Source of the DNA: Blastopirellula marina
Lineage (GTDB): Bacteria > Planctomycetota > Planctomycetia > Pirellulales > Thermoguttaceae
Assembly: GCA_020721965.1 (NCBI GenBank)
Contig: DYLS01000004.1
Span: 9,091-73,090 of the forward strand
Direction: 5' to 3'
Length of the DNA stretch: 64,000 nt
Positions within the stretch are counted from its first letter, which is position 1. Every line of letters starts with the position of its first letter. Below the pieces are notes generated by a model, which worked only from the letters and a program-made list of their open reading frames with translations, was not told the origin of the DNA and made no database searches. The translations under genes were made by a program, and so were the position numbers. This document shows positions 1-64,000 of the stretch, one piece after another.

Positions 1-894
1 GACCAATTCGTCGATCAAACGCCGCACGCCGTCCTCGGTCCCGGGGATTTCCGAAAAGCCCTTCTTGGACAAGACGATGGCCTGCACGCGGAAGACCTTG
101 GTCGGCGAACCGGCCAAGCCGCAGCGGTCCAGCTCGGCATGAATGTCGTCCAGATTCCATTGCTCGATGAGTAGCCCTTGACGGCGGAATTCCTCCATCC
201 GCCCCGAGATCGCGTCTCGCGTCTCCTTCTCCGAGGCGTTGTCCAAGGACTTCTTGACTTCGGCTTCGATCTCCATTGGCACACGAGCGCGTTTGTAGCG
301 CATCACCCGGCGAGCGGCCGGCGGACGTGGCTGATTCGCGGTGGCAATCACGGTGATCAAGGCAGGCAAGCGAACTTCAACCAACTCCCAGCCGTTCCCC
401 ACGTTGCGACGAACGCGAGCCAGCTTCCCGTCCAAGCTGACCAATTCTTCCAAGTAAGTCACTTGTGGGATGCCCAACTTCTCGGCGATTTGCGGCCCGA
501 CTTGGGCTGTATCCCCGTCGATCGCCTGCCTGCCACACATGACGATGTCGTATCGGCCGATGGTCTCGATCGCCCGAGCCAGAATATAGCTGGTAGCCAA
601 GGTATCGCTTGCCGCGGCACGCCGGTCCGTGAGCAAGATCGCCCGATCCGCACCCCGAAACAGGCAATCCCGCAGTACGTCGGCGGCCTTGGGCGGCCCC
701 ATGCTGATCACTGTCACGGTCCCGCCGAAACGATCCCGAGCATCCAAGGCCGCTTCCAGGGCATTCAGGTCCTCGGGATTGAAGATCGTCGGCAACGCAG
801 CACGGTTTACCGTGCCGTCCTCTTTCATGGCCTCCGCCGTCACGTTGGCCGTGTCTGGAACCTGCTTCACACAAACAACAATGTCGTAAGGCAC
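1..894 (-). CDS. etfB: Electron transfer flavoprotein beta subunit (FixA/EtfB); 3' end runs off the window
   Basis: Not in the ORF track. Read manually from GTG at 894 (GGAG RBS upstream): MPYDIVVCVKQVPDT...NPEDLNALEAAL...SMGPP...GADRAILLTDR..A.SDTLATSYIL...CGRQAIDGDTAQVGPQIAEKLG, the classic ETF-beta motifs. The frame stays open to position 1. Confidence 0.95.
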   Translation of the reverse strand, partial: MPYDIVVCVKQVPDTANVTAEAMKEDGTVNRAALPTIFNPEDLNALEAALDARDRFGGTVTVISMGPPKAADVLRDCLFRGADRAILLTDRRAAASDTLATSYILARAIETIGRYDIVMCGRQAIDGDTAQVGPQIAEKLGIPQVTYLEELVSLDGKLARVRRNVGNGWELVEVRLPALITVIATANQPRPPAARRVMRYKRARVPMEIEAEVKKSLDNASEKETRDAISGRMEEFRRQGLLIEQWNLDDIHAELDRCGLAGSPTKVFRVQAIVLSKKGFSEIPGTEDGVRRLIDELV

Positions 895-1337
895 CTTCCG
901 CTCTCCACGATTCAAGGGAGCTTGCCAGATTGGAAACGTGGGTAAACGCCATCCGCCGCCGCAGATGGGAGCGCTCTCGCGCAACCGATCCCTTCCTCCT
1001 TGATCGCAACGCGTGCTATCACCCGGGCGGCCACGTGTTGGAATCGCTGGCGATTCAACCCTGGCCTGGCCCGTGGCTCACCCTCCGTGGCATCTTTCGG
1101 AATGGCAAGATGGATATTGTAGCGTAAACACGCAGGGCTTAGAACACCAGCTCCCCCCCAGCGTTTACGAAAGAGCGGGTGATTCTCTTGAAACCACCCG
1201 CCGCAGAGGATTCTTCTCGCCCAGACGATGCGGATGTCCGGCACCCCTGGCTGTAGCGACGCCCTCTGGACCAATAGGGACCGTCGCGGCTTCGCTCGCG
1301 TGCAGGGCCTCGCCCCCCGCGAGGACCGATCCTGCGA

Positions 1338-3128
1338 TCACGATAGGAACACGAATGTTGTCAGGATGAACAGCGGGATCAGAATGCCAACGCTGTACAC
1401 CATGTAGCCGAAAAAGCTGGGCATTTTGATGCCGCGCTTTTCGGCAATCGCCCGAACCATAAAATTCGGGCCGTTTCCGATGTACGTGTTCGCGCCCATA
1501 AAGACGGCCCCAATGCTGACGGCCACCAACAGGACGTGATCCACGCCGTTGCCGGGCGGAACCAGTTCCGTCCCACCCAACGTCCTGGCGGTTTCAAAAA
1601 ACACGACGTATGTCGGCGCATTGTCGAGAAACGACGATAGGGCACCGGTGGCCCAGAAGAACTGGGCAGGTGAATGCAACCCCAACTGCGGCCCCACCAC
1701 GTGCAGGATCTGCAAGGGGGGCTGCATCGTGATGAAAATGCCGAAGAACAGCGCCGCTACCTCGATGATCGCCCCGTAATTGAATTGATTGCTACGCCGC
1801 GAGGCCTCGTCCCCCAAAATCAAGGACAGCGTCACCAACCCCAATTGCACGATCTCGCGGAGATAAAGAGGTGGATGGAAGCCCGTGCCCGGGATGGCCT
1901 TCGTGGGGTCCAACAAAGCGACGGCCAGCACCACGCCCACCAATAGAGGCAAATTCGGCCACATGCCTCTGATGTTCATCCGGCGGACACGCTGGATGTC
2001 GGCCACCACATCCGGCTTCGCCTCGTGCGGATAAAAGTAGAACGTATCCCACAGGAAATAGATCGCCAGCAGGCAACCGTTTACAAACAGCCATTCCTTC
2101 CACATTTGCAGGGTCCATAGGAACGGGACGCCTCGCAAATAGCCCAAGAACAGCGGCGGATCCCCGATCGGTAACAAACAACCGCCGCAATTACAGACGA
2201 CGAAAATGAAGAATATGACCGTGTGCACGACATGCTTACGTTCGGAGTTCGTATCGAGAAGGAGCCGAACCAAAAGCATGGCCGCGCCGGTTGTCCCGAT
2301 CAAACTCGCCAAAACGGCGCCGATGGCGATGATCGCGGTGTTGACGATGGGTTTGGCGCGGAGGTCACCCTCGATCCGGATACCGCCGCTGATGGTGTAC
2401 AGGCTGAACAGCAAGACGATAAATGGAATGTACTCGCCGAGGATGGCGTTGGCGAAGACGGCCCAGGAGCTGCCCCAATGCAGGCCCGACGCGGAGGGCT
2501 GGCTCACGTAATGCGCAGGCCAATGCCCTTCCACAGGATGCGGATAGAGGAGCAAGTAATAAGCCAACGTCAGGACGGCTAGCGCCGCGGCCACATAAAA
2601 GCGGTGAAGGTTGCTTTCCCACCAGTGCTCGGTGGCGGGAATAAGCGGCAAAACCGCGATGGCCAAGAGTAAGGCCACAAAAGGCGCCACCGTCCAATAC
2701 GGCGGATGATCTTGGACCGCCCCATGTTCGGACGGGGAAGCGGTCTCTTCGCTTTCGTCGGCCGCGTTGGCGTGCGTTGCCGACGCTGGATCAGCCAGAT
2801 CGGCGTTCTCCCCCTGATCCCGTTTTTCGCCTGCGGGAGCTAGCGCCGCGTCAGACCCTCGGCCAGATTCCCCCTGCTTCGCCGCATCTTGGGATACAGC
2901 CGCGGAATCCCCTTGGTGCCCCCCGGCAGTTCTCTCGTGCTCGCCACTAATCCCCTCGTGCTCGACGGCAGTTCCCTGCTCCGCGTGGCTTTCGGCCTCC
3001 ACGATCCGTCGAGTCGCCTCTTGCGGCCAACCCAGCAGCAAAGTTGCGGCGTAGATCATAAACAGCACGCCCAAGGCGTACACCAATCGCCGTTGGGCCT
3101 CGGGCGAAGTGACATGCTCGTGCGACAT
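1338..3128 (-). CDS. Sodium:proton antiporter / ion-transporter (IT) superfamily permease with an acidic Ala/Glu/His-rich loop after the first TM helix
   Basis: Many TM helices; motifs GTTGAAMLL, NCGGCLLPIGDPPLFLGYL, SSFLDNAPTY, GANTYIGNGPNFMV. Start moved to the ATG at 3128 (MSHEHV), which has an AAAGGG RBS. Confidence 0.8.
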   Translation of the reverse strand: MSHEHVTSPEAQRRLVYALGVLFMIYAATLLLGWPQEATRRIVEAESHAEQGTAVEHEGISGEHERTAGGHQGDSAAVSQDAAKQGESGRGSDAALAPAGEKRDQGENADLADPASATHANAADESEETASPSEHGAVQDHPPYWTVAPFVALLLAIAVLPLIPATEHWWESNLHRFYVAAALAVLTLAYYLLLYPHPVEGHWPAHYVSQPSASGLHWGSSWAVFANAILGEYIPFIVLLFSLYTISGGIRIEGDLRAKPIVNTAIIAIGAVLASLIGTTGAAMLLVRLLLDTNSERKHVVHTVIFFIFVVCNCGGCLLPIGDPPLFLGYLRGVPFLWTLQMWKEWLFVNGCLLAIYFLWDTFYFYPHEAKPDVVADIQRVRRMNIRGMWPNLPLLVGVVLAVALLDPTKAIPGTGFHPPLYLREIVQLGLVTLSLILGDEASRRSNQFNYGAIIEVAALFFGIFITMQPPLQILHVVGPQLGLHSPAQFFWATGALSSFLDNAPTYVVFFETARTLGGTELVPPGNGVDHVLLVAVSIGAVFMGANTYIGNGPNFMVRAIAEKRGIKMPSFFGYMVYSVGILIPLFILTTFVFLS

Positions 3129-3642
3129 ATCGGGTCCCTTTTGGCTACCGGAGCTTGCTACGGCAATCCTCGCCGTGGCATTCATCTTATTTCCAGCCAG
3201 ACCGGGCCGATTCGGCGTTTGCCGTCAGCCCGTTTCGCTTCGACGCTAGCACTACAGCACGAAGTCCCCCTGAATGCATGAGGTGCGCGGCATTTGTTGC
3301 GAAACGCGACACCCCATCACAAGAGGTTGAGCCAAGCAAACAACGCTGCACTGTAGTACTAGAAGGCGGCATCGCCCTCGCCGTTCAGGAAGCCTCACCG
3401 TTCGGGAATCCACGAGTGCCAGCGTGCCGCCAAGCCAAAGAAACATAGCTCGTAATTTTCGATCATTTATCCACAATTCGCCAGCAGGGGCGCAGCTTGC
3501 AAGCGAGGAGCGTTTGCGGAAACGACGGCCCACATGACAACCCCTCAAGTGGGAACGCATTTCCACTCGCGAAATCGCTCGAAGAATCGGCATGATTCGC
3601 ATAAGCGTTACGAGGCGTATCAGCCGGCACGGGGACCGTGGC

Positions 3643-3808
3643 CCAACCGTTCACGGAGCATTGGAGGCCTCACGCCGCGTTGCCCACAATATCTGGTAGT
3701 GCCACATCGGGCAGTGCCTTGAGCAATCGGCTATTACGAACGAAGCGTTTTTGCCGAACAGCTCGGGAAAACGTCGCGTTTCCCCCCTGTTCCAGCCGTG
3801 AACGGTTC
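3643..3808. mobile_element. MITE family A (IS66-type GTAACCGTTCACGG ends), degenerate copy
   Basis: Ends ccAACCGTTCACGG (3643) and CCGTGAACGGTTc (to 3808). Flanks ACCGTGGC / ACCGTCGC give a 7/8 TSD. Internal blocks GCAAAAACGC and GCCGATTGCTCAAG (minus strand) are shared with the copy at 26206. Confidence 0.8.
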
Positions 3809-3839
3809 ACCGTCGCAAAGGAAAGATCCACGGTCGAGA

Positions 3840-4376
3840 TCACGGCGGAAGGGCGTCCCCGGCTCCCCAGATTCCGCGCCGAGCCTTTCGTGCCCGATCT
3901 TCCGCCGCAAGAAGACGCGCCTTAAGCTCCCGTGGACACGCGTATTCCCTTGCCACTCGGGCAAGACCTCGCTCCACCAGGGCTTCGTTGATGCAGATGT
4001 CGGCGGCCCAGACCACCCCCAGCAATCGCCCGTACTTGTCGCGTTGGTTCTCCGTCTCCAGGCGAATCCGGCCAGCCACCGACTGGATGTAGTCCCGCAC
4101 CGCCTGCGAGGCCTCCGGACCAAACGGTTCCACGGGACTGTTGGGTTTCACAGATTCGGGGGCATCGATACCCCAAAGACGAACGCGATCGCCACCCATC
4201 AACACCAGGGTATCCCCATCCACCACCCGCTCGACGCTGTACTCGCCGCTTTGAGCTGGCCCGCTAGGCGGCATCGAGGACGGAGCGGCCGACCATTCGC
4301 CACCACGGTTCAAAAAGCGGAGCAGCAGCAATAGCAACAATACGAGGATCGCTGTCGCCGGGGTCCAGCGACGCAT
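3840..4376 (-). CDS. Thermonuclease (SNase) family protein with N-terminal TM/signal segment
   Basis: RVVDGDTL, RVRLWGIDAPE, RDKYGRLLG, INEALVERGLA, ARKARRGIW. Start moved to MRRWTP (4376). Confidence 0.92.
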   Translation of the reverse strand: MRRWTPATAILVLLLLLLLRFLNRGGEWSAAPSSMPPSGPAQSGEYSVERVVDGDTLVLMGGDRVRLWGIDAPESVKPNSPVEPFGPEASQAVRDYIQSVAGRIRLETENQRDKYGRLLGVVWAADICINEALVERGLARVAREYACPRELKARLLAAEDRARKARRGIWGAGDALPP

Positions 4377-4539
4377 CGACCGGGGAGACAGCGTCGGGAC
4401 CGGAAGTCGGCGAGTGCATCGGCGGGCAGTCATCAACACCCGTTCCCCGCAGGACGTTAAAGCCACATACACCTCCGTGCTACGTCCGCGAACCGACCAC
4501 GGCGGCTTCCGAATGGGGAAAGAGGCTGCGAATGTCGCT

Positions 4540-4842
4540 TCAATTGTCGCTCATTCCAAGAACGCGGACGGTCCCTCTTCCCAAGGGGTTGCGCAAAAAG
4601 GACCTGCGGCACTTGGAGCACAGGTCGAACGTCAGGACCACATGCGCCGGCTCGAAGGCCTCTTCGTTCTGAACATCAAATCGTTCGAGGAGATCATGAA
4701 TCTCTTCCAGGTGGTCGCGGTCATCCGGCTCGCCCTCTTCGACCGGATCGAAGGCTGCTGCAATCTCGATTTTCACCTGGTAGTGTGTCTCACGGATGGG
4801 ATCGATTTCCCGCTTGCACATGTCGCAGACATAGCGAATCAT
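4540..4842 (-). CDS. Small hypothetical protein with two CxxC pairs (probable Zn-binding)
   Basis: MIRYVCDMCKREI...FDLCSKCRRSFLRNPLG with an acidic middle; GGGAGAG RBS before the ATG at 4842. Confidence 0.75.
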   Translation of the reverse strand: MIRYVCDMCKREIDPIRETHYQVKIEIAAAFDPVEEGEPDDRDHLEEIHDLLERFDVQNEEAFEPAHVVLTFDLCSKCRRSFLRNPLGRGTVRVLGMSDN

Positions 4843-5094
4843 CGGCCGCTCTCCCTGATTGCTGGGCTGATCCGGTTTTGGTAGAAGCCCTAACCCCAAC
4901 ACGTTCATGGTAATAGCCGCAACAACACCGGGGCAATAGCGGAATGAAGAGTTTTTTCACGGGCCGGGAGAGGCTGGTTCCCGCCCCATTCCTCGCTTGA
5001 CAAAGGCCCTCGCGTTTGTTCCGCGCGCAGGCGCGGGGATCGACGGAGATCGCATGGCGAGGCCGCCTCACGCCACTGTGTTGGGGAACGTTGG

Positions 5095-6150
5095 CTAAGC
5101 GTTGGGAGCGGAACCGCTGGCGTGGCGATGGGCCAATTCCACGACCGTGCGCCCCATGACTTTGCCGGCCAAGATGTCGCCCAAGAGCGGCTCCAGCGAT
5201 TCCAAGGGAACGATCCGCCGCAGGTCCGGCAGGCGTTCCACGCGCCAGGCGTCGGCCAGCAGGGACCAGATTTCGGCCTTCCGCTTAATGCGTGCGTAGG
5301 CGGCATCGATCCCCACCAAGGTGATGCCGCGCAGGATGAACGGATAGACCGTCATATCCAGGCGATTGCTCGCGGCCAGCCCGCACGCCGCCACGCATCC
5401 ACCGTGCTTTACCGATCGCAGGAGGGTGGTCAAAATCCGGCCGCCAACGGTGTCCACGGCCCCCGCCCAACGTCCGGAGAGGAGAGGCTTGTCCGTTTTG
5501 TCTTCCGCCTGATCGCGTGAGAGAAAGTCGCTGGCCCCCAGGCTTCGCAAGAGCGAGATGGCGTGGGGTTTTCCCGTCACGGCCGTGACATGAAATCCGA
5601 GCTTCGCAAGGATGGCCACCGCGAGGGAACCGACGCCACCCGACGCCCCGGTCACCACCACGTCGCCCCTCTCCGGGATAGCGCCGTGTTGCAGCAAGGC
5701 CTGCACGCACATCGCGGCGGTCAATCCGGCCGTGCCGTAGGTCATGGCGTCCAGGGAATTGAGGTTGGGCGGTAAAAGCAACACCCATTCGCGCGGCACG
5801 CGGACCCATTCGGCCCAGCCTCCCCAGCGTCCGGAACCCATCTCCCAGCCGGTGACCACCACGGCATCGCCTGGTGAGAAATCGGCCGTTTGCGATTGGG
5901 CGACCCTCCCAGCCGCATCGATGCCGGGAACGTGCGGAAAGCTCGTCACCACGCCGGGATGCCCTGCCGCGGCCAAGGCGTCCTTGTAATTGAGCGAGGA
6001 GTGTTCGGTCCGAATCAAGACCTCTCCCGGCGGAAGCTCCAATAATGGCCGATATGCCAGGCCACGCCGGATCGTGCCGTCCTCCAACCGCTCGACCCAG
6101 AGGCAGCAAAACGAGTCCGGCAATTTGAAGGCTTGCGATCTCGGTTCCAT
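5095..6150 (-). CDS. acuI: YhdH/YhfP-family MDR oxidoreductase (acryloyl-CoA reductase AcuI-like)
   Basis: SSLNYKDALA, PHVPGIDAAG, GTAGLTAA, VTGASGGVGSLAV, GAVDTVGG, PFILRGITLVGID. AGGAG RBS before the ATG at 6150. Confidence 0.88.
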   Translation of the reverse strand: MEPRSQAFKLPDSFCCLWVERLEDGTIRRGLAYRPLLELPPGEVLIRTEHSSLNYKDALAAAGHPGVVTSFPHVPGIDAAGRVAQSQTADFSPGDAVVVTGWEMGSGRWGGWAEWVRVPREWVLLLPPNLNSLDAMTYGTAGLTAAMCVQALLQHGAIPERGDVVVTGASGGVGSLAVAILAKLGFHVTAVTGKPHAISLLRSLGASDFLSRDQAEDKTDKPLLSGRWAGAVDTVGGRILTTLLRSVKHGGCVAACGLAASNRLDMTVYPFILRGITLVGIDAAYARIKRKAEIWSLLADAWRVERLPDLRRIVPLESLEPLLGDILAGKVMGRTVVELAHRHASGSAPNA

Positions 6151-6330
6151 GACGACCACACTCCTTTTGCCCATGCCGTTCCCCGCGGTCGGCGATGCAA
6201 CCTGATGCTACAGCGGAGGGTTCTTCGATTGGCTCAGCATCTTGTGGTGAGGGATTGCATCGCCTCCCAACTTATGCCCGGCACATCATCGAATTAGGCG
6301 GACTTTGCGATCTAGTGCGAAAGGCGAAGC

Positions 6331-6346
6331 TGGCACCGCTTTTGCA
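6331..6346 (+). promoter_or_regulatory. Perfect sigma54 (-24/-12) consensus match, oriented antisense to htrA
   Basis: TGGCAC-cgctt-TTGCA (GG-N10-GC). There is no + strand gene directly downstream, so it may be a chance match. Confidence 0.3.
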
Positions 6347-6395
6347 GGCGAGGCCCACCTTCAGACCGCCCTCCGGCAGGTATCCCGCCGCGACT

Positions 6396-7592
6396 TCACA
6401 GGCCGGCCGTACTCGGACGCGCGATGAGCTTGACCTTGACTGTAAACACCTGGCCGGCGCGAAACACTTGGAGTTCCACCTCTTTGCCGATTTCCGAGGT
6501 GTTGACCATATACACGAGATGGGCATCGTCTTCCACAACGTGCTGTTCGAACCGCAAGATGATGTCCCCCGGCTGGAGTCCCGCCGCCAAAGCCGGTGAA
6601 TCGGGGGTCACGGTAACAATGCGTGCTCCCAGCCGGGCATCCAATCCCGCCGCCTGAGCCGCCGCCGCATCGAACCGTGCGTCCAGCGATACTCCCAAGA
6701 AGGCTCGCCGCACCGTGCCAGACTCCACCAGCTGCCGAGCGACCCAAAGAAACGTATTGATGGGAATGGCAAAACCGATCCCCTCATTGCCGCCGGAATT
6801 GCTAGCGATGGCGGTATTGATGGCAATCACACGACCCCGCAAATCGACCAGTGGACCGCCACTATTGCCGGGGTTGATGGCGGCGTCCGTCTGGATGAAG
6901 TCTTGCAAGCGGACATTGGAATCGCCCAGATCCAAGTCGCGCCGCCCCTTGGCGCTGATAATACCAAACGTCACGGAATGGCTGAGTCCGAACGGACTGC
7001 CAAACGCCAATACGAAGTCCCCGATGTCCGTCTCATCGCTGTTGCCGATTTCGGCCGTGAACAAGTTCGATGCGGACACCAAAAGCACGGCGATGTCGGT
7101 CTCAGGATCGCTGCGGACCTCTGTCGGTTGAATCAAGCGCCCGTCGGCCAAGTGAACCCTGACCTTGTCGGGTTCGGCATCGCGCACCACGTGGCGATTG
7201 GTGAAGATGCACGTCCGGCCGTTGAGATTCACCAGGATACCGGAGCCTGCCTCTTCGACAGGCCTGGACGAGCCGGACTGCAAGGCCCGACGCCCCGGAA
7301 CCTGCGCTTCGATGTGCACCACGACTGGCCCCACAATCTTCGCCACCAATCGTACTACGGAAGCCTGGGCCTCCAAGAGCGCCGCCTTCTCCGAAAGCTC
7401 GCGCATCAGCGCGGACCGCGTCTCCTCGTTCAGCGGCCCGAACTTCTCCAAGGCCGTTGGGATCGCCGACCGACCGGTCCTCGACTGCCCCATCGCAACG
7501 GAGAAATTGAGGGCTGGTATCAACAGCAAAAGCCAAATGGCAGCCGCCGGCCTCGTTAAGAACGGGATACGAATTCTCGAAAGATTTGCCAT
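6396..7592 (-). CDS. HtrA/DegP-like trypsin serine protease with one PDZ domain and a signal peptide
   Basis: FTNRHVV (His), ETDIAVL (Asp), DAAINPGNSGGPL (Ser), GIGFAIP, C-terminal PDZ (SPALAAGLQPGDII). Confidence 0.95.
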   Translation of the reverse strand: MANLSRIRIPFLTRPAAAIWLLLLIPALNFSVAMGQSRTGRSAIPTALEKFGPLNEETRSALMRELSEKAALLEAQASVVRLVAKIVGPVVVHIEAQVPGRRALQSGSSRPVEEAGSGILVNLNGRTCIFTNRHVVRDAEPDKVRVHLADGRLIQPTEVRSDPETDIAVLLVSASNLFTAEIGNSDETDIGDFVLAFGSPFGLSHSVTFGIISAKGRRDLDLGDSNVRLQDFIQTDAAINPGNSGGPLVDLRGRVIAINTAIASNSGGNEGIGFAIPINTFLWVARQLVESGTVRRAFLGVSLDARFDAAAAQAAGLDARLGARIVTVTPDSPALAAGLQPGDIILRFEQHVVEDDAHLVYMVNTSEIGKEVELQVFRAGQVFTVKVKLIARPSTAGL

Positions 7593-8070
7593 GACCTGAT
7601 CTCGAATGCCGATCTAACCACGCACCAAGCCGCTACCCCCTTCGCGAGAACACTCTCACCCTCCGCCCACCGCATAGACCGGGTTCCCCGGAATACGGCG
7701 TACCCTCGCTAGCCAGTGCGAGGAACCAAAACGCGTCCCTGTATTTTAACCTACACAGCAAGGCTGGACGAACAACCAACGGGGACAAAGCTTGGCCCGT
7801 CGCAGGAGTGAATGCCTCGTTTCCCCGCGGCCCACAGGACGACCCGGCCGGCCGATCCCCGAACAAGCCGTGGCGGCTGTCACGAATATACCGGCTACAC
7901 CGGCTGGCATGGCCTGAGCACGTGGGTCGTGAAAGCTAATCTCGAATTGTGCGGAAAAAGCATAACGCACAATTAAGAAGACGTTCCAGTTGAGGCGGCA
8001 TGACGCAAGGATTTTCAGGATCGCTTGCCCGCTGCCAAAACTTCCACCAAGACATTCCAGGGATTTCTGC

Positions 8071-8598
8071 ATGAGCACGATGACTTTGCCCGATTCGCTC
8101 GCCTCGCTCCCCGTCGATCCCGCCCTGGCGCGTGCCATTGTTGAAGCCGTTGGGGAGTCGCTCACGATGTGCCATGCCAAGACGCGGATGGTAGGTCTTA
8201 GCGCCGTACCGATATACGAGCCAGGCAGCGTCACCGCGGTCATCGGCGTCCACGGGAGGGTATCGGGTTTCATCACCTTCAACACCTGCGAACAGGTGGC
8301 CTTGAGCCTGGCAGGCGGATTCCTTCAGGAGCCGATGGACAAGCTGAATGGGCAAGTCATCGATTGTATGGGCGAAATAGCGAATCTGATCTCCGGTGGA
8401 GTCAAGAAACGGCTAAGCTCCACCGACTGGGCCTTCAACTCTGTCACCGTCCCGTCGGTAATTGTGGGCCACAACTACCAAATCGCCTACGCGAAAGGCA
8501 TCCAGTACCTGGCCGTGACGTTTGAACACCAGAATGCCGACGCCTTCCTCTTGGAGCATCGGCTGCTCCAAGTGGCAGTATCTTTCGTTCGCCTGTAG
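8071..8598 (+). CDS. cheX: CheX-family chemotaxis phosphatase
   Basis: VTAVIGVHGRVSG, DCMGEIANLISG (E-x-x-N motif), VTVPSVIVG. Start moved to the ATG at 8071. Confidence 0.85.
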   Translation: MSTMTLPDSLASLPVDPALARAIVEAVGESLTMCHAKTRMVGLSAVPIYEPGSVTAVIGVHGRVSGFITFNTCEQVALSLAGGFLQEPMDKLNGQVIDCMGEIANLISGGVKKRLSSTDWAFNSVTVPSVIVGHNYQIAYAKGIQYLAVTFEHQNADAFLLEHRLLQVAVSFVRL

Positions 8599-8657
8599 AT
8601 CTAGCCGAAGAAGACTCGTCGCGTCCGGCTCACTCGATTGGATTCTGGGTCAAGGAG

Positions 8658-9143
8658 TCACCCGGATCGCCCCGCATCGGAACTCACGTCCTTCGCTATG
8701 CCGGAATTGCCGGCCGGTCGTAGCCCCTCGCTGAGGAACCGGAGAAGTCTTTCCGGTGTTTGAAAGCCGATTGCCCGACTCGGCTTGGCCCTGAAACCCT
8801 TGGGGTGGAAGATCACGACTTGAGGCAACGGCCCGCCGCCTGTGATCGCAGCGGCCAATTCTTTGTCTTGATCGTAGTCGACCCTGGCAAAGGCGGCGTC
8901 CTTCAAAATGCCGGTTTTGGGGAGATTGGGAAGGACAGTCGCCTCCATTTTCCGGCAGGCCGGGCACCACTTCGCGCCGACAAACACGACCAGCGGCAAA
9001 TGCTCCTTCTGAGCAAGTTGATACGCCTCTTTGTAAGTCGTGAAAGACACGGCCGACTTCGTCGGTTCGTCGGTCCAGGCCGTCTCGAAGTTAGACACCA
9101 GAGCCAGCAACACCAGCACACCCGGGACCATGCGTGATAACAT
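8658..9143 (-). CDS. Exported thioredoxin-fold protein
   Basis: Signal peptide, then FVGAKWCPACRKME; GGAGG RBS. Confidence 0.85.
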   Translation of the reverse strand: MLSRMVPGVLVLLALVSNFETAWTDEPTKSAVSFTTYKEAYQLAQKEHLPLVVFVGAKWCPACRKMEATVLPNLPKTGILKDAAFARVDYDQDKELAAAITGGGPLPQVVIFHPKGFRAKPSRAIGFQTPERLLRFLSEGLRPAGNSGIAKDVSSDAGRSG

Positions 9144-9463
9144 CGCTACCCTCCGCGAAGCGCAAAAGATGGTTTCGTCGTCTCGCGGATTCCGTTCCGT
9201 AAACCAAAACGACCCTGACCGGTGGGTTGCCCGTCAAAGGCACCCAAAACAGAAAATCCATCTGAATCGATAAACTCTAATCAGAGCAACTCTCTTTGCA
9301 AGCTGAACAGATGCGCGCCCCGCCAATGGCGTTGGTCTTCCCGCCCGATTTTGCTAGATACAAATCGAGAGAGTAAAAGCAGCAAAAATGCGAAATATAG
9401 ATAATATTTATAAAATGCAGAAGATGCTGTATAGCGGTTATGAGACTGCTTGTCCCGGGCGAG

Positions 9464-9494
9464 GGAACTTTCGCCGCGTCCAACGCGACCATAA
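9464..9494 (+). promoter_or_regulatory. Candidate ECF-sigma promoter upstream of the DUF1598 gene
   Basis: GGAACTT-N15-CGACCATA, the same architecture as the GGAACTT-N15-CGTCT element in front of the ECF sigma gene (38012). Confidence 0.35.
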
Positions 9495-9767
9495 CCGCAG
9501 AGGGAACTTCGTCTTTTGGGGAGCGGAGGGTTTTCTTGGTTGCAAATAGGCAGCGCGGCAATTAGGTTAGATAATTGACGCGAGATTGGATGTTTGGCTA
9601 GAGTGCACAAGACTTCGATGCAGTCTCATCCCGCATCCTGATCGCAACCTGGTGCGCTCGAGGGCTGGCACTTATCCGTTTGATGTAATGTGCAGTCTCG
9701 ATCGTTTTGCCACCGGTTCACAAGGCAAGCTTAAGGATCGCGATTTTATCCTGCGAGGAGAAAATCC

Positions 9768-11132
9768 ATGTGGCGAGCGGAACGTATTGCCTGGTGTTGG
9801 GTAGCCGTGGTCGCTGGATCGGTGGTATCTCTAGCCACCAACTGGTCGCAACCCGCTCTGGCTCAGGTCACCCTGGACACTAACAACAGGGCGGTGGGCG
9901 GCGTGATGATCGACGCCAGCGGAATGGTTCAAAGCGCGTCGCCCGACGTGTTACGCGAGGCCCGCAAGGTCTGGGAGGAAAACCTCACGCGTCCCTCTGA
10001 GGGCCTGGCCCAGGCGACGGCCCGGCGGAGCATCTCGCTGCGGAAGCTCGAATCGGAACTTGCCACGTGCCTCAAGGCCGGACAACCGATTCCAGCCGAG
10101 ATCGCGCTGTTGGGTGGTCTGACGCGAATCGAGTATGTGCTGGTCTATCCGGACCGGAAAGATATCGTGCTGGTCGGACCCGCCGAAGGCTGGCGGTATA
10201 ACGAGCGAGGGGCGGTGGTGGGGAGCGAAACTGGAAGACCGATCCTCCTTCTGGATGACCTGATCACGGCCCTCCGCGCCGCTCTTGCCCCGCAACCATC
10301 GGTAATCAGTTGCTCGATCGACCCGACTCCGGAAGGGGTTCGGGCCGTGAATGCGGTGACGCGTGGCTTTCGAGGGCCTGTCGATCCTACGAGCATCGCC
10401 CGACGCAGCGCCGAGGCAGCCGGACCGCAGCGCGTATCTTTGACGGGGATTCCCGCGGATAGCCATTTCGCCCGCGTCCTCGTCGCCGCCGACTACCGCA
10501 TGAAACGAATCTCAATGGGCGTGGATCCGTCGCCGATCCAGGGTCTGACCAGTTTCGTATCGCTGGTTCAGGGCATGTCGCGGGTTCCCGGCGGCGAGCC
10601 CCGCTGGTGGCTCGCTCCCGACTACGAGCCTCTCCTCAAGGACGAGGCGGGTCTGGCCTGGAAATTGCAAAAGGCCGCCGTCAAGACCATGGTGGAAGCC
10701 GATGTCTATTCCGCGGAAGGGAATCGAGAGAAGACCGTCGAGGCCGCCCCGGTGCACCGCCGCTGGGCCGAAATGATGACAGCCCATTATGACGATCTGG
10801 CCTTAGCGGAACCGGTCTTCGGGCAGGTCCGAAATTGCATGGACCTGGCGGTAGCGGCCGCCCTGATCCGCAATGAAAACCTTTTGGCCAAGGCGGGGCT
10901 CGAATTGCCTACGTTGGTGGGCCATGAGACCCCCACCATGCAGCTTTCTGCCCCCAAGACCGTCCCTCCCGAGGCCGTCTTCGCCCGCGTCGGCCGAAAC
11001 TGGATGTTCGTGACCGGCGGGGTGATGATCAATCCGTGGGAGATCGTCGCCCGTTCTCAAACGGAAGCCTCGCTCTCCACAGCCCGATCCGAAATCCCAT
11101 ATCCGGATGGCGATAGTTGGTGGACCAATTGA
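9768..11132 (+). CDS. DUF1598-type planctomycete exported protein
   Basis: Signal peptide; VGGVMIDASG, LGGLTRIEYVLV, DIVLVGPAEG, ISCSIDPT, FARVLVAADYRMKRISMG, PRWWLAPDY. Family recognised from memory. Confidence 0.75.
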   Translation: MWRAERIAWCWVAVVAGSVVSLATNWSQPALAQVTLDTNNRAVGGVMIDASGMVQSASPDVLREARKVWEENLTRPSEGLAQATARRSISLRKLESELATCLKAGQPIPAEIALLGGLTRIEYVLVYPDRKDIVLVGPAEGWRYNERGAVVGSETGRPILLLDDLITALRAALAPQPSVISCSIDPTPEGVRAVNAVTRGFRGPVDPTSIARRSAEAAGPQRVSLTGIPADSHFARVLVAADYRMKRISMGVDPSPIQGLTSFVSLVQGMSRVPGGEPRWWLAPDYEPLLKDEAGLAWKLQKAAVKTMVEADVYSAEGNREKTVEAAPVHRRWAEMMTAHYDDLALAEPVFGQVRNCMDLAVAAALIRNENLLAKAGLELPTLVGHETPTMQLSAPKTVPPEAVFARVGRNWMFVTGGVMINPWEIVARSQTEASLSTARSEIPYPDGDSWWTN

Positions 11133-11209
11133 GGTCTCCGCAAGCCTCACCCGACATGAGGTCAGGGTGCAAAAGAAACCATCGGACTCCACACAGCATG
11201 CCAAGCGTG

Positions 11210-11238
11210 CCGCCGCCTTTGAGCGGCGGTTTATTTTT
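11210..11238 (+). terminator. Intrinsic terminator after the DUF1598 gene
   Basis: Stem CCGCCGC-ctttga-GCGGCGG followed by TTTATTTTT. Confidence 0.75.
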
Positions 11239-11460
11239 GCCGTCGCAGGACCACTCGCCCGGGAAAAGCCAGGCCCCCTAATCGGCTTATACGGCAACTC
11301 CCCAGAAAATCTATTGGGCCAGTCCCCATCGGAGTTATGGAAAGGCCCCTCTCGATGCTGCCGCCGATGGGCTTAGGTCCCGGACAAGACCGGGCAAACA
11401 CCGCGGGAAGACGGCCGATGAGGCGTGCGACCACGCCCCTTTCCGCGAGTACGAGTCAGT

Positions 11461-11640
11461 ACTGGACTTTTGCAAAGTGCTCAATCCCCCTCCGAGAGAG
11501 GGCTACAAACTAGGGTGCTAGGAAATCCAGGAAAACACGGAAAGCCGTTTTCGTGGGAAACTGTCTTCGCCCCACCATCTCCCCAGGGAAGGTGGGAGCT
11601 TGTGACTTCAAGTTGCAAAAGTCCAGTGCAAAAGTCCAGT
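11461..11640. mobile_element. MITE family B (167 bp, TIR ACTGGACTTTTGCAAA), copy 1, with a 13-bp duplication of the right TIR
   Basis: Left TIR 11461-11476; right TIR 11613-11627 plus repeated GCAAAAGTCCAGT 11628-11640. TCAGTA lies on both sides (11456-11461 and 11640-11645). Colinear with the reverse complement of the copies at 25092 and 44550. Confidence 0.88.
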
Positions 11641-11957
11641 CAGTAGATGCCCAGTGCGTCCCGGGCATCGTCGGACATGCGGTCGGGCGTCCAGGGCGGT
11701 GAAAGCACGACTTCCACGGTCACGTCACCGACTTCCTCGCCCAAGTGACGGAGCACGTCCTTGACGTCGGCCACCATTTGAGGACCAGAGGGGCAGGCTG
11801 GGCTGGTCATCGTCACCTTCACGTGAATGTCGGTCTTCTCATCTCGCGGCGTGACCTGGACCTCGTAGATCAAGCCCAAGTCCACCACGTTGATGAAAAG
11901 CTCGGGATCGGTGACTTGCTTCAGGGCTTCCAAGACCGTCTGCTCACAAATCGCCAC
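11640..11957 (-). CDS. sufT: DUF59/SufT Fe-S cluster maturation protein
   Basis: EALKQVTDPELFINVVDLGLIY, MTSPACPSG, SPPWTPDRMS. Confidence 0.92.
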   Translation of the reverse strand: MAICEQTVLEALKQVTDPELFINVVDLGLIYEVQVTPRDEKTDIHVKVTMTSPACPSGPQMVADVKDVLRHLGEEVGDVTVEVVLSPPWTPDRMSDDARDALGIY

Positions 11958-12065
11958 AATCGCTCCTCCTATGATTGTCTCCTGTGATTGTCTGCTCCTA
12001 CCTGCTCCTCCCCCTATGATAGTCTGCTCCAGCGGTCGGCCGATTAGAGACCAATCCCCGATTCG

Positions 12066-12386
12066 CTACGCATCCTCGTTGAGTCGGATGAACACATCGT
12101 CGCCGCGGACGAGGACCTCGTGAGCCGGGGTTCCCTTGACGGCGGGCATGGTCTTCGCGTGGCCCGTGCGAATGTCGAACTGTGCCCCGTGGCGAGGGCA
12201 AACGATGGTGTAACCCCGCAGATCCCCTTCCGCCAGGGGACCACCGTCGTGCGTGCAGATATCGTCGATCGCCCAAAATGTTCCCGACACATGAAACAGG
12301 GCGATCGATCGCCCGTCGACTTCATATACGGCCTTGCCGGGGTCCGGGAGATCGGACACCTTGCAAACGAAAACCGGTTCCGCCAT
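12066..12386 (-). CDS. Rieske [2Fe-2S] ferredoxin
   Basis: DICTHDGGPL...CPRHGAQFD (CxH...CxxH). Confidence 0.95.
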   Translation of the reverse strand: MAEPVFVCKVSDLPDPGKAVYEVDGRSIALFHVSGTFWAIDDICTHDGGPLAEGDLRGYTIVCPRHGAQFDIRTGHAKTMPAVKGTPAHEVLVRGDDVFIRLNEDA

Positions 12387-12520
12387 GAATTCAGTCCCTC
12401 AAATGTTCGTCACTGTGCCAACATCTCACCATCGCTATCACCGCAGACTTCTACGTCGGAAAAGAATGCAATGCCCAGACGCCCTCGCAGCTCGCAGTAA
12501 CTCCAACCAGCGTGGCAGCC

Positions 12521-13852
12521 TCAGCGGTACTCGCGGACCTTGCGGCCGATCACCTCCGCCAGGGCCTCGCGGGCACTGTCGATCGTAATCCGGTCGAAGA
12601 CCTGTTGGAAGAAACCGGTGACGATCATGCGAGCGGCCTCCCGCTTCGTTAAACCTCGAGTTTGCGCGTAGAAGATTTCCTCGTCGTCCACCCTACCCGC
12701 CGTCGCCCCGTGCGTGCAACGGACGTCATCGGCCAAGATCTCCAGACCGGGAATGCAATCGGTGCGGGCACGGTCGCTGAGGATCAAGTTGTCGTTCCGC
12801 TGATAGCCGTCGGTCTTGATGGCACCCTCATCGACGCGAATCATGCCCCGCCAAACCAGGTGAGACCGATCCTGCAAGGCACCCTTGTACAGCAGATCGC
12901 TGCGGGTGAACGGCTTTTTGTGATGCTGCAAGGTATGATAGGCGAGGTGCCGGCGGTTTTCTGTGAACATCACCCCGTTGACGACCGCTTCGGCCTGTTC
13001 ACCATCCAGGATCAGATGCTGGTTGACCTTGGCCAACATGCCGCCTAACGCCCCTAACGTCCACTCCAGGTAGGCGCCCTGTTGCAGCACGGCCTTTTGA
13101 TGGGCGAAATGCCACACGGCGTCGTTCCAGTTTTGCAAATTGACAAAACGGAGCCGCGCGCCGGGTTTAAGGATCAGTTCGATCCCCCCGCAGTAAAGGC
13201 CCGTCCCCCCCGATTCGACACTCGCCGTCTCCGATACCAACGTGGCCTCCGCCCCCTCGTCGAGCACGACCAGCAAATGGCCCAAATCGGCTTGCCCTGA
13301 ACCCAACGCGGACAGGAGGAACAACGGCTCATCGACCCTGACGCCGCGGGGGATGTAACAGAAGGCGCCGCCCGTCCAAAAGGCCGTATGGAGCGCCGCA
13401 AAGCGATCGTAATTCCAGTCCAAAATGGAAAATAACGAATCGCGAACCAAGTCCGCCTGCGGGCCGAGGGCGGAATCCTCCAGGCAATCGAAGACCACGC
13501 CGCGATCCACCCATTTTTCGGACAGCGACCCGGCCACCTTGCGGCCGTCAAGCGTCAACAGCCTCCCCCCCGGGGACAGAAGCGGTTCCAGAACGGATGG
13601 CACCTGGGGCACAGTCTCGGGCCGGGGGGCCAGCGGCGCAAAGCCTTGCAGACGGAGCATTCGCAGGGGTGTCCGCCGCCACTCCTCCATCTGCGAGTTC
13701 GGCAGTGGCAGGCTTTCGCAGGCATCCATGGCCCGGCGCCGCAGTGCCAGCAACCACGATGGCTGCTTTCGCGACGCGATGTGCTCCTCGAACTGCTCGC
13801 GAGTAAACCCTTGGTCGGAAACCGCGGAAGTAGCGGAACTAGTCGAATTCAT
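12521..13852 (-). CDS. sufD: Fe-S cluster assembly protein SufD
   Basis: EEWRRT, GGAFCYIP, SDLLYKGAL, GYQRNDNLILS, PGLEILADDVRCTHGATAG, FYAQTRG. Confidence 0.95.
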   Translation of the reverse strand: MNSTSSATSAVSDQGFTREQFEEHIASRKQPSWLLALRRRAMDACESLPLPNSQMEEWRRTPLRMLRLQGFAPLAPRPETVPQVPSVLEPLLSPGGRLLTLDGRKVAGSLSEKWVDRGVVFDCLEDSALGPQADLVRDSLFSILDWNYDRFAALHTAFWTGGAFCYIPRGVRVDEPLFLLSALGSGQADLGHLLVVLDEGAEATLVSETASVESGGTGLYCGGIELILKPGARLRFVNLQNWNDAVWHFAHQKAVLQQGAYLEWTLGALGGMLAKVNQHLILDGEQAEAVVNGVMFTENRRHLAYHTLQHHKKPFTRSDLLYKGALQDRSHLVWRGMIRVDEGAIKTDGYQRNDNLILSDRARTDCIPGLEILADDVRCTHGATAGRVDDEEIFYAQTRGLTKREAARMIVTGFFQQVFDRITIDSAREALAEVIGRKVREYR

Positions 13853-14001
13853 GGTTTGGATTTCTCAGAATGCCACTCGCAACATCGATCGCCACCAAGG
13901 CTGATTTGCATCCCGACTCGGTTGGGATTCGGCTATACCGGCCCCCGCCAATCCGCGCCAACCGGAGGGGCACTGTGAGGGAAGCACCCGCCGCGGCTCG
14001 T

Positions 14002-15402
14002 TCAGCCGACACTCCCCTCCATTTGCAACGAAATCAGCCGGTTCATCTCGACGGCGTACTCCATGGGCAACTCCTTGACCAGCGGCTCGATGAAGCCGGC
14101 CACAATCATCGTGCTCGCCTCGGCCTCGGTCAACCCTCGGCTACACAGATAGAAGAGCTGCTCCTCTCCAATCTTGGAGACGCTGGCCTCGTGACCGATC
14201 ATCACGTCCTGCTCTTCTAGTTCAATGTAGGGGTAGGTGTCGCTGCGGCTCTGCGGGTCGAGGATCAAGGCGTCGCACACGACGTTGGCCTTGGACTTTC
14301 TGGCACCTCGCTCCATTTTGACCAGGCCGCGGTAACTGGAGCGTCCGCCGCCCTTGGAGATCGACTTGGAAACGACGCGGCTGGAGGTGTGGGGTGCGCA
14401 ATGCACCACCTTGGACCCTGCGTCCTGGTGCTGACCGTGATTGGCGAAGGCCACCGACAGGATTTCGGCCCTGGCCCCCGGCTCCAGCAGATACACGGCG
14501 GGATACTTCATCGTGAGGCGGCTGCCGAGGTTGCCGTCCACCCATTCCACTAGGGCGTCGCGGTAGGCCGTCGCCCGTTTGGTCACCAGATTGTAGATGT
14601 TGTTCGCCCAGTTCTGGATCGTGCTGTAGCGCACCCTGGCACCCCCTTTGGCGATCACCTCTACCACCGCCGCGTGAAGGCTCTCGCTGCTGTAGGTGGG
14701 AGCCGTGCAACCCTCCACATAATGGCACGAGGCCCCCTCATCCACGATGATCAGCGTCCGTTCAAACTGGCCCATCTGGGCAGCGTTGATACGGAAATAG
14801 GCCTGAAGCGGGAATTCGATATGCACCCCCGGCGGTACATAGATGAACGACCCTCCGGACCAGACCGCTGAATTCAGGGCCGCAAACTTGTTGTCCGTAG
14901 GAAGAATCACTGTGGCGAAATACTCGCGGACCAGGTCCGGATAATCGCGTACCGCCGAATCCATGTCCGTAAAAATCACGCCCAGCTTGGCAAGGTCCTC
15001 ACGCAGGGAGCCGTACACCACTTCGCTTTCGTACTGGGCCTTGACCCCGGCCAGGAATTTGCGTTCCGCCTCGGGAATCCCCAGGCGTTCGAACGTGTTC
15101 TTGATATCCTCGGGGACCTCGTCCCAAGAGCGTCCCTGCCGATCCGTGGGCTTGATGTAGTAATAAATGTCCTGGAAATCGACATCGATCTTGCCACCCC
15201 AGGTCGGCAAGGGCTTGGATTCAAAGATTTGCAGGGCGTTCAATCGGAATTCCCGCATCCAAGCCGGCTCGCCCTTCATCTCCGAAATTTCAGCGACGAT
15301 CTCCGCGTTGAGGCCCTTCTTCGCCTTGAACACATAATGCTCTTCACTGTGGAAATCGTACTTGTTGATGTCGCCCAAAATCTCGCGTGTTTCGAGGGCC
15401 AT
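14002..15402 (-). CDS. sufB: Fe-S cluster assembly protein SufB
   Basis: [66 protein letters not shown]. Confidence 0.98.
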
Positions 15403-15624
15403 GGACGCCTTCCTTTCTTCGAGAAAATAACCTGCGGCTCACCCGCCGCACTGTCGCCATCTCATTCCAGAGATTGCGCTTTGATGGCATTTTCGGGAGT
15501 CGCCCATCCTTCCCGACAATCGCCGAAGGATGGGGATGGATTGCCGCCTACCCATTCCGTTCGCATGTTCGCTACCGTCCTCCCGGCATCCCGCCGTTCG
15601 CCGCTGCGATCGATTCCCGCCCGG

Positions 15625-16440
15625 CTAACGTGTCCGCTCGGCCAGCATGGAGGCCTCTTCCGCGGCGGCCTCGGGATACTTCCGGCGGATTTCCTCATAG
15701 CCCGATGAATGTAGGAACTCGGCCAGCTCGCGTCCGCCGGTCTCCACGATGCGACCGCCCAGCATCACGTGCGTGAAATCGGGGGGGTTATGCTCCAGCA
15801 ATCGCTCGTGGTGCGTAATGATCAAGAGTCCCATCTCGTGGCCGCCAATTTCAGCGATGCTTTGACTTGCCAGCCGAACGGCGTCCACATCCAGGCCGCT
15901 GTCTGTTTCGTCCAGGATGGCAAACCGCGGCCGAAGCATCGCCATCTGAAGAATCTCCGCACGCTTCATCTCGCCGCCCGAAAAACCTTCGTTGACATAG
16001 CGCCGGGCAAACTCCGGGTCCATCCGCAATTGGTCCATCTTTTCGCGAAGCTCCTTACGGAACTCCCGCATGGAAACCAACTCATCTCCCTCTTTTCGCT
16101 GGGGATTTCGGACGTCACTGACCGCATGACGGAGAAAATCCGCCAAGCGAACCCCGGAGATGGCCACCGGCCGCTGAAAGGCGATGAACACACCCATCCT
16201 GGCCCGCTCGTGCGGCTCCAGTTCGACCAGATTGACGCCGTCCAATTCGATGCGGCCTTGCGTGACTTGGTAGCGGGGATGCCCCATGATGGCCAGCCCC
16301 AGCGTCGTCTTGCCCGAGCCGTTCGGCCCCATCAGGGCGTGGATCTCGCCGCGACGAACCTCGAGGTTTACCCCCTTGAGGATCAGCTTGCCATCCACGG
16401 ATACATGCAAATCAACGATGGAAAGTACGTCGCGCATCAT
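15625..16440 (-). CDS. sufC: Fe-S cluster assembly ATPase SufC
   Basis: [52 protein letters not shown]. Confidence 0.97.
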
Positions 16441-17045
16441 TTGCTCTTCACTCTCTGATGATGAAACACGAGATCAACGTCTTGAAGCGGAACGAATCCC
16501 GAATGCTGGGGCAAGGGCAACCGCGAATCGTCCGATTCTCCCGCTGAACCAGTGCCCCGCCGCGTGATGCGGCGATTCTGGATCATCTCTTGCAACCGCA
16601 TCAACCCTTCCAGCAAGGACTCGGGTCGCGGGGGGCATCCCGGCACGTAAACGTCCACCGGGACGACCAGGTCCACACCCTTGACCACGTGGTACCCATA
16701 CTCGAAATAGGGTCCGCCGCCCAAGGTGCAGGCCCCCATCGCAATCACGTATTTGGGGTCCGGCATCATCTCGTAAAGGCGTCGGACGCGGCTGGCCATT
16801 TTGAACGTCACTGTGCCCGCCACGATCATCAAGTCGGATTGCCGCGGCGTGGCCCGAAAGGCCCCTGCTCCGAACCGATCGATATCGTAGCGACTGGCCC
16901 CGGTGGCCATCATTTCAATGGCGCAACAGGCCAGGCCAAACGTCATGGGCCACAGACTCCCTTGCTTGGCCCAATTGATGGCCTGCTCCAGGCTCGTAAT
17001 CGCCAGGCCGTCTTCAAACCTTCCCTCGATCCACGGTTGTGCCAT
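16437..17045 (-). CDS. nuoB: NADH-quinone oxidoreductase subunit B (orphan, inside the suf cluster)
   Basis: [54 protein letters not shown]. Its TGA overlaps the sufC ATG (ATGA, 16437-16440). Confidence 0.95.
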
Positions 17046-17127
17046 GCGTTGATGACCCCCTGTACAGCGATTTTGAGGCTGCCACGGTCAGGCACTGATT
17101 CCCCGCGTGAACCTCGCTTGAAAAAAC

Positions 17128-17175
17128 ATACTGACATCCCGTAGATCAGTATAAATCAAGCGTTCGTTGCCTCAA
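17128..17175 (-). promoter_or_regulatory. Sigma70-like promoter for nuoB-sufCBD overlapped by a palindromic operator
   Basis: Minus strand TTGAGG (17175-17170)-N16-TATACT (17153-17148); inverted repeat ATACTGA-N11-TCAGTAT at 17128-17152. Confidence 0.55.
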
Positions 17176-17917
17176 ACCGGCAGCACTCTCCGCCGTCCAG
17201 GCGGCACTCCGTGAGCTGCATTTCGGTGCCCAGCAACTCGGAGAGGTAAGCTGCCTCGACGCGGCAGACGCCCCGGTCGCCGTCGGCCAGTTCAGGATAG
17301 GGACAGGCCCGCGCCACCAGCATGGGAAGCCCCTCAGGCTCGGCTCGACTTGCCTGATGGGCCTTCCCACCCGGCACCGCAACCGCTGTAAGCAGGTCCA
17401 CATCCTCGGACGAGTCGGGCACGCTGAGCATGGCCCCGCGTGCGCCCCCCGGTCCGTTCGCCGCGGCCATTCCTCCTACGCGCATCTCAAACGGGATGCG
17501 GCGTGCCTCCAGCACCCGAATCAATGATCGCATCCTATCCCCCGTGGTGCCTCCGGAAATCTGCCCTTGATAAAGCCGGGCCAGCTCTCTCGCCACGCTC
17601 CGCAAGACCTGCTCTTTCACGGTCGGGTTCTCGATCCGTTGAATCCCATGCCACAAGGCAACAGCCAGATCGGTAAAATTGGAGCCGACCTGAAGCATTC
17701 CTTTCCGAGTAAGTTTATAAACATGCCGAGGGCGTCCGCGTCCTCTGCGAAGCGATTCCCGTTCCACCGCCCCATCGGCAAGCAACCTAGCGAGCCGCTG
17801 CCGGACTGCTGTGTCCGTCACCCGAAATTCCCTCGCCAAGTCCGAGACCGTGCACGACCCAGAGACCCGCAATAATTCGAGGATGTCCAGATCGGATTCG
17901 CCGAAGTTCCAGCTCAT
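17156..17917 (-). CDS. sufR: SufR-like Fe-S-sensing transcriptional regulator (wHTH + Cys-rich C-terminus)
   Basis: N-terminal HTH (TVSDLAREFRVTDTAVRQRLARL...GRGRPRHVYKLT); C-terminal ACPYPELA...VC..E...EC...G.CC.F; position at the head of the suf cluster. Confidence 0.8.
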   Translation of the reverse strand: MSWNFGESDLDILELLRVSGSCTVSDLAREFRVTDTAVRQRLARLLADGAVERESLRRGRGRPRHVYKLTRKGMLQVGSNFTDLAVALWHGIQRIENPTVKEQVLRSVARELARLYQGQISGGTTGDRMRSLIRVLEARRIPFEMRVGGMAAANGPGGARGAMLSVPDSSEDVDLLTAVAVPGGKAHQASRAEPEGLPMLVARACPYPELADGDRGVCRVEAAYLSELLGTEMQLTECRLDGGECCRFEATNA

Positions 17918-18086
17918 GACCTGTCCCCCCCAAATCGCCAATCTTGGGCCATTTAACCCTTCGATTCCCAAAACCTATGCTCAAGCCCCTCGGATTTGCG
18001 ATCAGGAAACGTGACGTGGCATTCCCACGCTGGGTCGCGGTAGCCCTGTTGAATCGGGCGACCGGGAGTGTTTGACGCCCATTACT

Positions 18087-18115
18087 ATTCTACGCATTAA
18101 ACGCAATTAAGACAA
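18087..18115 (-). promoter_or_regulatory. Sigma70 promoter upstream of sufR
   Basis: Minus strand TTGTCT-N17-TAGAAT. Confidence 0.6.
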
Positions 18116-18337
18116 CGAGAAATTGGCTAAAATATCGAAACGCGCCTCGATGGGGAGTTGTCCGGGTTTTCGACTTGAGCCCAGCATATTCGACAAGTTA
18201 TCCTGGTGGTTCTACACCGCCGCGCGCCTTCGCATGCCTGGCGTACCGAAGGTGCCTTGCGGCTCGGCCTCGATGCGGCCACGTTGCCCGGAGGGGTCGG
18301 CCGCCTGGCGGTATCCATGAGGGCTAACCCAAACGGC

Positions 18338-18690
18338 AAAACCGTTCACGGTTGAGCTATAACGGAAAAGATTGGTGAAACAACGAGGGTCGTTCAGATG
18401 TTCCAGAGCGTTGTTGAGAGGTTCCTTCCGTCCGGAAGGGTCTGGCGTTGTGGTGAGCGATAGCAGCGCCATTGCGTAGCGGCGCTCTCATTGCGACGAG
18501 CGATAGCAAAGTCACTTAGCGACGAGGATATCATTTCGACAATCGCTAGCGAGGAGAAATCTTCACCCCTGTCGAGAAGATTTCCCGCTTCGAAAGATTT
18601 CCCGCTTCGCTCGAAATGACAAAGCGGCAAGCCACTTGCGTCTCGGCGAGCGGTTTTGTAGGGACGAGAGCCCCTGTGAACGACACCCCC
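18338..18690. mobile_element. MITE family A, long subtype; right TIR lost; carries a GTCAT/ATGAC hairpin
   Basis: Begins AACCGTTCACGGTTGAGCTATAACGGAAAAGATTGGTGAAACAACGAGGGT, matching the reverse complement of 35871-35820. Hairpin at 18530-18621. The subterminal CCTGTGAACGAC (about 18673-18684) is present but no terminal CGTGAACGGTTAC follows. Confidence 0.75.
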
Positions 18691-18743
18691 AAATCAAGGC
18701 CACACGCAACAGCGCGGAACAATAGGCACGGAACCACACACCC

Positions 18744-20360
18744 ATGCAGGAATTGCGAGCGCGCGTTAACTGGACGAGCAGAGTTGGCGTGATTTTAGCT
18801 GTGACCGGCAGCGCCGTGGGACTGGGCAACTTCTTGCGGTTTCCCGGCCTGGCGGCCAAATATGGCGGCGGCGCCTTCATGATCGCCTATGTCTGCGCCT
18901 TTCTATTCCTCGGCTTGCCGATCGCCTTCGCCGAATGGTCCATGGGCCGCTACGGTGGACGACACGGCTTCAATTCCTCGCCGGGCATCTACCGCCTGAT
19001 CTGGAAGAATCGCATCGCCCCCTACTTCGGTATCCTGGCCATGATTGTGCCGATCTGCATCTACATGTATTACGTGTACATCGAGGCATGGTGCTTGGCC
19101 TACGCCACGCGGTATCTGTTCCACGCCATGAATTTTGGTCCGGATTCCAGATGTTACGAGCGATTCTTCGCGGAATTCGTGGGACTCAACAAACACGGCG
19201 AGGCGATGCATACGCCTGGGGAGGGCCTCTTGGGATCTGCCGTGTTCTTTGTGTTGATGTGCTTCGTGTTCAACTTCGCGCTCATCTACCGTGGACTGAA
19301 CAAGGGTATCGAGTGGTTCTGCCGCTGGGCCATGCCGGCTTTGATCCTTTGCGCCCTTCTCGTCTTGATTCGCGTGCTGACGCTCGGCACACCGGACCCA
19401 TCCAAACCGGATCAGAATATTCTCAATGGTCTCGGCTACATGTGGAATCCCGTCAAACCTGGGAGCACCTTTTGGCAAGAGCTGGCGAACGCCGAGATGT
19501 GGATGGCGGCTGCGGGCCAGATATTCTTTTCCCTATCGGTCGGTTTCGGTATCGTCATCACCTACGCCAGCTACGTAAAAAAGGACGATGACATCGCGCT
19601 TTCCAGTCTGACCGCCTGCGCCGGCAATGAGTTCTGCGAGGTGGCCCTGGGCGGTTTGATCACCGTCCCCGCCGCTTTCGTCTTTCTGGGACCGCAAGTG
19701 GTCCAGAATCCGCCCGGCACCTTCGGGCTAGGCTTTATGGCCCTGCCCATGGTCTTTGGTCAAATGCCGCTGGGCGATTTTGTGGGGTTTTTGTTCTTTT
19801 TCCTCCTGTTCCTGGCGGCGATCACCAGTTCGCTTTCCATGCTGCAACCGGGCGTCGCCTTTCTGGAGGAGGGGCTGGGGCTGAATCGCAGGGCCTCGGT
19901 CTCGCTGCTTGGATTCATCACGGCTCTAGGCTCGACGGGCGTGGTCTATTTCTCCAAGGATTTGATCGCCCTGGACACGCTCGATTTTTGGGTGGGGACC
20001 TTCTGCCTCTACGCCCTGGCCGCCTTTCAGACCGTGCTATTCGGCTGGGTACTGGGAGCAAAACGGGGAATGGCGGAGTTGCGACGCGGCGCGGAGATTC
20101 ACCTCCCTGAGTTCTTCCGGTACGTCCTCCAGTATGTCACGCCGGTCTATCTTTTGGTGGTATTCGGCTTCTGGCTGACGCAGAATTTGATCGCCGGGGA
20201 AGGCGGCAGCAATCGGCTGCAACAGCTCGTCCAAGACCCGGTCGTGGCAACCGTGATGATTTTCGTGCTCGGCGTGGCCGTCCTCTTTGGATTGTTCATC
20301 GGCCAAGCCGTGCGGAATTGGCGACGAGCGGAAGCCGCGAGCGAGGAGGTGATGATATGA
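18744..20360 (+). CDS. Sodium-dependent transporter, neurotransmitter:sodium symporter (NSS/SNF) family
   Basis: GSAVGLGNFLRFP, GGGAFMIAY, GIEWFCRWAMP, AAAGQIFFSLSVG, ITYASY, AAITSSLSM. Confidence 0.95.
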   Translation: MQELRARVNWTSRVGVILAVTGSAVGLGNFLRFPGLAAKYGGGAFMIAYVCAFLFLGLPIAFAEWSMGRYGGRHGFNSSPGIYRLIWKNRIAPYFGILAMIVPICIYMYYVYIEAWCLAYATRYLFHAMNFGPDSRCYERFFAEFVGLNKHGEAMHTPGEGLLGSAVFFVLMCFVFNFALIYRGLNKGIEWFCRWAMPALILCALLVLIRVLTLGTPDPSKPDQNILNGLGYMWNPVKPGSTFWQELANAEMWMAAAGQIFFSLSVGFGIVITYASYVKKDDDIALSSLTACAGNEFCEVALGGLITVPAAFVFLGPQVVQNPPGTFGLGFMALPMVFGQMPLGDFVGFLFFFLLFLAAITSSLSMLQPGVAFLEEGLGLNRRASVSLLGFITALGSTGVVYFSKDLIALDTLDFWVGTFCLYALAAFQTVLFGWVLGAKRGMAELRRGAEIHLPEFFRYVLQYVTPVYLLVVFGFWLTQNLIAGEGGSNRLQQLVQDPVVATVMIFVLGVAVLFGLFIGQAVRNWRRAEAASEEVMI

Positions 20361-20512
20361 CGCTGGGCGGATGGGTGGTGATGATCCTCTCGGTCGGTGG
20401 CAGCACGGCCTTTTTGGTTTGGTGCCTGTACAAGGTCATGAGCACGCCCGAAAGCGAACAACACCTGCACGGCCAGGTGGATATCCATACCCCCGACATG
20501 GATCAACCCTGA
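20357..20512 (+). CDS. 51-aa single-TM protein, probable small subunit of the NSS transporter
   Basis: ATGA overlap with the transporter stop, GAGGAGG RBS; MTLGGWVVMILSVGGSTAFLVWCLYKVM (TM) followed by a polar His/Asp tail. Confidence 0.8.
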   Translation: MTLGGWVVMILSVGGSTAFLVWCLYKVMSTPESEQHLHGQVDIHTPDMDQP

Positions 20513-20540
20513 ACCCGACCGGCCACCGTCCGGCGGCCCC

Positions 20541-21062
20541 TCACCCGTGCGGCTGGGTGATTCGCTGCACCATCTTGGCGCGGACCGCCTTGACCACCAC
20601 GCCGGGGAGAAACCGCGACAGCTCCGCGTCCGACGCCACCGCCGCGATCTCTTTGATCAGCGAGCTAGAGACGTGCGCCAATTCCCCATCGGCAATCATG
20701 AAGAGCGTCTCGACGTCGGGCGCCAATCGCCGATTGGCCATCATCATCGTCAGCTCGGCGGCGATGTCGGTGATCGGGCGAACGCCGCGAATCATCACCC
20801 GGGCACTGCATTCCCGCACAAAATTGACCGCCAAGCCTCGAAACGGACGGATTTCCACGTTGGCCAACCCCTCCGTCGTCCTGCGGATCAGATCGATGCG
20901 TTCCTCGGTGTCGAACATCGGCCGCTTGTGGATATTCACACCGACGCCGACGATCAAGCGGTCGAACAGGCGGCTGGCCCGCTCCATGACGTTCAAATGC
21001 CCCAACGTCACCGGATCGAAGGAACCGGGATAGACCGCCACACGAGAATCCAGCTCGGACAT
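20541..21062 (-). CDS. coaD: Phosphopantetheine adenylyltransferase
   Basis: AVYPGSFDPVTLGHLNV, MIRGVR, MMMANRRL, VSSSLIKEIA. Start moved to MSELDS (21062). Confidence 0.97.
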   Translation of the reverse strand: MSELDSRVAVYPGSFDPVTLGHLNVMERASRLFDRLIVGVGVNIHKRPMFDTEERIDLIRRTTEGLANVEIRPFRGLAVNFVRECSARVMIRGVRPITDIAAELTMMMANRRLAPDVETLFMIADGELAHVSSSLIKEIAAVASDAELSRFLPGVVVKAVRAKMVQRITQPHG

Positions 21063-21125
21063 GGGTCCTATCCTTCCAATTTCCCACCATCGACCTTTGT
21101 GCGAGTGGCAGCCCAAGAGCTGCTA

Positions 21126-21680
21126 CTAGGCCCCGCCTAGCCGCGGCACTGAGCGGGCGTTTTCTCGCAAGCCCTTGGCAAACTCTCCGAAACCGTAGGG
21201 AAACCTATTGGCGATCCAATCCACGCCCTGCTCTTCGAGGACCTTTGCGATAGCCGCCCGGGATTTCTCGATTTGCACCGGCAGCAAGACGCGATCCGCC
21301 CCGTAAAGCTCGCTCTTCAATCGCAACGACTGCCGGGCATTGTCGCTTAGACGGCCCCACTCGGCCTCGCCTACTTCTTTCGATCTGCCCGCCAAACCCC
21401 AAGCCTCAAGCTGCGGTACGGCCAGGGCCACACCCACCCAGCGCAAGGCCATACAATCGTTGCGGTTGGCCAGCGCGTCCTGAACCATTTGGTCGAACTC
21501 ACACCTGCGGCACAGACAGGGCTCTCGCTGCTCCGCACTATGCCCTTCCGACATATCCGAGTCAATTACGAAGACTAGGACCTCCGCGTCCGTTTGCCAA
21601 CAAGCCTTTCCCACAATGGCCGGAAGATTTTTTCGAATTGCTTGAAGGTGCCCGGGAATTAGATTCCGCAGATTACCCAT
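21126..21680 (-). CDS. Hypothetical protein, DUF4276/TOPRIM-like (DxD and AVPxLEAW motifs); N-terminus may be incomplete
   Basis: VFVIDSD, CLCRRC, VALAVPQLEAW, LKSELYG, FPYGFGEFA. The start is uncertain; the nearest upstream in-frame stop is at 21747-21749. Confidence 0.5.
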   Translation of the reverse strand: MGNLRNLIPGHLQAIRKNLPAIVGKACWQTDAEVLVFVIDSDMSEGHSAEQREPCLCRRCEFDQMVQDALANRNDCMALRWVGVALAVPQLEAWGLAGRSKEVGEAEWGRLSDNARQSLRLKSELYGADRVLLPVQIEKSRAAIAKVLEEQGVDWIANRFPYGFGEFAKGLRENARSVPRLGGA

Positions 21681-21941
21681 ATTCTCAACCGCACAGATAT
21701 GCGAAGCCGTGCGGCCAAATGTCCGAACACCATCGAAAACAAGACGTTACGACTGTCAAATTCCCGGACACCCTCAGTTTAATGTCAAGCGAGCGCGCAC
21801 TCCAAGCCTGCCAGCCTATTTTAGCTTCCCTGTTCAAGGCGTGATAAGACGAAGCCGACATTCCGCTCGCAGCGGCGGACGAAACCTGTGCAACGCATGG
21901 CCGGAACCGTGCGTAGCTCCAGACAGCAAGGCGGCGGCCAA

Positions 21942-23690
21942 CTAGGCATAGCGCGCGGGGTCCGGCTTGTCGCCTTCCGGCGTTTCGTCGCTGTCCAGAT
22001 CGAACCAAGCCGGGTTGAACTCGATTCGCATCCCTTGCCGGGCGGCGATGTTCGTCGTCAAGGCGATGACCGCGTCCCCCAGGGCCACTTTGGGATAACA
22101 GCGGGGGTGAATCTCTGGATCGGCGGCATTCGGGTTCTTGCGGATGCACCAGGCCCAATGCTCGATCTCTTCCTTGTAGCCCCGGCTCACCTTGGCCGTG
22201 ACCATGCCGCCCAACCCTTCGGCCTTCTTTTGAACCGGCCCGCTGGCCTGCGTGTCGAGGGTTGGACCACCCTTGCTCTCGCTCACGCCCACGCTGGCCG
22301 AGGTATCGGCCCCAGCGTACACCATCGCCTCCTGCTCGCGTTCCAGGATCAGCGTCCCTTTGGTACCGAAGACGATCTCCCCATATCCGCCGAAACCGTT
22401 CCCATTGATCGAGGCGTACTGCACCCCGATTTTCTTGAGCTTGCCCAGGGGGTCCTTGGGATCGTATCCGGGGAGCGGGAATTCGATGATACAATAGACG
22501 TGGTCTTCGACCTCGCGATCCAGGGGGAAGATCGGACGATTGCCGGCAGCCGCCACGTTCAGCGGCAACTGCTTTTCCCCCCCGTGCATGGCCGCGATAA
22601 AGATCGAGGCGGCATCGAGTTGATGGCTTCCCAATTCGGCCATCAATCCCCCCCCGGTCCGCTCCCACAACCGCCAACGGATCAGCTCTTCGATGGCCGG
22701 TCGGAAGTACTTCTGGCCGCTCGCCTCTAGCACCTTATCCTCGTACCCGAACTCTTTGGCCGCGTCAATGATCTCCTTGTCGGCAATTTGGGCGGCTTTT
22801 TGGGCCACCAATTTCGCCCACTGCTCGGCATCCTTCATCCGGCCCGCCTTTTCCGCATCCGCCAGGTTCCGTTTGAAAGACTCCAATTCGCGGATCAGGC
22901 GTTGACCCGACACATCGTCGGGCTTGGAACCTGGGGGCAAGGGCTGCGCCCAACTGTCGTTGCCTGGCAAATTGCCCCGGTGCCACTGCGCCCGAATGTA
23001 GTGCAACTCTCCCAGCAACCCCCGCCGGATCGTATCTGCCGCATTCTCATAGAGGATGTTGTAGTGCCGCTGATGTCCGATCGCCAGATGCACATTTTGC
23101 TGTTTCGCCAGGCGGGCCATGTCCTTGCACTGCGAGACTCGCTGGGCCATCAGCTTTTCGCACAGCACGTGCTTGCCCAACTTCATGGCAGCAATGGCAG
23201 CCGGTGCATGGAGGTGCAACGGCAAACCGATAATCACGGCATCAATATTGTCCTTTTCATTCTCCAGCAATTCCTGATAGGCGCCGTACACGCGAACGTA
23301 TTTGCGGGCCTCGTCCTCGGTCTTCCATCCATAGACGCCCATCAGGCCGGGGCGTGCCGCCAGGGCTGTCTCGCTGTAATGATCGCCGTGGAACGCACGG
23401 TGCACGTTATACGGGCGGATATCGGCAATGGCTACGATTTCCACGAACTCCGGATTGCAGGCCCCGATCAGGACCTGGCCTTCGTCGCCCGTACCCAACA
23501 CGGCGACACGAATGGGCTTGCCGAGCGTGCTTTCATAGCCGAAGTAAAAGGCCCCCAGACTCCCCCCGGCAGCCAGGCCCGTCAGCACACCCGTCTGAAT
23601 GAAATCCCGCCGCGTGACCTCGATATTGTTGCCTACTACGCGATTGAAGTTCGCGATCCCTGTTTGCCGTTCTTCCGGAGTCAGATTCAT
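21942..23690 (-). CDS. Gfo/Idh/MocA-family oxidoreductase with a Tat-like TRRDF motif
   Basis: VTRRDFIQTG, VAVLGTGDEG, LHLHAP, HVLCEKLMA, IGHQRHY, GGGLMAELGSHQLD. Start moved to MNLTPEE (23690). Confidence 0.9.
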   Translation of the reverse strand: MNLTPEERQTGIANFNRVVGNNIEVTRRDFIQTGVLTGLAAGGSLGAFYFGYESTLGKPIRVAVLGTGDEGQVLIGACNPEFVEIVAIADIRPYNVHRAFHGDHYSETALAARPGLMGVYGWKTEDEARKYVRVYGAYQELLENEKDNIDAVIIGLPLHLHAPAAIAAMKLGKHVLCEKLMAQRVSQCKDMARLAKQQNVHLAIGHQRHYNILYENAADTIRRGLLGELHYIRAQWHRGNLPGNDSWAQPLPPGSKPDDVSGQRLIRELESFKRNLADAEKAGRMKDAEQWAKLVAQKAAQIADKEIIDAAKEFGYEDKVLEASGQKYFRPAIEELIRWRLWERTGGGLMAELGSHQLDAASIFIAAMHGGEKQLPLNVAAAGNRPIFPLDREVEDHVYCIIEFPLPGYDPKDPLGKLKKIGVQYASINGNGFGGYGEIVFGTKGTLILEREQEAMVYAGADTSASVGVSESKGGPTLDTQASGPVQKKAEGLGGMVTAKVSRGYKEEIEHWAWCIRKNPNAADPEIHPRCYPKVALGDAVIALTTNIAARQGMRIEFNPAWFDLDSDETPEGDKPDPARYA

Positions 23691-23802
23691 GATTACGACC
23701 TTTTCGGCTCTAGACGGTTGCAAGTCGCAGGTAATCTTTGAGAGACCAAAGCCCGTCCGCGGCCCACGCCCAAGCGTCCGCCGCCAATCGGGCCGGAAAT
23801 CA

Positions 23803-24858
23803 TCATACCGTGCCAGGCTGGCCAGCAGCTTTCGCGGCGACCGGCTTGCGGCAGCAGCCACACTTGTTCCTAACCGGCAGACAAATCCCGTAATACAGGA
23901 AGTAGTCCAAGCCTGCCCAGCGCCCAACCGGCAACGCCGCCAAGGCGAGCAGGGCCATCATTTCCACAAAATTCTTGTCGACCAATAAGGCGTGCCCGAG
24001 AATCTCAGGCACTTTCGGCACAACGGTGGGCCAAGGCCATTGGGTCATCACTACGAACGCCAAAAATCCGGCGCCGCCCAGCGCCGCCAGCCGCGTGAAG
24101 CACCCTACCATCAGCCCCAAGCCGATCAGCGTCAAGGCATAGGTAACGGTCTTGTTCAAGAGTTCCGTTCGCGTGGCGACGAATGGCACGTGCACGGGCA
24201 GGTTTTGCGTCTCCACCAAGGCAACCTTGAGGCGACCCCGTTGTTTTTGACCCGCGTTAAGCACCTCCTCGTGCAGTGCCTCCCAAAAATGCTCGCCCAT
24301 CGCGTCCATCGCCCGCAACCACCCGTTGACTTCCGTTCGGAGTGCCTGCAGGCGTTCCCACAGCCGCTCTCCTTGAAACTGGGCACCTTGGTTGCGAGAC
24401 CCCTGCTCCTCTCGGACGAAACGGTCCAAGCTGTCGAAATAAGCCAGAATCGCCTCCTGATTTTGTGCCAAATATGATTCGAGGCTTTTCTGGTAACGGT
24501 TTCGGATCTCTTCCGCCTTCTTTCGCTGCTGATCATCCAGGCGGTAGTAGGCCGCAAAACGATTCACGGCCTTTTCCCACGCCCTGGCGTACACCGGGGC
24601 CTGAACCACTGCCTTCCCCGTTTCGTCCTTCGTGATCTGGAGCCGCTGCCGCCCGTCGATGTCGGGAATCATCGCGTAAAACAGCGGCGCAAATGGACCT
24701 TTGGCCTGCGTCAGAAAAGGCTCCGCGGAGAACTTATCCGCGTTGGCAATCTTCCAAACGCCTTCGTACAAGAAATGCCAGCCGATGGTCACTCGCAATA
24801 GCACGAGGAGGACGACGGCCGTCAAACCGATTTGAAAACTGGAGCGGCTCAGGACCAA
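23803..24858 (-). CDS. DoxX/DoxD-family membrane protein with a large soluble insertion
   Basis: TTG start with AGGAGG; LLRVTIGWHFLYEGVWKI, GLGLMVGCFTRLA, LVDKNFVEMMALL, GRWAGLDY. Confidence 0.85.
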   Translation of the reverse strand: MVLSRSSFQIGLTAVVLLVLLRVTIGWHFLYEGVWKIANADKFSAEPFLTQAKGPFAPLFYAMIPDIDGRQRLQITKDETGKAVVQAPVYARAWEKAVNRFAAYYRLDDQQRKKAEEIRNRYQKSLESYLAQNQEAILAYFDSLDRFVREEQGSRNQGAQFQGERLWERLQALRTEVNGWLRAMDAMGEHFWEALHEEVLNAGQKQRGRLKVALVETQNLPVHVPFVATRTELLNKTVTYALTLIGLGLMVGCFTRLAALGGAGFLAFVVMTQWPWPTVVPKVPEILGHALLVDKNFVEMMALLALAALPVGRWAGLDYFLYYGICLPVRNKCGCCRKPVAAKAAGQPGTV

Positions 24859-25091
24859 CCTCCTTCCGTATGCGATCGGCGAAACCGACCTTGACTGTAA
24901 AGGCTGGGGACTCTCGCCTTATGGGCAAGGGCGAGAGTCCGGCAAAAAGGGCAGGATGGGCAACGCAAAACTTTATTTTAATTCCCCAATACGCCACGTG
25001 TCACCCGGGTCGCAATTTTTTTGCGAAATTCGTATTTGGCCCAACTCGCTTTCGACGGCATGAACACGTGGCCAACACAAATTATTCTCCG

Positions 25092-25258
25092 ACTGCACTT
25101 TTGCAACGCGTGTTCACAAGCTCCCACACCCCCTCGGGAAAAGGCAATGTGAAGGCTATTTACTGCGGAAATGGATTTCGCTGTTTGTCTGAATTCCCCA
25201 ATCACAAGGCCTATCACCCTCTATTAGAGGGGGAGCGAACAGTTTGCAAAACTCCAGT
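25092..25258. mobile_element. MITE family B (167 bp), copy 2
   Basis: ACTGCACTTTTGCAAC ... TTTGCAAAACTCCAGT; exactly 167 bp and gap-free colinear with 44550-44716 (shared GTTCACAAGCTCC, TTTACTGCGRAAA, CTGTTTKTCTGAAT, AGCGAACARTTTGCAAAA). Confidence 0.85.
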
Positions 25259-25371
25259 TCTGATATCCTTCGACACAATAAAGCCCATTGACGCCCGACT
25301 GTAATTATTTACGCAGATCGCAACAGGGGAGTTCGGATTCGACTGCCCATTCCCCCAACTACCGAACCGCC

Positions 25372-26043
25372 TCAGGCAGCTCCGGCATCTTCGATCAGCC
25401 GTTGCAGCCGCGTCACCTGGGCGCGAACGGCCTCCAAATCCGGATTCAGTTTCAAGGCCCGGTGAAAGGACTCCAGAGCCGCCACGGGGTCGTGAAGCTC
25501 GAGGTAGGCCTGCCCCATTCCGGCCGCCGCTGCGAAGTGGTAGGGATTCAACTCTAGCGTCATCCGACAGTCGCGGATCGCCTCCGCAAAATCCCCCAGC
25601 GAAAACTGGGCGATCGCCCGCTGATTGTACGCTTCCGCGAAATCCGGTTCGCCCTGGATGAGCCGCCCTGCCCGCTGGACCGCCTCCTGGTAGCGGTGCG
25701 CGGCGTTGAGCCGAACGATGGCAGCCAATTCTCGCTGTTGAGATTCGGTGCCAAATCGCATCCAGACTTTGCGGATACTGGCCTCCGCGAATAGCCGGAC
25801 CTGCCGATCCTGGTCGGTCAGGGCCTTGCCCAAGGCCGCGTTCGAGTCATAGTCTCCCAAGTAGCCCAACGCCAGGGCCGCGGCGCGGCGGATCTCACGC
25901 ATGGGATGGGTTAGCAACCGCTGGAGCGTGCCTTGGGTGTAGCGGCGGCTCACTTCGTTGACGAATCGGGCCGTCTGTTGGTGCCTGAGGTATTCCTCGT
26001 AGGCTAACCCGAGCAAGGCCGTGCGGGGAAGATTGCGAGACAC
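25372..26043 (-). CDS. HEAT-repeat + TPR protein
   Basis: HEAT (IRRAAALALGYLGD...DRQVRLFAE) then TPRs (AEAYNQRAIAQF, PYHFAAAAGMGQAYL). GTG at 26043 with AGGAG RBS. The ORF-track start at 26217 lies inside a MITE end. Confidence 0.88.
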   Translation of the reverse strand: MSRNLPRTALLGLAYEEYLRHQQTARFVNEVSRRYTQGTLQRLLTHPMREIRRAAALALGYLGDYDSNAALGKALTDQDRQVRLFAEASIRKVWMRFGTESQQRELAAIVRLNAAHRYQEAVQRAGRLIQGEPDFAEAYNQRAIAQFSLGDFAEAIRDCRMTLELNPYHFAAAAGMGQAYLELHDPVAALESFHRALKLNPDLEAVRAQVTRLQRLIEDAGAA

Positions 26044-26205
26044 CGGAACTCTCCTGAAGAAAAGCAAGGATCCGACGAAATCGGGATCACGCCCCGCCGC
26101 CGGAAATCCCCGCGTCGCCAAATCGGATCTGCGATTTTCGTTTTCTACGCCGCGAGGCTTACCTCGATTGTACCTACGATTCCCGTCATCTGCCAAAGTT
26201 TTTCC

Positions 26206-26361
26206 GTAACCGTTCACGGGGCGGAATCATGCGGAAAACGCCGTATTTTCTCGGGCCGTGCAGCAAAAACGCGCCGCAGGTAGCCGCCGATTGCTCAAGC
26301 CACCCGGCGAGATGCTGCGCTCGATGCGGCGCGGCGATTCCAATGTTTCGTGAACGATTAC
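26206..26361. mobile_element. MITE family A, 156-bp copy
   Basis: GTAACCGTTCACGG (26206) ... CAATGTTTCGTGAACGATTAC (26361); internal GGAATCATGCG and GCAAAAACGC are shared with the 42653 copy, and CATGCGGAAAACGCC and GCAAAAACGC with the 52557 copy. Confidence 0.85.
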
Positions 26362-26850
26362 GTCGTTAGGCAGGCCAGCGGGATAACGCCGCACAGGGGG
26401 GCATGGCCATCACGCTTTTTCCCCGGGCTCCACCCCTTCCGCCCAAGCCGTCTTCTCGCCTGAGGCCAACGGACCGCCGCTTGAACGTATAATCCAGAAA
26501 GGCGTAGGTTCCGCGACTTCGCCAGCACTTTTCCTACTACAGCGCAGGCTTGTTTGCTGGGATTAGCATCTTTTTGCTCGGATCAGTATCGTGTTGTGAT
26601 GATGGGATGGTTGGTGATGGGACACAACGCCCCGCAGCATTTCCTGGGCAGGGCAGGCAGCCGAGCGGACTTTGCGCCGTAGTATCCAAGACCGGGAGGT
26701 GCTGATTTGAGCCTGTTTGTTCGTGAAGGTCGCCTCGGTACCCCCCAGGCCCTTTCGACGCCTGGGTCGGTGCACGCTCCAATCGCATCGGACTCGCGCA
26801 GGCGGATCGAAGGATTACCGCGGGACGCGCGGATGTGGTCGGAAAGCGGC

Positions 26851-28077
26851 ATGAGCGTTCGAATGTGCGGGCTATTCGCAACCGTCGTTTTGGTGGCGGG
26901 CGGGATCGCGTTCTGGGCAGGCACGGGCGCGGTCAGCCTCTCCGCCGAGGAGTTCCCTCCCCCGTCCGTCACCTACCAGCAGCGATTGAACCGCCCGTGC
27001 GGGCTGTATTGGACTGAAGTGCCGTTGCGGCAGGGTCTGGATCGACTGGCTGAGGTGCAACGGGTCTCGATTTTCTTGGATCGGCGTGTTGACCCCGATC
27101 AGCGCGTCACGATTTCGCTGGATGCCGCTAGTCTCCGAGAATTGTTGGAGACGTTGGCAGCGAAGCTGTCGCTGGGGGTGTCCTATTTCGAGCCGATCGT
27201 TTATCTCGGCCCACCGGCTGCCGCGCGGCGTCTCCGCACGTTGGCAGCCCTCCGCCAGGAAGAGCTTCCCTCGCGGGATCGCCGCCGCGAGATGCGGAAG
27301 CCGCTCGCCTGGCCCAGCCTCAGCACGCCCCGGGAGATCCTTCGCAGCCTCTGCCAAGAGGCTGGCGTCACGCCCGACCATCTGGAGGAAATCCCGCACG
27401 ACCTCTGGCCGGCGGTCCGTCTGCCGGCCATGTCCTGGACGGATCGCATGACGCTGGTGCTGATCGGCTTCGATGATACATTTCGGATCGATCCTGTCGG
27501 CAATCGCGTGACCTTCGTCCCCGTCAGTGCTGACCCGGTTTTGACCCGGCGCGTGTCACTGCCTCCCCGTGCAGCCCCTCCGGCGATCCTGGCCCAGCAA
27601 GTCCGCGAACAACTCCCCGACGTGAGTACCGAGATCGTGGGAGGCGAGGTGGTAGCCCATGGGCCGCTGGAGTCCTTGGAAAAATTGGCCGAGGTTCTGA
27701 GCGGTGGGGCCGTTCGAAAAGCCGATGCCTCGACGTCTTTGCCCACGACATCGCCGGCCGTTCCCAGCGAGGCGGCAGCGTCCCCGCCCGATTCGGCGGA
27801 CCCCTTCTCGACGCGACGATTCACCGCCCGCCAAGGTCAGGGGACGTTGGGCGGCGTCATTCGGCAATTGAGCTCACAATTGGAAATGACGGTGCAACTG
27901 GATGCCGACGACCTGGCAGCGTGTGGGCTACGTCTGGATCGCCGGATCACCTTCGCCGTTCAAAATGGCACGGTGGACGACCTTTGGCGGGCCGTGCTGC
28001 AACCGCAAGGATTGTCGTTTCAGCGACGCGGCCGCGAAATCCGCATCTTTCCCGCCGATCCTTCCGCCACTCCTTGA
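26851..28077 (+). CDS. Exported protein with repeated STN (secretin/TonB N-terminal)-like domains
   Basis: Signal-like N-terminus; LRQGLDRLAEVQRVSIFLDRRVDPDQRVTISL and a C-terminal RITFAVQNGTVDDLWRAVLQPQGLSFQRRG. Start uncertain (26833 or 26851). Confidence 0.6.
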   Translation: MSVRMCGLFATVVLVAGGIAFWAGTGAVSLSAEEFPPPSVTYQQRLNRPCGLYWTEVPLRQGLDRLAEVQRVSIFLDRRVDPDQRVTISLDAASLRELLETLAAKLSLGVSYFEPIVYLGPPAAARRLRTLAALRQEELPSRDRRREMRKPLAWPSLSTPREILRSLCQEAGVTPDHLEEIPHDLWPAVRLPAMSWTDRMTLVLIGFDDTFRIDPVGNRVTFVPVSADPVLTRRVSLPPRAAPPAILAQQVREQLPDVSTEIVGGEVVAHGPLESLEKLAEVLSGGAVRKADASTSLPTTSPAVPSEAAASPPDSADPFSTRRFTARQGQGTLGGVIRQLSSQLEMTVQLDADDLAACGLRLDRRITFAVQNGTVDDLWRAVLQPQGLSFQRRGREIRIFPADPSATP

Positions 28078-28492
28078 AGCTTGCTGGCCCAAGTGCTTGC
28101 CCACAGGTGCTTACGCAACAGTCCCACGCGGCCAACGCCCTGCCAGAGCAGCCCCGCGGTCACATGCGGCGAGGGAAACCACCCGCAATGCCTATTGATG
28201 CTACAACGGAGGCTTGATTGCGTGGCCCAATATTTTGCGGTACTGGCGTGGAGCGTCTCAACAGGCATGGCGGGCAGATCAGGCAATCCGGCAGCGATGG
28301 CCCTCTGGTATTGCTACAGCGTGGGGTCGCTTGCTTGGCTCAACCTCTTGTGACGATGCGTCGCAACGGCTCGCAAGATATGCTGGGCAGTTATGAGACC
28401 AGGGAGACTTTGCGCTGGAGTATTATCAGCGTGCCACATCGTGGCTATGATCGCGGCGAATCCATGCCTCACTCAATTCGCTGTAGTCCGTC

Positions 28493-31400
28493 TCATCCCC
28501 GGACCTTGGCCCACTGGCGGTCCAGCCGTTGCGGGGAAACCGAGAAGTCGGTCCCGAGGGACTGAGCGAATAACGATACGCGATACTCTTCGAGCATCCA
28601 GCGAAAGCGAATCAGCTCGGGATCGAAGATATCCCATTCTTGGTGCCGTTTTCGTCGCTCACAAAAGGCATCCCAATACGGACGAAAGATGGCCGAAGTC
28701 TGGCGGTCCCGGAGCACGCCACCCAGTTTCAGGGCCTCGATCCGGCGGCAGATGGCCTTGAAATAGCGTGGATAGGCCCGCAGGCGGCTCCAGGGGGTCT
28801 GGGTCAAAAACCCGGGTTGGGTAAGCTCGGCCAGCTGCTCCGTCATATCGGCCCGCGCCTCTTCCCACTGGGTCGATTCCGCCGCGTCCAGCGCCATGCG
28901 AGCCGCGTGATAGCCCTCCAACAATGGCCGGATGATAATCAGGACCTCTTGTACGGCGATGGGGAGGCGTTTCCACCCCCGCCGCCGCAACTCGTCGAAT
29001 TGCTGGGCGGTGCGGGGGAGTCCGCCCCAATGGCCGATCTCCCACGGCCCAACCAAGGTCTCGTCCAGGAAAGCCCGATCCGCCAGCAACAGATTCAATT
29101 CCGCTGCAAAATCGAACTGCGGCAACGTGGCGCTCAGCAGTTCCAGCCGGCGACGGTCGGGGAACTGATCCCAATGCGGATCGAGGCGTGGAAGCATTTC
29201 GAAGGCCAGCAACCGGCGAATGCCAAAGCGGGACAATACGGCCGCCCGCGCCGCGCTATCCACCAGCCGCAGGGAAACGGCGTCGCCGTCATCCACGAGA
29301 GAGGGAAAGGCCCGCATGCCGATCCCGCCCCGCATGACCTCGACGACTTCTGGCAAGGTGGGCCACGCCCAGCGACGGATGCCGTCCCGGTGCCACTGCG
29401 GATCGTCCACGGCGGCGAAGGCCCGATCCACCTCCGTCCCCAAGGCCCGACGCAGGGATTCCCAGTCTCGGCCCACCGCCAAAGGCTTTCCCTCGGCGTC
29501 CACCACGCGGACACAAAACTGCATCTCCGGCGGGAGTCGATCGAGCTGGAAGTCTCGCGGCCGAATATCCTCGCTGGCCAATCGTGATAAGGCGTCAGCT
29601 ACGGTGGCCAAGAACCGGCCCTCCCCGAACGAGAGTTCGCGAACCGCTCGCTCCGCAGACTCCTGGGCCGGAATGAGCTTTCGCCGCAGCTCCTTGGGCA
29701 ACGACTTGATCAGGGCGCAGACCTTTTCCCGCAATAGCCCTGGAACCAGCCAGGCCAGTCGATCGGGATTGAGGCTGGGGAACAATTCCACGGGGACCGT
29801 GAGGGTCACGCCGTCATCTTCCTCGCCGGGGGCGAAGCGATATTGGAGCGGCACGGGCGTGGTGCCCACTAAAAGCGTATCGGGAAAGGCGTCAGGCTCC
29901 CGAGGCTGCTCCTCGCGGACCACGTCGCGGGCCGTCATGTGCAGGATGGACCGGTCCCGTTTGCTCGCCCCGCGCCACCACCTCAGCAGGCCGCGCAGGT
30001 CGTACACATGGTGCGGGATACGCTGGTCGTAGAAGTCGAATTGCGCCCAAGACCCGAGCAGCAGATCGACGCGGCGCATGCGGACCTGAAGCTCCTCCAT
30101 TTCTTTGACAAGGCGGCGATTGTGCCCGAAGAAGGCCGCCTTGCATTCTACCTCCCCCTCCACCAGACCGTGTCGGATGAGCATTTCACGGGCCAGGACG
30201 GGGTCAACGGGGCCTAGCGCCCTCCGCCGCCGCGGCACGACTGGGAGACCTTGCAGGGTGACCTTCTCGAAGATCATGGCGGCTCCCTGACGGCGACTCC
30301 AATAGGGGTCCACGTAATCCCGCCGGACCAGGTGCGGGGCCAGGTCTTCGATCCAGGCGGGGTCGACCCGGGCACAAGTTCGCAGATAGCGCCTTCCGGT
30401 CTCGACGATCTCGGCCGCCACGACCCAATGCGGCTGGGATTCGAACAGCCCCGAGCCGGGCCACAGGTTGGCCTTGCCCCCGCCCGCCGTCTGATACTCG
30501 TGCCCTTCCTTGCGATAAGCGGTGTTGGTGAGAAACCCGGTCAGGATGGCGCGGTGGATCGCCGCGTAGTCGCGACTGTGCCGGGGAGAGGCCACCCCGG
30601 CCTCGCGGACCAGCGATTGGAGTTCCCGATAGACATCACCCCATTCGCGGAGACGATTGTACGACAGAAAATTCTGAGCGCAGGCCTTTTGCAATTGACT
30701 GCGGGACAATTTGGCTTTCAAGCCCTGATAGAAATCCCAAAGGTTCAGATAGGCGATAAAATCGGACTGGGCGTCCTGGTATCGCGCATGCGCGGCATCC
30801 GCGTCGGCCGCGCGGTCTTGCGGGCGGAGTCGCGGATCATCGACCTCCAGCCCCGCCGCCAGGATCAGAATCTCGTGCAGGCAACCCTCTTCCCGCGCTG
30901 CGAGAAGGATTCGCCCGATGCGGGGATCGACCGGTATCCGTGCCAATTCCCGGCCCAATGCCGTCAAGTTGCCGCTCTCATCCACGGCTTGCAGTTCCCA
31001 CAGCGTCTTCAGACCGTCGCGGACGGCGTCTGGCCGCGGGGGATCCAAAAAGGGAAACGTCCCGGGATCGCCAAGCCGGAGGGCCTTGAGCTGGAGGATG
31101 ACGTTGGCCAGGTTCGTTCGCAGAATCTCGGGAGGCGTGTAACGATCGCGGCGTTCCAAGTCGGCGGCGTCATACAAGCGAATGCACACGCCGGGCCCTT
31201 CCCTCCCGCAGCGACCCTTTCGCTGTTCCGCCGAGGCCTGCGAGATCGGTTCGATCGGCAGTCGCTGGGTCTTCGTCCGCGGAGAATAGCGGCTGATCCG
31301 GGCCACGCCGCTATCCACCACACAGCGGATGCCGGGCACTGTTAGCGACGACTCGGCCACGTTCGTCGCGATGATGATCCGCCGACGGCCATGGGGTTGA

Positions 31401-32428
31401 AAAATGCGTTGCTGTTCATTGACGGACAGGCGGGCATACAAAGGGATGATTTCGGATTCGCGGAGCCGATCGTCGCCGGCAACTCCCGCTGCCCGAAGCA
31501 AACGCGCCACTTCGTGGATGTGCCTTTCTGTGGGCATGAAGACCAAGATGTCGCCCGCGGCGGCCTCAAGGGCCTCCCGCACGGCATCCACCGTCCCTTC
31601 TTGCCAATTCGATTCGTCGGCCGCCTCGTCCGCCACCGGCGGGCGGTAACGGACTTCCACCGGATAGCTGCGCCCGGAGACCTCGATCACGGGAGCGGGT
31701 ACGCCGTGGTGCGAGAAATGCCGCGCGAAGCGCTCGGCGTCGATCGTGGCCGACGTAATGATCACCCTCAGATCCGACCGCCGTTCCAGCAACCGCCGGA
31801 GATAGCCCAAGAGAAAATCGATGTTCAACGATCGCTCGTGGGCCTCGTCGATGATCAGGGTATCGTACTGTTCCAGAAAGCGGTCCGATTGCGTCTCGGC
31901 CAGGAGGATGCCATCCGTCATGACCTTGATGTAGGTGTCCGGGCCGGTGGCGTCGGCGAAACGGACTTTGAAACCGACCTCCTTGCCCAACGGCACGCGC
32001 AGCTCTTCGGCGATTCTGGCGGCCACAGCCCGGGCAGCAATCCTCCGCGGCTGGGTATGGCCGATCATCCCCGCGATCCCCCGGCCCAATTTCAAGCACA
32101 GCTTGGGCAACTGCGTGGACTTGCCGGAACCCGTCTCCCCGCAGACAACCACCGCTGGATGCGAACGGATGGCCGCCGCCACATCGTCCAATGCCTGGAG
32201 AATCGGTAAACTGCCCGCAAACTCCACGTTGGGCACGTTTTCCGCACGGCGTGCGCGTCGGGAAGCCGATGCCTCGGCCCGCTCCCGCAGCCGTTTCAGG
32301 GCCAACCCGTTTCGCCCGTCGGTGGAGGTACTACGGGCAAGACGGGCCAGGTCGCGGCTCAGGGAAAAGCGATCCGCTAACATGACATCCGCCAAGATTC
32401 CACGGATTTCGTCGAGCGCGGCGTTCAT
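28493..32428 (-). CDS. hrpA: ATP-dependent RNA helicase HrpA
   Basis: GETGSGKSTQLPK, HTQPRRIAAR, DEAHERSLNIDFLLG, SATID, ATNVAESSLTVPG, QRKGRCGR, C-terminal RWMLEEYRVSLFAQ. Confidence 0.97.
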   Translation of the reverse strand: MNAALDEIRGILADVMLADRFSLSRDLARLARSTSTDGRNGLALKRLRERAEASASRRARRAENVPNVEFAGSLPILQALDDVAAAIRSHPAVVVCGETGSGKSTQLPKLCLKLGRGIAGMIGHTQPRRIAARAVAARIAEELRVPLGKEVGFKVRFADATGPDTYIKVMTDGILLAETQSDRFLEQYDTLIIDEAHERSLNIDFLLGYLRRLLERRSDLRVIITSATIDAERFARHFSHHGVPAPVIEVSGRSYPVEVRYRPPVADEAADESNWQEGTVDAVREALEAAAGDILVFMPTERHIHEVARLLRAAGVAGDDRLRESEIIPLYARLSVNEQQRIFQPHGRRRIIIATNVAESSLTVPGIRCVVDSGVARISRYSPRTKTQRLPIEPISQASAEQRKGRCGREGPGVCIRLYDAADLERRDRYTPPEILRTNLANVILQLKALRLGDPGTFPFLDPPRPDAVRDGLKTLWELQAVDESGNLTALGRELARIPVDPRIGRILLAAREEGCLHEILILAAGLEVDDPRLRPQDRAADADAAHARYQDAQSDFIAYLNLWDFYQGLKAKLSRSQLQKACAQNFLSYNRLREWGDVYRELQSLVREAGVASPRHSRDYAAIHRAILTGFLTNTAYRKEGHEYQTAGGGKANLWPGSGLFESQPHWVVAAEIVETGRRYLRTCARVDPAWIEDLAPHLVRRDYVDPYWSRRQGAAMIFEKVTLQGLPVVPRRRRALGPVDPVLAREMLIRHGLVEGEVECKAAFFGHNRRLVKEMEELQVRMRRVDLLLGSWAQFDFYDQRIPHHVYDLRGLLRWWRGASKRDRSILHMTARDVVREEQPREPDAFPDTLLVGTTPVPLQYRFAPGEEDDGVTLTVPVELFPSLNPDRLAWLVPGLLREKVCALIKSLPKELRRKLIPAQESAERAVRELSFGEGRFLATVADALSRLASEDIRPRDFQLDRLPPEMQFCVRVVDAEGKPLAVGRDWESLRRALGTEVDRAFAAVDDPQWHRDGIRRWAWPTLPEVVEVMRGGIGMRAFPSLVDDGDAVSLRLVDSAARAAVLSRFGIRRLLAFEMLPRLDPHWDQFPDRRRLELLSATLPQFDFAAELNLLLADRAFLDETLVGPWEIGHWGGLPRTAQQFDELRRRGWKRLPIAVQEVLIIIRPLLEGYHAARMALDAAESTQWEEARADMTEQLAELTQPGFLTQTPWSRLRAYPRYFKAICRRIEALKLGGVLRDRQTSAIFRPYWDAFCERRKRHQEWDIFDPELIRFRWMLEEYRVSLFAQSLGTDFSVSPQRLDRQWAKVRG

Positions 32429-33077
32429 GGAAGCTCGGGGGAATAGGAAAACCGATTCGTTACAAGGCAGCACGGCCTGCTTTCATTCGCTCGCCCCAGC
32501 GGCCGCGACTGTCACCGGTTGCTCCTGACCGTTTGCTACTAAAATGCGAAAAATGATGTCGGGAACAAATCTGGCACCCGATGAGGACGCAGCTTCTGCC
32601 TCTTCCTTCATGTTAACGCGCAACACAAAACAAAGGGCAGCCCGTCCGGCGGGGACGCAGATCGCGATTACCGGCCGCTCACGCTGACGCACGCGGGCCG
32701 TGAGATCGGCTACAATCGCAGGTGGGGGAATCCCGGTGGAGTACAATAGACAAAGCCGGGGAGAAACTCGACCGACTGACTGTTTCAGCGGCGGTATCTC
32801 GGCGAAAGCCAGCGCCCCGCGGACGGCGGAACGAGGCCTCGATAGCCGGAAAGGTTCATATTCTCGGGTTCCCATCCTATGGGTGGACACTGCGTCACGG
32901 CACCGCCCTGGGAGACCGCCCACCGCGGTGCCCGAGATGCAGAAGTCACAAGGACGCCGGTTATCCGAGCCGGTCTCCGCGGTCGCTGGTCACTCCTGCG
33001 GCCGATTTTCCGGGATCGCAAAGATGGTTTTTCAGCACTGGATCAGGGCAACGATTCACGAAGCGGCAGGCGAGGCC

Positions 33078-33947
33078 ATGCGGCAGGCCCTCGGCGATTC
33101 CCTTCGTTCCTCCCGCGCAGCATCCGACCCGCCATCCGATCAGCAAGCACATCCATCCCATTCAGCCGCCGAAGAACAGGGCGGTATCGAATTTCCCGTC
33201 CAAGTCGGTATCGTGGTCGCTCTCCCCGCGGAGGCGGAGGCGATTAAAAAAAAGATGGAAAACCCAATCGCCTTGGTCGGCGAGGGATTCACGGCCTACG
33301 CGGGGCGGATCGGCCCCTGTCCCACAGCCATTGTGACGGCTGGGCCCGGCGAAGAGCCAGCCCGGCGTGCCACCGCCGCGCTATTATTGGGACACCGCCC
33401 TCGGTATATATTGGCGGCAGGCTTTGCAGGCGGGCTAGTCCCACAACTCGATCGCTACGATATCGTAATCCCCAGTGTCTTGCTGCACCACACCGGCCGA
33501 AAACTGCGGCTAGACGCTCCCCCCGCCTTCGGCGCTGAAGATGGCGTCGAGTCCCGCGGCCAGCCTTGGAAGATCGGCCCCCTGCTCACTGCCCAGCGCG
33601 TGATTCGCGAACCGGAAGAAAAACAGCGGCTGGCGGCGGAGACGGGCGCGTGGGCCGTCGACATGGAAAGCTTCGCCGTCGCCGAGGTCTGCCGCGCCGC
33701 AAAAATCCCCATGCTCGCCGTCCGCGTGATCTCCGACACCTGGGATGAGCGATTGCCCAAGGAGGTGGCCTATCTGCTGGATAAGCGGCATCTCGCCCAG
33801 CAGGTGGGTTACGCGGCCGGGGCTATCATCCGCCGTTGGGCCACACTGAAGGAGTTGTGGCGACTCTACGAAGTCACCGTCAAGGCTGGTGACCGACTGG
33901 CCGATTTCATCGCTACGGTGTCGCCGCATTTCTCACGACCACCGTAA
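33078..33947 (+). CDS. PNP/MTA-SAH nucleosidase (purine/uridine phosphorylase) family protein
   Basis: VGIVVALPAEA, ILAAGFAGGL, AVDMESFAVAEVC, LAVRVISD. Start uncertain (33024 or 33078). Confidence 0.8.
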   Translation: MRQALGDSLRSSRAASDPPSDQQAHPSHSAAEEQGGIEFPVQVGIVVALPAEAEAIKKKMENPIALVGEGFTAYAGRIGPCPTAIVTAGPGEEPARRATAALLLGHRPRYILAAGFAGGLVPQLDRYDIVIPSVLLHHTGRKLRLDAPPAFGAEDGVESRGQPWKIGPLLTAQRVIREPEEKQRLAAETGAWAVDMESFAVAEVCRAAKIPMLAVRVISDTWDERLPKEVAYLLDKRHLAQQVGYAAGAIIRRWATLKELWRLYEVTVKAGDRLADFIATVSPHFSRPP

Positions 33948-33960
33948 GCCCACGCCGATG

Positions 33961-34138
33961 CCGTATCCTTTTTTGATCCCCCAACGCAACGTCTTTCTTT
34001 AATCCCACAGCGCAACGTCCGCCCGATTGCACGATGTGCGCGGCCTATGTTGCAAGTCGTTATATCCCATCACCACAGGCCGTTGAACCGAGCAAACCAC
34101 CCTGCGCTGTAGCATGAATACCCGTACCCTTTTTTGAT
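33961..34138 (+). repeat. Pair of 17-bp direct repeats 161 bp apart
   Basis: CCGTATCCTTTTTTGAT (33961-33977) and CCGTACCCTTTTTTGAT (34122-34138). Confidence 0.7.
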
Positions 34139-34314
34139 ACGGATACCCGCCTCCCACGAGCGATCACCCCCATTTGCCTTCCGGGGGTGCCACCCTGCAT
34201 CGTCTGAGACGGCCATACAACAATGCATAGAAGTACATACGGCGACACACAAAGAGTGCCCCACTTCGCACAACCCGATTTCATCTGGACTCTACGGAGA
34301 GGAGGGAACGCAAG

Positions 34315-34629
34315 ATGTCCGCACCGCGTCCTGTGGCATTGACTCTGGAGGGGAGCGATCTCGTCATTGCATGGAATGACGGACACCGCAAGCGGTACGC
34401 GCCGCAGCGACTCAGGGGATTGTGCCCCTGCGCGGGCTGCAATGAGGCCCGGCGGCACGCCGATCCGCCCCTCCCCCTCGATGCGACTTTGCCCGATATC
34501 CCCCAAACCATCGCCTACCGCTCGGTCAGCCCCGTCGGCAATTACGCCTACAAGATCGGCTTCAGCGATGGTCACGACACGGGCATTTTCACGCTGGAGA
34601 ATCTTTATCGCTGGGGCGACGATGCATGA
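34315..34629 (+). CDS. DUF971 / gamma-butyrobetaine hydroxylase N-terminal-like protein
   Basis: IAWNDGH, LRGLCPCAGC, VGNYAYKIGFSDGHDTGIFT. Confidence 0.92.
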   Translation: MSAPRPVALTLEGSDLVIAWNDGHRKRYAPQRLRGLCPCAGCNEARRHADPPLPLDATLPDIPQTIAYRSVSPVGNYAYKIGFSDGHDTGIFTLENLYRWGDDA

Positions 34630-34708
34630 GACCGCAAGGAGAGGCTGCCCGGCCACGAGCGGTATGGCTGTTGCTTTGGCGACCAGCGTATGACGGGCCG
34701 ACACATCC

Positions 34709-34778
34709 GGCGATGCGCCACTAGCAACGCACCACTGGCGATGCGCTACTAGCAATGCGATTCTGGCGATACGCTATA
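34709..34778 (+). repeat. Degenerate 14-bp tandem repeat x5 (28-bp higher-order period)
   Basis: ggcgatgcgccact / agcaacgcaccact / ggcgatgcgctact / agcaatgcgattct / ggcgatacgctata. Confidence 0.75.
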
Positions 34779-35202
34779 GGAAGTCGACCTTGCGGGGTCG
34801 CCAAGACCGCCACGCGGGGCGCTCCGGCGGCACAAGCACCGTCAATAGCACGACGATCGCCGCTATCGCCGTATAGGCGGTCACGAACACCCACGGTGGG
34901 GCCTCGTAAAAGAGGATCCTATCGATCCAGTGGCCGACAAAAGAGCCGGGATACACTTCCACCCCGGCCAGCCTCCGCAGATACTTCTCTAAGGTCGTCA
35001 GGGGGCACTCGATCCGCAGCCAGGCCTGAAGGGCTACGATGCCGATCATCGCCAGATGCGTCGCCCGAATCCAAAATCTCCGCACCCATTTCCAGCGCAG
35101 GAAGACACCCAGCGGGATCAGGACTAACCCCAGCAGCACCATGGCCACATAGGCAAAGTGCAGGGTAATCACCAGATCAGCGAGATAGGCGTAGAGACGC
35201 AT
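34774..35202 (-). CDS. DUF2784-family membrane protein
   Basis: LADLVITLHFAYV, RATHLAMIGIV, CPLTTLEKYLR, FVGHWIDRILFY. Start moved to MRLYAY (35202). Confidence 0.85.
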   Translation of the reverse strand: MRLYAYLADLVITLHFAYVAMVLLGLVLIPLGVFLRWKWVRRFWIRATHLAMIGIVALQAWLRIECPLTTLEKYLRRLAGVEVYPGSFVGHWIDRILFYEAPPWVFVTAYTAIAAIVVLLTVLVPPERPAWRSWRPRKVDFL

Positions 35203-35616
35203 GGCTCGTGTCGTCCTCCGGTCAGGGATGGGCGATGGGCTACCGTCATCGGCCTCAGACTCGCCTGACCCGTTGGGATGGCCCGCCAACAACAGACCCT
35301 GTCGGCATCGGTGGAGGGGCCTTTGTCGCCGAAAAAACCACGCCTGGCCCGACGCCGGCTCACGACCGCATCCCCGTATATTAGATGCACCGGGAACGGC
35401 AATTATTCCCAGGTCTCGGCCAATCCCAGATCGCGGGGCAAGATCGGCCGCCATCCCCGCCCATCCGCCCAGCCGCCACCGAAGAAACCATCCCGCCGAT
35501 TCAACAGAAGGGCCACCCCCGCTCGCCCGAAAGTCGATGACGGAAAACCGCGGCTCTGCGGACACGACCTTTCTGGCATGAAAAACCCGTCATCCACGCA
35601 CAGAGTCGCTGCGGAC

Positions 35617-35871
35617 GTAACCGTTCACGAGGGGGCAGTCGTTCACAGGGATTCTCCTCACTGCAAAACGGCTCGTCCCCCTGTCATTTCGAGCGAAGCG
35701 AGAAATCTTTTCGACACAGGACTAGGATTTCTCCTCGATGGCGCTCGTCGAAATGACACTGCTGGCGCTCGTCGAAATGACATTCCGTTCCCCACTCAAG
35801 GAACCTCTGGAACCTCTCACCCTGGTTGTTTCACCAAGCCTTCCCATTACAGCTCAGCCGTGAACGGTTAC
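35617..35871. mobile_element. MITE family A, intact 255-bp long subtype with perfect TIRs, an 8-bp TSD and an internal REP-like hairpin
   Basis: GTAACCGTTCACG (35617) ... CGTGAACGGTTAC (35871); CTGCGGAC on both sides (35609-35616 and 35872-35879); internal TGTCATTTCGAGCGAAGCGAGAAATCT...GATTTCTCCTCG...CGTCGAAATGACA (35682-35782). Confidence 0.95.
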
Positions 35872-35892
35872 CTGCGGACGGAAGCGATTCCC

Positions 35893-36741
35893 CTACGGCA
35901 GAATCCGACATCGGCGGAGAATTTCGGCCGGCGGCACGAGGTAGCCGCTATAAAACGGCCCAAACTCCGCATATTTCGCGCTGGCCTCGTCGTATCGCAT
36001 GCGGTATACGATGTCCTTCAAGAACTGCGGGTTCCGCGCCCAGAGCGAAACTCCCCACTCCCAGTCCTCCAAACCAATCCCGACTGTCACCAATTGCGTC
36101 ACCTTACCGGCAAAGGCGATCCCGCTCTCTCCGTGTTCCGCCATCAGGCGCTCCCGCGTCTCGAAATCCAGCAGGAACCAGTTGGCATCCGGAAGACGCC
36201 GCTTATTCATGGGATAAAAGCAAAAGGCAGGCCAGCTCGGGATGTCCGGATAGAGACGCTGCCGCCTCATGATCTCCAGTCGCTTGACGTACTGCGACAA
36301 CCGCCGCTGAAATTCCTCTTCACCCCGTTTCAGCCCCTCTTCCTCTAGCCGCTGAGCATATCGCTGTTCGTCTGGGAGGTATTCCGATACCTCTGTCATC
36401 GAGACAAAAGACCAGACCGGATTGATCGCCGGTCCCAGCGAACCGTTGAGCAATTCCTGATGCACGGCATCGAGCCTCATCGGATCCGAGTCCAACATCA
36501 TGATTCCGAAGTCGGCCTTATGACCCATCACCAAAAAGGTCTGCATCGCAGCGGGACCAGCCGCATCCTGGCCTTTTACCAGCAAGTCGCAAAAATGGCG
36601 GCAACCGTCCATCCGCTCCGCTGGCCCCAGCGTCCGCAATTGCTTTCGATCGAACCGGTAGAACACGTGAAGACAATGCCGCCCCTCCGTCGGGGACAGC
36701 GAAATCTCTGGTCGCGGCGACGATTCTCGAGAATCACTCAT
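35893..36741 (-). CDS. chdC: Coproheme decarboxylase (HemQ/ChdC), chlorite dismutase-like family
   Basis: FCFYPMNKRR (catalytic Tyr/Lys), NWFLL...LMAEHG (proximal His), KVTQL (Gln rather than the Cld Arg), DWEWGV, MRYDEASAKYAEFGPFY. Confidence 0.85.
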   Translation of the reverse strand: MSDSRESSPRPEISLSPTEGRHCLHVFYRFDRKQLRTLGPAERMDGCRHFCDLLVKGQDAAGPAAMQTFLVMGHKADFGIMMLDSDPMRLDAVHQELLNGSLGPAINPVWSFVSMTEVSEYLPDEQRYAQRLEEEGLKRGEEEFQRRLSQYVKRLEIMRRQRLYPDIPSWPAFCFYPMNKRRLPDANWFLLDFETRERLMAEHGESGIAFAGKVTQLVTVGIGLEDWEWGVSLWARNPQFLKDIVYRMRYDEASAKYAEFGPFYSGYLVPPAEILRRCRILP

Positions 36742-37197
36742 GATTGGAACTGCTTCTCCTCAATGCCATACCATCCAAGCTCGCCGACTTCGAGCGGCAC
36801 AACTACAACCTACTGATCCCTAGCCCCTACTCTCGGAAGACCCCATCTGCGAACCCTGGTCGATAAACTCGGACGCATACGCGGTCAAGGACGCTCACCA
36901 CGGGACGCTGGCGCAGAGCAGCCCGCCTTTTCTGGACCGCATGGGTCACCTGAGGCTATTGTTGTGTCCGAACTCTCGACGAGACAAGCCGCGCTGCGAA
37001 CAGAACGGCATAGGCGATACCGCCGCACCGCGCGTAGCACTTCGCGTCCTGAAAGAAGGCGATCCGGATCGCACACGCTTTGGCCAGCCGACGAACTCGA
37101 GGAATCAAGGCTTGCCAGTGGCCGATTCGTTCTAGCGCGGGTGACGCGGAGCCTCAAGCCGCCAGCAATCTTGCAACAGGCATCCCCAAGGCAGCGC

Positions 37198-37584
37198 TCA
37201 ACTCAACAGCCGCTGGACACTTTCGATCAACCGATCCATCGGAAAGGGCTTGCGGATGTAATCGTCCACGCCCAACATCTCGGCATAGGCCTTGTGACGG
37301 TTGCCTTCGTTGGCAGTAATCATGATCACCCGGGTAGGGACCTTGCGAGTTTGCCGGAGTCGCTCCAACACCAGAAACCCGCTTCGCTTGGGCATCATCA
37401 TGTCCAAGATCACCAGATCGGGGTCTTGCGTATCGGCCAAGGTCAGCCCCTGATTCCCGTCTCGGGCGACCAAAATCTCGTAGCCCAACGCCCCCAGAGC
37501 GATGCGCATCGACTCGATAATCTCCGGGTCGTCGTCCACCAGCAAAATACGCTTGCGGACATGCGCATTTCCGCTGGTTTCCAT
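37198..37584 (-). CDS. Single-domain response regulator (receiver)
   Basis: ILLVDDD, DLVILDMMMP, IMITAN, GVDDYIRKPF. Start moved to METSGN (37584). Confidence 0.93.
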   Translation of the reverse strand: METSGNAHVRKRILLVDDDPEIIESMRIALGALGYEILVARDGNQGLTLADTQDPDLVILDMMMPKRSGFLVLERLRQTRKVPTRVIMITANEGNRHKAYAEMLGVDDYIRKPFPMDRLIESVQRLLS

Positions 37585-38011
37585 CTCTCGCTCTTGCGTC
37601 CCAGCGGCGTCCTCGGCAGGGCGATCATCCGTTTCGGCAAATCTTGAGGGACACATCGTGGCAGACCTTACTCGGGTTGGAGGGAGGGGCAAGCCATTTT
37701 CGAGAAACGCAGACACGCAGTATAAACCCATTACCGCACATCCGCCATACGACCACCAGCCGGTTCTCCCGGGCGATCGCACGCGATCCGAAAAATCATC
37801 CGCTCACAACCATCATCTTCCGCCATCCCGAGTCGAAATGCAACCCGAGATACCCACCCTCATTAGTTATCTTATACCAATCTAGAGTACTATATGGGTT
37901 GCATTGAAGATCAAAAGTGTCGCGAGCCAATTCCGCGCGGCCACGATACGGATTTGACAGCGACCCTCCGAACGGTCATGATTTGAATTGTGGATGAACG
38001 GAGCGGGCCGG

Positions 38012-38040
38012 GGAACTTCTCCTCCAAAAGATGCGTCTCT
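38012..38040 (+). promoter_or_regulatory. Candidate autoregulatory ECF promoter
   Basis: GGAACTT-N15-CGTCT, about 16 nt upstream of the GTG of the ECF sigma gene. Confidence 0.6.
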
Positions 38041-38055
38041 AGTTACGGATTGGCC

Positions 38056-38616
38056 GTGAACGACATCGATCAATTGATCCAGGCCACGCTGCATGGGGAC
38101 ACGAGTGCGTTCGGGCGGCTTGTAAAAAAATACCAAGACCGCCTGTACAATACCATGCTCCACGTGGTGGGCGACGCCGATGAGTGCCTGGATGTTGTTC
38201 AAGAGGCCTTCGTCCAGGCATACCTCAATTTGGCTTCGTTCGAGGGCCACAGCGCCTTTTACACTTGGCTGTATCGTATTGCGTTCAATGTGGCGGCCAC
38301 ACACCGCCGCAAGAAAAAGCCAGTTCAATCGGTCGATGCAGCCTACGAAGGGTCGGGACGCGAAATCCCCGACCATGCCGCAAATCCGGAATTCCCTCTG
38401 GAACAGGAAGAGCGCTGCCGTCGCGTGCGGGAGGCCATTGCGAGCTTGAGCGAGGAACATCGGGCGATCCTCGTCCTGCGCGAAATCGACGGCTGTTGTT
38501 ATGAGACGATTGCCGAAATACTAAACATCCCTGTCGGCACCGTCCGCAGTCGCCTGCACCGCGCTCGACTCATGCTTCGCGACAAGCTGAAACAAACGTA
38601 TGCCGATTTACTGTAA
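38056..38616 (+). CDS. ECF RNA polymerase sigma factor
   Basis: AFGRLVKKYQDRLY, DVVQEAFVQAY, FYTWLYRIAFN, YETIAEILNIPVGTVRSRLHRAR. GTG start at 38056. Confidence 0.95.
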   Translation: MNDIDQLIQATLHGDTSAFGRLVKKYQDRLYNTMLHVVGDADECLDVVQEAFVQAYLNLASFEGHSAFYTWLYRIAFNVAATHRRKKKPVQSVDAAYEGSGREIPDHAANPEFPLEQEERCRRVREAIASLSEEHRAILVLREIDGCCYETIAEILNIPVGTVRSRLHRARLMLRDKLKQTYADLL

Positions 38617-38960
38617 TACTTGACAAAATCGCTTGGGTATAAACCTTCGGTGCGAAAGTTTGTCCATTAAAATCTTGAAATCATCTGGCCAATGGGAGGA
38701 TTTAGGGAACTCAGAAGTACCTGCCGGACATCAAAAGCGCGGAGGGCTATCTAGCTCAGCGGACCAAGACCCTTGAAATAGGTGGACTGTAATCCACTCT
38801 ATAGAGTGTGTCACTAGTACATCGGCCGATGATCGTAACCCGGGCAAGTCGGAGGTCGGGAACGTCACCTCCGGAACGTGGCGAGGAAAACCGAACCCAA
38901 GATCAAACCTAAACCCAAAGGTTCCAAAACGCGGAAGAACACAAAATAACGAGTGGCGTT

Positions 38961-40622
38961 ATGAAAAACGTGCCGGAAAACGAACTGTTCAGTGCCTATC
39001 TCGACGGTGAACTCACCGCCGACGAGCAGGCGCAAATGGAACGTTTGTTGGCCGGCAGCGAGTCCGCGCGAAAGCTCCTGGAAGACCTGCGTGCTCAGGC
39101 GAACCTCCTCCAATCGCTACCTCGCATCGGCGTCCCGGTCGATCTCTCTGAGCGGATTTTGGGCGAGATCGCTGGGCGTAAAAGCATGGAGCGTCAAGAC
39201 CCGGCACCTCTCCAGACCGCAGGCTCAGAGCCCGAGCCGATCCCGTCCATCGTTTCGGTGAGCAGAGATCAGGCGCCGTCGCAAATCTGGCCCAGCAGTG
39301 ACGCGAATACCCCCTGGAATCCCGCTGCGATACTCCGCAGATTGGCCCGGCCCCGCAATTTGGGCTGGGCACTCATCGCGGCGTCGTTAGCCGCCGTGAT
39401 TTTCCTGATGGATGTTGCCCGGCAGTTTCACGATCGGCGAGAGGGCAATCTGGCTTTTGCCCCCAACCAAGAGGCCCCGGCCACCTCTCCCGTCGATTCC
39501 AGCCTGGAGATGCCGCCCTTGCCGGCCGACACATCCATGGGTGCCGCCGAAGCTGCCCGGGGTGCTGCCCCCGAAACGGGCACCCTAGCCGTTGCCCGGT
39601 CGCGGGGTACAGCAAACAATGATTTGCCTTCTCCCGAAGTTATGGTCTCGAATCATCCAGATGCCCCACCATCGGGACAACGCGTCGCAACCATGGGGGC
39701 CAACGCAATCGAGGGAGTCGCCCCTTCCGAAGCGGAAATGACCGCCGTTCCCGACGAAAGTGGAGGCAGCGTAGGGGGTCGGATGGCCTCACCGGCGACC
39801 GTTCCAGCACCGTTAACCGCCGATGCCTTGGCAGCTCGCGGGCCTGCTCCTGGCGGCGATGAACAGGTCTCGATTCTACGGCAATACGAGGTTCGGGGCT
39901 TGCCGCAGATGCCGCAAATGCCACAGGCCATTCCGGTCGAAATCGTCTGCCGTTTGATGCCGCAAGCGGACCCCCATGCGGTAGCCGCCCGGGTGGTTCA
40001 GCGCCGCAATTCCGTCCCGGATGCCACCGATTCGTACAGCGGCTGGGAGTTTGCCGCGGCCCAGACGCCCGCTCCCGGTCCAGGGGCGTTGTCCCGTCGG
40101 TCGGCTGCGAGGGCTGCCCCGCCTCCAGATGATGTGACTCAAAAGTCTCATAGTCCCCAGCAGATGCCGCTTGGCCCGGGTATTCGCATTCATGATGAGT
40201 CCGGCGAAGGCGACGGGGCGGTGATCGTCGAATTCACCGGCACGTTGCCACAGATCGAGGCGGTGCTGGCTGAGTTGGAACGCGAGCCGGACCAGGTGGC
40301 CCAAATCACGCTACCCACCTCGTTGGGGCTGGTGCAAGACCGTATCCGACGGGCGGCGCGTACGCCGACGTCTGCTGAAGGGGCCGAAGCACTCCGTTCT
40401 GGCCCAATGGCGGCCATCCCCCCGGCCCGGCTGGGTGCTAGTGCCAGCGCCGACAGCGTACCTGACCAGCGAGCTGATTTCCCTGCACCGTCGGATGGAC
40501 CGTCTCGCCAAACCGATACCTCTTCCCTTTACCGCGTAACGATCCGGCTGCTACCATCAGCCCCCCAGGCTGGCGGACCGTCCCAAGACCCGGGGCCTTC
40601 CCCGACCCCAGAAAAGCGGTAA
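38961..40622 (+). CDS. Anti-sigma factor (ASD N-terminus without HxxxCxxC, one TM helix, long low-complexity extracytoplasmic part)
   Basis: ELFSAYLDGELTADEQAQMERLL; TM WALIAASLAAVIFLM; lies directly downstream of the ECF sigma gene. Confidence 0.85.
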   Translation: MKNVPENELFSAYLDGELTADEQAQMERLLAGSESARKLLEDLRAQANLLQSLPRIGVPVDLSERILGEIAGRKSMERQDPAPLQTAGSEPEPIPSIVSVSRDQAPSQIWPSSDANTPWNPAAILRRLARPRNLGWALIAASLAAVIFLMDVARQFHDRREGNLAFAPNQEAPATSPVDSSLEMPPLPADTSMGAAEAARGAAPETGTLAVARSRGTANNDLPSPEVMVSNHPDAPPSGQRVATMGANAIEGVAPSEAEMTAVPDESGGSVGGRMASPATVPAPLTADALAARGPAPGGDEQVSILRQYEVRGLPQMPQMPQAIPVEIVCRLMPQADPHAVAARVVQRRNSVPDATDSYSGWEFAAAQTPAPGPGALSRRSAARAAPPPDDVTQKSHSPQQMPLGPGIRIHDESGEGDGAVIVEFTGTLPQIEAVLAELEREPDQVAQITLPTSLGLVQDRIRRAARTPTSAEGAEALRSGPMAAIPPARLGASASADSVPDQRADFPAPSDGPSRQTDTSSLYRVTIRLLPSAPQAGGPSQDPGPSPTPEKR

Positions 40623-40643
40623 GCCCGGGTGCGTGCTCCCTCG

Positions 40644-40787
40644 GCAATCGTTCACGGGACATTCTGGGTGTCACGCGGCGTCAACTGCGGCATCTTGCGG
40701 TTCCCTTGAGCCCTCGGCGGCTATGAGGGCAGAATCCCGCCGTGCAGCATCGTCCCATGGGATCTAAGCAAACGGGGGAACGGGTAC
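40644..40787. mobile_element. MITE family A, degenerate 144-bp copy (inverted)
   Basis: GCAATCGTTCACGGGACATTCTGGGT is the reverse complement of the family end (22/26 vs 52681-52706); the other end is GGGGGAACGGGTAC (10/14). An 11-bp tandem duplication (GCCGATAGCTA x2, 40788-40809) abuts it. Confidence 0.7.
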
Positions 40788-40939
40788 GCCGATAGCTAGC
40801 CGATAGCTAGCATTGCCAAGACCAGCATGGTACCCTGTTGATAAGGTGCGGCGGGAGCGAACTGAGAGGGCGGCACGCGGGGGGGACGGTGTGGGCGATT
40901 TTTCCGCCGGTGGCCCCGCCCTTTTCGGAATTCCTCACC

Positions 40940-42469
40940 ATGACGGTCGAACAGTTTCTCGAGCTTGTCCTACGTAGCCAACTGGTGGAACGCGACCAGT
41001 TGCAGCGGTTCCTGGCCCAACTGCCTCCCGACGTAAACCAGGCGACCGTCAGCGCGGAGGAAATGGCAAACCATCTGTGCCATGCCGGGCTGCTGACCCA
41101 ATGGCAAAGTCAGAAGCTGCTGGAAGGCCGTTACAAGGGCTTTTTCCTCGGCAAATATCGCCTGCTCGATCATCTGGGAACCGGCGGGATGAGCAGCGTG
41201 TACTTGGCCGAGCACGTGCTGATGCAGCGCCGGGTCGCGATCAAGGTCCTCCCCAAGCACCGGGTGCAAGATTCGTCCTATCTGGCGAGATTCCACCGCG
41301 AAGCCCAGGCGGCCGCCGCCCTGGATCATCGGAACATCGTCCGGGCGTACGACGTGGACAACGACAGCGTCAATCACTATCTCGTCATGGAATACGTGGA
41401 AGGGCAGGACCTTCAGCGCATGGTGCGACAAAGCGGACCGTTGCCGTTCCATCTGGCGGCGGACTACATCCGACAGGCCGCGGAGGGACTGGCCCACGCC
41501 CATCAGGCCGGCCTCATCCATCGCGATGTCAAGCCCGCTAATCTCCTCGTGGACGCAAAAGGGACGATCAAGGTCCTAGATTTGGGGCTGGCCCGATTCA
41601 CCAGTGACGAGGCAGCCTCCTTGACCGTCGCCTATGATGAGAATGTTCTGGGAACCGCCGACTACCTCGCTCCGGAGCAAGCGATCGACAGCCACGGCGT
41701 CGATGCCCGCGCCGACATCTATAGCTTGGGCTGCACACTGTATTTCCTTCTGACTGGCAGGCCTCCTTTTCCCGATGGTACGTTACCGCAGCGGCTGATG
41801 AAACACCAAAGGGAGATGCCGCCGGAGATTCGCACGCTTCGCCCGGACGTCCCCGCCGATCTGGCCGCCATCTGCTTCCAGATGATGGCGAAAAAACCGG
41901 CTGACCGCTATGCTTTAGCGGGGCAAGTTGCGGCTGTGCTGACCAAGTGGCTGCTCGATCACGGGTTTACCGTTGCCGACGGCGGCAGCCGCGGCAGCGC
42001 CATCGCCCAGGGCCTGCGCGAGCAACCTCGCCCCGCCTCGCCCATGTCGCCCAGCTCCACCAAACGCCTCCCATCAGCCAAGCCGTTGCCCAGTGGCGGC
42101 CCGCAAACCCCGGTCAACCCCACACTACGAGCCCCCGCGGTACCCACCACGGCAACCGGGACAAGAGCGGCACCTACCACTGCTGAGACCACCGCCAAGA
42201 ACGGAGGCGCGGCTCAAGATGGCTCTGGCAAAGGACGCGGGTTGCCGGTTGCCAAGCCCCTCACGCAGCCCGAAACCGAGCCACCGTCTGAGGAATACCC
42301 GGGCCTGCATATCACGGAAGATCCTCTTTTGAACCTTGTCCGTTCCGGACACGTGACAGGGAGAGGCCGCTCCAGCGCCGCCCTGGCACCGTGGTGGCTT
42401 TGGGCCATCGGCGGAGTTGGCTTGATCATCTCCGCGGCACTGGCTGCTTACCTTCTCCTCTCCCGGTAA
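40940..42469 (+). CDS. Hanks-type Ser/Thr protein kinase with a Pro-rich linker and C-terminal TM anchor
   Basis: [48 protein letters not shown]; C-terminal [23 protein letters not shown]. Start moved to MTVEQF (40940). Confidence 0.96.
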
Positions 42470-42579
42470 TGAGGAGATACCCTCCCCCAATGATGAGGAG
42501 ATACCGTCTCGCAATGGCGACGAGATACCGTCTCCCCGTGATGACGAGATATCCTCTCCCGGTGATGAAGAGATCGGCC
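42460..42579 (+). repeat. 24-bp tandem repeat x5 straddling the kinase stop codon
   Basis: GAGAT(A/C) recurs at 42474, 42498, 42522, 42546 and 42570. Confidence 0.85.
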
Positions 42580-42652
42580 GCCGGCCGGTGTCTCCCCGCT
42601 GTTTCGGGAGGTGATTGCCGCCTTGACTGCCTGCCTACCCGGTCTCCATGGG

Positions 42653-42805
42653 GTAACCGCTCCCGGGTGGAATCATGCGAAACCGGAATGATTTCCTGAC
42701 CCGTGGGGCAAAAACGCTCTGCTCGCGGCCGGCGATTCCTCGACAACACCACAAGCTGCGGAGATCGACCCGGTGCGATACCCCGAATGTTCCGGGAACG
42801 GTTAC
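42653..42805. mobile_element. MITE family A, 153-bp copy
   Basis: GTAACCGCTCCCGG (42653) ... ACCCCGAATGTTCCGGGAACGGTTAC (42805); flanks TCCATGGG / TCTACGGT (5/8, decayed TSD). Confidence 0.85.
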
Positions 42806-42884
42806 TCTACGGTAGCCCATCGCCCGGCCTGCACCACGTTTCGGCGGTCCGGCAGCCGGATTGCAGGGATCACGATGCCCGGTT

Positions 42885-43967
42885 TCAGTGACCGCTTTCC
42901 ATCAAGACGGGAAGGCGGCTGAAAAGATAGAAGGGACGCGGGACCGCGGCGTCGAGCAATATGCGCCAGTCCCATTCCGAATGCGGCAACCGGCTGGTCA
43001 TCGTATCTCCCAGCATCAATTCGACCAGGGAAGGCTCACGGGCGTATCGGACGACGTTGACGTCGTCGGGATTCAGCCCCGCCAATTCGATGGCCCGATT
43101 CACGGCATCCTCCAGGAAACCGATTTCATCGACCAGCCCCGCCTCCTTGGCCTGGAGGGCAGTGAAAACCTGACCCGTGGCCAGCTTATCCAATTCGCCC
43201 GGCTTTTGCTGAAACCGCGGTCGGCCTTCGCGGACGATCTCCTTGAATCGGGTGAAGCTGTCATCTACCAATTGCTGGAAGATGGCCCGTTCCTCTTCCG
43301 TCATTGGCCGTAATGGGCTGCCCATCCCCTTCAGCCGGTGGCTGGCGATCGAGTCCTCTTTGACTCCCAGCTTGTCGGCCAGGTCCGTGGCGTCGTAATG
43401 CGGGATGATCACCCCGATCGAACCCGTCCAGGTGGTCGGTTCCGCGAAAATGCTTTTGGGCGTATCTCCCACCGCCATCGAAATGTAATAACCGCCGCTG
43501 GCGGCCACGGAGCCCATGCTCACCACCACCGGGAGGTTCCGTTCCTCCCGCATCTTCTTCAAGTGATGCAGGATGAAATCCGAGCCGGTCACGGTACCGC
43601 CCGGCGAGTCCACTCGCAGCACCACGGCTTTGACGTTTTGGTCCTGCTTTACCTGATCGATCTGATCCTTGGCAAACCCCTCGCCATCCAGAATCAACCC
43701 TTCCAAAGAGAGAATGGCCACCTTATCCGAAGCCGACGCATTGTGCGAGAAGTGCTCTTCTTTTACCTTGCTCGGCTCGAATCCCGACAGCCCCAAGGCA
43801 CCCAAGAGGATGATGTTGAAGAAAACAGAACCTATCAACAGCGCTACCAGAAGTACAATCACCAGCGACCGCCACGGGCTGGGCGGCCGGTAAAAGGGGT
43901 GGATGTACGGCGGGACCATCCGTGCGGTGACAACATCGTCCGGTGGAAGGTTGGAACTCATCATCAC
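42885..43967 (-). CDS. sppA: Signal peptide peptidase SppA (S49)
   Basis: VVLRVDSPGGTVTGSD, VSMGSVAASGGYYI, TWTGSIGV, GLVDEIG. Confidence 0.95.
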   Translation of the reverse strand: MMMSSNLPPDDVVTARMVPPYIHPFYRPPSPWRSLVIVLLVALLIGSVFFNIILLGALGLSGFEPSKVKEEHFSHNASASDKVAILSLEGLILDGEGFAKDQIDQVKQDQNVKAVVLRVDSPGGTVTGSDFILHHLKKMREERNLPVVVSMGSVAASGGYYISMAVGDTPKSIFAEPTTWTGSIGVIIPHYDATDLADKLGVKEDSIASHRLKGMGSPLRPMTEEERAIFQQLVDDSFTRFKEIVREGRPRFQQKPGELDKLATGQVFTALQAKEAGLVDEIGFLEDAVNRAIELAGLNPDDVNVVRYAREPSLVELMLGDTMTSRLPHSEWDWRILLDAAVPRPFYLFSRLPVLMESGH

Positions 43968-44549
43968 AGCTCACCCATTCCATGTCACAACAAATACGAA
44001 ACGTCGTTTGCACCCCTTAACTGAAGGGGACAGGGCATCATCACGATCACGCATGGCACCGCCACACGCGGCCCCGTTTTCCCGCCCGCACGACCAAATT
44101 TGCAGGACGCGGCAGCGCAACCCCGCAGCGGGCATCCATGTTATTGTAGCTCACGGGGCCGGGCGAGACCCTCCGGGTGGCCGAATTCGCCGCCAACAGA
44201 ACAGGCTATTGGGCCTGACTGCGGCAAGCAAGCGTTGCAATATTCCCCAAAAACCGGGCGACGGCGTCACCCCTCGCACCGGCTTCAACCGTTTTAGCGC
44301 TACAGCGTTGGGTTGCTCTCAACATCTTGTGGTGATGCGAAACCACGCATTGGAACGTATGGTGGGCGCATCATGCAGGCACACCGACTTTGCGCTGTAG
44401 GATTAGGCACCCGCTCACCGGCCGGGGTTCGACCGCCGCTAGCTTCTTTCAGATTACACAGACTCGTTATACGGACTCGACTGTGGCGATTTTTACAGAC
44501 TCGACCGAGGCTCTCCGCGCCGGTCGCCGCTTGCAAAATCGACTTCCTG

Positions 44550-44716
44550 ACTGGACTTTTACAAATTGGGTTCACAAGCTCCGCTCTCCCCTCGCGGGAT
44601 TGGGAAAAGACGGCAGTTTACTGCGAAAACCGCCTTTCCTGTTTTTCTGAATCACCCAGAGTTTCAGTTTGTCGCACTCTCTCAGGGGGAGAGCGAACAA
44701 TTTGCAAAAGTCCAGT
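44550..44716. mobile_element. MITE family B (167 bp), copy 3
   Basis: ACTGGACTTTTACAAA ... TTTGCAAAAGTCCAGT; exactly 167 bp; 28 bp downstream of the GH2 stop. Confidence 0.88.
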
Positions 44717-44744
44717 TGCCGAGCGAATCTGCCGAGGCAGCGTG

Positions 44745-46967
44745 TTACGGGGTCGCCTCTTCCACCACGACCAACCCCACGTCGATATACTGACCGCCCC
44801 CCGTTTGCCGGCAGTGGACCGCCAGGACGTTCTTTCCAACTTTTAGCACACCGGCCACGGCGGGATCGAGCGGTACGATCTGATAGTTCGTGGTGTAGCC
44901 CTTCAATGCCGCGACTTTCTGCCCGTTGAGATAGACTTCGGCGTCTTCGTCGTGATGGATGAGGAGTTCGATTTCCGCCTGCTGCGGGATGGTAGGCAAG
45001 TCGAACGTCCGCCGAATCCAGATATCACTGGTATTCCACGGCGTGCGGACGACAGCGCCGGGTGTCCCCTCCGCTCCAAAACCGCCGGGGCCGTCCTTCC
45101 AAGCCGAATCGTCGAAGTCGGCCCTCATCCACTCCCCCGATGGTGCTTCCAGCGCGTATCGCCAGGACTGCGGTTCTCGTTCCGAGGTCGGCACGATTAG
45201 GGAGACCTTGGGCGGGGGCAAAAAGAGCTTGCTCGCGGCAGCCGCGGCACGTTCTACATCGACTTTCGCGATCTCACGATCGTAAGTCATCAGCCCATTG
45301 ACCTCGATCTCAACGTCCGAAGTCTGCGTGTAGACCGCGGCACACAAGCCTTGTCCGATGAGCGGTCGCAGCCTGCCAAGCAGATTCACGTAGGCATCGG
45401 TCAGGCTCTTCGGATCGGGAAAGGCCACGTAACCCCAGTTCTTTTCGTCCTGCCAAGTGTGACCGGACAGGGGAAGGCCCAGGCCTCCGAATTCTCCCAG
45501 TACAGAGGCACGGCGTTCTTCCACGGGCCGCATGCCAGGTCCCGGATAGTTGTGCATGTCAGAGAGATCCCCGCAGCCATTGTCGGTCCAACCGCTGGCC
45601 TCGTTGACCAGGCGGCTCGGGTCGTACTCCTTGATCCAGGCGACCGTGTCGCAGGTGTCGTGCTGCCCCCAGCCCTCGTTGAAGGGTACCCAAACGACGA
45701 TGCTGGGGTGATTCCGCCGGGCATCGATCATGGCCTGCAACTCCCGTCGAAAATTGGCCTTGCTGGCGGCATTCCGGCCGCTGTCACCGGAGGGCATGTC
45801 TTGCCAAACCAGCAAGCCCAACCGATCACACCAGTAATACCACCGTTCCGGCTCGCACTTGACATGCTTGCGTGCCATGTTCATGCCGTATTTCTTGGTC
45901 ATTTCGATGTCATAGCGCAGCGCCTCATCGCAAGGCGCGGTGTACAGTCCATCCGGCCACCACCCCTGGTCGAGCGGTCCGAACTGGAACACGGCCTTGC
46001 CATTGAGCATCAAGCGTGGGATCCCGTGTTCGTCCTTGGCCACCTCGATCTTTCGCATCCCGAAGTAACCCCGGACCTCGTCCAAGGTCCGCTCGCCCTC
46101 CAGCAACGTAACCCTTAAGTCATACAAATTGGGTTCATCGGGCCACCACAATTTGGGATTATCCATCGTGATCGTGACGACCTCGCCGGAGTGCCCTTCG
46201 GCCTGCGACACTGCCCGCCCCTCCCAGAGGGCTTCCACCCGCACCGGACGCACCTCCGACGCCTGCACCGTCACCAAAACCGCTCGACGATCCAGATCGG
46301 GCACGATCTTCATCCCCTGGATGTACACGGCCGGAACGGTTTCCAGCCAAACGGTCTGCCAAATGCCGGTCACCGCCGTGTACCAAATACCGTTCGGTTG
46401 CAATACCTGCTTGCCACGCGGCTGCGCACCGCTATCGGTGGGATCCCACACCGCAACGATCAGCTCATTCTCCCCCGGCTTGAGTGCGGACGTGGCGTCG
46501 AACGTGAATGGATCGTAGCCGCCCGAGTGCTCCCCCAGGCGGGTACCGTTCAACCAGACCACGGCCTGCCAATCGACGGCGCCAAAATGCAACAGGAGCC
46601 GCTGGCCGTCGCTCAGCTTCGGTGCCGGGAACGTGCGGCGATACCACAATCGTTGATCGGGGGAGACGGGCTTGCGGACGCCGCTTAGTGCCGACTCCAC
46701 CGCAAACGGCACCAAGATTTTCCCGTCCCAGGACTCCGGCCTGCCAGCGTCGCGGTGAACGATCGCGTACTCCCAAAGCCCGTTGAGATTCGTCCAGTCG
46801 GGACGAACCATGGTGGGCCGCGGATACTCGGGCCAAACCCGATCCGGTGCCAGATCCTTGGCCCAGCGGGTGAAGAGTGGACTGTCCGCGGGTTTCCAAT
46901 CCTGCGCCGAGACCGCCCCCCATGACAGGATGCCCGTGACCAACGTCATCGCTAGTCGTTTCATCAT
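44745..46967 (-). CDS. Exported glycoside hydrolase family 2 with a C-terminal galactose-binding-like domain
   Basis: PEYPRP, LHFGAVDW, GIWQTVWLE, DQGWWPDG, RKHVK, WVPFNEGWGQ (acid/base), GEFGG (nucleophile), YTQTSDVE. Confidence 0.93.
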   Translation of the reverse strand: MMKRLAMTLVTGILSWGAVSAQDWKPADSPLFTRWAKDLAPDRVWPEYPRPTMVRPDWTNLNGLWEYAIVHRDAGRPESWDGKILVPFAVESALSGVRKPVSPDQRLWYRRTFPAPKLSDGQRLLLHFGAVDWQAVVWLNGTRLGEHSGGYDPFTFDATSALKPGENELIVAVWDPTDSGAQPRGKQVLQPNGIWYTAVTGIWQTVWLETVPAVYIQGMKIVPDLDRRAVLVTVQASEVRPVRVEALWEGRAVSQAEGHSGEVVTITMDNPKLWWPDEPNLYDLRVTLLEGERTLDEVRGYFGMRKIEVAKDEHGIPRLMLNGKAVFQFGPLDQGWWPDGLYTAPCDEALRYDIEMTKKYGMNMARKHVKCEPERWYYWCDRLGLLVWQDMPSGDSGRNAASKANFRRELQAMIDARRNHPSIVVWVPFNEGWGQHDTCDTVAWIKEYDPSRLVNEASGWTDNGCGDLSDMHNYPGPGMRPVEERRASVLGEFGGLGLPLSGHTWQDEKNWGYVAFPDPKSLTDAYVNLLGRLRPLIGQGLCAAVYTQTSDVEIEVNGLMTYDREIAKVDVERAAAAASKLFLPPPKVSLIVPTSEREPQSWRYALEAPSGEWMRADFDDSAWKDGPGGFGAEGTPGAVVRTPWNTSDIWIRRTFDLPTIPQQAEIELLIHHDEDAEVYLNGQKVAALKGYTTNYQIVPLDPAVAGVLKVGKNVLAVHCRQTGGGQYIDVGLVVVEEATP

Positions 46968-46980
46968 CGCTCACAACCTT

Positions 46981-47093
46981 TCGTAGTGCAGCTCTCGTCG
47001 TAGTGCAGCTCTCGATGTGGCTTTGGCTACGGCACGTACCGTCGCTCCGGCATCGAACTTCCGTCGTTGATGCCTACAGCCGTCGTTGATGCC
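46981..47093 (+). repeat. Two short tandem duplications upstream of the GH2 gene
   Basis: TCGTAGTGCAGCTCTCG x2 (46981-47014, perfect); CCGTCGTTGATGCC at 47061 and 47080. Confidence 0.8.
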
Positions 47094-47671
47094 AACGGAT
47101 CGCGACCGGACAAAACTTCAGGATATGTAGCGGGAATGAGCGACGCAAGCAACAAAAGCGCAAAACATTCGCACTTTTGCGCACATCATCGCGGACCTAT
47201 TTCACACGATTCTGAACCGCAAGCACGCAGCTAAAATTCACCCGGTCACGATGCCATTCCTCGACCGGCTGCATGAGGGACCGTCGAACCGGTTAACAGG
47301 GCCAGGTACACTTCAACCGCTATTCAAGCTCCTATCAGAAAGGCGGAAAGCGCGGAAGGCCCTGGTTCTTCGCTAAAAAGGGCGTTCTCTCAGGACGAAA
47401 ACCTTTCCAGGTTATCCGAGAATCTGGGGAAAATGTAATATTCTGAAAAGACAGGCTTTTTCGTATCGGGCATTTGGACGATGCATGAATGCAGTCGAAT
47501 TTCCATCGGAAAGGCAACTGCGCCGGGCTCCTATCCCTTTTCGGTTGAGGAAACAAGCTCCTCCCGTTGCGGGAAAAGAGCCTCCCGCGAGGCGGAGGAC
47601 CCGCCATCCGGTGGACGGGATGAGGGGAAGTTAAGGACGGGTCGTAGAGTCTCAATCACGGAGGACGCGAA

Positions 47672-49075
47672 ATGCGAAGGTTGAACAAGAAGTGGGGATT
47701 GCTTGGAGGATGCCTGGGCGTCCTGATCTTTGCCCCTTGGGCAGGTGCGCAAGGATTGCAGGATTTGCGGCCCATTGATCCTTCTTACATGGTGAGCAGT
47801 AGCTACACGTCGGCCGAACCGCAGGGCACGACCCAAGATGAGCTGGCACAGCGGGTAGCAGAACTGGAAAAGGCCTTGGGAGACATCCAGGCCAAGCAAG
47901 CCGCAGACAAGAAAAAGGCGGCAAGCAAAATGTCCGTCGCGGTCGAGGGTCGTGCTTATGCGGACGCCGTGTACTTCGACCAAAGCGCGGGAAGCATGGC
48001 CACCTTTGGAGATGCACAGGACACCGTGCAATTCAGCAAAGCCCGCTTGGGTGCCCACGGCGAGGGCTTCGATGTCTTCAACTATGCGATCGAAGTCGAC
48101 TTCGCTGGCCGGGACAGCACCAATGATCAGTCCACGTCGTTCAAGGATGTTTACCTGGGCATTCGGGATCTGCCCTGGCTCTCTAGGGTTCAAATCGGAC
48201 ATTTCAAGGAGCCGTTCAGCCTGGAAGAGCTGACCAGCAGCCGCTACATCACCTTCATGGAGCGAAGCCTGGCGAACGTCTTTTCCCCTGCCCGTAACAT
48301 GGGGATCGCTTCCTACCGCGTCTCGGAGAACGAGCGATTCACTTTCGCCTTTGGCGGTTTCCGCACGATCGGCGACAAACCTCCCTACGCCTCGGACGAC
48401 GACGGTGGTTACACCTTCACGATGCGTGGGACCTATTTGCCCTGGTATGACGAGGCCACCAACGGTCGCGGCCTGCTGCACTTGGGACTGGGCTATAGTT
48501 ACCGCGACGTGGATCATCCCACGCAACGTATTCGAACCCATGCCGAAACCGCAGTCGGGCCGTACATCCTGGATACGGGCAACATCACGGACGTGGAGGA
48601 TTTTCAATTGCTGAATCCCGAAATCGCGTTCGTGTACGGTCCATTCTCCGTTCAATCCGAGTACATCGCCGCCTTCTATAATCGCGCTGGAGCGGACGCT
48701 GACTTCCACGCCGCCTACATCCAAGCAAGCTACTTCCTGACCGGCGAGAACCGCGTCTACGATCGAAAGAAGGCTGCCTTCGCGCGTGTCAAGCCGTACG
48801 AGAATTTCTTCCGCGTTCGCACCTGCGATGGCAACATCGAGATGGGCAAAGGCGCCTGGGAGCTGGCCTATCGCTACTCCTGGCTGGATCTGGACGATGC
48901 CGATGTCCACATCTTCGGCGGCAACAGCAGCGACCACACCGTGGGAGTCAATTGGTATCTCAACCCGTACATGCGCTTGATGTTCAACTACGTCTATGCC
49001 CAAGTCAGCCCGAACAACAACTTGGCTGACAGCGACCTGAGCGTGTTCCAAATGAGGGCCCAGTTCGACTTCTGA
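47672..49075 (+). CDS. OprO/OprP-family (phosphate-selective) porin
   Basis: Signal peptide and coiled coil; IGHFKEPFSLEELTSSRYITFMERSL, WELAYRYSWLDL, GVNWYLNPYMRLMFNY, C-terminal QFDF. Confidence 0.93.
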   Translation: MRRLNKKWGLLGGCLGVLIFAPWAGAQGLQDLRPIDPSYMVSSSYTSAEPQGTTQDELAQRVAELEKALGDIQAKQAADKKKAASKMSVAVEGRAYADAVYFDQSAGSMATFGDAQDTVQFSKARLGAHGEGFDVFNYAIEVDFAGRDSTNDQSTSFKDVYLGIRDLPWLSRVQIGHFKEPFSLEELTSSRYITFMERSLANVFSPARNMGIASYRVSENERFTFAFGGFRTIGDKPPYASDDDGGYTFTMRGTYLPWYDEATNGRGLLHLGLGYSYRDVDHPTQRIRTHAETAVGPYILDTGNITDVEDFQLLNPEIAFVYGPFSVQSEYIAAFYNRAGADADFHAAYIQASYFLTGENRVYDRKKAAFARVKPYENFFRVRTCDGNIEMGKGAWELAYRYSWLDLDDADVHIFGGNSSDHTVGVNWYLNPYMRLMFNYVYAQVSPNNNLADSDLSVFQMRAQFDF

Positions 49076-49203
49076 GACCATCGACTTCTGAGACGATTGG
49101 TGAAGTCGGACATCCTCTAACTTTCCCGGAGAATCCAAGGTTAATTGGACACAGGCAAAATCAGCGGTATCAAATACCGCCCCGCTGAAAAGGAGTGTAA
49201 ACC

Positions 49204-49893
49204 ATGAGAACGAGCGGTGTGATGGCTTTGATCGTGGGGCTCTGCTGGTACCTCCCAGCAACAGTCCAAGCTCAAGATGTGGATTGTGGTTCGCCCGGTC
49301 GCTGCGCGATCTGCGGCCAGCCCGGTCCGTGCCAACAAAAGATCTGCACCATCGAGTGTGGTGTGGAAAAGGTGAAGAAGTCGTGCTGGTGCGTGGAAGT
49401 GGTCGACATCTGCACGATGCGGCCGACACTGCCCGGCCACGGCCGATGCAATGACCCGGCTTGCGGCTGCGACCTGGGGCCGGATTGCGGCGGCGATTGC
49501 GGTGACGGCATTTCCTGCGGCAATTCGGGTTGCAACACGTGCGGTCGGTGTGGCCTACTCGGTGAATTGGGCAAGCGTCCCAATCCGGTCATCCCGCCGC
49601 AACCTGGCAAGGCCCGCACCATCAAGAAACTCGTCAAGAAAGAGTACGAGGTCGAAAAGCCGGTCTACAAGGCCGTCGTGAAATGGGTCTGTGCGGACTG
49701 CGTCACGGCCAAGGCTTGCGGTGATTGCGGCGTCAGCGAAAGCGGGCCGACCCCCGCCGTCGAGGAGAGCAAGCCGCTGCCGCAAGCTCCAGCACCGGAT
49801 CCGGCCCCGGCCGCGCCGGAGAAAAAAGAGGGAGATCAAGGCGCCAAACAAACGGCCCTTTTGGCTCCCTTGCCCCCACTGCCCCTCGATTGA
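49204..49893 (+). CDS. Exported cysteine-rich hypothetical protein with a Pro/Ala-rich tail
   Basis: AAGGAG RBS; signal peptide; many Cys (CxxC, CGxDC repeats); lysine-rich beta-like segment. Confidence 0.75.
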   Translation: MRTSGVMALIVGLCWYLPATVQAQDVDCGSPGRCAICGQPGPCQQKICTIECGVEKVKKSCWCVEVVDICTMRPTLPGHGRCNDPACGCDLGPDCGGDCGDGISCGNSGCNTCGRCGLLGELGKRPNPVIPPQPGKARTIKKLVKKEYEVEKPVYKAVVKWVCADCVTAKACGDCGVSESGPTPAVEESKPLPQAPAPDPAPAAPEKKEGDQGAKQTALLAPLPPLPLD

Positions 49894-49987
49894 GGCTTTA
49901 CCCGATTTCTGACCGCGAAACGGTCGGAACGCAGCCCCGCCGCGGTCCGTCCCAAGACAACCGCGGAAACCCATCCTGACATCTGGA

Positions 49988-50027
49988 ACCGGCGACCGAT
50001 TGCGAATCGGCGCCGGTCCTTTTGTTT
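49988..50027 (+). terminator. Intrinsic terminator-like hairpin
   Basis: ACCGGCG-a-CCGATT-gcg-AATCGG-CGCCGGT then CCTTTTGTTT. Confidence 0.6.
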
Positions 50028-50477
50028 ACGGCGGTAGTTGCCGAAGGTTTACAGCGGTAGCTGCCGACGGTGGCTCGCGCCCCCCCACTCCCCCGGTCAA
50101 ACGACAGCGAGGCAAGCGATTCCTTTTTCCCCGGTGGCCTACTCCCATTGCACACGCCCATTGAGGCACAACAAATAGCATTGACACCGACCCTTATACA
50201 CAACGTTTAGTGGCGTGCAATGAAGGTGGGGCACCACACTTTTTTCGCTCTTGCCAAAATTGCGGCATTGTCTTTCAATAAGGGGGCCTCGAGGATTGCC
50301 TCTTTCCCGCACCTTCGTTTTCCGCGATCTTTTGAGGTCGTGCAAGCTCGTAGCGATCGGACCGCCCGAAAGGTCCTGATCGCGGAGCGACGCTGTGCCC
50401 CCGGTCGCCCAATATCCGGACGGTAACGCGCGACCGTTGAGGAACGGATTCCGCTGGTCACTCAGGGAGGAGAGACG

Positions 50478-52538
50478 GTGCACGAACAGGCTCGTGATCG
50501 CGGCTGGCCCCCATTCCGCGGGGCAGCCTTCTTCATTTTGCCCGGCTTATTTGTTGGGTTGGGGACGGCCCTCGCCGGAACGCCTCATCCCCTGGCCGGT
50601 CAAACGGTGCTCCTCGATTTCTACGCCTCTTGGTGCGGCCCCTGCCGGAACATGATGCCCACCGTGGCCGAACTCGAGCGGTTGGGTTACCCCGTGCAGC
50701 GGATCGACGTAGATCGCCAGCGCGACCTGGCCCAGCAGCTCGGGGTACACTCCCTGCCCACTTTCGTGATGCTGGTGGACGGACAAGAGGCCGGGCGACT
50801 GATAGGGGGGCAACCACTCTCGTCGCTCATCGAGCTGTGCCGCCGCGCACCTCGTGCGAACACCGCGGCAGCCGCCCCCCAGTACACCAGCCCGCCCAAT
50901 GACCAGCACACCAGTTCGCCCAATGACCAGCACGCCGGATCGCCAAATGACCAGCGTACCGGACCGCCCAATGACTCGTCCAGCGATCGTCCCCCTGATC
51001 GCCGCACCGTCCCCGTGGAGGAAAATGCCACCCTGCCAGAGCTGATGCCGGGACTCCGCTACGCCTCCGCCGCGGAAGAAGATCTCACTGCGGCGACGGT
51101 ACGGATTCGGGTCGCCGATGCCTCGGGTCGCTCCACGGGGTCGGGCACCATCATCGACGCCCGGGGTGGCGAGGCCTTGATCCTGACTTGCGGCCACCTG
51201 TTCCGCGAATCGCAGGGCAAGGCACCCATCCGCGTGGATTTGTTCGGGACGCAGCCGGTTTCCGATCTGCCAGCTCAGTTGATCGACTACGACGACCGAT
51301 TGGACCTGGGACTCATCACGATCCGACCTCCCGCGCCGGTGGTGGCGGCCCGCGTCGCGCCCCCAGGCTTTCCTCTCTCCCAGGGTGATGCGATCTATTC
51401 GGTCGGCTGCAACGAGGGGAACCCTCCGACCTTACGGCAAGGAAAGATAACCACGCTCAACCGCTACCTCGGCCCAGCCAATATCGAGGCCTCCGGATCG
51501 CCTGTCACAGGCCGCAGCGGAGGGGGGCTGTTTTCCGCGGAAGGCTTTTTGATTGGCGTTTGTAATGCCGCCGATCCCGATCTGAACGAAGGCATCTACG
51601 CCGCGTTGAAGGAGATTCACCACCGGCTGGATCACCTGAATTTGAGCTTTGTGTATCGCGGGCGTCCCTTGGAGGCGGTAGCCGCGTCGCCACCCGCTCT
51701 GGCTCGAACGCCAGGCGTGGCAGCGGTCGAGGCGATCCAGGGGGACGTGGCAGCCGTGCTTGGAATACGCGCCGATGCCACCGCCAATGCCGGGAATCCG
51801 CCGGATTCTCCCCACGCCCAAGATATGGCGGCCACCACCGCCAGCGATTCCAACATGGCCCTCACCGAGGGGTTGAACCAAGAACGTGCCGCCGCGATTA
51901 CCACGCAAAACGGAATGCCGCTGCCGATTCCCTCGGACGAGCCTCCACTTCAGCCACTCCTTGGAATGAGGCGAAGCAATGCGGGCGATGCCACAGCCTC
52001 GTTGACACCGCCAACTCGCAGTCCCGCGCTCGGCTGGAACAACGTTGTCTTCACTCCGACGACACCCCACAGTCCCGTCACCCAAGGTGATCGCGTCGAG
52101 ACAGCGTCTTTCAATCCCGGTACCTCTTATAATCGCGATACGTCTGCTGCGAAAACTCCTCCCGCGACAGCGCAGCCGGGTGGAGTCGCTCTGACGGCCG
52201 AGGAACAAGCGACGCTGGACGAGATCGCCCGACGCCGCGCCCTGGGTTACGAAATCATCTGCATCGCGCGTCCCTCGAATTCCCAGGACAGCCCGAGTGA
52301 GGTAATCGTCCTGCGTGACGCCTCGCCAGCTTTTCTCGCGGCCCTCCAGCGTACGGAGGCAGCGCGGTCCCCAACGGGAGAGACCGGCTCGGCGCGACCA
52401 GCCCCGCCCGTCGCTATCGCAAACCAGACCGCATCCCCGGCAGCGTCGCGAGGTCGTGCCACCGCGGAACCCGATAAACTGCCCGCCGGCACCTCGCCCG
52501 TGCTCCCTGCGGTCGTTCTGCCCAGCCCAGCGAGGTAA
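50478..52538 (+). CDS. Exported thioredoxin-trypsin-like peptidase fusion protein
   Basis: GGAGGAG RBS + GTG; DFYASWCGPC; LILTCGHLF (His), DLGLI (Asp), TGRSGGGLF (Ser); 8-aa repeats TSPPNDQH (24-bp x4, about 50886-50980); long low-complexity C-half. Confidence 0.88.
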   Translation: MHEQARDRGWPPFRGAAFFILPGLFVGLGTALAGTPHPLAGQTVLLDFYASWCGPCRNMMPTVAELERLGYPVQRIDVDRQRDLAQQLGVHSLPTFVMLVDGQEAGRLIGGQPLSSLIELCRRAPRANTAAAAPQYTSPPNDQHTSSPNDQHAGSPNDQRTGPPNDSSSDRPPDRRTVPVEENATLPELMPGLRYASAAEEDLTAATVRIRVADASGRSTGSGTIIDARGGEALILTCGHLFRESQGKAPIRVDLFGTQPVSDLPAQLIDYDDRLDLGLITIRPPAPVVAARVAPPGFPLSQGDAIYSVGCNEGNPPTLRQGKITTLNRYLGPANIEASGSPVTGRSGGGLFSAEGFLIGVCNAADPDLNEGIYAALKEIHHRLDHLNLSFVYRGRPLEAVAASPPALARTPGVAAVEAIQGDVAAVLGIRADATANAGNPPDSPHAQDMAATTASDSNMALTEGLNQERAAAITTQNGMPLPIPSDEPPLQPLLGMRRSNAGDATASLTPPTRSPALGWNNVVFTPTTPHSPVTQGDRVETASFNPGTSYNRDTSAAKTPPATAQPGGVALTAEEQATLDEIARRRALGYEIICIARPSNSQDSPSEVIVLRDASPAFLAALQRTEAARSPTGETGSARPAPPVAIANQTASPAASRGRATAEPDKLPAGTSPVLPAVVLPSPAR

Positions 52539-52556
52539 CCCAATGTTCTGCTCGCC

Positions 52557-52706
52557 GTAATCGTACACGGAAACATGCGGAAAACGCCCCGTGTTCACGA
52601 GGCGTGTGGCAAAAACGCCCTGCCCATTGCTGCCCACGGCTGAAAGAAACCACAAGATATTGTGGCCGATACGGCGAGAAACCCCGAATGTTCCGTGAAC
52701 GGTTAC
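52557..52706. mobile_element. MITE family A, 150-bp copy
   Basis: GTAATCGTACACGG (52557) ... ACCCCGAATGTTCCGTGAACGGTTAC (52706); 26/27 identity of 52681-52707 with 42780-42806; flanks TGCTCGCC / TTCGCACC (5/8). Confidence 0.85.
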
Positions 52707-52726
52707 TTCGCACCGAACGAGCGTAT

Positions 52727-53545
52727 TCAACCTGAGGCTGGAGGGGCTGATCCTCGCGGGGAGCAGGCCACGACCCAGCCGTTGGCCCGAATCGACCCGA
52801 AGAACCAGGGGGCGGCGAGTGGCCCGTTGCGATCCACGCTGAGCGGCACCGCCTGCTTGATGGCCAGGTCCGCGGACGATAGATCGCGTCGCAACTCACG
52901 CCAGGTGAAGGCGTGAACGAAGACGTTCGCCACGCCGTGATACTCGAAGAATCGATCGCCGAAATCCCCACGGCGCAGGAAGGTCGTCCGCAGCCAGTGC
53001 GGCCACAACCACTCCCTGCCGGCGGCAGTCAACAGGTTGTGCCACACATTGTGGACGTGCAGGATAAACGTTCCGCCCGGCTTCAAGATGCGGCGGACAT
53101 GCCGCAGCACGGTTCGGCGATGTTCGCGGCCGTGAATCATCCCCAGCGTGCTAAAAAGGCATAAAACATAGTCGGCAGACCGGTCTGCCAGGCACCCCAG
53201 CTCCACCACGTTGGCCTGAACGGCATGAACGGCGACGTTCGCTGCCCGGGCCTTGGTCCGTACAATCCGCAGCATGTGGGGTGAAAGGTCCACGCCCACC
53301 GCAAAAAATCCTCGCTTGGCCAGGGGCAACAAGGCTCTGCCCGTCCCGCAGCCCAGGTCCACCACGACGCCGGGTTTGCGAAAGTGCCGGGCGATGACTT
53401 GTTCATCAAACAGAAAGAGGTGACTGCCCGCGATCGTGTCGTCGTATTCTTCGGCGATGTACGGGGCGTGGGCATACTCCCAAACACCCCTTGCCACCCC
53501 CGGTGGAAGGAGCCATTCCGGACGAGATTCCCGACTTCCGGTCAC
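52727..53545 (-). CDS. Class I SAM-dependent methyltransferase
   Basis: VVDLGCGTGR, VGVDLSPHML, CLFSTLGMI, RRILKPGG. GTG at 53545 with a GGAG RBS. Confidence 0.92.
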   Translation of the reverse strand: MTGSRESRPEWLLPPGVARGVWEYAHAPYIAEEYDDTIAGSHLFLFDEQVIARHFRKPGVVVDLGCGTGRALLPLAKRGFFAVGVDLSPHMLRIVRTKARAANVAVHAVQANVVELGCLADRSADYVLCLFSTLGMIHGREHRRTVLRHVRRILKPGGTFILHVHNVWHNLLTAAGREWLWPHWLRTTFLRRGDFGDRFFEYHGVANVFVHAFTWRELRRDLSSADLAIKQAVPLSVDRNGPLAAPWFFGSIRANGWVVACSPRGSAPPASG

Positions 53546-54048
53546 CGCCGCGCTCCGTTGATTCGATGAGATTTCATGATCAGGAAAAGCCGATCCCAAG
53601 ATATGATCCACTCGACTGGATCATCTGCCCAGGTCCCGCAAAAGCCAGGAGCAAGCCACTCTTCCATCGCAAGTTTGGCCCGCAAATCCGCGATTCTCGC
53701 CACCGCCCGATAAATCCTCCAACCGGCCCATCCATTCCGAGTCTAGGCAAACAACCGTTTTATTCGAGTCCGCGTCTGCGGGCAACCGCACGGCCATCCC
53801 GACTAGCGCCCTCACCGATACACAACTTCCGTGACGATTGCCCGACACCCAGGCTTTGTCGCAAGGCCAAACTAGCGAAGCCGTCTCATTTTCCTGTAAG
53901 ATTCTCATTTTCCGGCAAGCTATATCCGGTATGATATGTATATATATGTATCGATGCGATTGGAGATCGCCTGTCGCCAAGGGTTGGTCTGTCGATCTTG
54001 GTAATTCGCATACGGCGTGGGATCTCCGCGTATTGCGAGGGGTGAAGG

Positions 54049-56112
54049 TTGTCCGACATCGCTTATCTCGTCATCCGGGAAGGTTCCAAATGGACCGATG
54101 TATTTCGTCTGGTGCCAGGCCAGGTGATTACGATCGGTCGTGCCCCCACGAACCAAATCATCATCAAGGACGACCGCTGTAGCCGCAGCCATGCCGAAAT
54201 ATTTCTCTCCGACGGTCGCTGGGTGATACGCGATCTGGAAAGTCGCAACGGGACGGCGGTTGGCACACAGTTGATCAAGAAGGATTGGCCACTGGAATCC
54301 GGCGACGTGATCCGGATCGGCCGCTCGCAATTGGTCTTCGTGCGGAATCTGAGTGACGCCTTTCCGGAAGGAGGCACGATCCCTGGCCGTGAAGCGGTGG
54401 AGCTGCCCGCCGCCTCGGAGGCCCCCTCCGAAAGCGACATCGACGTATTGGGAGGCTACGAACCCACCACCATCACGCATCGGCGGACCCGGACATCGCT
54501 GCTGGAGGCGGGCGAGGAAAGCGAGCCCCCCCAGGCCGAGTCGGGGCGGGCCGCGGCCCGACTTTGCCGACTGGCCTTCGAGATGGGGAAGGCCCCCGAC
54601 GCCCCCTCCATCGCCGCCTTGGCCCTCGACGTGCTCTTCGAAATGACCCACGCTGACGGAGCGGGCGTGCTCCTGCGGCCGCGCGGTTCCGGGCAAATTG
54701 CGGGCGGGAGCGATCTCAAGCTGGTGGCCTCGAAGACCCGCTCGCAATGGGCCTATCACCGCGTGTCCAACTTTTTGGCGGCGACCGTGCTCCGCGAAGG
54801 AGAGGCCGTCCTGGCTCGCAACGTGCTCAACGACAGTGCCATCGGCAGCCGCGACAGCCAGGGCGAGATCCACGCCGCAAGCGTCATCTGCGCACCCATT
54901 CGCCGCGGCACCGAGACGCTGGGACTGATCCACCTCTACACGACGGACGCTAACGCCGCATTTACTCCCGACAATTTGGAATTCACTTTGGCGGTAGCCG
55001 AAACGGCGGCCGTGGCCCTCAACAATCTCAACCGGCAAGAGGAATTGGCGGAGAACCTGACCCAGGTCCGGAACGAGAATGTTCAGCTTCGCGAGCGGCT
55101 CGGTGCGCAGAGCGAGCTGGTGGGCCGCAGTCCGGCGATCCGCGCCATTAGCGATGAAATCGCCCGCGCCGCCGCCACCCGTGCCACGGTCTTGATTCGT
55201 GGGGAAAGCGGCGTTGGCAAGGAGTTGGTCGCGCGTGCCGTCCACTTTTCCAGCCCCCGCAAGGCCGGCCCCTTCGTCTGCATCAATTGCGCGGCCCTGT
55301 CCGAGGAGTTATTGGCCAGCGAATTGTTCGGCCACGAAAAGGGATCCTTCACCGGGGCCTTCGAGCGCAAAATCGGCAAGTTCGAGCTGGCTCACCAGGG
55401 CACCCTGATGCTGGACGAGATCGGCGAAATGAGCCCCGGCATCCAGGCCAAGTTCCTCCGCGTGCTGGAGGGGCACCCCTTCGAACGGCTGGGCGGCAGC
55501 AAGCCCATCCAGGTTGACGTCCGCGTCATCGCCGCCACCAATCGCGATCTGGAAAAAGAGGTCATTCAAGGACGATTCCGCCGCGATCTCTTCTTCCGCC
55601 TGCGCGTCCTCGAGATCGTCGTGCCACCTTTGCGAAAGCGGCTCGACGATGTGCCCGAGTTGGCCTACTACTTCCTCAACAAGTTCCGCGAGGAAACCGG
55701 CCGGAAAATCAAGGGCTTCACCCCCGCCGCCATGGATCGCCTTACCGCCTACCGCTGGCCGGGGAACGTTCGCGAACTCAAGAACGTGATAGAACGGGCC
55801 GTCGTACTCTGCCGCGGCAACCTGATCGATGCCGACGACCTGCTCCTCTCCAATCTGGCCACAACCGGCGACACCGCCGACGCTGTGCTCCAGGAACGCG
55901 GCTATCGCCCTTGTTCCTTGGCGGACATGGAGCGCGCCCACATCCTGAATACACTGCGACACACAGGCTGGAACAAGAGCCGTGCCGCGTATATCCTGGG
56001 CATCGAGCGATCCACGCTGGATCGCAAGATCCGACGTTACAATTTGGAACCGCAGGAGCGGTCCAGCACGCCGCCTGCTCACCCCGCCGCGCCACCTCCT
56101 GATTCCCATTGA
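54049..56112 (+). CDS. Sigma54-dependent enhancer-binding protein, FHA-GAF-AAA+-HTH
   Basis: FHA ([21 protein letters not shown]), GAF (SVICAPI..LGLIHL), [36 protein letters not shown], Fis-type HTH ([20 protein letters not shown]). Confidence 0.95.
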
Positions 56113-56319
56113 AGCGGCCCGCGTTCGCACGCCACCGCCGACTTTTGAAGCCAGGCCGGCGACTTTTGAAGCCAGAACGGTCTTACCCTGCGGAGGAACG
56201 TCCGAGACCTCAGCCTATCGGGGACGCTCAGCGGAAGCGACCCACCTATCTTCCAAACCCTTTTTTGACACGAACCTTTCTGGACGTATTTTAGCCCAAA
56301 CTTCCCGGACGAATTTTTA

Positions 56320-56497
56320 CGTAAATCGTTACTGCGTAAAGACTTCCTGTTGATTTACACTGCTTGTCGTAGTCATGTAATGGTTTTTCATAAGTTCTTG
56401 TCCCGTAATGAGTTGCGTGATTCACCTTGTACTCAGAAAACGGTCGGAGAATCAGCGTGCTCAATTGACGTAAATCATGGTCTTGCAATCACTTGCA
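56320..56497. repeat. Three 29-bp imperfect palindromes (11-7-11)
   Basis: CGTAAATCGTT-actgcgt-AAAGACTTCCT (56320-56348); CATAAGTTCTT-gtcccgt-AATGAGTTGCG (56389-56417); CGTAAATCATG-gtcttgc-AATCACTTGCA (56469-56497). Confidence 0.55.
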
Positions 56498-56752
56498 ATT
56501 AGAGCGTGCCTACCTCGCGCGCGGGGGGGTTAACGCCCCGCTAGTTCGCAGGAGGAAGTTTGGTTTAAGTGCACGGAAGCTTTGACAGGCCGATCCGAAC
56601 AATTACCATTGGCTAGTTGAAGGCGGGCTGAGTCGTGAGTTGAAGGCTGGCTGAGTTGCGGTGCAGCGTCGTCTCGCGATGTTCCCACAACCAGCGGTCG
56701 AGGATCGCACAGCCGCCGAGGACCGCATGACGCCTTGGGCTGATTTTACGCG

Positions 56753-57874
56753 ATGCAGGGGGTGGATGACATGGGGCACTTTTCGGCGCGATCGTTTCTT
56801 ACCATTGTTTGTACCAGGCAACGGGTTCGTGCCAGGCACGGGAGAAAATCGGGCTTGCGATGGGCCGTCGCAGGAGTATGCGTGGCATTGGTGGTGGTCG
56901 GCGGCGTCCCCGCTGAACTTGAAGCACGAGAGGATTCCGGTCCGCAATCGGCGGCGACTCCACGCCCTGCCACAGGCACGACTCCATCGATCTCGCCGGA
57001 CGATCCAATCCAACTCCGCGATGCCGTGGCATACCAAATCTCGATGGGACGATCTCTAGAAGTAACCTGCGACCAGATTCAACGGCACTCCCCGGGGATT
57101 GCCGGCTCAAATTCCCCCCCGCTTGCCAGCCTCGTCACCGCGACATACGAAGATCTCACCGCAACACCTCCTCCACCTCCTCAGCGTCCCCGGGCGATGG
57201 CCCTGATTGGCGACCGCTACCATCATCCTGGGTACATCCGCCCACCACTCGAAGCTGTCTGCCAAAAAGTCGGCGTGGCGTCTGTCTTCATTTACGACGT
57301 GCGCCTGCTCAACAAAACGATCCTCCGCGACTACGACCTCCTGATTGTCTTACGTGACGGCATGCTCTGGCCCTCCCCAACCGAGGATGACGAGTTCGGA
57401 AAGCAACGAGTCTTTTGGCTGACCCCGGATCAAGAGGTGGCAATCGCCTCTTACGTATCCCATGGTGGCGCGTACTTGGCGCTCCACAACGCCACGGCCC
57501 TCAAGGGTCTGAACGATACGGATTCCTTGTACTCCCAAGTGCTGGGCGCCACCTACGCCGGTCATGGGAAGGTGGACGAGTGCTACCGGGTCCGCGTGAC
57601 CGAGCCAGGCCACCCCGTCGCTCAACATGTCAACGACTACACGATCACCGACGAACGACACTGGCCGACCCTTCATGTTCAAGACGCCCAGGTCTTTCTA
57701 GAGGCCGTTTGCACCGACCGGCGGTCCATTCACGGATTTACCCGGTTGTACGGCCAAGGCCGCGTGTGCTACCTCGCAAACGGCCATCATCGGGGGGCTT
57801 TGGAAGCCCAACCCGTGCAACAATTGTTGGAGAACGCCATCCGGTGGTGCCTCAAGGGGCCGGGCGCTGAGTAG
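56753..57874 (+). CDS. Exported ThuA-like (class I glutamine amidotransferase-like fold) protein
   Basis: ALIGDRYHHP, GGAYLALHNA, VLGATYAGH, TDERH, YGQGRVCYLANGH. Start uncertain. Confidence 0.75.
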   Translation: MQGVDDMGHFSARSFLTIVCTRQRVRARHGRKSGLRWAVAGVCVALVVVGGVPAELEAREDSGPQSAATPRPATGTTPSISPDDPIQLRDAVAYQISMGRSLEVTCDQIQRHSPGIAGSNSPPLASLVTATYEDLTATPPPPPQRPRAMALIGDRYHHPGYIRPPLEAVCQKVGVASVFIYDVRLLNKTILRDYDLLIVLRDGMLWPSPTEDDEFGKQRVFWLTPDQEVAIASYVSHGGAYLALHNATALKGLNDTDSLYSQVLGATYAGHGKVDECYRVRVTEPGHPVAQHVNDYTITDERHWPTLHVQDAQVFLEAVCTDRRSIHGFTRLYGQGRVCYLANGHHRGALEAQPVQQLLENAIRWCLKGPGAE

Positions 57875-58190
57875 CAGTCCCCGGGGCAAAACCTGATAAC
57901 GGATGCCGGGATGCGACAAAGCGACAAAGATGCCGCAGATCACGAGTCGGCGGCCCCTTTCAGCACGGCTCCTCCCAGGGAACTAAGCCGCAATTGCAAT
58001 AGGCGGGTAAAACATCCAAGAAACCCGCTCCTTCTGCCGATTTCTACCTCTTGACAAATCCAGGCCACATAGCAATGATTTTGAAGATCATCAACATCAC
58101 CGGCTGTCGCAGGCCGACCCGCGAGTCGGAGCACGGGCAACGAAGGGATATGGCGCCTGAGGGCCGGTGAGGTGAAGGACGCTAACATCT

Positions 58191-59555
58191 ATGGCTACCG
58201 TGGATGCCGACGCGACGCCGTCGATCCCGGGTGATGAGGAGCCTCCTGGTTCCCAAATCACTTTCGAGACGATTTCCCCACGTTCATCTCATGCCGCAAC
58301 TCGCGGCTCACTCCTTCGCCTTCCCGTGATAGGCGAGCCATCCACCGAACCGGCCGTCGAGCCGGTGGTCTTCCGGCGTCCCAAGACGGACCCCCGAGTT
58401 CGCCAATTCCGCCGGACTTTCTACCGGGACGTTCCCGACAAGCTGTGGAACGACTGGCACTGGCAAATCAGCCACCGCGTGCGAACCCTGTCGCAAATCG
58501 AGCGATTGCTGGTCCTCTCGCCGGATGAACGCGAGGCTCTGGTCAGGGCGGGCGAGAAGCTGCCGGTAGGCATCACGCCCTATTACATGGCGTTGATTTC
58601 GCCTCACGATCCGGACCAGGCCCTTCGCCGAACGGTCCTCCCGAGCATGGCGGAATTCATGGTTTCCCCGGGCGAGGCGCAAGACCCGCTGGGAGAAGAC
58701 GAAGATAGCCCGGTGCCGGGCCTGGTGCATCGTTATCCCGACCGTGTGCTGCTTTTGGTGCACGACTTTTGCTCTACCTACTGCCGATACTGCACGCGGA
58801 GCCGCGTCGTCGGGCACGGTGAGATTGCCTCGTCGCATGACCGTCTGCAAATGGGGCTGAACTACATCCGCCGCAACCCCCAGATCCGCGACGTGCTTCT
58901 GTCGGGTGGCGACCCGCTGACCTTGAGCGACGAAAAGCTCATTTGGATTCTGTCCGAATTGCGGCGGATTCCTCACGTGGAATTCCTGAGGATCGGGACC
59001 AAGGTGCCGGTCGTGCTCCCACAGCGGATCACGCCCGCCCTGTGCCGTGCGCTGCGCCGCTTCCACCCCTTGTGGATGAGCATCCACTTCACGCATCCCG
59101 ACGAATGCACCCCGGAGGCGTACCAGGCCTGTGGCCGCCTCGCGGATGCCGGCATCCCGCTAGGCTCGCAAACCGTTCTGCTCCGCGGGGTGAACGACGA
59201 TGTCGAGATCATGAAGCGGTTGGTGCATGAACTGCTGAAGATGCGGGTGCGTCCGTATTACCTCTACCAGTGCGATCCGACTCTCGGTTCGGCTCATTTC
59301 CGCACCTCGATCTCCAAGGGGCTGGAGATCATTTCCGGCTTGCGAGGGCACACGACCGGCTACGCCGTGCCGCATTTCGTGGTCGACGCGCCGGGCGGTG
59401 GCGGGAAAATCCCCCTGCTACCCGACTATGTCATCGGCCGCGAGGGGGATGACCTGCTTTTGCGAAACTACGAGGGTAAGGTCTTCCGCTATCCCGACCC
59501 ACCGGAGACTTCGGTTCCCGTGGAGAAGGTAGCGCCAACAAGCGGGGAAGCATAA
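58191..59555 (+). CDS. kamA: KamA-family radical SAM/PLP enzyme (lysine 2,3-aminomutase-like)
   Basis: WNDWHWQ, CSTYCRYCTR (CxxxCxxC), LLSGGDPL, RIGTKVPVVLPQRIT, QTVLLRGVND, PYYLYQCD, FVVDAPGGGGKIP (PLP Lys). Confidence 0.93.
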   Translation: MATVDADATPSIPGDEEPPGSQITFETISPRSSHAATRGSLLRLPVIGEPSTEPAVEPVVFRRPKTDPRVRQFRRTFYRDVPDKLWNDWHWQISHRVRTLSQIERLLVLSPDEREALVRAGEKLPVGITPYYMALISPHDPDQALRRTVLPSMAEFMVSPGEAQDPLGEDEDSPVPGLVHRYPDRVLLLVHDFCSTYCRYCTRSRVVGHGEIASSHDRLQMGLNYIRRNPQIRDVLLSGGDPLTLSDEKLIWILSELRRIPHVEFLRIGTKVPVVLPQRITPALCRALRRFHPLWMSIHFTHPDECTPEAYQACGRLADAGIPLGSQTVLLRGVNDDVEIMKRLVHELLKMRVRPYYLYQCDPTLGSAHFRTSISKGLEIISGLRGHTTGYAVPHFVVDAPGGGGKIPLLPDYVIGREGDDLLLRNYEGKVFRYPDPPETSVPVEKVAPTSGEA

Positions 59556-59575
59556 TACAGCAGGTTTACGCCTCC

Positions 59576-60265
59576 ATGGAACGAGAAGAACCACTTTGCT
59601 TCCGCTGCGATCGGACGCAACGGACGTGTTGCCAAATTTGTCAGATCTACGTCACCCCTGGTGACGTGGAACGGATCACGGCTTATGCCGGCCAGCAGAA
59701 CTTCTTCGAATATCGGCGCCCCACGGATCCGGAATACTTGGATCAAGACGACGACCCGCTCTGGGCAGCGTGCGTGTTTCGATCGGACGGAACGCGGCGG
59801 GTGCTGCGGCGAACGGATGCCCAAGGCTGCATTTTTCTAGGCCCCCAAGGCTGCCGCCTGCCGCTGGAGGTTCGGCCGCTGGTGTGCCGCCTCTATCCCT
59901 TCGAGTATACCGAGCGAGGCCTGACGGGCGTCGTCGGCAGTATGTGCCCTCATCATTTGCTAGCCCCCGGCGAGACCCTGCTGGACTCCTTGGGGATGGA
60001 CGCGGAGACAGCAGAACGCTGGCGCACGCAACTGTATTCGGAAATCCGCCGCGAGCCGACAGCCCCCGCGCCGGTCGCGGGCGAAGGCTCGGCCACGATT
60101 GTCGTCGCCGCGGACCAGCCCCACGTCACGCCGTCCTCCCAGCCGTCTTTATCCCCGAACTTTGTGGCCCCATCCCCGGTCGGCGGATCCCACGCTTCCC
60201 ACGCCGCACCGGGTGGAGATTGTCGCGTCCCTGGCCAATCCTCCTCGCCATGCACATCGGTTTGA
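59576..60265 (+). CDS. YkgJ-family cysteine-cluster (CxxC...CC) protein
   Basis: CFRCDRTQRTCCQ, GCIFLGPQGCRL, RPLVCRLYPF, followed by a low-complexity tail that overlaps the next start. Confidence 0.85.
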   Translation: MEREEPLCFRCDRTQRTCCQICQIYVTPGDVERITAYAGQQNFFEYRRPTDPEYLDQDDDPLWAACVFRSDGTRRVLRRTDAQGCIFLGPQGCRLPLEVRPLVCRLYPFEYTERGLTGVVGSMCPHHLLAPGETLLDSLGMDAETAERWRTQLYSEIRREPTAPAPVAGEGSATIVVAADQPHVTPSSQPSLSPNFVAPSPVGGSHASHAAPGGDCRVPGQSSSPCTSV

Positions 60266-61245
60266 CCTACGATCTCCGCAACGAATACTTGGCCGAAGGT
60301 TGGAGCGAGGCCGAGACGGCTGAATTCGACCGTGACGACACGATCGAGGCGATCGACATCGCGCTGCGACAAATTGGGCACAAAACGGATCGCGTGGGCC
60401 GATTGAGCAAGCTGGTGACGCGACTGGCCCGCGGCGACCGGTGGGATCTGGTCTTCAACATCGCTGAGGGAATGTTTGGGAAGGCCCGCGAGGCCCAAGT
60501 TCCCGCCCTCCTGGATGCCTACCGCATCCCGTACACTTTCGCGGACCCGGCCGTGCTAATGCTCAGTCTCGATAAGGCCTTGTGCAAGATGGCAATCCAG
60601 CAGGTCGGTCTTCCCACGCCGCCGCACTGGGTCATCAAAACCCAGGCCGACATCGACCGCGTGTCACCGCAGTTTCCCCTTTTCTGCAAGCCTCTCGCGG
60701 AGGGTACTGGAAAAGGTGTCACCGAGGACTCCTTGGTTGGCACCCGAAAGGCACTCGCCGACCAGTGCCGCCGCCTGCTCGCGGAGTTCCACCAACCCGT
60801 CTTGGTCGAGACCTATCTCCCCGGGCGGGAATTCACCGTGGGCCTGTTAGGCACCGGGATGGAGGCAGAGGTCCTCGGCACGCTCGAAATCATCCTCCTC
60901 TCCAGTGCCGAGCGTCATGCTTATTCCTATCTCAACAAGGAGTTCTGCGAACAGTATGTCGAATACCGCTTCGTTTCCGCCGCGGATCCCGAGGTCGCGC
61001 AGGCCGAGCAAATCGCCCTGGCAGCCTGGCGCTGGCTGGGGGCCAGGGACGGCGGCCGTGTGGACCTGCGGTCCGACGAAAACGGTCAGCCCCAATTCCT
61101 GGAGATCAATCCACTCGCCGGCTTGCATCCGCAGCACTCCGATCTGCCCATGATCGCCACCGCCGTGGGAATGCCCTATCACGAATTGATCGGCCGGATC
61201 GTCGATTCCGCAACTAAGCGAATCGGCAATCCAGCCATTTTTTGA
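60250..61245 (+). CDS. D-Ala-D-Ala ligase-like ATP-grasp enzyme (non-canonical)
   Basis: True start MHIGLTYDLR (60250); FNIAEG, KPLAEGTGKG, VETYLPGREFTV, GGRVDLR, LEINPLAGL. Confidence 0.9.
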   Translation: MHIGLTYDLRNEYLAEGWSEAETAEFDRDDTIEAIDIALRQIGHKTDRVGRLSKLVTRLARGDRWDLVFNIAEGMFGKAREAQVPALLDAYRIPYTFADPAVLMLSLDKALCKMAIQQVGLPTPPHWVIKTQADIDRVSPQFPLFCKPLAEGTGKGVTEDSLVGTRKALADQCRRLLAEFHQPVLVETYLPGREFTVGLLGTGMEAEVLGTLEIILLSSAERHAYSYLNKEFCEQYVEYRFVSAADPEVAQAEQIALAAWRWLGARDGGRVDLRSDENGQPQFLEINPLAGLHPQHSDLPMIATAVGMPYHELIGRIVDSATKRIGNPAIF

Positions 61246-61278
61246 AGCTCGTCGCCCACGTTCTGGAGGGATGTTGCC

Positions 61279-62820
61279 GTGCGGGTGCTAATCGTTCACC
61301 AAGACCTTGCGTCACGGGCGGCCGCGGATGATCTCGACGTACTGCAACAAGTGGAATTGGTTCGGTCCGGACTTTTGCGACTAGGGCACACCACCGAGAC
61401 ATGGACGCTGGACCTCGATTTGCGGCAGTTTCAAGAGGATGTCCGCCGCATCTCCCCAGACATCGTTTTCTATCTCGTGGAATCGCTTGGGGCAACGGAC
61501 CGGCTGCAATATCTGGCCGCGGGGGTGTTGGACACTTTGGCAATCCCGTACACCGGCTGCGCCACTCGAGCCTTATTCGAGACCAACGATAAGCTGATCA
61601 CGAAAGCCCGTCTGAAGGCCGCCGGGCTGCCCACCCCTGCCTGGTTGACCGCGACCGCTGGCGAACCGTCGGAAACTGGCATCCGGACGAAGGGGCAGTA
61701 TCTCATCAAGAGCGCCTGGGAACACGCCTCCGCCGGTCTGGTGGAGACGCTCCACCGCGTCGATACGGCGGAACAGCGAGACGCATTGATGGCCGCGATG
61801 CGACACCTCACAACCACGACGCACCGCCCTTGGTTCGCCGAACAGTTCATCGACGGTCGCGAATTCAACCTCTCTTTGCTGGGCGGAAGCGAGGGACCCG
61901 AAGTGCTTCCCCCCGCCGAGATCGACTTTTCCGCATTTCCCCCCGAAAAACCCCGAATCGTGGGCTACAAGGCCAAATGGGACGAAGGCTCGTTCGAGTA
62001 TCATGCCACGCCACGACGATTCGATTTTCCCCCCGCAGATCGCCCTTTGTTGGCGGAGCTTGAGCGGCTCGCCGTCGCCTGCTGGCACTTGTTCGAGTTG
62101 CGGGGATATGCCCGGGTCGATTTCCGTGTGGGAGACTCCGGACAGCCGTTCATTCTCGAAGTGAACGCCAATCCCTGCCTTTCCCCAGACGCCGGGTTCA
62201 TGGCGGCGGTCGCAGCGGGCGGCTACAGCCCCGAGGATGCCTTGTCCCGCATCCTGGCCGACTCCCTCGAATCGAGTGGGAGTGCTGGTAAGCCCCGCGG
62301 CAGGCAACCCGCCCCCAGCCAACCCCTCCGCGAGGACGCAGGCCCGATCGAATTTCGCCGGACGGTCATACCGGAGGACGCGCAGGCGGTTCGGCGACTC
62401 GCACAAGCCACGGGGTTTTTTCATGCTGACGAGATCGACATCGCGGTGGAGCTGGTTCAAGAGCGTTTGGCCAAAGGGGAGGCGTCGGGTTACGAGTTCA
62501 TCTTCGCCGAGGATTCCCGAGGACTGGCCGGATACACCTGCTTCGGACCGATCCCGTGTACCGGGCACAGTTGGGATCTGTATTGGATCGCCGTGGCACC
62601 GGATCGGCAGGGGCAGGGATTGGGAAAGGAACTCATGGTGCGGACCGAGGCCGCCGTCCGCGCCGCGGGCGGCACACGGATTTACATCGACACATCGAGC
62701 CGGGAGCAATATGCCCCCACCCGGGCCTTCTACCAGCGCTGCGGTTATCGCACGGCCACCATCCTGGAGGACTTTTACGCCCCCGCCGACGGCAAGGTGA
62801 TCTTGGAGAAACGTTTGTAG
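61279..62820 (+). CDS. Ddl-like ATP-grasp enzyme fused to a C-terminal GNAT acetyltransferase
   Basis: GGAGG + GTG; IPYTG, IKSAWEHAS, EQFIDGREFN, GYARVDFR, LEVNANPCL; GNAT LYWIAVAPDRQGQGLGKELM and TRAFYQRCGY. Confidence 0.9.
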   Translation: MRVLIVHQDLASRAAADDLDVLQQVELVRSGLLRLGHTTETWTLDLDLRQFQEDVRRISPDIVFYLVESLGATDRLQYLAAGVLDTLAIPYTGCATRALFETNDKLITKARLKAAGLPTPAWLTATAGEPSETGIRTKGQYLIKSAWEHASAGLVETLHRVDTAEQRDALMAAMRHLTTTTHRPWFAEQFIDGREFNLSLLGGSEGPEVLPPAEIDFSAFPPEKPRIVGYKAKWDEGSFEYHATPRRFDFPPADRPLLAELERLAVACWHLFELRGYARVDFRVGDSGQPFILEVNANPCLSPDAGFMAAVAAGGYSPEDALSRILADSLESSGSAGKPRGRQPAPSQPLREDAGPIEFRRTVIPEDAQAVRRLAQATGFFHADEIDIAVELVQERLAKGEASGYEFIFAEDSRGLAGYTCFGPIPCTGHSWDLYWIAVAPDRQGQGLGKELMVRTEAAVRAAGGTRIYIDTSSREQYAPTRAFYQRCGYRTATILEDFYAPADGKVILEKRL

Positions 62821-62888
62821 TTCGAAACCGCTGGCGGTCACCCCGTTCCCGCTTGCACAACCTGAAGATCGTTTGCGGCTCTTCGTAC

Positions 62889-64000
62889 CTACATTTGCCG
62901 GACAGTTTCGCCCGCATGAAGCGAACACCGAGGACGCATTCGGACCATTTGAGGCGTTCTCAGCCTGGCGTCCGAGCAGTCCTCATCGGTTTGTAGAAAA
63001 CAAACCCCTTGCTCCAACCCCAAATTGGCAACCGCTTGAGCTGAGAGGGACTGAAGGCTCGGCGTCATGTTTCGCAAGTATTCGATCTCGGCCTGGTCGG
63101 GTATCTTGAAGATGAACCGCGTCAACAGGTAGCGAAAGAGAGGCCGTGGAATGCGCGTGGGGTATTGCGAAGCAAAGACGAAAGACATGCCGTCGTGACG
63201 TATTTGCGTCAGCGCATTTTCCAAATCCTCCGCCAATTCCCTATTGTGAACGTATTCATGGGCCTCATCGAACACGATCAGCTTATTGACACCGTTCTTG
63301 GCGCGGCGAATCAGGTCGGTAGTGACCAGGCACAGCTTCAACGCCTCGGCCGGTCGCAACATTTGCATTCGCAGGTCCACGACGGTAAGGCTTCCCTCCT
63401 GCAAGAGATCGCTCCAACGATAGGGGCGTTGGTCCGAAACCCACCGCCGCGCGAAGACCAATCGATTGATGGCCTTTTGCAACTGCGAGGCAGATAGGCG
63501 GCCATCTTTCCGGACTTCCTTTTCCAGTTCATCGAGCGTCAGCCGCTGCTGATAGTGCAGTTTTTGAATGATATCCCGAACGACATTCAGGTATTCGGTC
63601 TCTCGGTACGTCGCCTTCATCAGGATTTCCCAGTGACCCGCGCTGAGTTCCTCGGGATGGAATTGAAGAGGCAAAGCATGGAGGTCCGCGTATTCGCCAC
63701 GGCGTCGCGGTATCTCATCGGGATAAGCCAAGACGTTCACCGATGGAATTCCGGCAGCGACGCCGCCGTACTCGCTTTCCAACGATGAAACCTCATTCGG
63801 CCGGTTGTTGGCCAGACGAAATCCGCCGTACTCAAATCGCGCCGCTTCATTACTGCGATAATTGAAGCCCACGACGGCCATGGGGCGCGTTTGGCGGATC
63901 AGAGGCGGCTGTTGCAAGATCGCATTTTCGATCAACACGCCCAAGGCGTACGATTTCCCCGATCCCATGTAACCCACCAGCACGATACCTTGCGGCTTCG
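62889..64000 (-). CDS. C-terminal part of a HerA/FtsK-like P-loop ATPase resembling the MADS Mad8 ATPase; 5' end outside the window
   Basis: Frame open to 64000 (KPQGIVLVGYMGSGKSY, Walker A); TVVDLR; LIVFDEAHEY (Walker B); IRHDG.SFVFASQ.P; C-terminal RPRCSLHAG. Confidence 0.7.
   Translation of the reverse strand, partial: KPQGIVLVGYMGSGKSYALGVLIENAILQQPPLIRQTRPMAVVGFNYRSNEAARFEYGGFRLANNRPNEVSSLESEYGGVAAGIPSVNVLAYPDEIPRRRGEYADLHALPLQFHPEELSAGHWEILMKATYRETEYLNVVRDIIQKLHYQQRLTLDELEKEVRKDGRLSASQLQKAINRLVFARRWVSDQRPYRWSDLLQEGSLTVVDLRMQMLRPAEALKLCLVTTDLIRRAKNGVNKLIVFDEAHEYVHNRELAEDLENALTQIRHDGMSFVFASQYPTRIPRPLFRYLLTRFIFKIPDQAEIEYLRNMTPSLQSLSAQAVANLGLEQGVCFLQTDEDCSDARLRTPQMVRMRPRCSLHAGETVRQM

Follow-up and report, generated by a model that had tools for sequence, protein, structure and literature searches.

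Classical IS66 elements have three ORFs (tnpA-tnpB-tnpC), with accessory TnpA and TnpB, and are bounded by inverted repeats of 20–30 bp. These repeats have been reported to start with GTAAGCG, or GTAA(G/C)CG, and the direct repeats to be 8 bp long (PMC11946415). Among the single-ORF elements of the family, those resembling ISAs21 and ISKpn15 are 1.5–1.7 kb long, encode a transposase of 460–510 aa (DUF6444, zf-IS66, and DDE_Tnp_IS66), and combine terminal inverted repeats (TIRs) of about 14 bp (GTAACCGTTCAC..) with 8-bp target-site duplications (TSDs). The autonomous ISAs21-like examples found belong to Gammaproteobacteria and Cyanobacteria or sit on unassigned metagenome contigs, none of them being from Planctomycetota. 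ISBst12, ISDge4, and the IS66-like element of Geobacillus plasmid pHTA426 (ISGka), whose hosts belong to Bacillota and Deinococcota, have 14-bp TIRs with a GTAAC start and a TTCA/CTCA core at positions 8–11, and 8-bp direct repeats. The published TIR of ISDge4 is GTAACTGCTCAGCA, and its direct repeat is 8 bp (PMC12898284). Bacterial MITEs are exemplified by MITEPsy1 of Pseudomonas syringae, which is small and non-coding, possesses TIRs and TSDs, shares its ends with a resident or related IS, and shows an intergenic bias (PMC3189936).

In this study, a stretch of 64,000 nucleotides from Blastopirellula marina (GCA_020721965.1, contig DYLS01000004.1), referred to here as the window, was analyzed. 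An initial annotation had placed in it seven copies of one MITE family with IS66-type ends. All seven elements are real and lie at the positions claimed (Table 1); motif enrichment and an nhmmer profile agree on this. The TIR consensus, GTAACCGTTCACGG, which starts with GTAA, had 16 matches in the window at three mismatches or fewer versus 4.69 expected (motif count), and this number was attained in none of 100 shuffled sequences. The nhmmer profile of family A matched exactly five window copies, with the coordinates and strands of Table 1 (E-values 1e-25 to 1e-41). Two copies of family B were matched, at 35617-35871 and, on the reverse complement, 18338-18704, and no copies of either family beyond these seven were found in the window. 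An eighth copy, at 66428, lies on the same contig 2.4 kb outside the window. The copies are dispersed (eight per 67 kb on one contig), and pieces at least 80% alike to the copy at 52557 occur on seven further contigs of the source run with similar depth. With sizes of about 150–350 bp, the elements occupy 2.2% of the window, and several intergenic regions consist in large part of them. Scans of large genome and metagenome collections returned few genuine elements, the source MAG or sample not being among the matches.

Table 1. Positions, ends, and surroundings of the seven elements in the window.
Position	Family	Length (bp)	Strand	Ends and TSD	Context
3643-3808	A	166	-	TSD ACCGTGGC / ACCGTCGC, 7/8, at 3635-3642 and 3809-3816	31 bp downstream of stop of SNase-domain gene (3840-4376, minus strand)
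18338-18690	B		-	One end; good TIR AAAACCGTTCACGG at 18338	Divergent intergenic region, 54 bp upstream of SNF-transporter ATG at 18744
26206-26361	A	156	+	TIR mismatches to consensus 0 and 2; TSD decayed, 4/8	Divergent intergenic region
35617-35871	B	255	+	Both TIRs; perfect 8-bp TSD CTGCGGAC, 35609-35616 and 35872-35879	21 bp from stop codon (35893-35895) of chlorite-dismutase-like gene
40644-40787	A	144	-	TIR mismatches 2 and 5; TSD 3/8	Begins 21 bp past stop at 40622
42653-42805	A	153	+	TSD 5/8; A>C change (..TCCCGG) common to both TIRs	Flanked by convergent genes with stops at 42469 and 42885
52557-52706	A	150	+	TSD 5/8	Occupies most of the 188 bp separating two convergent stop codons (52538 and 52727)

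The claim of a single family did not hold; there are instead two, with unrelated interiors and only the 14-bp TIR in common. Family A consists of five window elements of about 150 bp, and the internal blocks that the initial annotation had described in the short copies were seen in its alignments. Family B consists of two longer elements (255–367 bp), one without an end. This is the copy at 18338, correctly described as one-ended: it terminates on the far side at a subterminal GTCGTTCACAGGG repeat, the outer 14-mer being absent. The copy at 35617 has an internal hairpin (GTCATTTCGAGCGAAGCGAGAAATC...CGCTCGTCGAAATGAC), and the copy at 40644 is the most degraded and is internally rearranged. The elements are non-coding and measure 144–353 bp in the window and 124–415 bp elsewhere, below the limit of about 600 bp for MITEs, in contrast to the ISAs21/ISKpn15-like elements with their transposase ORF. 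The same ends were found around other unrelated interiors, in further planctomycete MAGs and elsewhere. One TIR bounds several unrelated interiors, unlike in MITEPsy1-type MITEs, which also differ in the family of the presumed parent, in TSD length, and in the phylum of the host.

Ends and flanks were compared in 13 two-ended elements, seven from the source MAG contig (six in the window) and six from other contigs. TIR complementarity ends at 14–15 nt in all 13, and left and right TIRs agree at 12–14 of 14 positions in 11 of them. The TSD is 8/8 in four elements (window copy 35617, L006, L010, and L087), 9/9 after a 1-nt boundary shift in L153, and 7/8 in three (copy 3643, the copy at 66428, and L135). 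The mean match was 5.6 of 8 versus 2.1 at control offsets, where 7/8 or better was reached in 0.12% of cases. The 8-bp flanking duplications are footprints of transposition. Within the window they are graded, as had been claimed, from 8/8 (35617) through 7/8, 5/8 (two copies), and 4/8 down to 3/8 (40644); repeated waves of insertion are suggested by this graded decay only. Family A copies are 57–70% identical to one another, and based on this identity and the decayed TSDs most window copies are old; the copy at 35617 is comparatively recent.

The ends were compared with those of 15 autonomous IS66-family elements with a single ORF, whose boundaries were set by a perfect 8-bp TSD in each case. 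Their TIRs are about 14 bp long and start with GTAA, except in Acaryochloris (GTTA) and Acidiphilium (GTAG). The MITEs share with the IS66 group both the GTAA start, described in the literature as GTAAGCG (PMC11946415), and a target duplication of 8 bp, occasionally 9 bp. One autonomous clade has the TIR GTAACCGTTCAC[C/A/G]N, identical to the MITE end at 12–13 of 14 positions. At this level of identity are the right end of ISAs21 (GTAACCGTTCACCG), an insertion sequence residing within ISEcp1 on a plasmid of E. coli (L171; GTAACCGTTCACCA / ..CCG), Nostoc C057 (GTAACCGTTCACAG), and metagenomic L182 (GTAACCGTTCACGT), the left end of which is identical in L184-186; L184-L187 have the ends of the ISAs21-like clade, with TSDs unconfirmed in these. 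The GTAACCGTTCAGCC end was present on three autonomous copies, each with its own TSD. A subterminal GG(R)AC..TT of the ISAs21/ISKpn15-like elements resembles the GGRRCATT of the "right" MITE end. More distant autonomous members (GTAACTATTCAGCC, GTAACTGCTCAGCA, and others), including ISBst12, ISDge4, and the ISGka element, are identical at 8–10 of 14 positions. Against a position weight matrix from the first nine ISs, the MITE end scored P = 2e-4 relative to random 14-mers. The best autonomous match was 13/14, and the exact 14/14 TIR was on none of the autonomous elements. The 14-bp length is that of the single-ORF group and differs from classical IS66, which was compared by description only. 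The attribution to the IS66/ISBst12 group is supported by TIRs 12–13/14 alike and by the 8-bp TSD of the autonomous elements.

All window copies are intergenic, as claimed, according to both public gene calls and synteny. Several had been placed within about 35 bp of a stop codon, and the distances are 18–22 bp for 35617, 40644, and 52557, and 31 bp for 3643. Including the eighth copy, five of eight closely follow a stop codon, and the other three occupy upstream regions. An 86-aa ORF called in the public annotation (18212-18472) overlaps the copy at 18338 and is probably spurious. In a syntenic relative (L160), whose Cld protein is 86% identical and whose genes share about 78% nucleotide identity, neither the TIR motif nor a match to family A or B was present in the region syntenic to four copies. 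The four orthologous intergenic regions are without an element, and are too diverged for nucleotide-exact empty sites. Nor did the source run show any skipping joints. Since a relative at about 78% gene identity lacks the elements at the same sites, the expansion appears lineage-specific, which could make it useful for marking strains or lineages.

A tblastn search with six IS66-type transposases as queries gave no IS66-type transposase in about 89 kb of source contig sequence (2521-67122 and the window itself) or in the other planctomycete loci fetched. Public gene calls gave no transposase Pfam families in the window, which agrees with the initial report of a window without transposase. The short, non-coding elements with 14-bp TIRs, 8-bp TSDs far above chance, dispersed copies, and absence from the orthologous intergenic regions of a relative are MITEs; most likely they were mobilized in trans, with an ISBst12-group single-ORF IS66-family transposase as the probable enzyme. 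An enzyme of the ISAs21-like clade is favored because autonomous members of that clade have almost the same ends and the same duplication. Such an enzyme, with predicted DUF6444, zf-IS66, and DDE_Tnp_IS66 domains, would be supplied in trans to elements that encode nothing and would bind their 14-bp ends. Insertion would proceed by DDE cut-and-ligate chemistry, in which staggered cuts 8 bp apart would leave the 8-bp duplication. The internally unrelated families A and B use the same ends within this planctomycete MAG, whose closest named relatives are Thermogutta / Thermoguttaceae, and copies persist only between genes, often shortly after a stop codon.

An 8-bp TSD is found in several IS families, not in IS66 alone. 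The MITEs might then have been moved by another DDE family with 8-bp TSDs (ISL3, IS256, IS6, IS1595/Merlin, or hAT-like), with the IS66 likeness a coincidence, and the contig sequence searched yielded no cognate transposase. According to ISfinder conventions, the ends of other 8-bp families usually start with GG.. or contain TTGCAAA. A distinct second MITE family in the window has that end type (ACTGGACTTTTGCAAA), so the two types are distinct here, and both the length of about 14 bp and the 12–13/14 identity match autonomous IS66-family ends; we therefore consider another DDE family very improbable. Still less credible, to the point of being nearly negligible, are REP/BIME-like units spread by a RAYT (IS200/IS605-type), or paired host-protein sites at the near-palindrome AACCGT-TC-ACGGTT. 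The 14-mer does contain a short palindrome (CCGT..ACGG), and the copies are short, intergenic, and often between convergent genes, as REPs are. REPs are palindromes of 20–40 bp tagged GTAG or CGTC and have no TSDs, whereas the window elements have a GTAA-tagged TIR, a terminal stem of only 4 bp (CCGT/ACGG), ends 120–415 bp apart, unrelated interiors, and no covariation for a structure beyond the TIR stem. Moreover, 8-bp flanking direct duplications are not a product of HUH/Y1 enzymes, and the REP/BIME class was rejected on the TSD statistics, the 4-bp stem, and the GTAA tag. GTAG-tagged REPs have been described in a set that includes Planctomycetes (PMC3733652).

The elements could also be MITEs by origin that were later kept for host use as 3′-end, insulator, or promoter elements. 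The sites adjoin stop codons, and the TIRs are better conserved (about 11% divergence from consensus) than the interiors, which are only about 64% identical pairwise. This seems distinctly unlikely, as terminator-like or promoter-like signals in the copies were not above chance, an Rfam search of the elements gave no match, no covariation beyond the TIR stem supported a structure, and the four orthologous sites of the relative have no element; purifying selection against genic insertions would give an intergenic location anyway. A further reading, though an unlikely one, is that the GTAACCGTTCACGG end marks an "end-only" MITE superfamily spanning phyla and repeatedly rebuilt around unrelated cargo that is in part a cosmopolitan hairpin module. 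That module, GTCATTYYGAGCGMAGCGARRAATC, occurs in family B and in the 124-bp L153 element, reaches very high abundance in the source metagenomes, even in runs without this organism, and was found in 91 IMG/VR contig stretches of 37–69% GC. If it were mobile or functional and rode on or seeded IS66-type MITEs, these would form a nested two-layer non-autonomous system, not simple deletion derivatives of one IS.

As MITEs, the elements are ordinary mobile DNA, previously undescribed for this bacterial lineage; they leave the general understanding of MITEs unchanged, and their interest is modest. For annotation, at least one public gene call, the 86-aa ORF, overlaps a copy and is probably false. 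The elements also offer a set of natural substrates, whose minimal end is 14 bp long, for single-ORF IS66 (ISBst12-group) transposases, which are poorly characterized, and they suggest that the ISBst12 group has been active in Planctomycetota.

The 14-mer GTAACCGTTCACGG has 16 matches with up to three mismatches in the window, against 4.69 expected, a count reached by none of 100 shuffles. Twelve of these form six inverted pairs, exactly the paired ends of the initial annotation, and a thirteenth is the lone good end of copy 18338; the three left over (171, 16647, 59668) carry three mismatches each, are unpaired, and are within chance expectation in number. A match at 37258 lies within a response-regulator gene. 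[quoted passage not shown] They had been described as one family; the seven copies are real, but alignment and nhmmer profiles split them into two families, A and B, in which the 14-bp ends are the only sequence in common. No further copy of either family was found in the window with the profiles; a sixth family-A copy (66428) lies just beyond it.

Target-site duplications (TSDs) were compared for every two-ended element found with these ends: six window copies, the one just outside, and six other loci, namely L006, L008 and L010 from the genome-contig scan and L087, L135 and L153 from IMG/VR. Left-right complementarity stops at 14-15 nt in 13/13 of these elements. Agreement of the 8-bp flanks averaged 5.6 of 8 across them and 2.1 at control offsets, 0.12% of which (n=832) reached 7 of 8; the decayed window TSDs (5, 5, 4 and 3 of 8) still exceed background on average. 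The flank matches are the footprint of a DDE transposase cutting its target with an 8-bp stagger. This footprint excludes two other readings, spread of the REP/RAYT type and a mere protein-binding palindrome. A structured-RNA reading was also dropped: for six family-A copies RNAalifold predicts the stem of the terminal inverted repeats (TIRs) only, with an unfavourable covariation term. The MITE reading is borne out by the paired inverted ends and by 8-bp TSDs well above controls.

Elements, reference insertion sequences (ISs) and other repeats; bare coordinates refer to the window, L-numbers to other loci, and rc to the reverse complement
Feature	Location	Length	TIR	TSD (agreement)	Remarks
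Family A (n=5)	3643 (rc), 26206, 40644 (rc), 42653, 52557	144-166 bp		3643: ACCGTGGC / ACCGTCGC (7/8)	nhmmer E 1e-25 to 1e-41
Family A, beyond window	66428-66581 (window-equivalent); L149 18238-18391			TACTATTG / TTCTATTG (7/8)	L149, source contig beyond window
Family B	35617-35871	255 bp		CTGCGGAC (8/8)	both ends present
Family B	18338-18704 (rc)	~365 bp			outer 14-mer absent at one end
Same 14-bp end	L010	313 bp		AAACCGCT (8/8)	Pirellulaceae MAG; unrelated interior
Same 14-bp end	L008 and L014	~415 bp			Planctomycetaceae MAG; unrelated interior
Same 14-bp end	L006 1883-2093	211 bp		CTTTTTCC (8/8)	contig binned as Thermodesulfobacteriota; AT-rich interior
Same 14-bp end	L087	124 bp		CTTCGCAC (8/8)	IMG/VR contig; unrelated interior
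Same 14-bp end	L153	124 bp		TGCCTGGAC (9/9 with 1-nt boundary shift)	IMG/VR contig; unrelated interior
Same 14-bp end	L135	201 bp		GGTGTTAC / GGTGTTGC (7/8)	IMG/VR contig; unrelated interior
Hairpin module	35672-35795, 18490-18640; L153 1650-1740; L188-L267				
IS66-family element	pHTA426		GTAACTATTCAGCC		
IS66-family, two copies	Geobacillus-like		GTAACTGTTCAGCC and similar		
IS66-family element	B. thuringiensis		GTAACTACTCAGCT		
IS66-family element	Deinococcus		GTAACTGCTCAGCA		
IS66-family element	Mycobacterium		GTAAACATTCAGCC		
IS66-family element	Nostoc		GTAAGGATTCAGGT		
IS66-family element	Acaryochloris		GTTACTGCCCAGGC		
IS66-family element	Acidiphilium		GTAGCTGCTCGTCC		
IS in ISEcp1	L171 1427-2983		GTAACCGTTCACCA / GTAACCGTTCACCG	ACAAATAC	E. 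coli plasmid NZ_CP096180.1
ISAs21			GTAACTGTTCACCC / GTAACCGTTCACCG		
Nostoc C057 IS			GTAACCGTTCACAG		
ISKpn15			GTAAGTATTCACCG		
Vibrio IS			GTAACTATTCACCC		
Metagenomic IS	L182		GTAACCGTTCACGT	GGCTAGAC	ISAs21-type clade
Metagenomic ISs	L179-181		GTAACCGTTCAGCC	own perfect TSD each	ISAs21-type clade; three copies
Metagenomic IS	L187		GTAACCGTTCAGGT		ISAs21-type clade
Second MITE-like family	11461-11636, 44541-44716 (rc), 25092-25198 (rc)	~176 bp	ACTGGACTTTTGCAAA ... TTGCAAAAGTCCAGT		copies ~70% identical
Third repeat family, intergenic	6205-6309, 28199-28276, 28312-28389, 34011-34115 (rc), 3306-3370 (rc), 44319-44405, 26531-26561	~110 nt			..CTACAGCG....CTCAAC.TCTTGTG......GACTTTGCGCT; at least 6-7 copies, 64-75% identity
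Tandem repeat	42456-42574	24-nt unit			TCCTCTCCCGGTAATGAGGAGAT-like; 4 in-register copies (5 unit slots)
Periodic repeat	50855-50998	24-nt period			5 overlapping 48-nt copies

The inverted repeats of IS66 begin with GTAAGCG and its direct repeats are 8 bp (PMC11946415), and ISDge4, of the ISBst12 group of single-ORF IS66-family elements, has 14-nt TIRs (GTGACTACTCAGCA / GTAACTGCTCAGCA) and an 8-bp direct repeat (PMC12898284). Single-ORF IS66-family reference elements, each bounded by its own perfect 8-bp TSD, were used for comparison. The TIR is ~14 bp in all first-round elements (pHTA426 through Acidiphilium), and the MITE end fits their position weight matrix with P = 2e-4 (random 14-mers as background), or P = 0.02 when limited to positions 5-14. 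GC-rich transposase representatives, bearing no taxon label, led to ISs whose TIRs are 11-13/14 identical to the MITE end. A second round of elements (L171 through L187 in the table) brought a clade with much nearer ends. The MITE end matches the ends of autonomous IS66-family elements at 12-13 of 14 positions; this identity and the 8-bp TSDs support the initial assignment to IS66-type ends and the ISBst12 group. Transposases of the close-end clade carry PF20042 / PF13005 / PF03050; with 4128 clusters (50% identity) scoring E < 1e-30, it is a very large clade. The left end GTAACCGTTCACGT also occurs on L184-186, whose TSDs are unconfirmed. The extended right end GGRRCATTSG (family A, L006, L010, L014) is similar to a subterminal stretch, GG(R)AC..TT, in both ISAs21 and ISKpn15, a likeness of little weight since this end was partly selected by the search pattern itself. 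The L171 IS66-family element, with ends GTAACCGTTCACC, lies within the transposase gene of ISEcp1, upstream of blaOXA-181. Reading of the element's own transposase involves a -1 shift, at A AAA AAG (around 1706-1713), and only joining the two frames gives the 476-aa product.

By tblastn, no IS66-type transposase was detected in the window, the reachable rest of the contig, or the planctomycete loci compared, and no transposase Pfam family occurs among the called genes, in agreement with the initial view that the window lacks one. Among the IS66-family elements compared, none had an exact 14/14 end. Protein searches for a planctomycete transposase returned top matches in Gammaproteobacteria, Cyanobacteria or metagenome contigs instead. 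The family-A right-end pattern had 17 matches in the genome-contig scan, 13 of them chance and mostly within ORFs. In the metagenome-contig scan it had nine, each a chance match from a sample other than the source. Scans of viral contigs with the 14-mer and two 15-mers gave ~130 matches, with real elements only in L087, L135 and L153 and no full-length IS. IS-sized TIR pairs (1.4-2.8 kb) in the scanned loci were rejected, being without TSDs and in some cases inside ORFs. Multi-copy ISs tend to be lost from metagenome-assembled genomes (MAGs), the genome-contig scan did not include the source MAG, and no match of the metagenome-contig scan came from the source sample, so the genome may still encode the transposase. 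We infer that, in this lineage, an ISAs21-like enzyme mobilised the MITEs in trans. A literature search returned nothing specific on the GTAACCGTTCACGG motif or on IS66-derived MITEs in Planctomycetes.

Among the elements compared, the conserved unit is the 14-bp end and not the interior, and a conserved end with varied interiors fits MITEs formed independently around one transposase-binding end. The L006 element, on a 2.8-kb contig, points either to spread of this type of transposase between phyla or to a misbinned contig. The family B interior is made of a hairpin module, GTCATTTCGAGCGAAGCGAGAAATC ... CGCTCGTCGAAATGAC (sequence GTCATTYYGAGCGMAGCGARRAATC; single-strand fold z = -4.8), and a 26-nt tandem unit, and the L153 MITE holds a close variant of the module. 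The module is hyper-abundant: of the study's three runs, X1 has 1394 contigs attracted by this interior, and X2 and X3, which are without this organism, have 459 and 204. The depth of the element's flanks stays at 41-42. A degenerate 25-mer of the module was found in 91 IMG/VR stretches from many samples (GC 37-69%). The module had no Rfam match, and no description of it was found in the literature search.

Family-A copies are 57-70% identical pairwise (mean 64%), depart from the TIR consensus at ~1.6 of 14 positions, and have TSD agreements between 7/8 and 3/8; they are old insertions of differing ages. Copy 35617 (family B), with a perfect TSD and one TIR mismatch, is the youngest. A syntenic relative, L160 (Logan DRR667308, 220-kb contig), shares gene order over 24.2-46.9 kb, with 86% identity in the chlorite-dismutase-like protein (Cld) encoded beside copy 35617 and ~78% DNA identity in genes. 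Across this syntenic region L160 showed neither the TIR motif nor a signal of either family, and where copies 35617, 42653 and 26206 would lie, its intergenic regions are about one element length shorter. In the proposed comparison of empty sites, the elements are absent from this region of L160, and its intergenic DNA is too diverged to be aligned or to show single-copy TSDs. Most simply read, the elements expanded within this lineage after it separated from the relative. Seven other contigs of similar depth in the source run (42-69 vs 39) contain stretches that resemble copy 52557 at 80% or better, so copies exist elsewhere in the genome; the initial figure of hundreds genome-wide is an extrapolation.

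Sequence identical to the window was found in the 109.9-kb contig CDICMA010000071.1 (MAG GCA_975321765.1), in JGI metagenome 3300000227 and in a biofilm metagenome (Logan run SRR1559028). The nearest named relatives of Cld are from Thermogutta / Thermoguttaceae and Pirellulales MAGs, so the host is a planctomycete. Public gene calls and synteny agree with the initial placement of every copy in intergenic DNA, several near a stop codon: convergent stop codons flank copies 52557 and 42653 on both sides, and one lies 21-31 bp before copies 35617, 40644 and 3643. Such positions are expected under selection against genic insertions. Copies 18338, 26206 and 66428 are in upstream or divergent regions, with a transporter ATG 54 bp downstream of 18338 and an NTPase gene 84 bp downstream of 66428; from their position, these two copies may possibly affect the neighbouring genes. 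An 86-aa public gene call without Pfam match (18212-18472), likely a spurious ORF, overlaps the end of copy 18338-18690. Rfam gave no match for the whole window at gathering thresholds or for copy 35617 in E-value mode, no tRNA genes were found in the window, and promoter or terminator consensus inside the copies did not exceed shuffles. These sequence analyses gave no evidence that the copies would serve the host.

Other repeats were observed in the window. The second MITE-like family has TTGCAAA-type ends, unlike the IS66-type ends. The GH2-S49 intergenic region (43965-44744) is 780 bp in the window and 251 bp in L160, and the extra DNA includes one copy each of the second and third repeat families. 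The TCCTCTCCCGGTAATGAGGAGAT-like tandem starts at the stop codon of a Ser/Thr kinase and ends 78 bp before MITE 42653. The repeat at 50855-50998 lies in a thioredoxin/trypsin-domain gene (50478-52538) and is probably a coding 8-residue repeat.

The main points of the initial annotation, MITEs with IS66-type ends of the ISBst12 group, are supported. The window elements are a further case of MITEs, an already known type of element; a specialist would not be surprised by them, but they help annotation and the study of IS66 biology.

Follow-up and report, generated by a model that had tools for sequence, protein, structure and literature searches.

The canonical PSST-type subunit of complex I (NuoB, Nqo6 or NDUFS7; e.g. 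chain 6 of the Thermus thermophilus structure 4HEA and its plant and mammalian counterparts) holds the [4Fe-4S] cluster N2 with four cysteine ligands, and the canonical nuoB is set between nuoA and nuoC. Complex I-like enzymes of 11 subunits, without NuoEFG, are found in Bacteroidota, Chlorobiota, Ignavibacteriota and other groups (Moparthi and Hagerhall 2011, PMC3144371); planctomycetes go unmentioned in that survey. In the operons of the three named phyla nuoB stays in the A-B-C-D-H-I gene order. The NDH-1 of cyanobacteria and plastids has the same subunit set, also without the NADH module, and its ndh genes are scattered (in cyanobacteria they are split over several loci).

SufR-regulated operons of Fe-S cluster biogenesis are represented by the cyanobacterial sufR/sufBCDS and the actinobacterial sufR-sufBDC-csd-nifU-sufT, where a winged-helix-turn-helix (wHTH) regulator with a C-terminal cysteine cluster is encoded beside sufCBD. 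The delivery of Fe-S clusters is tied to the assembly of one respiratory or photosynthetic complex by Ind1/NUBPL and the HCF101-type DUF59-Mrp factors, dedicated carrier proteins which supply complex I or photosystem I with [4Fe-4S] clusters.

Here we describe a locus in a 64,000-nt stretch of a Blastopirellula marina genome (referred to as the window), in which a gene of the NuoB family, named nuoB', lies between sufR and sufC. Its product shares the family models and the four Cys ligands of canonical PSST, with which it aligns across the full core (residues 15-160), but it extends into a conserved tail, about 40-60 residues long, located outside the solved chains. The planctomycete type-2 (i.e. 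nuoEFG-less) gene set corresponds to that of the 11-subunit enzymes and of NDH-1, but nuoI precedes nuoA, the order is interrupted by a DUF2203 gene, and nuoB is the one gene of the set located in an Fe-S biogenesis operon. This operon resembles the SufR-regulated ones both in the type of regulator (wHTH domain, C-terminal Cys cluster) and in the presence of Rieske and SufT/DUF59 accessory genes; it differs from them in that the regulator scores below the SufR_cyano cut-off, sufS, sufE and sufU are missing from the operon, and the first gene after sufR is a respiratory structural gene. Unlike the carrier proteins Ind1/NUBPL and HCF101, nuoB' provides a genetic link, i.e. a shared operon. A full-text search of the literature (most subscription journals lie outside its coverage) found no description of a nuoB in a suf operon or of a nuoB-less nuo operon in planctomycetes.

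Organization of the suf operon

The operon is located on the minus strand of the window and, as judged by Pfam and NCBIfam matches, consists of genes encoding a SufR-like regulator (17156..17917), NuoB' (16437..17045; 202 aa, PSST/Nqo6-type N2 subunit of type-2 complex I), the Fe-S assembly ATPase SufC (15625..16440), SufB (14002..15402), SufD (12521..13852), a Rieske-type [2Fe-2S] ferredoxin (12066..12386) and SufT (11640..11957), which is the order proposed in the initial annotation. SufC (TIGR01978, 315.7 bits, cut-off 212.8), SufB (TIGR01980, 707.9 bits, cut-off 346.4) and SufD (TIGR01981, 250.5 bits, cut-off 222) each score above the NCBIfam equivalog cut-offs. The ferredoxin matches PF00355 (67 bits), and SufT (DUF59, FeS_assembly_P) matches PF01883 (68.7 bits) as well as TIGR02945 (93 bits, below the cut-off).

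The initial annotation had also stated that the window contains no other nuo gene and no sufS, and whole-genome searches agree for the families covered: NuoD, NuoH, NuoI and second NuoB-family matches were placed on other contigs only, and no class-V aminotransferase of the SufS/IscS type was found on the window's contig. Cysteine desulfurase genes are located elsewhere in the genome, outside the suf operon. An Rfam scan of positions 11000-19000 gave no match.

The junction of nuoB' and sufC also has the predicted form, the TGA stop codon of the former lying inside the ATG start of the latter (AAATGATG). The resulting ATGA overlap (16437..16440, minus strand), with a geometry typical of translational coupling, is the sole overlap and the tightest junction in the operon, the other gaps being 108-222 nt long. 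Overlaps of 4-8 nt were also found in L014, L030, L031, L035 and L037, and in the remaining relatives the two genes are separated by 3-214 nt; the overlap is confined mostly to the family of the window's genome.

Properties of the NuoB' protein

NuoB' scores above the curated cut-offs of TIGR01957 (230.3 versus 142.7), NF005012 (241.8 versus 116) and PF01058 (98.9 versus 27). It matches only Oxidored_q6/NuoB and related hydrogenase small-subunit models, and model searches revealed no sequence membership in the dedicated Fe-S carrier families (A-type SufA/IscA, Nfu, Mrp/ApbC). The core closely matches PSST/NDUFS7 chains of solved structures (E about 1e-59), and the N2 ligands C40, C41, C106 and C137 (CCxxE ... 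GAC ... GCPP), already reported as intact in the initial annotation, are invariant in 25 orthologues. The PDB matches stop at about residue 160, leaving the C-terminal tail (residues about 161-202; 16440..16565, minus strand) outside the solved NuoB structures. Alignment of the orthologues revealed two motifs in this tail, LPxP(H/Q)HSG(Y/F)V and (L/V)(F/Y)xHQK(I/V), and the variation beneath the tail motif is synonymous; therefore selection acts on the protein level.

The nuoB-less second nuo operon

The genome carries a canonical 14-subunit nuoA-B-C-D-E-F-G-H... operon with its own nuoB on another contig, which rules out the suggestion that nuoB' is the only nuoB of the genome and that the main nuo operon lacks this gene. 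Both ideas come close to the situation of a second, nuoEFG-less operon, to which nuoB' is the sole nuoB available. This operon resides on a third contig of the same assembly (C187) and has the structure nuoI2-DUF2203-x-nuoA2-nuoC2-nuoD2-nuoH2-J-K-L-M-N. The gap between nuoA2 and nuoC2, the expected slot of nuoB, is 3 nt long, and nuoD2 is directly followed by nuoH2, with no E, F or G gene in between. The ten type-2 subunit genes of C187 (I, A, C, D, H, J, K, L, M and N) have intact frames and, together with nuoB' in the window, complete the 11-subunit set. Three other Oxidored_q6 genes are present in the genome, each beside its own partners: in the canonical nuoA-B-C-D cluster, in a module of a NuoD-like protein and Fer4, and in a NiFe hydrogenase locus.

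Several near-complete genomes of relatives are simpler in this respect, since the suf-linked gene is their sole Oxidored_q6 gene (G027, G035, G088 and G150; G035 is assembled in one contig). Two of them (G035 and G027) carry nuoA-C-D-H without nuoB, and in G088 and G150 the only NuoD match is a type-2 NuoD.

Orthology of nuoB'

A gene 71-79% identical to nuoB' occurs in Phycisphaerae, Gemmataceae (including Gemmata algarum) and some other metagenome-assembled genomes, where it occupies the ordinary position in nuoI2-nuoA2-nuoB-nuoC2-nuoD2-nuoH2. In the NuoB phylogeny, a check proposed in the initial annotation, these nuo-linked proteins and all of the suf-linked ones form one Planctomycetota clade (SH-aLRT 94), whose sister group is formed by NuoB proteins from the 11-subunit operons of Bacteroidota, Chlorobiota and Ignavibacteriota (58-68% identity to NuoB'). 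The canonical NuoB of the window's genome (53% identity) is a distant outgroup. The tree, too short for a count of relocation events, has starred branches compatible with a single relocation origin.

Conservation of placement and co-occurrence with type-2 NuoD

The adjacency of nuoB' and the suf genes, whose restriction to a single genome would have spoken against its significance, is kept in 26 of 29 loci of the family and order of the window's genome, which is far beyond chance. In the class sample, every NuoB'-bearing genome of the same order shows it except G078, where nuoB' and sufC lie at the ends of different contigs. Moreover, in four families outside this order the 21 NuoB'-bearing genomes all have the gene upstream of sufC, and the placement survives insertions of Uma2 genes. 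Gene order in Planctomycetota is otherwise generally poorly conserved; here at least two orders have kept a respiratory structural gene within the operon of Fe-S biogenesis.

The presence of nuoB' follows that of the type-2 complex. Among 41 genomes (that of the window plus 40 relatives), 30 possess NuoB' together with NuoD2 and 8 lack the two proteins; the three that disagree are fragmentary or 72% complete. NuoB' was found in 69 of 121 class genomes (completeness at least 90%), 63 of which gave a direct type-2 NuoD match, with a type-2 NuoD detected by family search in five of the remaining six; as the relatives are not independent, these counts overstate the number of events. In the one apparent reverse case (G094) nuoB' is cut off at a contig end. 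Mixed states within families f1, f18 and f24 point to at least three separate co-losses.

In five relatives without nuoB', sufR is directly followed by sufC, and all eight nuoB'-less operons that were followed downstream continue as sufC-sufB-sufD-Rieske-sufT. The Rieske ferredoxin is therefore a standing member of the suf operon, whether nuoB' is present or not, and a joint arrival of the Rieske and sufT genes with nuoB is ruled out. Among ten nuoB'-less genomes searched for NuoD, four had none and five had no type-2 NuoD (four of these have the canonical one only; G054 also gave a weak 98-bit match), and the last, G110, contains a further, split NuoD-type frame. Conversely, G011, G013 and G024 carry nuoB' together with NuoD2, and SufB and SufC were not found in these genomes.

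Probable relocation of nuoB' and alternative interpretations

Taking into account its orthology to in-operon nuoB, its tracking of type-2 nuoD, its persistence independent of SUF and its conserved placement, the suf-linked gene is very probably the ordinary nuoB of a second complex I devoid of the NADH module, relocated to the head of the suf operon. An ancestor shared by the window's order (Pirellulales-like) and at least one sister order of its class would have moved nuoB from a nuoI-A-B-C-D-H operon to a site between sufR and sufC, at the front of a sufR-sufCBD-Rieske-sufT operon that already existed. Its product, a PSST/Nqo6-type subunit, would carry the terminal [4Fe-4S] cluster N2 of an 11-subunit complex I-like enzyme, and its incorporation into the type-2 complex is predicted. 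Such a relocation would explain a recurring puzzle of planctomycete annotation, namely a complex I operon without nuoB together with a suf operon that contains an "orphan" nuoB.

The geometry of the locus suggests that nuoB' is probably co-expressed with SUF. It could be co-transcribed with sufCBD, whether the transcript starts at a promoter within the 110-nt sufR-nuoB' spacer or continues from sufR, and in the family of the window's genome it may be translationally coupled to sufC. Judging from its position, the SufR-like regulator could plausibly control the gene. If so, synthesis of the N2 subunit, which would be an obligatory piece of the quinone module, would track both the Fe-S status sensed by SufR and the capacity of the assembly machine. 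This coupling may be adaptive, or else a frozen accident.

The initial annotation had offered another role, that of a paralogue repurposed as a stand-alone NuoB-fold [4Fe-4S] carrier or electron donor for SUF, independent of complex I. Its location among suf genes, in a window devoid of nuo neighbours, and the extra tail absent from solved NuoB chains would suit such a function, and the electron donor of SUF is generally unsettled. Nevertheless, the gene is missing from otherwise identical suf operons where the type-2 complex is missing, is retained where SUF was not found, and is the sole NuoB-family gene where the nuo operon lacks nuoB; moreover, sister lineages have its orthologue inside the nuo operon, and its core is conserved as in a working complex I subunit. 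Because nuoB' tracks type-2 complex I and not SUF, the carrier role is unsupported, and the comparative data bring it close to refuted; its probability is minimal. This is a warning against labelling an orphan nuoB as a new Fe-S carrier. A similarly slight chance can be given to nuoB' being a stress-induced spare isoform, replacing canonical NuoB in the 14-subunit complex I upon Fe-S damage. The genome does combine a canonical nuo operon with the suf-linked copy, and SufR-type control would fit stress induction, but genomes with the canonical complex only (G007, G022, G070, G076, G113 and G152) lack this copy, those with the type-2 complex only (G027, G035, G088 and G150) possess it, and identity to canonical NuoB is as low as stated above.

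The His-containing tail motif leaves some room for a role in cluster hand-off. NuoB' might be a complex I subunit whose tail docks on a SUF component and receives N2 directly, with selection for this direct transfer keeping the gene in the suf operon. That numerous genera from at least two orders have kept the placement despite insertions is in line with this idea, as are the tightness of the nuoB'-sufC junction and the selection on the tail motifs. The same is true of the His pair of the tail, seen in suf-linked lineages versus P-x-R-T-G at this place in nuo-linked Gemmataceae, and of the terminal motif, which is absent from the stand-alone copies L032, L033/L066 and L036 of genomes where SUF was not found. 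However, these differences fall on few lineages and amount to one or two events, with no statistical association. The terminal motif is also absent from L035 (G008), which keeps SUF and the adjacency, and from suf-linked copies labelled Planctomycetaceae (L067, L071, L072 and L079), and the first half of the tail is already present in nuo-linked Gemmataceae, so it may be a structural element of the complex I of this lineage. Complex prediction for NuoB' with SufC and SufT (as alignments) gave a score of 0.01 (mark 0.32), which weighs neither for nor against binding. We consider direct hand-off unlikely. Slightly better, although still low, are the prospects of a functional relocation, in which the SufR-controlled suf transcript and a tail engaging SUF would gate assembly of the type-2 complex and load N2 directly; if true, a client-specific cluster hand-off would be encoded in operon structure. 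The arrangement of nuoB' offers a natural system for the question of N2 delivery and for the tuning of complex I assembly to Fe-S status, open to ordinary genetics in cultured planctomycetes with this arrangement and in Gemmata-type controls, whose nuoB lies in its own operon.

The SufR-like regulator and the sufR-nuoB' spacer

The inverted repeat ATACTGA-N11-TCAGTAT overlaps a promoter-like sequence (TTGAGG-16-TATACT) and is followed by T6 (17128..17175, minus strand). Its role may be that of an operator or of a weak terminator for sufR. The perfect repeat occurs once in the genome, is absent from the nuo locus of C187 and is not kept in relatives, the nearest included. Promoter-like sites in the spacer show no excess over shuffled sequences, and its folding is no better than that of shuffles (z = -0.53). 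A search of 43 sufR-to-next-gene spacers by perfect 7-nt inverted repeats, within-genus alignment and k-mer enrichment against shuffles detected no conserved SufR operator above background; these spacers yield only loosely recurring -10-like hexamers (TATACT/TATAGT).

The regulator gives wHTH matches in Pfam, but only 48.5 bits with TIGR02702 (SufR_cyano; cut-off 178.8); it therefore does not belong to the cyanobacterial SufR equivalog and was named SufR-like. In its C-terminal cluster (C-x12-C-x19-C-x6-CC) three cysteines are invariant and two nearly invariant among 20 orthologues. The longest open reading frame of the gene begins at TTG 17971; ATG 17917, accompanied by a G-rich Shine-Dalgarno sequence, is the likelier start.

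Organization of the suf operon

Seven genes lie in one direction on the minus strand (window positions 11640-17971), and matches to family models bear out the order proposed in the initial annotation: a SufR-like regulator (17917..17156; wHTH matches, with TIGR02702 at just 48.5 bits against a cut-off of 178.8), nuoB' (17045..16437; 202 aa; TIGR01957, 230 vs 143), sufC (16440..15625; TIGR01978, 315.7 vs 212.8), sufB (15402..14002; TIGR01980, 707.9 vs 346.4), sufD (13852..12521; TIGR01981, 250.5 vs 222), a Rieske ferredoxin gene (12386..12066; PF00355, 67 bits) and sufT/DUF59 (11957..11640; PF01883, 68.7 bits). The regulator, whose start codon is likely the ATG at 17917, carries a conserved C-terminal Cys cluster (C-x12-C-x19-C-x6-CC). 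The nuoB' stop does overlap the sufC start (ATGA), the remaining junctions being 108-222 nt, and NuoB' retains all four N2 cysteines, both as originally read. On the contig of the window, whole-genome family searches turned up no gene for NuoD, NuoH, NuoI or a cysteine desulfurase, in agreement with the earlier statement that the window contains neither a further nuo gene nor sufS. In kind, the operon matches the SufR-type suf operons already known.

A second nuo operon lacking nuoB

The assembly (380 contigs, 97% complete) contains four genes with the NuoB-family domain Oxidored_q6 (PF01058). One lies on contig C7, inside a canonical nuoA-B-C-D-E-F-G-H... operon. Another, on C36 (locus L005, G000:C36, 3911-5849), is a single long frame with a 2x[4Fe-4S] Fer4 domain; it adjoins a NuoD-like gene at the contig end, with which it seems to form a group-4-hydrogenase-like or Mbx-like module apart from both nuo operons. 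The third, on C126, encodes a NiFe hydrogenase small subunit next to the large subunit, and the fourth is nuoB'.

The second NuoD and second NuoH of the genome are encoded on C187, in the order nuoI2 - DUF2203 - small ORF - nuoA2 - nuoC2 - nuoD2 - nuoH2 - nuoJ2 - K2 - L2 - M2 - N2. Every frame of this locus is open, nuoE, F, G and nuoB are all missing, and 3 nt separate the end of nuoA2 from the start of nuoC2. Being without nuoB, the operon therefore requires a NuoB encoded elsewhere. The proposal that nuoB' is the only nuoB of the genome fails for the canonical operon, which has its own, and stands for the second operon, for which nuoB' is the sole candidate.

At 5226-7113 of L052 (G000:C187:19000-38999), nuoI2 precedes nuoA2, with the DUF2203 gene (5985-6482) and an ORF of 97 aa between them. 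The matching position is taken by a DUF2203 homologue both in G027 (L039) and in one Gemmataceae-like MAG (L080); the DUF2203 protein may be an accessory subunit of the type-2 complex.

nuoB' as the probable NuoB gene of the type-2 complex

The suf-linked gene is very probably the relocated NuoB gene of the second, NuoEFG-less complex, an identification on which its status as sole copy, orthology, co-occurrence and independence from SUF agree. In four genomes (G035, assembled as one contig, G027, G088 and G150) it is the sole Oxidored_q6 gene; G035 and G027 possess nuoA-C-D-H without nuoB, and the sole NuoD match of G088 and G150 is of type 2.

In a scan of named genomes, the nearest relatives of NuoB' (62-79% identity) belong to Planctomycetota and occur in two contexts: sufR-nuoB-sufC-sufB-sufD (Bythopirellula, Pirellulaceae, Thermoguttaceae, Fuerstiella and MAGs labelled Planctomycetaceae) and nuoI2-nuoA2-nuoB-nuoC2-nuoD2-nuoH2 (Phycisphaerae, Gemmataceae including Gemmata algarum, and a few other MAGs). 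The operons of the second context have the same unusual I-first layout as C187, with the nuoB slot occupied. A tree built from 112 NuoB sequences unites every suf-linked row with the nuo-linked planctomycete rows in a single clade (SH-aLRT 94), whose poorly resolved internal branching is compatible with a single relocation; its sister is NuoB from the A-B-C-D-H-I operons of Bacteroidota, Chlorobiota and Ignavibacteriota, while the canonical NuoB of the same genome (53% identity to NuoB') is a distant outgroup. NuoB' itself is a standard NuoB/PSST family protein, and the enzyme is of the same kind as the known 11-subunit NuoEFG-less complex I (PMC3144371).

Among the genome and 40 relatives, which share kinship so that the counts are not independent, 30 have both NuoB' (full length, at least 66% identity) and NuoD2, 8 have neither, and 3, all of them fragmentary or incomplete assemblies, are discordant. 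A class sample of 121 genomes (completeness at least 90%) includes 69 with NuoB'. Type-2 NuoD was matched directly in 63 of these, and a family search of five of the other six recovered it in 5/5, the second NuoD of G072 being an unsplit variant. In the lone NuoD2-bearing genome without a NuoB' match, nuoB' is truncated by the contig end, upstream of sufC. Ten nuoB'-less genomes were searched for NuoD: four have none, five lack type-2 NuoD, and G110 has a NuoD-type match with a split profile pattern (G110:C1:2277581-2278330) in an open frame of 929 residues, possibly a gene fusion of the NuoCD or NuoBCD type. Both states occur inside three families (f1, f18, f24), implying several separate co-losses.

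Conservation of the suf placement

The nuoB-sufC adjacency, whose conservation in Planctomycetota had been named as a point to check, is kept in 26 of 29 loci of the family and order of the window, in the order sufR-nuoB'-sufC-sufB. In the class sample, every NuoB'-bearing genome of this order shows the placement except G078, where nuoB' and sufC lie at the ends of separate contigs. Outside the order, 21/21 NuoB'-bearing genomes of four families (f22, f24, f27, f28) have nuoB' upstream of sufC and in the same orientation; in f25, f26 and f29 nuoB' does not adjoin sufC and is beside nuoD2 or alone. Spacing between nuoB' and sufC ranges from -8 to +214 nt, with overlaps mostly in the family of the window. 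Two genomes of another family have an insertion there of one or two genes of the Uma2 family (putative restriction endonucleases), the sufR-nuoB'...sufC order being otherwise intact (L148, G118:C23, 1131-2316; L149, G064:C42, 1401-1967). A distance of 0.5-2.5 Mb separates nuoB' from nuoD2 in complete genomes.

Within the literature searched, and as far as our searches reach, a complex I structural gene stably heading an Fe-S assembly operon, in at least two orders, is new; along with this placement goes a nuo operon with the exact gap for nuoB.

Regulatory sequences

The 110-nt sufR-nuoB' spacer contains a promoter-like TTGAGG-16-TATACT and, directly past the sufR stop, a perfect inverted repeat (ATACTGA-N11-TCAGTAT, window 17128-17152), which occurs once in the genome, is absent from the C187 locus and is not conserved in relatives, the nearest one included. 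Since GTTTTTT (T6) comes next, the repeat could equally terminate sufR, as a weak intrinsic terminator rich in A and T, rather than serve as an operator. No conserved operator was found across 43 spacers, and no Rfam family matched. Position and overlap suggest that nuoB' may be co-transcribed with sufCBD and controlled by the SufR-like protein.

Relation of NuoB' to SUF

The initial annotation had alternatively suggested a paralogue repurposed as a [4Fe-4S] carrier or redox partner for SUF. The suf placement fits such a role, which we nevertheless regard as highly improbable, since nuoB' tracks the type-2 complex, suf operons exist without it, and it is kept where SUF was not found. In five genomes that lack nuoB', sufC comes immediately after sufR, and all eight nuoB'-less operons traced downstream read sufC-sufB-sufD-Rieske-sufT. 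SufB (TIGR01980) and a close SufC were not found in G011, G013, G022 and G024 (family of the window; 78-95% complete), which may use a different Fe-S assembly system; G011, G013 and G024 keep NuoD2 and a nuoB' standing alone.

If NuoB' is a complex I subunit, the linkage could still serve direct SUF-to-N2 hand-off or gating, which we consider unlikely. A feature bearing on this is the C-terminal tail (window 16440-16565), extending ~40-60 residues past the region aligning to solved NuoB chains and carrying histidines (PxHSG ... HQK) that are conserved in suf-linked lineages but not in nuo-linked Gemmataceae. Its motifs are LPxP(H/Q)HSG(Y/F)V and, near the C-terminus, (L/V)(F/Y)xHQK(I/V), H196 and Q197 being invariant in 25 sequences; third codon positions under them vary freely, indicating selection at the protein level. 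The tail is absent from Phycisphaerae NuoB, the first motif lacks histidines in nuo-linked Gemmataceae (P-x-R-T-G), and the terminal motif is missing from suf-linked copies labelled Planctomycetaceae (L067, L071, L072, L079), stand-alone copies and L035. These differences fall on too few lineages to establish an association; the tail may be structural to the complex and specific to its lineage, or it may engage SUF, and a metal- or partner-binding role of its histidines is possible.

In three nuoB'-bearing f24 genomes (L158, L159 and L160, from G072, G088 and G049), no sufD, Rieske or sufT gene was found within ~5.5 kb downstream of sufB; five f24 genomes without nuoB' retain the complete sufCBD-Rieske-sufT row.

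Follow-up and report, generated by a model that had tools for sequence, protein, structure and literature searches.

The core KamA-AG1-AG2-GNAT gene set is an ancient, widely shared bacterial biosynthetic cassette, in which a predicted lysine 2,3-aminomutase (KamA) is joined by two ATP-grasp amide ligases (AG1 and AG2) and a GNAT acyltransferase. We propose that it makes a small acetylated beta-lysine peptide, and give this scheme as a whole a probability of roughly 55%. Our starting point was positions 58191-62820 of the window (the whole stretch of DNA analysed, 64,000 nucleotides), where four tightly packed co-directional genes form one operon of a Thermoguttaceae planctomycete.

[quoted passage not shown]
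59576..60265, + strand: YkgJ-family CxxCxxCC cysteine-cluster protein, 229 aa (PF03692)
60250..61245, + strand: AG1, predicted non-canonical Ddl-fold ATP-grasp amide ligase, ATG start, MHIGLTYDL (PF07478)
61279..62283, + strand: AG2, the other ATP-grasp domain of Ddl fold, N-terminal part (aa 1 to about 335) of a fusion protein (PF07478)
62332..62820, + strand: GNAT acyl-CoA N-acyltransferase domain, aa ~352-513, fused to AG2 (PF00583, PF13508, 2r7h)

The open reading frame coordinates reproduce exactly the spacing given in a preliminary description of this DNA: 20 bp between KamA and YkgJ, a 16-bp overlap between YkgJ and AG1, and 33 bp between AG1 and AG2-GNAT. The AG2-GNAT frame (61279-62820) opens with a GTG start preceded by the Shine-Dalgarno sequence GGAGGGA.

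Enzymes of the cassette

Sequence comparison supports KamA as a lysine-type aminomutase. The protein carries Radical_SAM and LAM_C domains, and its residues 74-438 match PDB 2a5h with an E value of 1e-144. The CxxxCxxC cysteines C194/C198/C201 align with C125/C129/C132 of that structure, the YQCD motif places D362 on D293, and VVDAPGGGGK places D399 and K406 on D330 and K337. In lysine 2,3-aminomutase, D293 and D330 of 2a5h bind the epsilon-ammonium of lysine and K337 binds PLP. All the active-site features first claimed for KamA (the cysteine motif, the PLP lysine and both lysine-binding acidic residues) are present, and C194/C198/C201, D362, D399 and K406 are invariant among 64 cassette KamAs. 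The best-scoring model is AblA (TIGR03820), which KamA narrowly misses (506.2 bits; cut-off 525.4); it passes the subfamily model TIGR00238 (355 vs 199) and falls below the cut-offs for glutamate 2,3-aminomutase (430/650), arginine 2,3-aminomutase (378/600) and EpmB (249/369).

AG1 and AG2 look catalytically competent from their residues, yet not like canonical Ddl. Dala_Dala_lig_C (PF07478) matches them with 80 and 52 bits respectively. AlphaFold2 models (pLDDT 89.7 for AG1 and 88 for AG2, whose linker at 335-351 is disordered) have a Ddl-like fold in both cases, with Foldseek TM scores of ~0.8 to Ddl structures, reached by AG1 at 25-27% identity. The ATP, Mg and catalytic set of Ddl (K97, K144, E180, E187, R255, D257, E270, N272) is kept in both enzymes, the conserved residues being K109, K147, E187, E194, K230, R270, D272, E285 and N287 in AG1 and K105, K144, E188, E195, K233, R279, D281, E294 and N296 in AG2; the last four of each series are the R-V-D and E-x-N elements reported earlier.

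The substrate-binding side is another matter. Both proteins fail the Ddl models NF002378/TIGR01205, at 140/112 bits for AG1 and 92/75 bits for AG2 against cut-offs of 243/246, so that the possibility of canonical Ddl membership, checked by these scores and by the remodelled pockets, falls away. The preliminary description had the GGxSxE, EGSS and YDYxxKY elements as missing; their canonical forms are indeed gone, but altered remnants survive. The counterpart of EGSS is AEGTGKG in AG1 and WEHASAG in AG2, and that of YDYxxKY is YSYLNKE and VGYKAKW; SAEREV has look-alikes in TAEFDR (AG1) and D(E/D)xDV (AG2). Neither enzyme keeps the D-Ala pocket set (the E15/S150/Y216 triad, S281 and L282). AG1 has T153, E231, S297 and D298 at pocket positions, with the Y216-to-E231 and L282-to-D298 changes both invariant; this reading of its pocket is tentative because the N-terminal substrate loop of AG1 is unalignable to Ddl and the E15 equivalent is unsettled. 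AG2 has E or D at 18, A150, W234, A305 and G306, its changes including Y216 to W234, G276 to C300, H280 to D304 and L282 to G306. Public records label the cassette proteins 'D-alanine--D-alanine ligase' or 'GNAT family N-acetyltransferase', and relatives of AG2 number 1264 among 50%-identity clusters (E<=1e-30).

The second ATP-grasp is fused to a complete GNAT, as initially described. Residues ~352-513 match PF00583 with 48 bits, and also PF13508, and contain the acyl-CoA-binding motif Q-x-x-G-x-G as QGQGLG. Against PDB 2r7h (DDE_3044 of Desulfovibrio G20) the domain gives E 1e-46, 46% identity and an rmsd of 0.8 Å, and is therefore an orthologue-level match to this stand-alone form; 2r7h is an uncharacterised structural-genomics GNAT and a separate protein, whereas the GNAT here is joined to AG2. 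Two family identities were rejected: AblB (TIGR03827, 11.4 bits vs a cut-off of 205) and RimI (TIGR01575, 39.4 vs 86.4), the latter nonetheless being the best-scoring GNAT family.

These features bear on whether a Ddl-like pair makes an unusual dipeptide or depsipeptide, perhaps with beta-lysine, for a peptidoglycan stem, capsule or teichuronopeptide-like polymer. Ddl is the nearest family by sequence and fold, and the PDB sequence table enters 2r7h as a 'putative D-alanine N-acetyltransferase'. We nevertheless regard an envelope building block as improbable, given scores far under the Ddl cut-off, the replaced D-Ala pocket residues in both ligases, and the finding that mur, fts, glycosyltransferase, flippase and export genes are unlinked to the cassette in every lineage.

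Conservation across bacteria

KamA lies immediately upstream of AG1 in 102 of the 106 related loci with enough flanking sequence, an arrangement far beyond chance. The lineages concerned are Bacteroidota, Desulfobacterota, Gamma- and Alphaproteobacteria, CSSED10-310 and Planctomycetota, and a Kiritimatiellae homologue is also named among the relatives; with at least six named lineages, this neighbourhood survey bears out the earlier statement that similar neighbourhoods occur elsewhere. Natural fusions link AG1 to AG2 (P0406) and AG2 to GNAT. Because gene order is conserved and both kinds of fusion occur in nature, the ligases are functionally tied to KamA and GNAT, and the AG1-AG2 fusions lend Rosetta-stone support to the earlier idea of a heterodimer, and equally to that of a complex. 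Four loci (L031, L084, L090, L109) encode AG1 and AG2 without an adjacent KamA, and GNAT is absent from Thermogutta-type loci (L146, L172, L173), so in cis there is no strict requirement for beta-lysine or for acetylation.

The same comparison makes it highly improbable that the operon simply makes N-epsilon-acetyl-beta-lysine, or breaks lysine down through N-acetyl-beta-lysine like the kamA-yodP operon of B. subtilis, with the ATP-grasp genes as unrelated neighbours. Such a reading draws on KamA and GNAT supplying both AblAB activities and on AblA being the top-scoring model of KamA. Set against it are the 11 bits of GNAT on the AblB model (cut-off 205), ligases that stand between KamA and GNAT nearly everywhere and are fused to GNAT or to each other, and lineages that keep KamA, AG1 and AG2 with no GNAT.

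YkgJ is an accessory gene, optional and found mostly in planctomycetes. The preliminary description had placed it in the pathway; we found it in ~14 of ~175 loci examined, nearly all planctomycete-like, so it does not belong to the core. It occupies the same position in L081, L089, L098, L107, L146, L149, L155, L160, L170, L171, L173 and L174, and is missing from the remaining cassettes. The protein scores 26.8 bits on PF03692 (gathering score 23), carries the cysteine cluster CFRCDRTQRTCCQIC at its N-terminus, and consists of a core of ~160 residues (aa 1-160) followed by a low-complexity tail. With its relatives it forms a tight subfamily of 449 matches, mainly from Planctomycetes; no NCBIfam model matched the protein and no pointer to methylation emerged. 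A GNAT-deacetylase fusion is the second optional accessory, in other lineages.

An amidohydrolase of HDAC (histone-deacetylase-family) type is inserted in at least 12 cassettes, and this acetylase-deacetylase pairing is one of the points in favour of a polycation. AG1 and AG2 would then iteratively polymerise beta-lysine into oligo- or poly-beta-lysine, comparable to cyanophycin or to the side chain of streptothricin, with GNAT and the deacetylase masking and unmasking charge on a storage compound, polyamine substitute or antimicrobial prodrug. The invariant acidic pocket residues gained (E231 and D298 in AG1, D304 in AG2) would suit such a role, as would weak profile matches to cyanophycin synthetase. 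Those matches are marginal, however; no exporter or immunity gene is linked to the cassette, no primer or hydrolase gene is conserved with it, and its surroundings are housekeeping synteny with host-like GC content. We judge polymerisation distinctly unlikely.

We also weighed protein modification, in which the ligases would put beta-lysine or a short peptide on a protein such as a translation factor or ribosomal protein and GNAT would acetylate the tag. RimK and similar ATP-grasp enzymes modify proteins, and RimI and EpmA offer further comparisons. The RimK precedent, the best family match of GNAT to RimI (39 bits) and a true EpmA ~4 kb upstream on the same strand in three Desulfobacterales loci (TIGR00462, 308-318 bits vs 287) all lean this way. 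Yet EpmA neighbours the cassette in that one lineage only, with HSP20 and Lon genes between; neither efp nor another candidate target gene recurs nearby in ~170 loci; GNAT does not reach the RimI cut-off of 86; and the nearest ligase relatives by sequence and fold are the small-molecule Ddl enzymes. On balance this explanation is unlikely.

A conserved leader RNA

The operon is preceded by a promoter and a leader.

58051..58079, + strand: sigma-70-like promoter of the operon, TTGACA, 17 nt spacer, AATGAT (consensus scan)
58097..58170, + strand: three-stem (P1-P3) 5' leader RNA, 74 nt, conserved and covarying

The promoter block CCTCTTGACAA is kept in 7/7 Thermoguttaceae-type loci, and no sigma-54 consensus occurs within 57480-58190. 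In the leader, a 25-nt core at 58118-58142, CCCGCGAGTCGGAGCACGGGCAACG, is identical across seven distinct loci whose proteins share just 60-86% identity. Covariation is seen in stems P1 and P2, where pairing holds in 96% of cells, vs <=50% with the partners slid, and seven pairs are changed on both sides. A covariance model of the leader finds matches only upstream of kamA, within the Thermoguttaceae-type clade. No Rfam 15 covariance model matched at E<=1 across window positions 52000-64000, leader included, and no Rfam cis-regulatory family reached its gathering score among 16 related loci; over the same ground no osmotic-stress riboswitch or regulator was found. The leader may be a cis-regulatory, riboswitch-like element, which in the Thermoguttaceae clade probably governs cassette expression.

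Proposed pathway

Since the cassette recurs in many bacterial phyla, it probably makes an acetylated beta-lysine peptide. In step 1, KamA would turn L-lysine into beta-lysine, as predicted from its fully conserved active-site residues. Every chemical step after KamA we infer, as we do the class (osmolyte, metabolite or envelope) and structure of the product. In steps 2 and 3, AG1 and AG2 would each create one amide bond after turning a carboxylate into its acyl phosphate, a prediction made because ATP, Mg and catalytic residues are intact in both; their fusion in some genomes makes joint action as a complex probable, and their rebuilt pockets with new invariant acidic residues would suit a cationic diamino acid such as beta-lysine. 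In step 4, GNAT, which is part of the AG2 protein here but stands alone in other loci, would use acetyl-CoA to cap a free amine.

Such a pathway would yield a small cytoplasmic di- or tripeptide that contains beta-lysine and is N-acetylated, or a short beta-lysine oligomer. This compound would most plausibly protect against stress or serve as a compatible solute, or else act as a polyamine-like metabolite; the osmolyte role is drawn by analogy only. The HDAC-type amidohydrolases fit a product with an N-acetylated primary amine, and an intracellular small molecule fits the finding that no exporter or transporter, peptidase, precursor-peptide or target-protein gene recurs across the cassette lineages. 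Of the interpretation first offered, the lysine-type KamA, the non-canonical but competent-looking ligases and their tie to KamA and GNAT stand; YkgJ as a core member does not, and the GNAT is not AblB-like. In a fuller version, N-acetylated beta-lysine peptides of a new class (compatible solute or polyamine-like cation) would be made by a heteromeric AG1/AG2/GNAT complex, would be widespread among anaerobic and sediment bacteria of many phyla, and would be sensed in Thermoguttaceae, as lysine, beta-lysine or end product, by a new riboswitch class; this extension is possible but tentative.

The searchable literature gave no paper characterising the cassette or its product, in line with the earlier statement to that effect. 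With at least six lineages and more than 1000 50%-identity clusters involved, a solution would bring bacterial physiology a new beta-amino-acid metabolite, set right a large body of misleading Ddl annotations and define a new ATP-grasp amide ligase specificity class for beta- or diamino acids. The leader might also prove to be a cis-regulatory RNA of a new kind, its ligand serving as an indicator of the pathway.

Comparison with known systems

[quoted passage not shown] The cassette shares with it an AblA/KamA-type first enzyme with identical active-site residues, a GNAT in the same operon, and compact, chromosomal genes with no exporter. It differs in the two ATP-grasp ligases between KamA and GNAT, which call for extra amide bonds in the product, in a GNAT that is not AblB-like, and in a KamA just below the AblA equivalog cut-off.

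In mechanism, the nearest analogy is the Ngg/AsnO pathway to N-acetylglutaminylglutamine amide (NAGGN), an osmolyte: Ngg combines a GNAT and an ATP-grasp ligase in one polypeptide and makes an N-acetylated dipeptide from free amino acids. However, Ngg has a GNAT followed by a RimK/cyanophycin-type ATP-grasp, whereas here a Ddl-type ATP-grasp precedes the GNAT; the cassette scores 19.7 on TIGR03103 (cut-off 569), lacks AsnO, and its proposed precursor is beta-lysine, not glutamine.

With DdlA/DdlB and the Van ligases, AG1 and AG2 share the three-domain ATP-grasp fold (TM ~0.8) and the residues for ATP, Mg and catalysis, which makes a common acyl-phosphate mechanism probable. In contrast to those enzymes, to which they are only 22-27% identical, they have S150, Y216, L282 and others of the D-Ala pocket replaced, and are two paralogues beside KamA, outside any mur/fts cluster. 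EpmB/EpmA, which beta-lysylate EF-P, likewise have a KamA-family aminomutase feeding beta-lysine to an ATP-dependent amide ligation; unlike EpmB, the cassette KamA has a LAM_C domain and misses the EpmB model, and unlike EpmA, a LysRS paralogue, the ligases belong to the ATP-grasp enzymes and show no efp linkage. The enzyme families are familiar, unlike their combination here, in which two distinct Ddl-fold ligases are grouped with a GNAT and a KamA of the lysine type.

Results

A co-directional cassette built around a lysine-type aminomutase

Four open reading frames (ORFs), all co-directional, occupy positions 58191-62820, and reading their junctions on the window sequence bears out the 20-bp gap, 16-bp overlap and 33-bp gap claimed in the preliminary description. 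The cassette and its surroundings comprise:

50478-52538, 52727-53611 (-), 54049-56112 and 56753-57874, upstream block syntenic with Thermopirellula
58191-59555, KamA, a lysine 2,3-aminomutase-type protein
59576-60265, YkgJ, a 229-aa Cys-cluster protein
60250-61245, AG1, a 331-aa ATP-grasp protein; ATG start giving MHIGLTYDL, which fits the family consensus
61279-62820, AG2-GNAT, a 513-aa fusion; GTG start after a GGAGGGA Shine-Dalgarno sequence
62889-63983 (-), convergent next gene, a HerA/DUF87/VirB4-like ATPase fragment (weak matches only)

The GC content of the cassette is like that of its surroundings, and terminator-like matches inside the operon occur at chance level only. The same four genes, preceded by the same block, are also present in Thermopirellula anaerolimosa and two metagenomic relatives, which places the window in a Thermoguttaceae planctomycete. 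The block encodes a thioredoxin joined through a long low-complexity linker to a trypsin-like protease, a class I SAM methyltransferase, a sigma-54 activator with FHA and GAF domains, and a ThuA-like protein. The synteny with Thermopirellula stops exactly at the 3' end of the cassette, indicating a rearrangement or insertion point there.

[quoted passage not shown] None of these residues varies among 64 cassette KamAs, upholding the initial assignment of KamA to the lysine type. The best NCBIfam model for the protein is AblA, with 506 bits, slightly short of the 525-bit equivalog cut-off and far higher than its scores for the glutamate, arginine and EpmB models. Beta-lysine formation by KamA is the best-supported step of the predicted pathway.

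Two divergent ATP-grasp ligases with remodelled pockets

AG1 and AG2 match only the C-terminal domain of Ddl in Pfam, and both score far under the Ddl cut-off of 243 bits (140 and 92 bits respectively). Confident AlphaFold2 models of the two ligases (pLDDT 89.7 and 88) superimpose on Ddl structures in Foldseek with a TM-score of ~0.8 at 22-27% identity, and a profile search of the PDB found no family closer than Ddl. Residues were mapped by hhalign profile-profile alignment to E. coli DdlB together with family alignments. Equivalents of K97, K144, E180, E187, R255, D257, E270 and N272 are fully or almost fully conserved across both ligase families, and Ddl K215 is retained as AG1 K230 and AG2 K233. 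With these ATP, magnesium and catalytic positions kept, AG1 and AG2 should both be active acyl-phosphate-forming ligases, in agreement with the earlier reading of them as catalytically intact but distinct from true Ddl.

By the same alignments the D-Ala pocket is remodelled in both proteins. AG1 replaces S150, Y216 and L282 of DdlB with T153, E231 and D298, and AG2 replaces S150, Y216, G276, H280, S281 and L282 with A150, W234, C300, D304, A305 and G306. The new acidic residues (E231 and D298 in AG1, D304 in AG2) are invariant, and we infer that they would suit a cationic, amine-bearing substrate. The N-terminal loop of AG1 is not alignable to Ddl; its invariant TAEFD resembles the SAERE of Ddl, so the equivalent of E15 may be kept. 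The two ligases share only ~25% identity and, on this divergence, are classed as ancient paralogues rather than recent duplicates.

A complete GNAT spans residues ~352-513 of AG2-GNAT, carries the acyl-CoA motif QGQGLG and is joined to AG2 by a linker (residues 335-351) predicted to be disordered in the AlphaFold2 model. The domain closely resembles PDB 2r7h (46% identity, rmsd 0.8 Å), the structure of DDE_3044, an uncharacterised Desulfovibrio G20 protein, and falls under the RimI cut-off (39 bits versus 86). As a candidate AblB it was rejected, scoring 11 bits against a cut-off of 205; the AblB analogy implied at the outset needs correcting, because this GNAT belongs to another subfamily. 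The same score counts against an unlikely rival reading of the cassette as plain acetyl-beta-lysine synthesis or catabolism, although KamA and a GNAT are the two activities of AblAB.

Conservation and fusion of the cassette

The comparison set of ~175 related loci was drawn from genomes (80), metagenomes (80) and exact-protein look-ups (15). Of the 106 loci in which the sequence before AG1 extends for 1.6 kb or more, 102 have KamA as the immediately preceding gene on the same strand (59/60, 37/39 and 6/7), the exceptions being L031, L084, L090 and L109; this neighbourhood survey, proposed in the preliminary description, thus supports the linkage. Named hosts include Bacteroidales, Rikenellaceae, Salinivirgaceae, Desulfonema, Desulfobacterales, Woeseiaceae and other Gammaproteobacteria, Rhodospirillaceae, candidate division CSSED10-310 and the planctomycete groups Thermoguttaceae, Pirellulaceae and Planctomycetaceae, with Kiritimatiellae as the host name for one homologue only.

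Most top homologues have AG2 and GNAT fused, as do the copies inspected from planctomycetes and Desulfobacterales. L043, the Bacteroidales locus inspected for this feature, encodes the GNAT as an ORF of its own in another frame, and when ORFs of 71 genome loci were clustered, those of GNAT size grouped separately. Five cassettes, L146, L172 and L173 (Thermogutta-type), L156 and L160, consist of KamA, sometimes YkgJ, AG1 and a 332-388-aa AG2, with no GNAT either fused or nearby. Searching 1.84 billion representatives with AG2 returned 1264 clusters at E<=1e-30, and at least nine top matches are proteins of 637-731 aa that align to the query in two stretches. One of these homologues, P0406, is a confirmed AG1-AG2 fusion (N-terminal half 57% identical to AG1, C-terminal half 47% to AG2); P0424, P0436, P0439, P0448, P0463, P0475, P0478 and P0503 are candidates by length and the two matched stretches. 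The occurrence of both AG1-AG2 and AG2-GNAT fusions suggests that the three activities work jointly, probably as a complex.

Clustering of flanking ORFs across ~170 loci yielded lineage-specific synteny and two accessories (YkgJ and a GNAT-HDAC gene) only, with no transporter, peptidase, precursor peptide or candidate target protein recurring across lineages. Two rival products, a protein tag and an envelope dipeptide, are considered less likely than the peptide reading.

Optional accessory genes

A YkgJ-type gene, encoding a CxxCxxCC Cys-cluster protein, sits between KamA and AG1 in ~14 of the ~175 loci and in none of the 80 genome-derived loci (Bacteroidales, proteobacterial and Desulfobacterota lineages and CSSED10-310). 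The subfamily is tight (449 matches, mostly planctomycete; the copy in L089 is 48% identical to that of the window). YkgJ, initially counted as a pathway member, is accordingly demoted to an accessory, and we found nothing in favour of the methylation tentatively suggested at the outset. In this lineage YkgJ ends in a tail of ~70 aa (60056-60265 in the window, aa ~161-229) with a high content of Pro, Ser and Ala, poorly conserved even relative to Thermopirellula; no such tail is present in the other cassette copies (163-175 aa). The AG1 start codon falls within the region coding for this tail.

The second optional gene fuses a weak GNAT-like N-terminus to an HDAC-type amidohydrolase domain (PF00850, 249 bits) of the histone deacetylase family, acetylpolyamine-amidohydrolase-like. 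At least 12 cassettes contain this gene, in the AG2/GNAT or KamA/AG1 slot, among them cassettes of Woeseiaceae, other Gammaproteobacteria and some planctomycetes. Copies of 579-590 aa include:

L074 9797-11557
L066 9880-11652
L124 5055-6752
L155 8937-10658
L174 8622-10361

An 8.7-Mb planctomycete contig carries a six-gene form (KamA, YkgJ, AG1, AG2, GNAT-HDAC fusion, GNAT) in which four of five junctions overlap or lie within 3 bp. The deacetylase suggests that an acetyl group reversibly masks a primary amine; a cycle of acetylation and deacetylation acting on the cassette product is implied.

We considered and rejected a general link to EF-P, as EpmA (EF-P lysine aminoacylase) lies close by in one Desulfobacterales lineage only. 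There it is encoded on the cassette strand ~4 kb upstream, followed by HSP20 and Lon, and passes the TIGR00462 cut-off in both scored loci (L085 and L086):

L085 572-1492
L086 990-1886
L088 783-1703

In these Desulfobacterales, beta-lysylation of EF-P might also draw on the cassette KamA, or the proximity might reflect lineage synteny.

A candidate regulatory RNA in the 5' leader

A conserved sigma-70-like promoter (TTGACA at 58051) precedes kamA. Control by the upstream FHA-GAF-sigma54 activator was rejected: the region upstream of kamA contains no TGGCAC-N5-TTGC site, and sigma-54 site matches over the window are at chance level. Between the promoter and the kamA start codon is a structured 74-nt leader, with copies in six other loci:

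58097-58170 (+), window
L081 6879-6952
L170 2885-2958
L171 2885-2958
L146 4120-4196
L172 3658-3731
L173 3849-3922

Seven distinct loci carry the 25-nt core CCCGCGAGTCGGAGCACGGGCAACG unchanged, at a protein identity of only 60-86%. The enclosing helix covaries in the alignment, pairing TCACCGGC with GCCGGTGA in the window, TGACTGCGG with CCGCAGTCA in L146, TCACTGC with GCAGTGA in L172 and TCACTACGG with CCGTAGTGA in L173; a second helix reads CAGGC/GCCTG in the window versus AAGGC/GCCTT in most other loci. In an alignment that was fitted to the structure and includes one weak extra match, 96% of cells are paired versus at most 50% with partners slid, and seven pairs change on both sides. The single-sequence fold z-score is unremarkable (-1.3), so support for the leader rests on covariation. 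Rfam scans of the window and 16 loci detected no cis-regulatory RNA upstream of kamA, and a covariance model of the leader found no copies in 63 other loci. We regard the leader as a clade-specific candidate cis-regulatory RNA, which may be a new riboswitch-like element limited to Thermogutta/Thermopirellula-type planctomycetes.

Discussion

At the level of sequence, the cassette combines a lysine-type aminomutase, two intact non-Ddl ATP-grasp ligases and an acyl-CoA-dependent GNAT, bound together by tight linkage and fusion. Beta-lysine would be a building block, two amide bonds would be formed in ATP-dependent steps and one amine would be acetylated, giving a small N-acetylated peptide that contains beta-lysine and stays inside the cell. 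More beta-lysine or common amino acids could serve as the second building blocks; oligo- or poly-beta-lysine is a less likely rival product. The core of the preliminary description, an acylated beta-lysyl peptide pathway, remains reasonable and is strengthened by conservation and fusions. The standing of YkgJ, an optional gene, and the AblB analogy need correcting.

Full-text literature searching found no characterization of the cassette. An earlier computational prediction may exist; the amidoligase survey of Iyer et al. 2009 might mention such a neighbourhood. The cassette represents an uncharacterised, widespread amino-acid-ligase pathway starting from beta-lysine. [quoted passage not shown] The cassette proteins fall outside both the AblB and the Ngg families.
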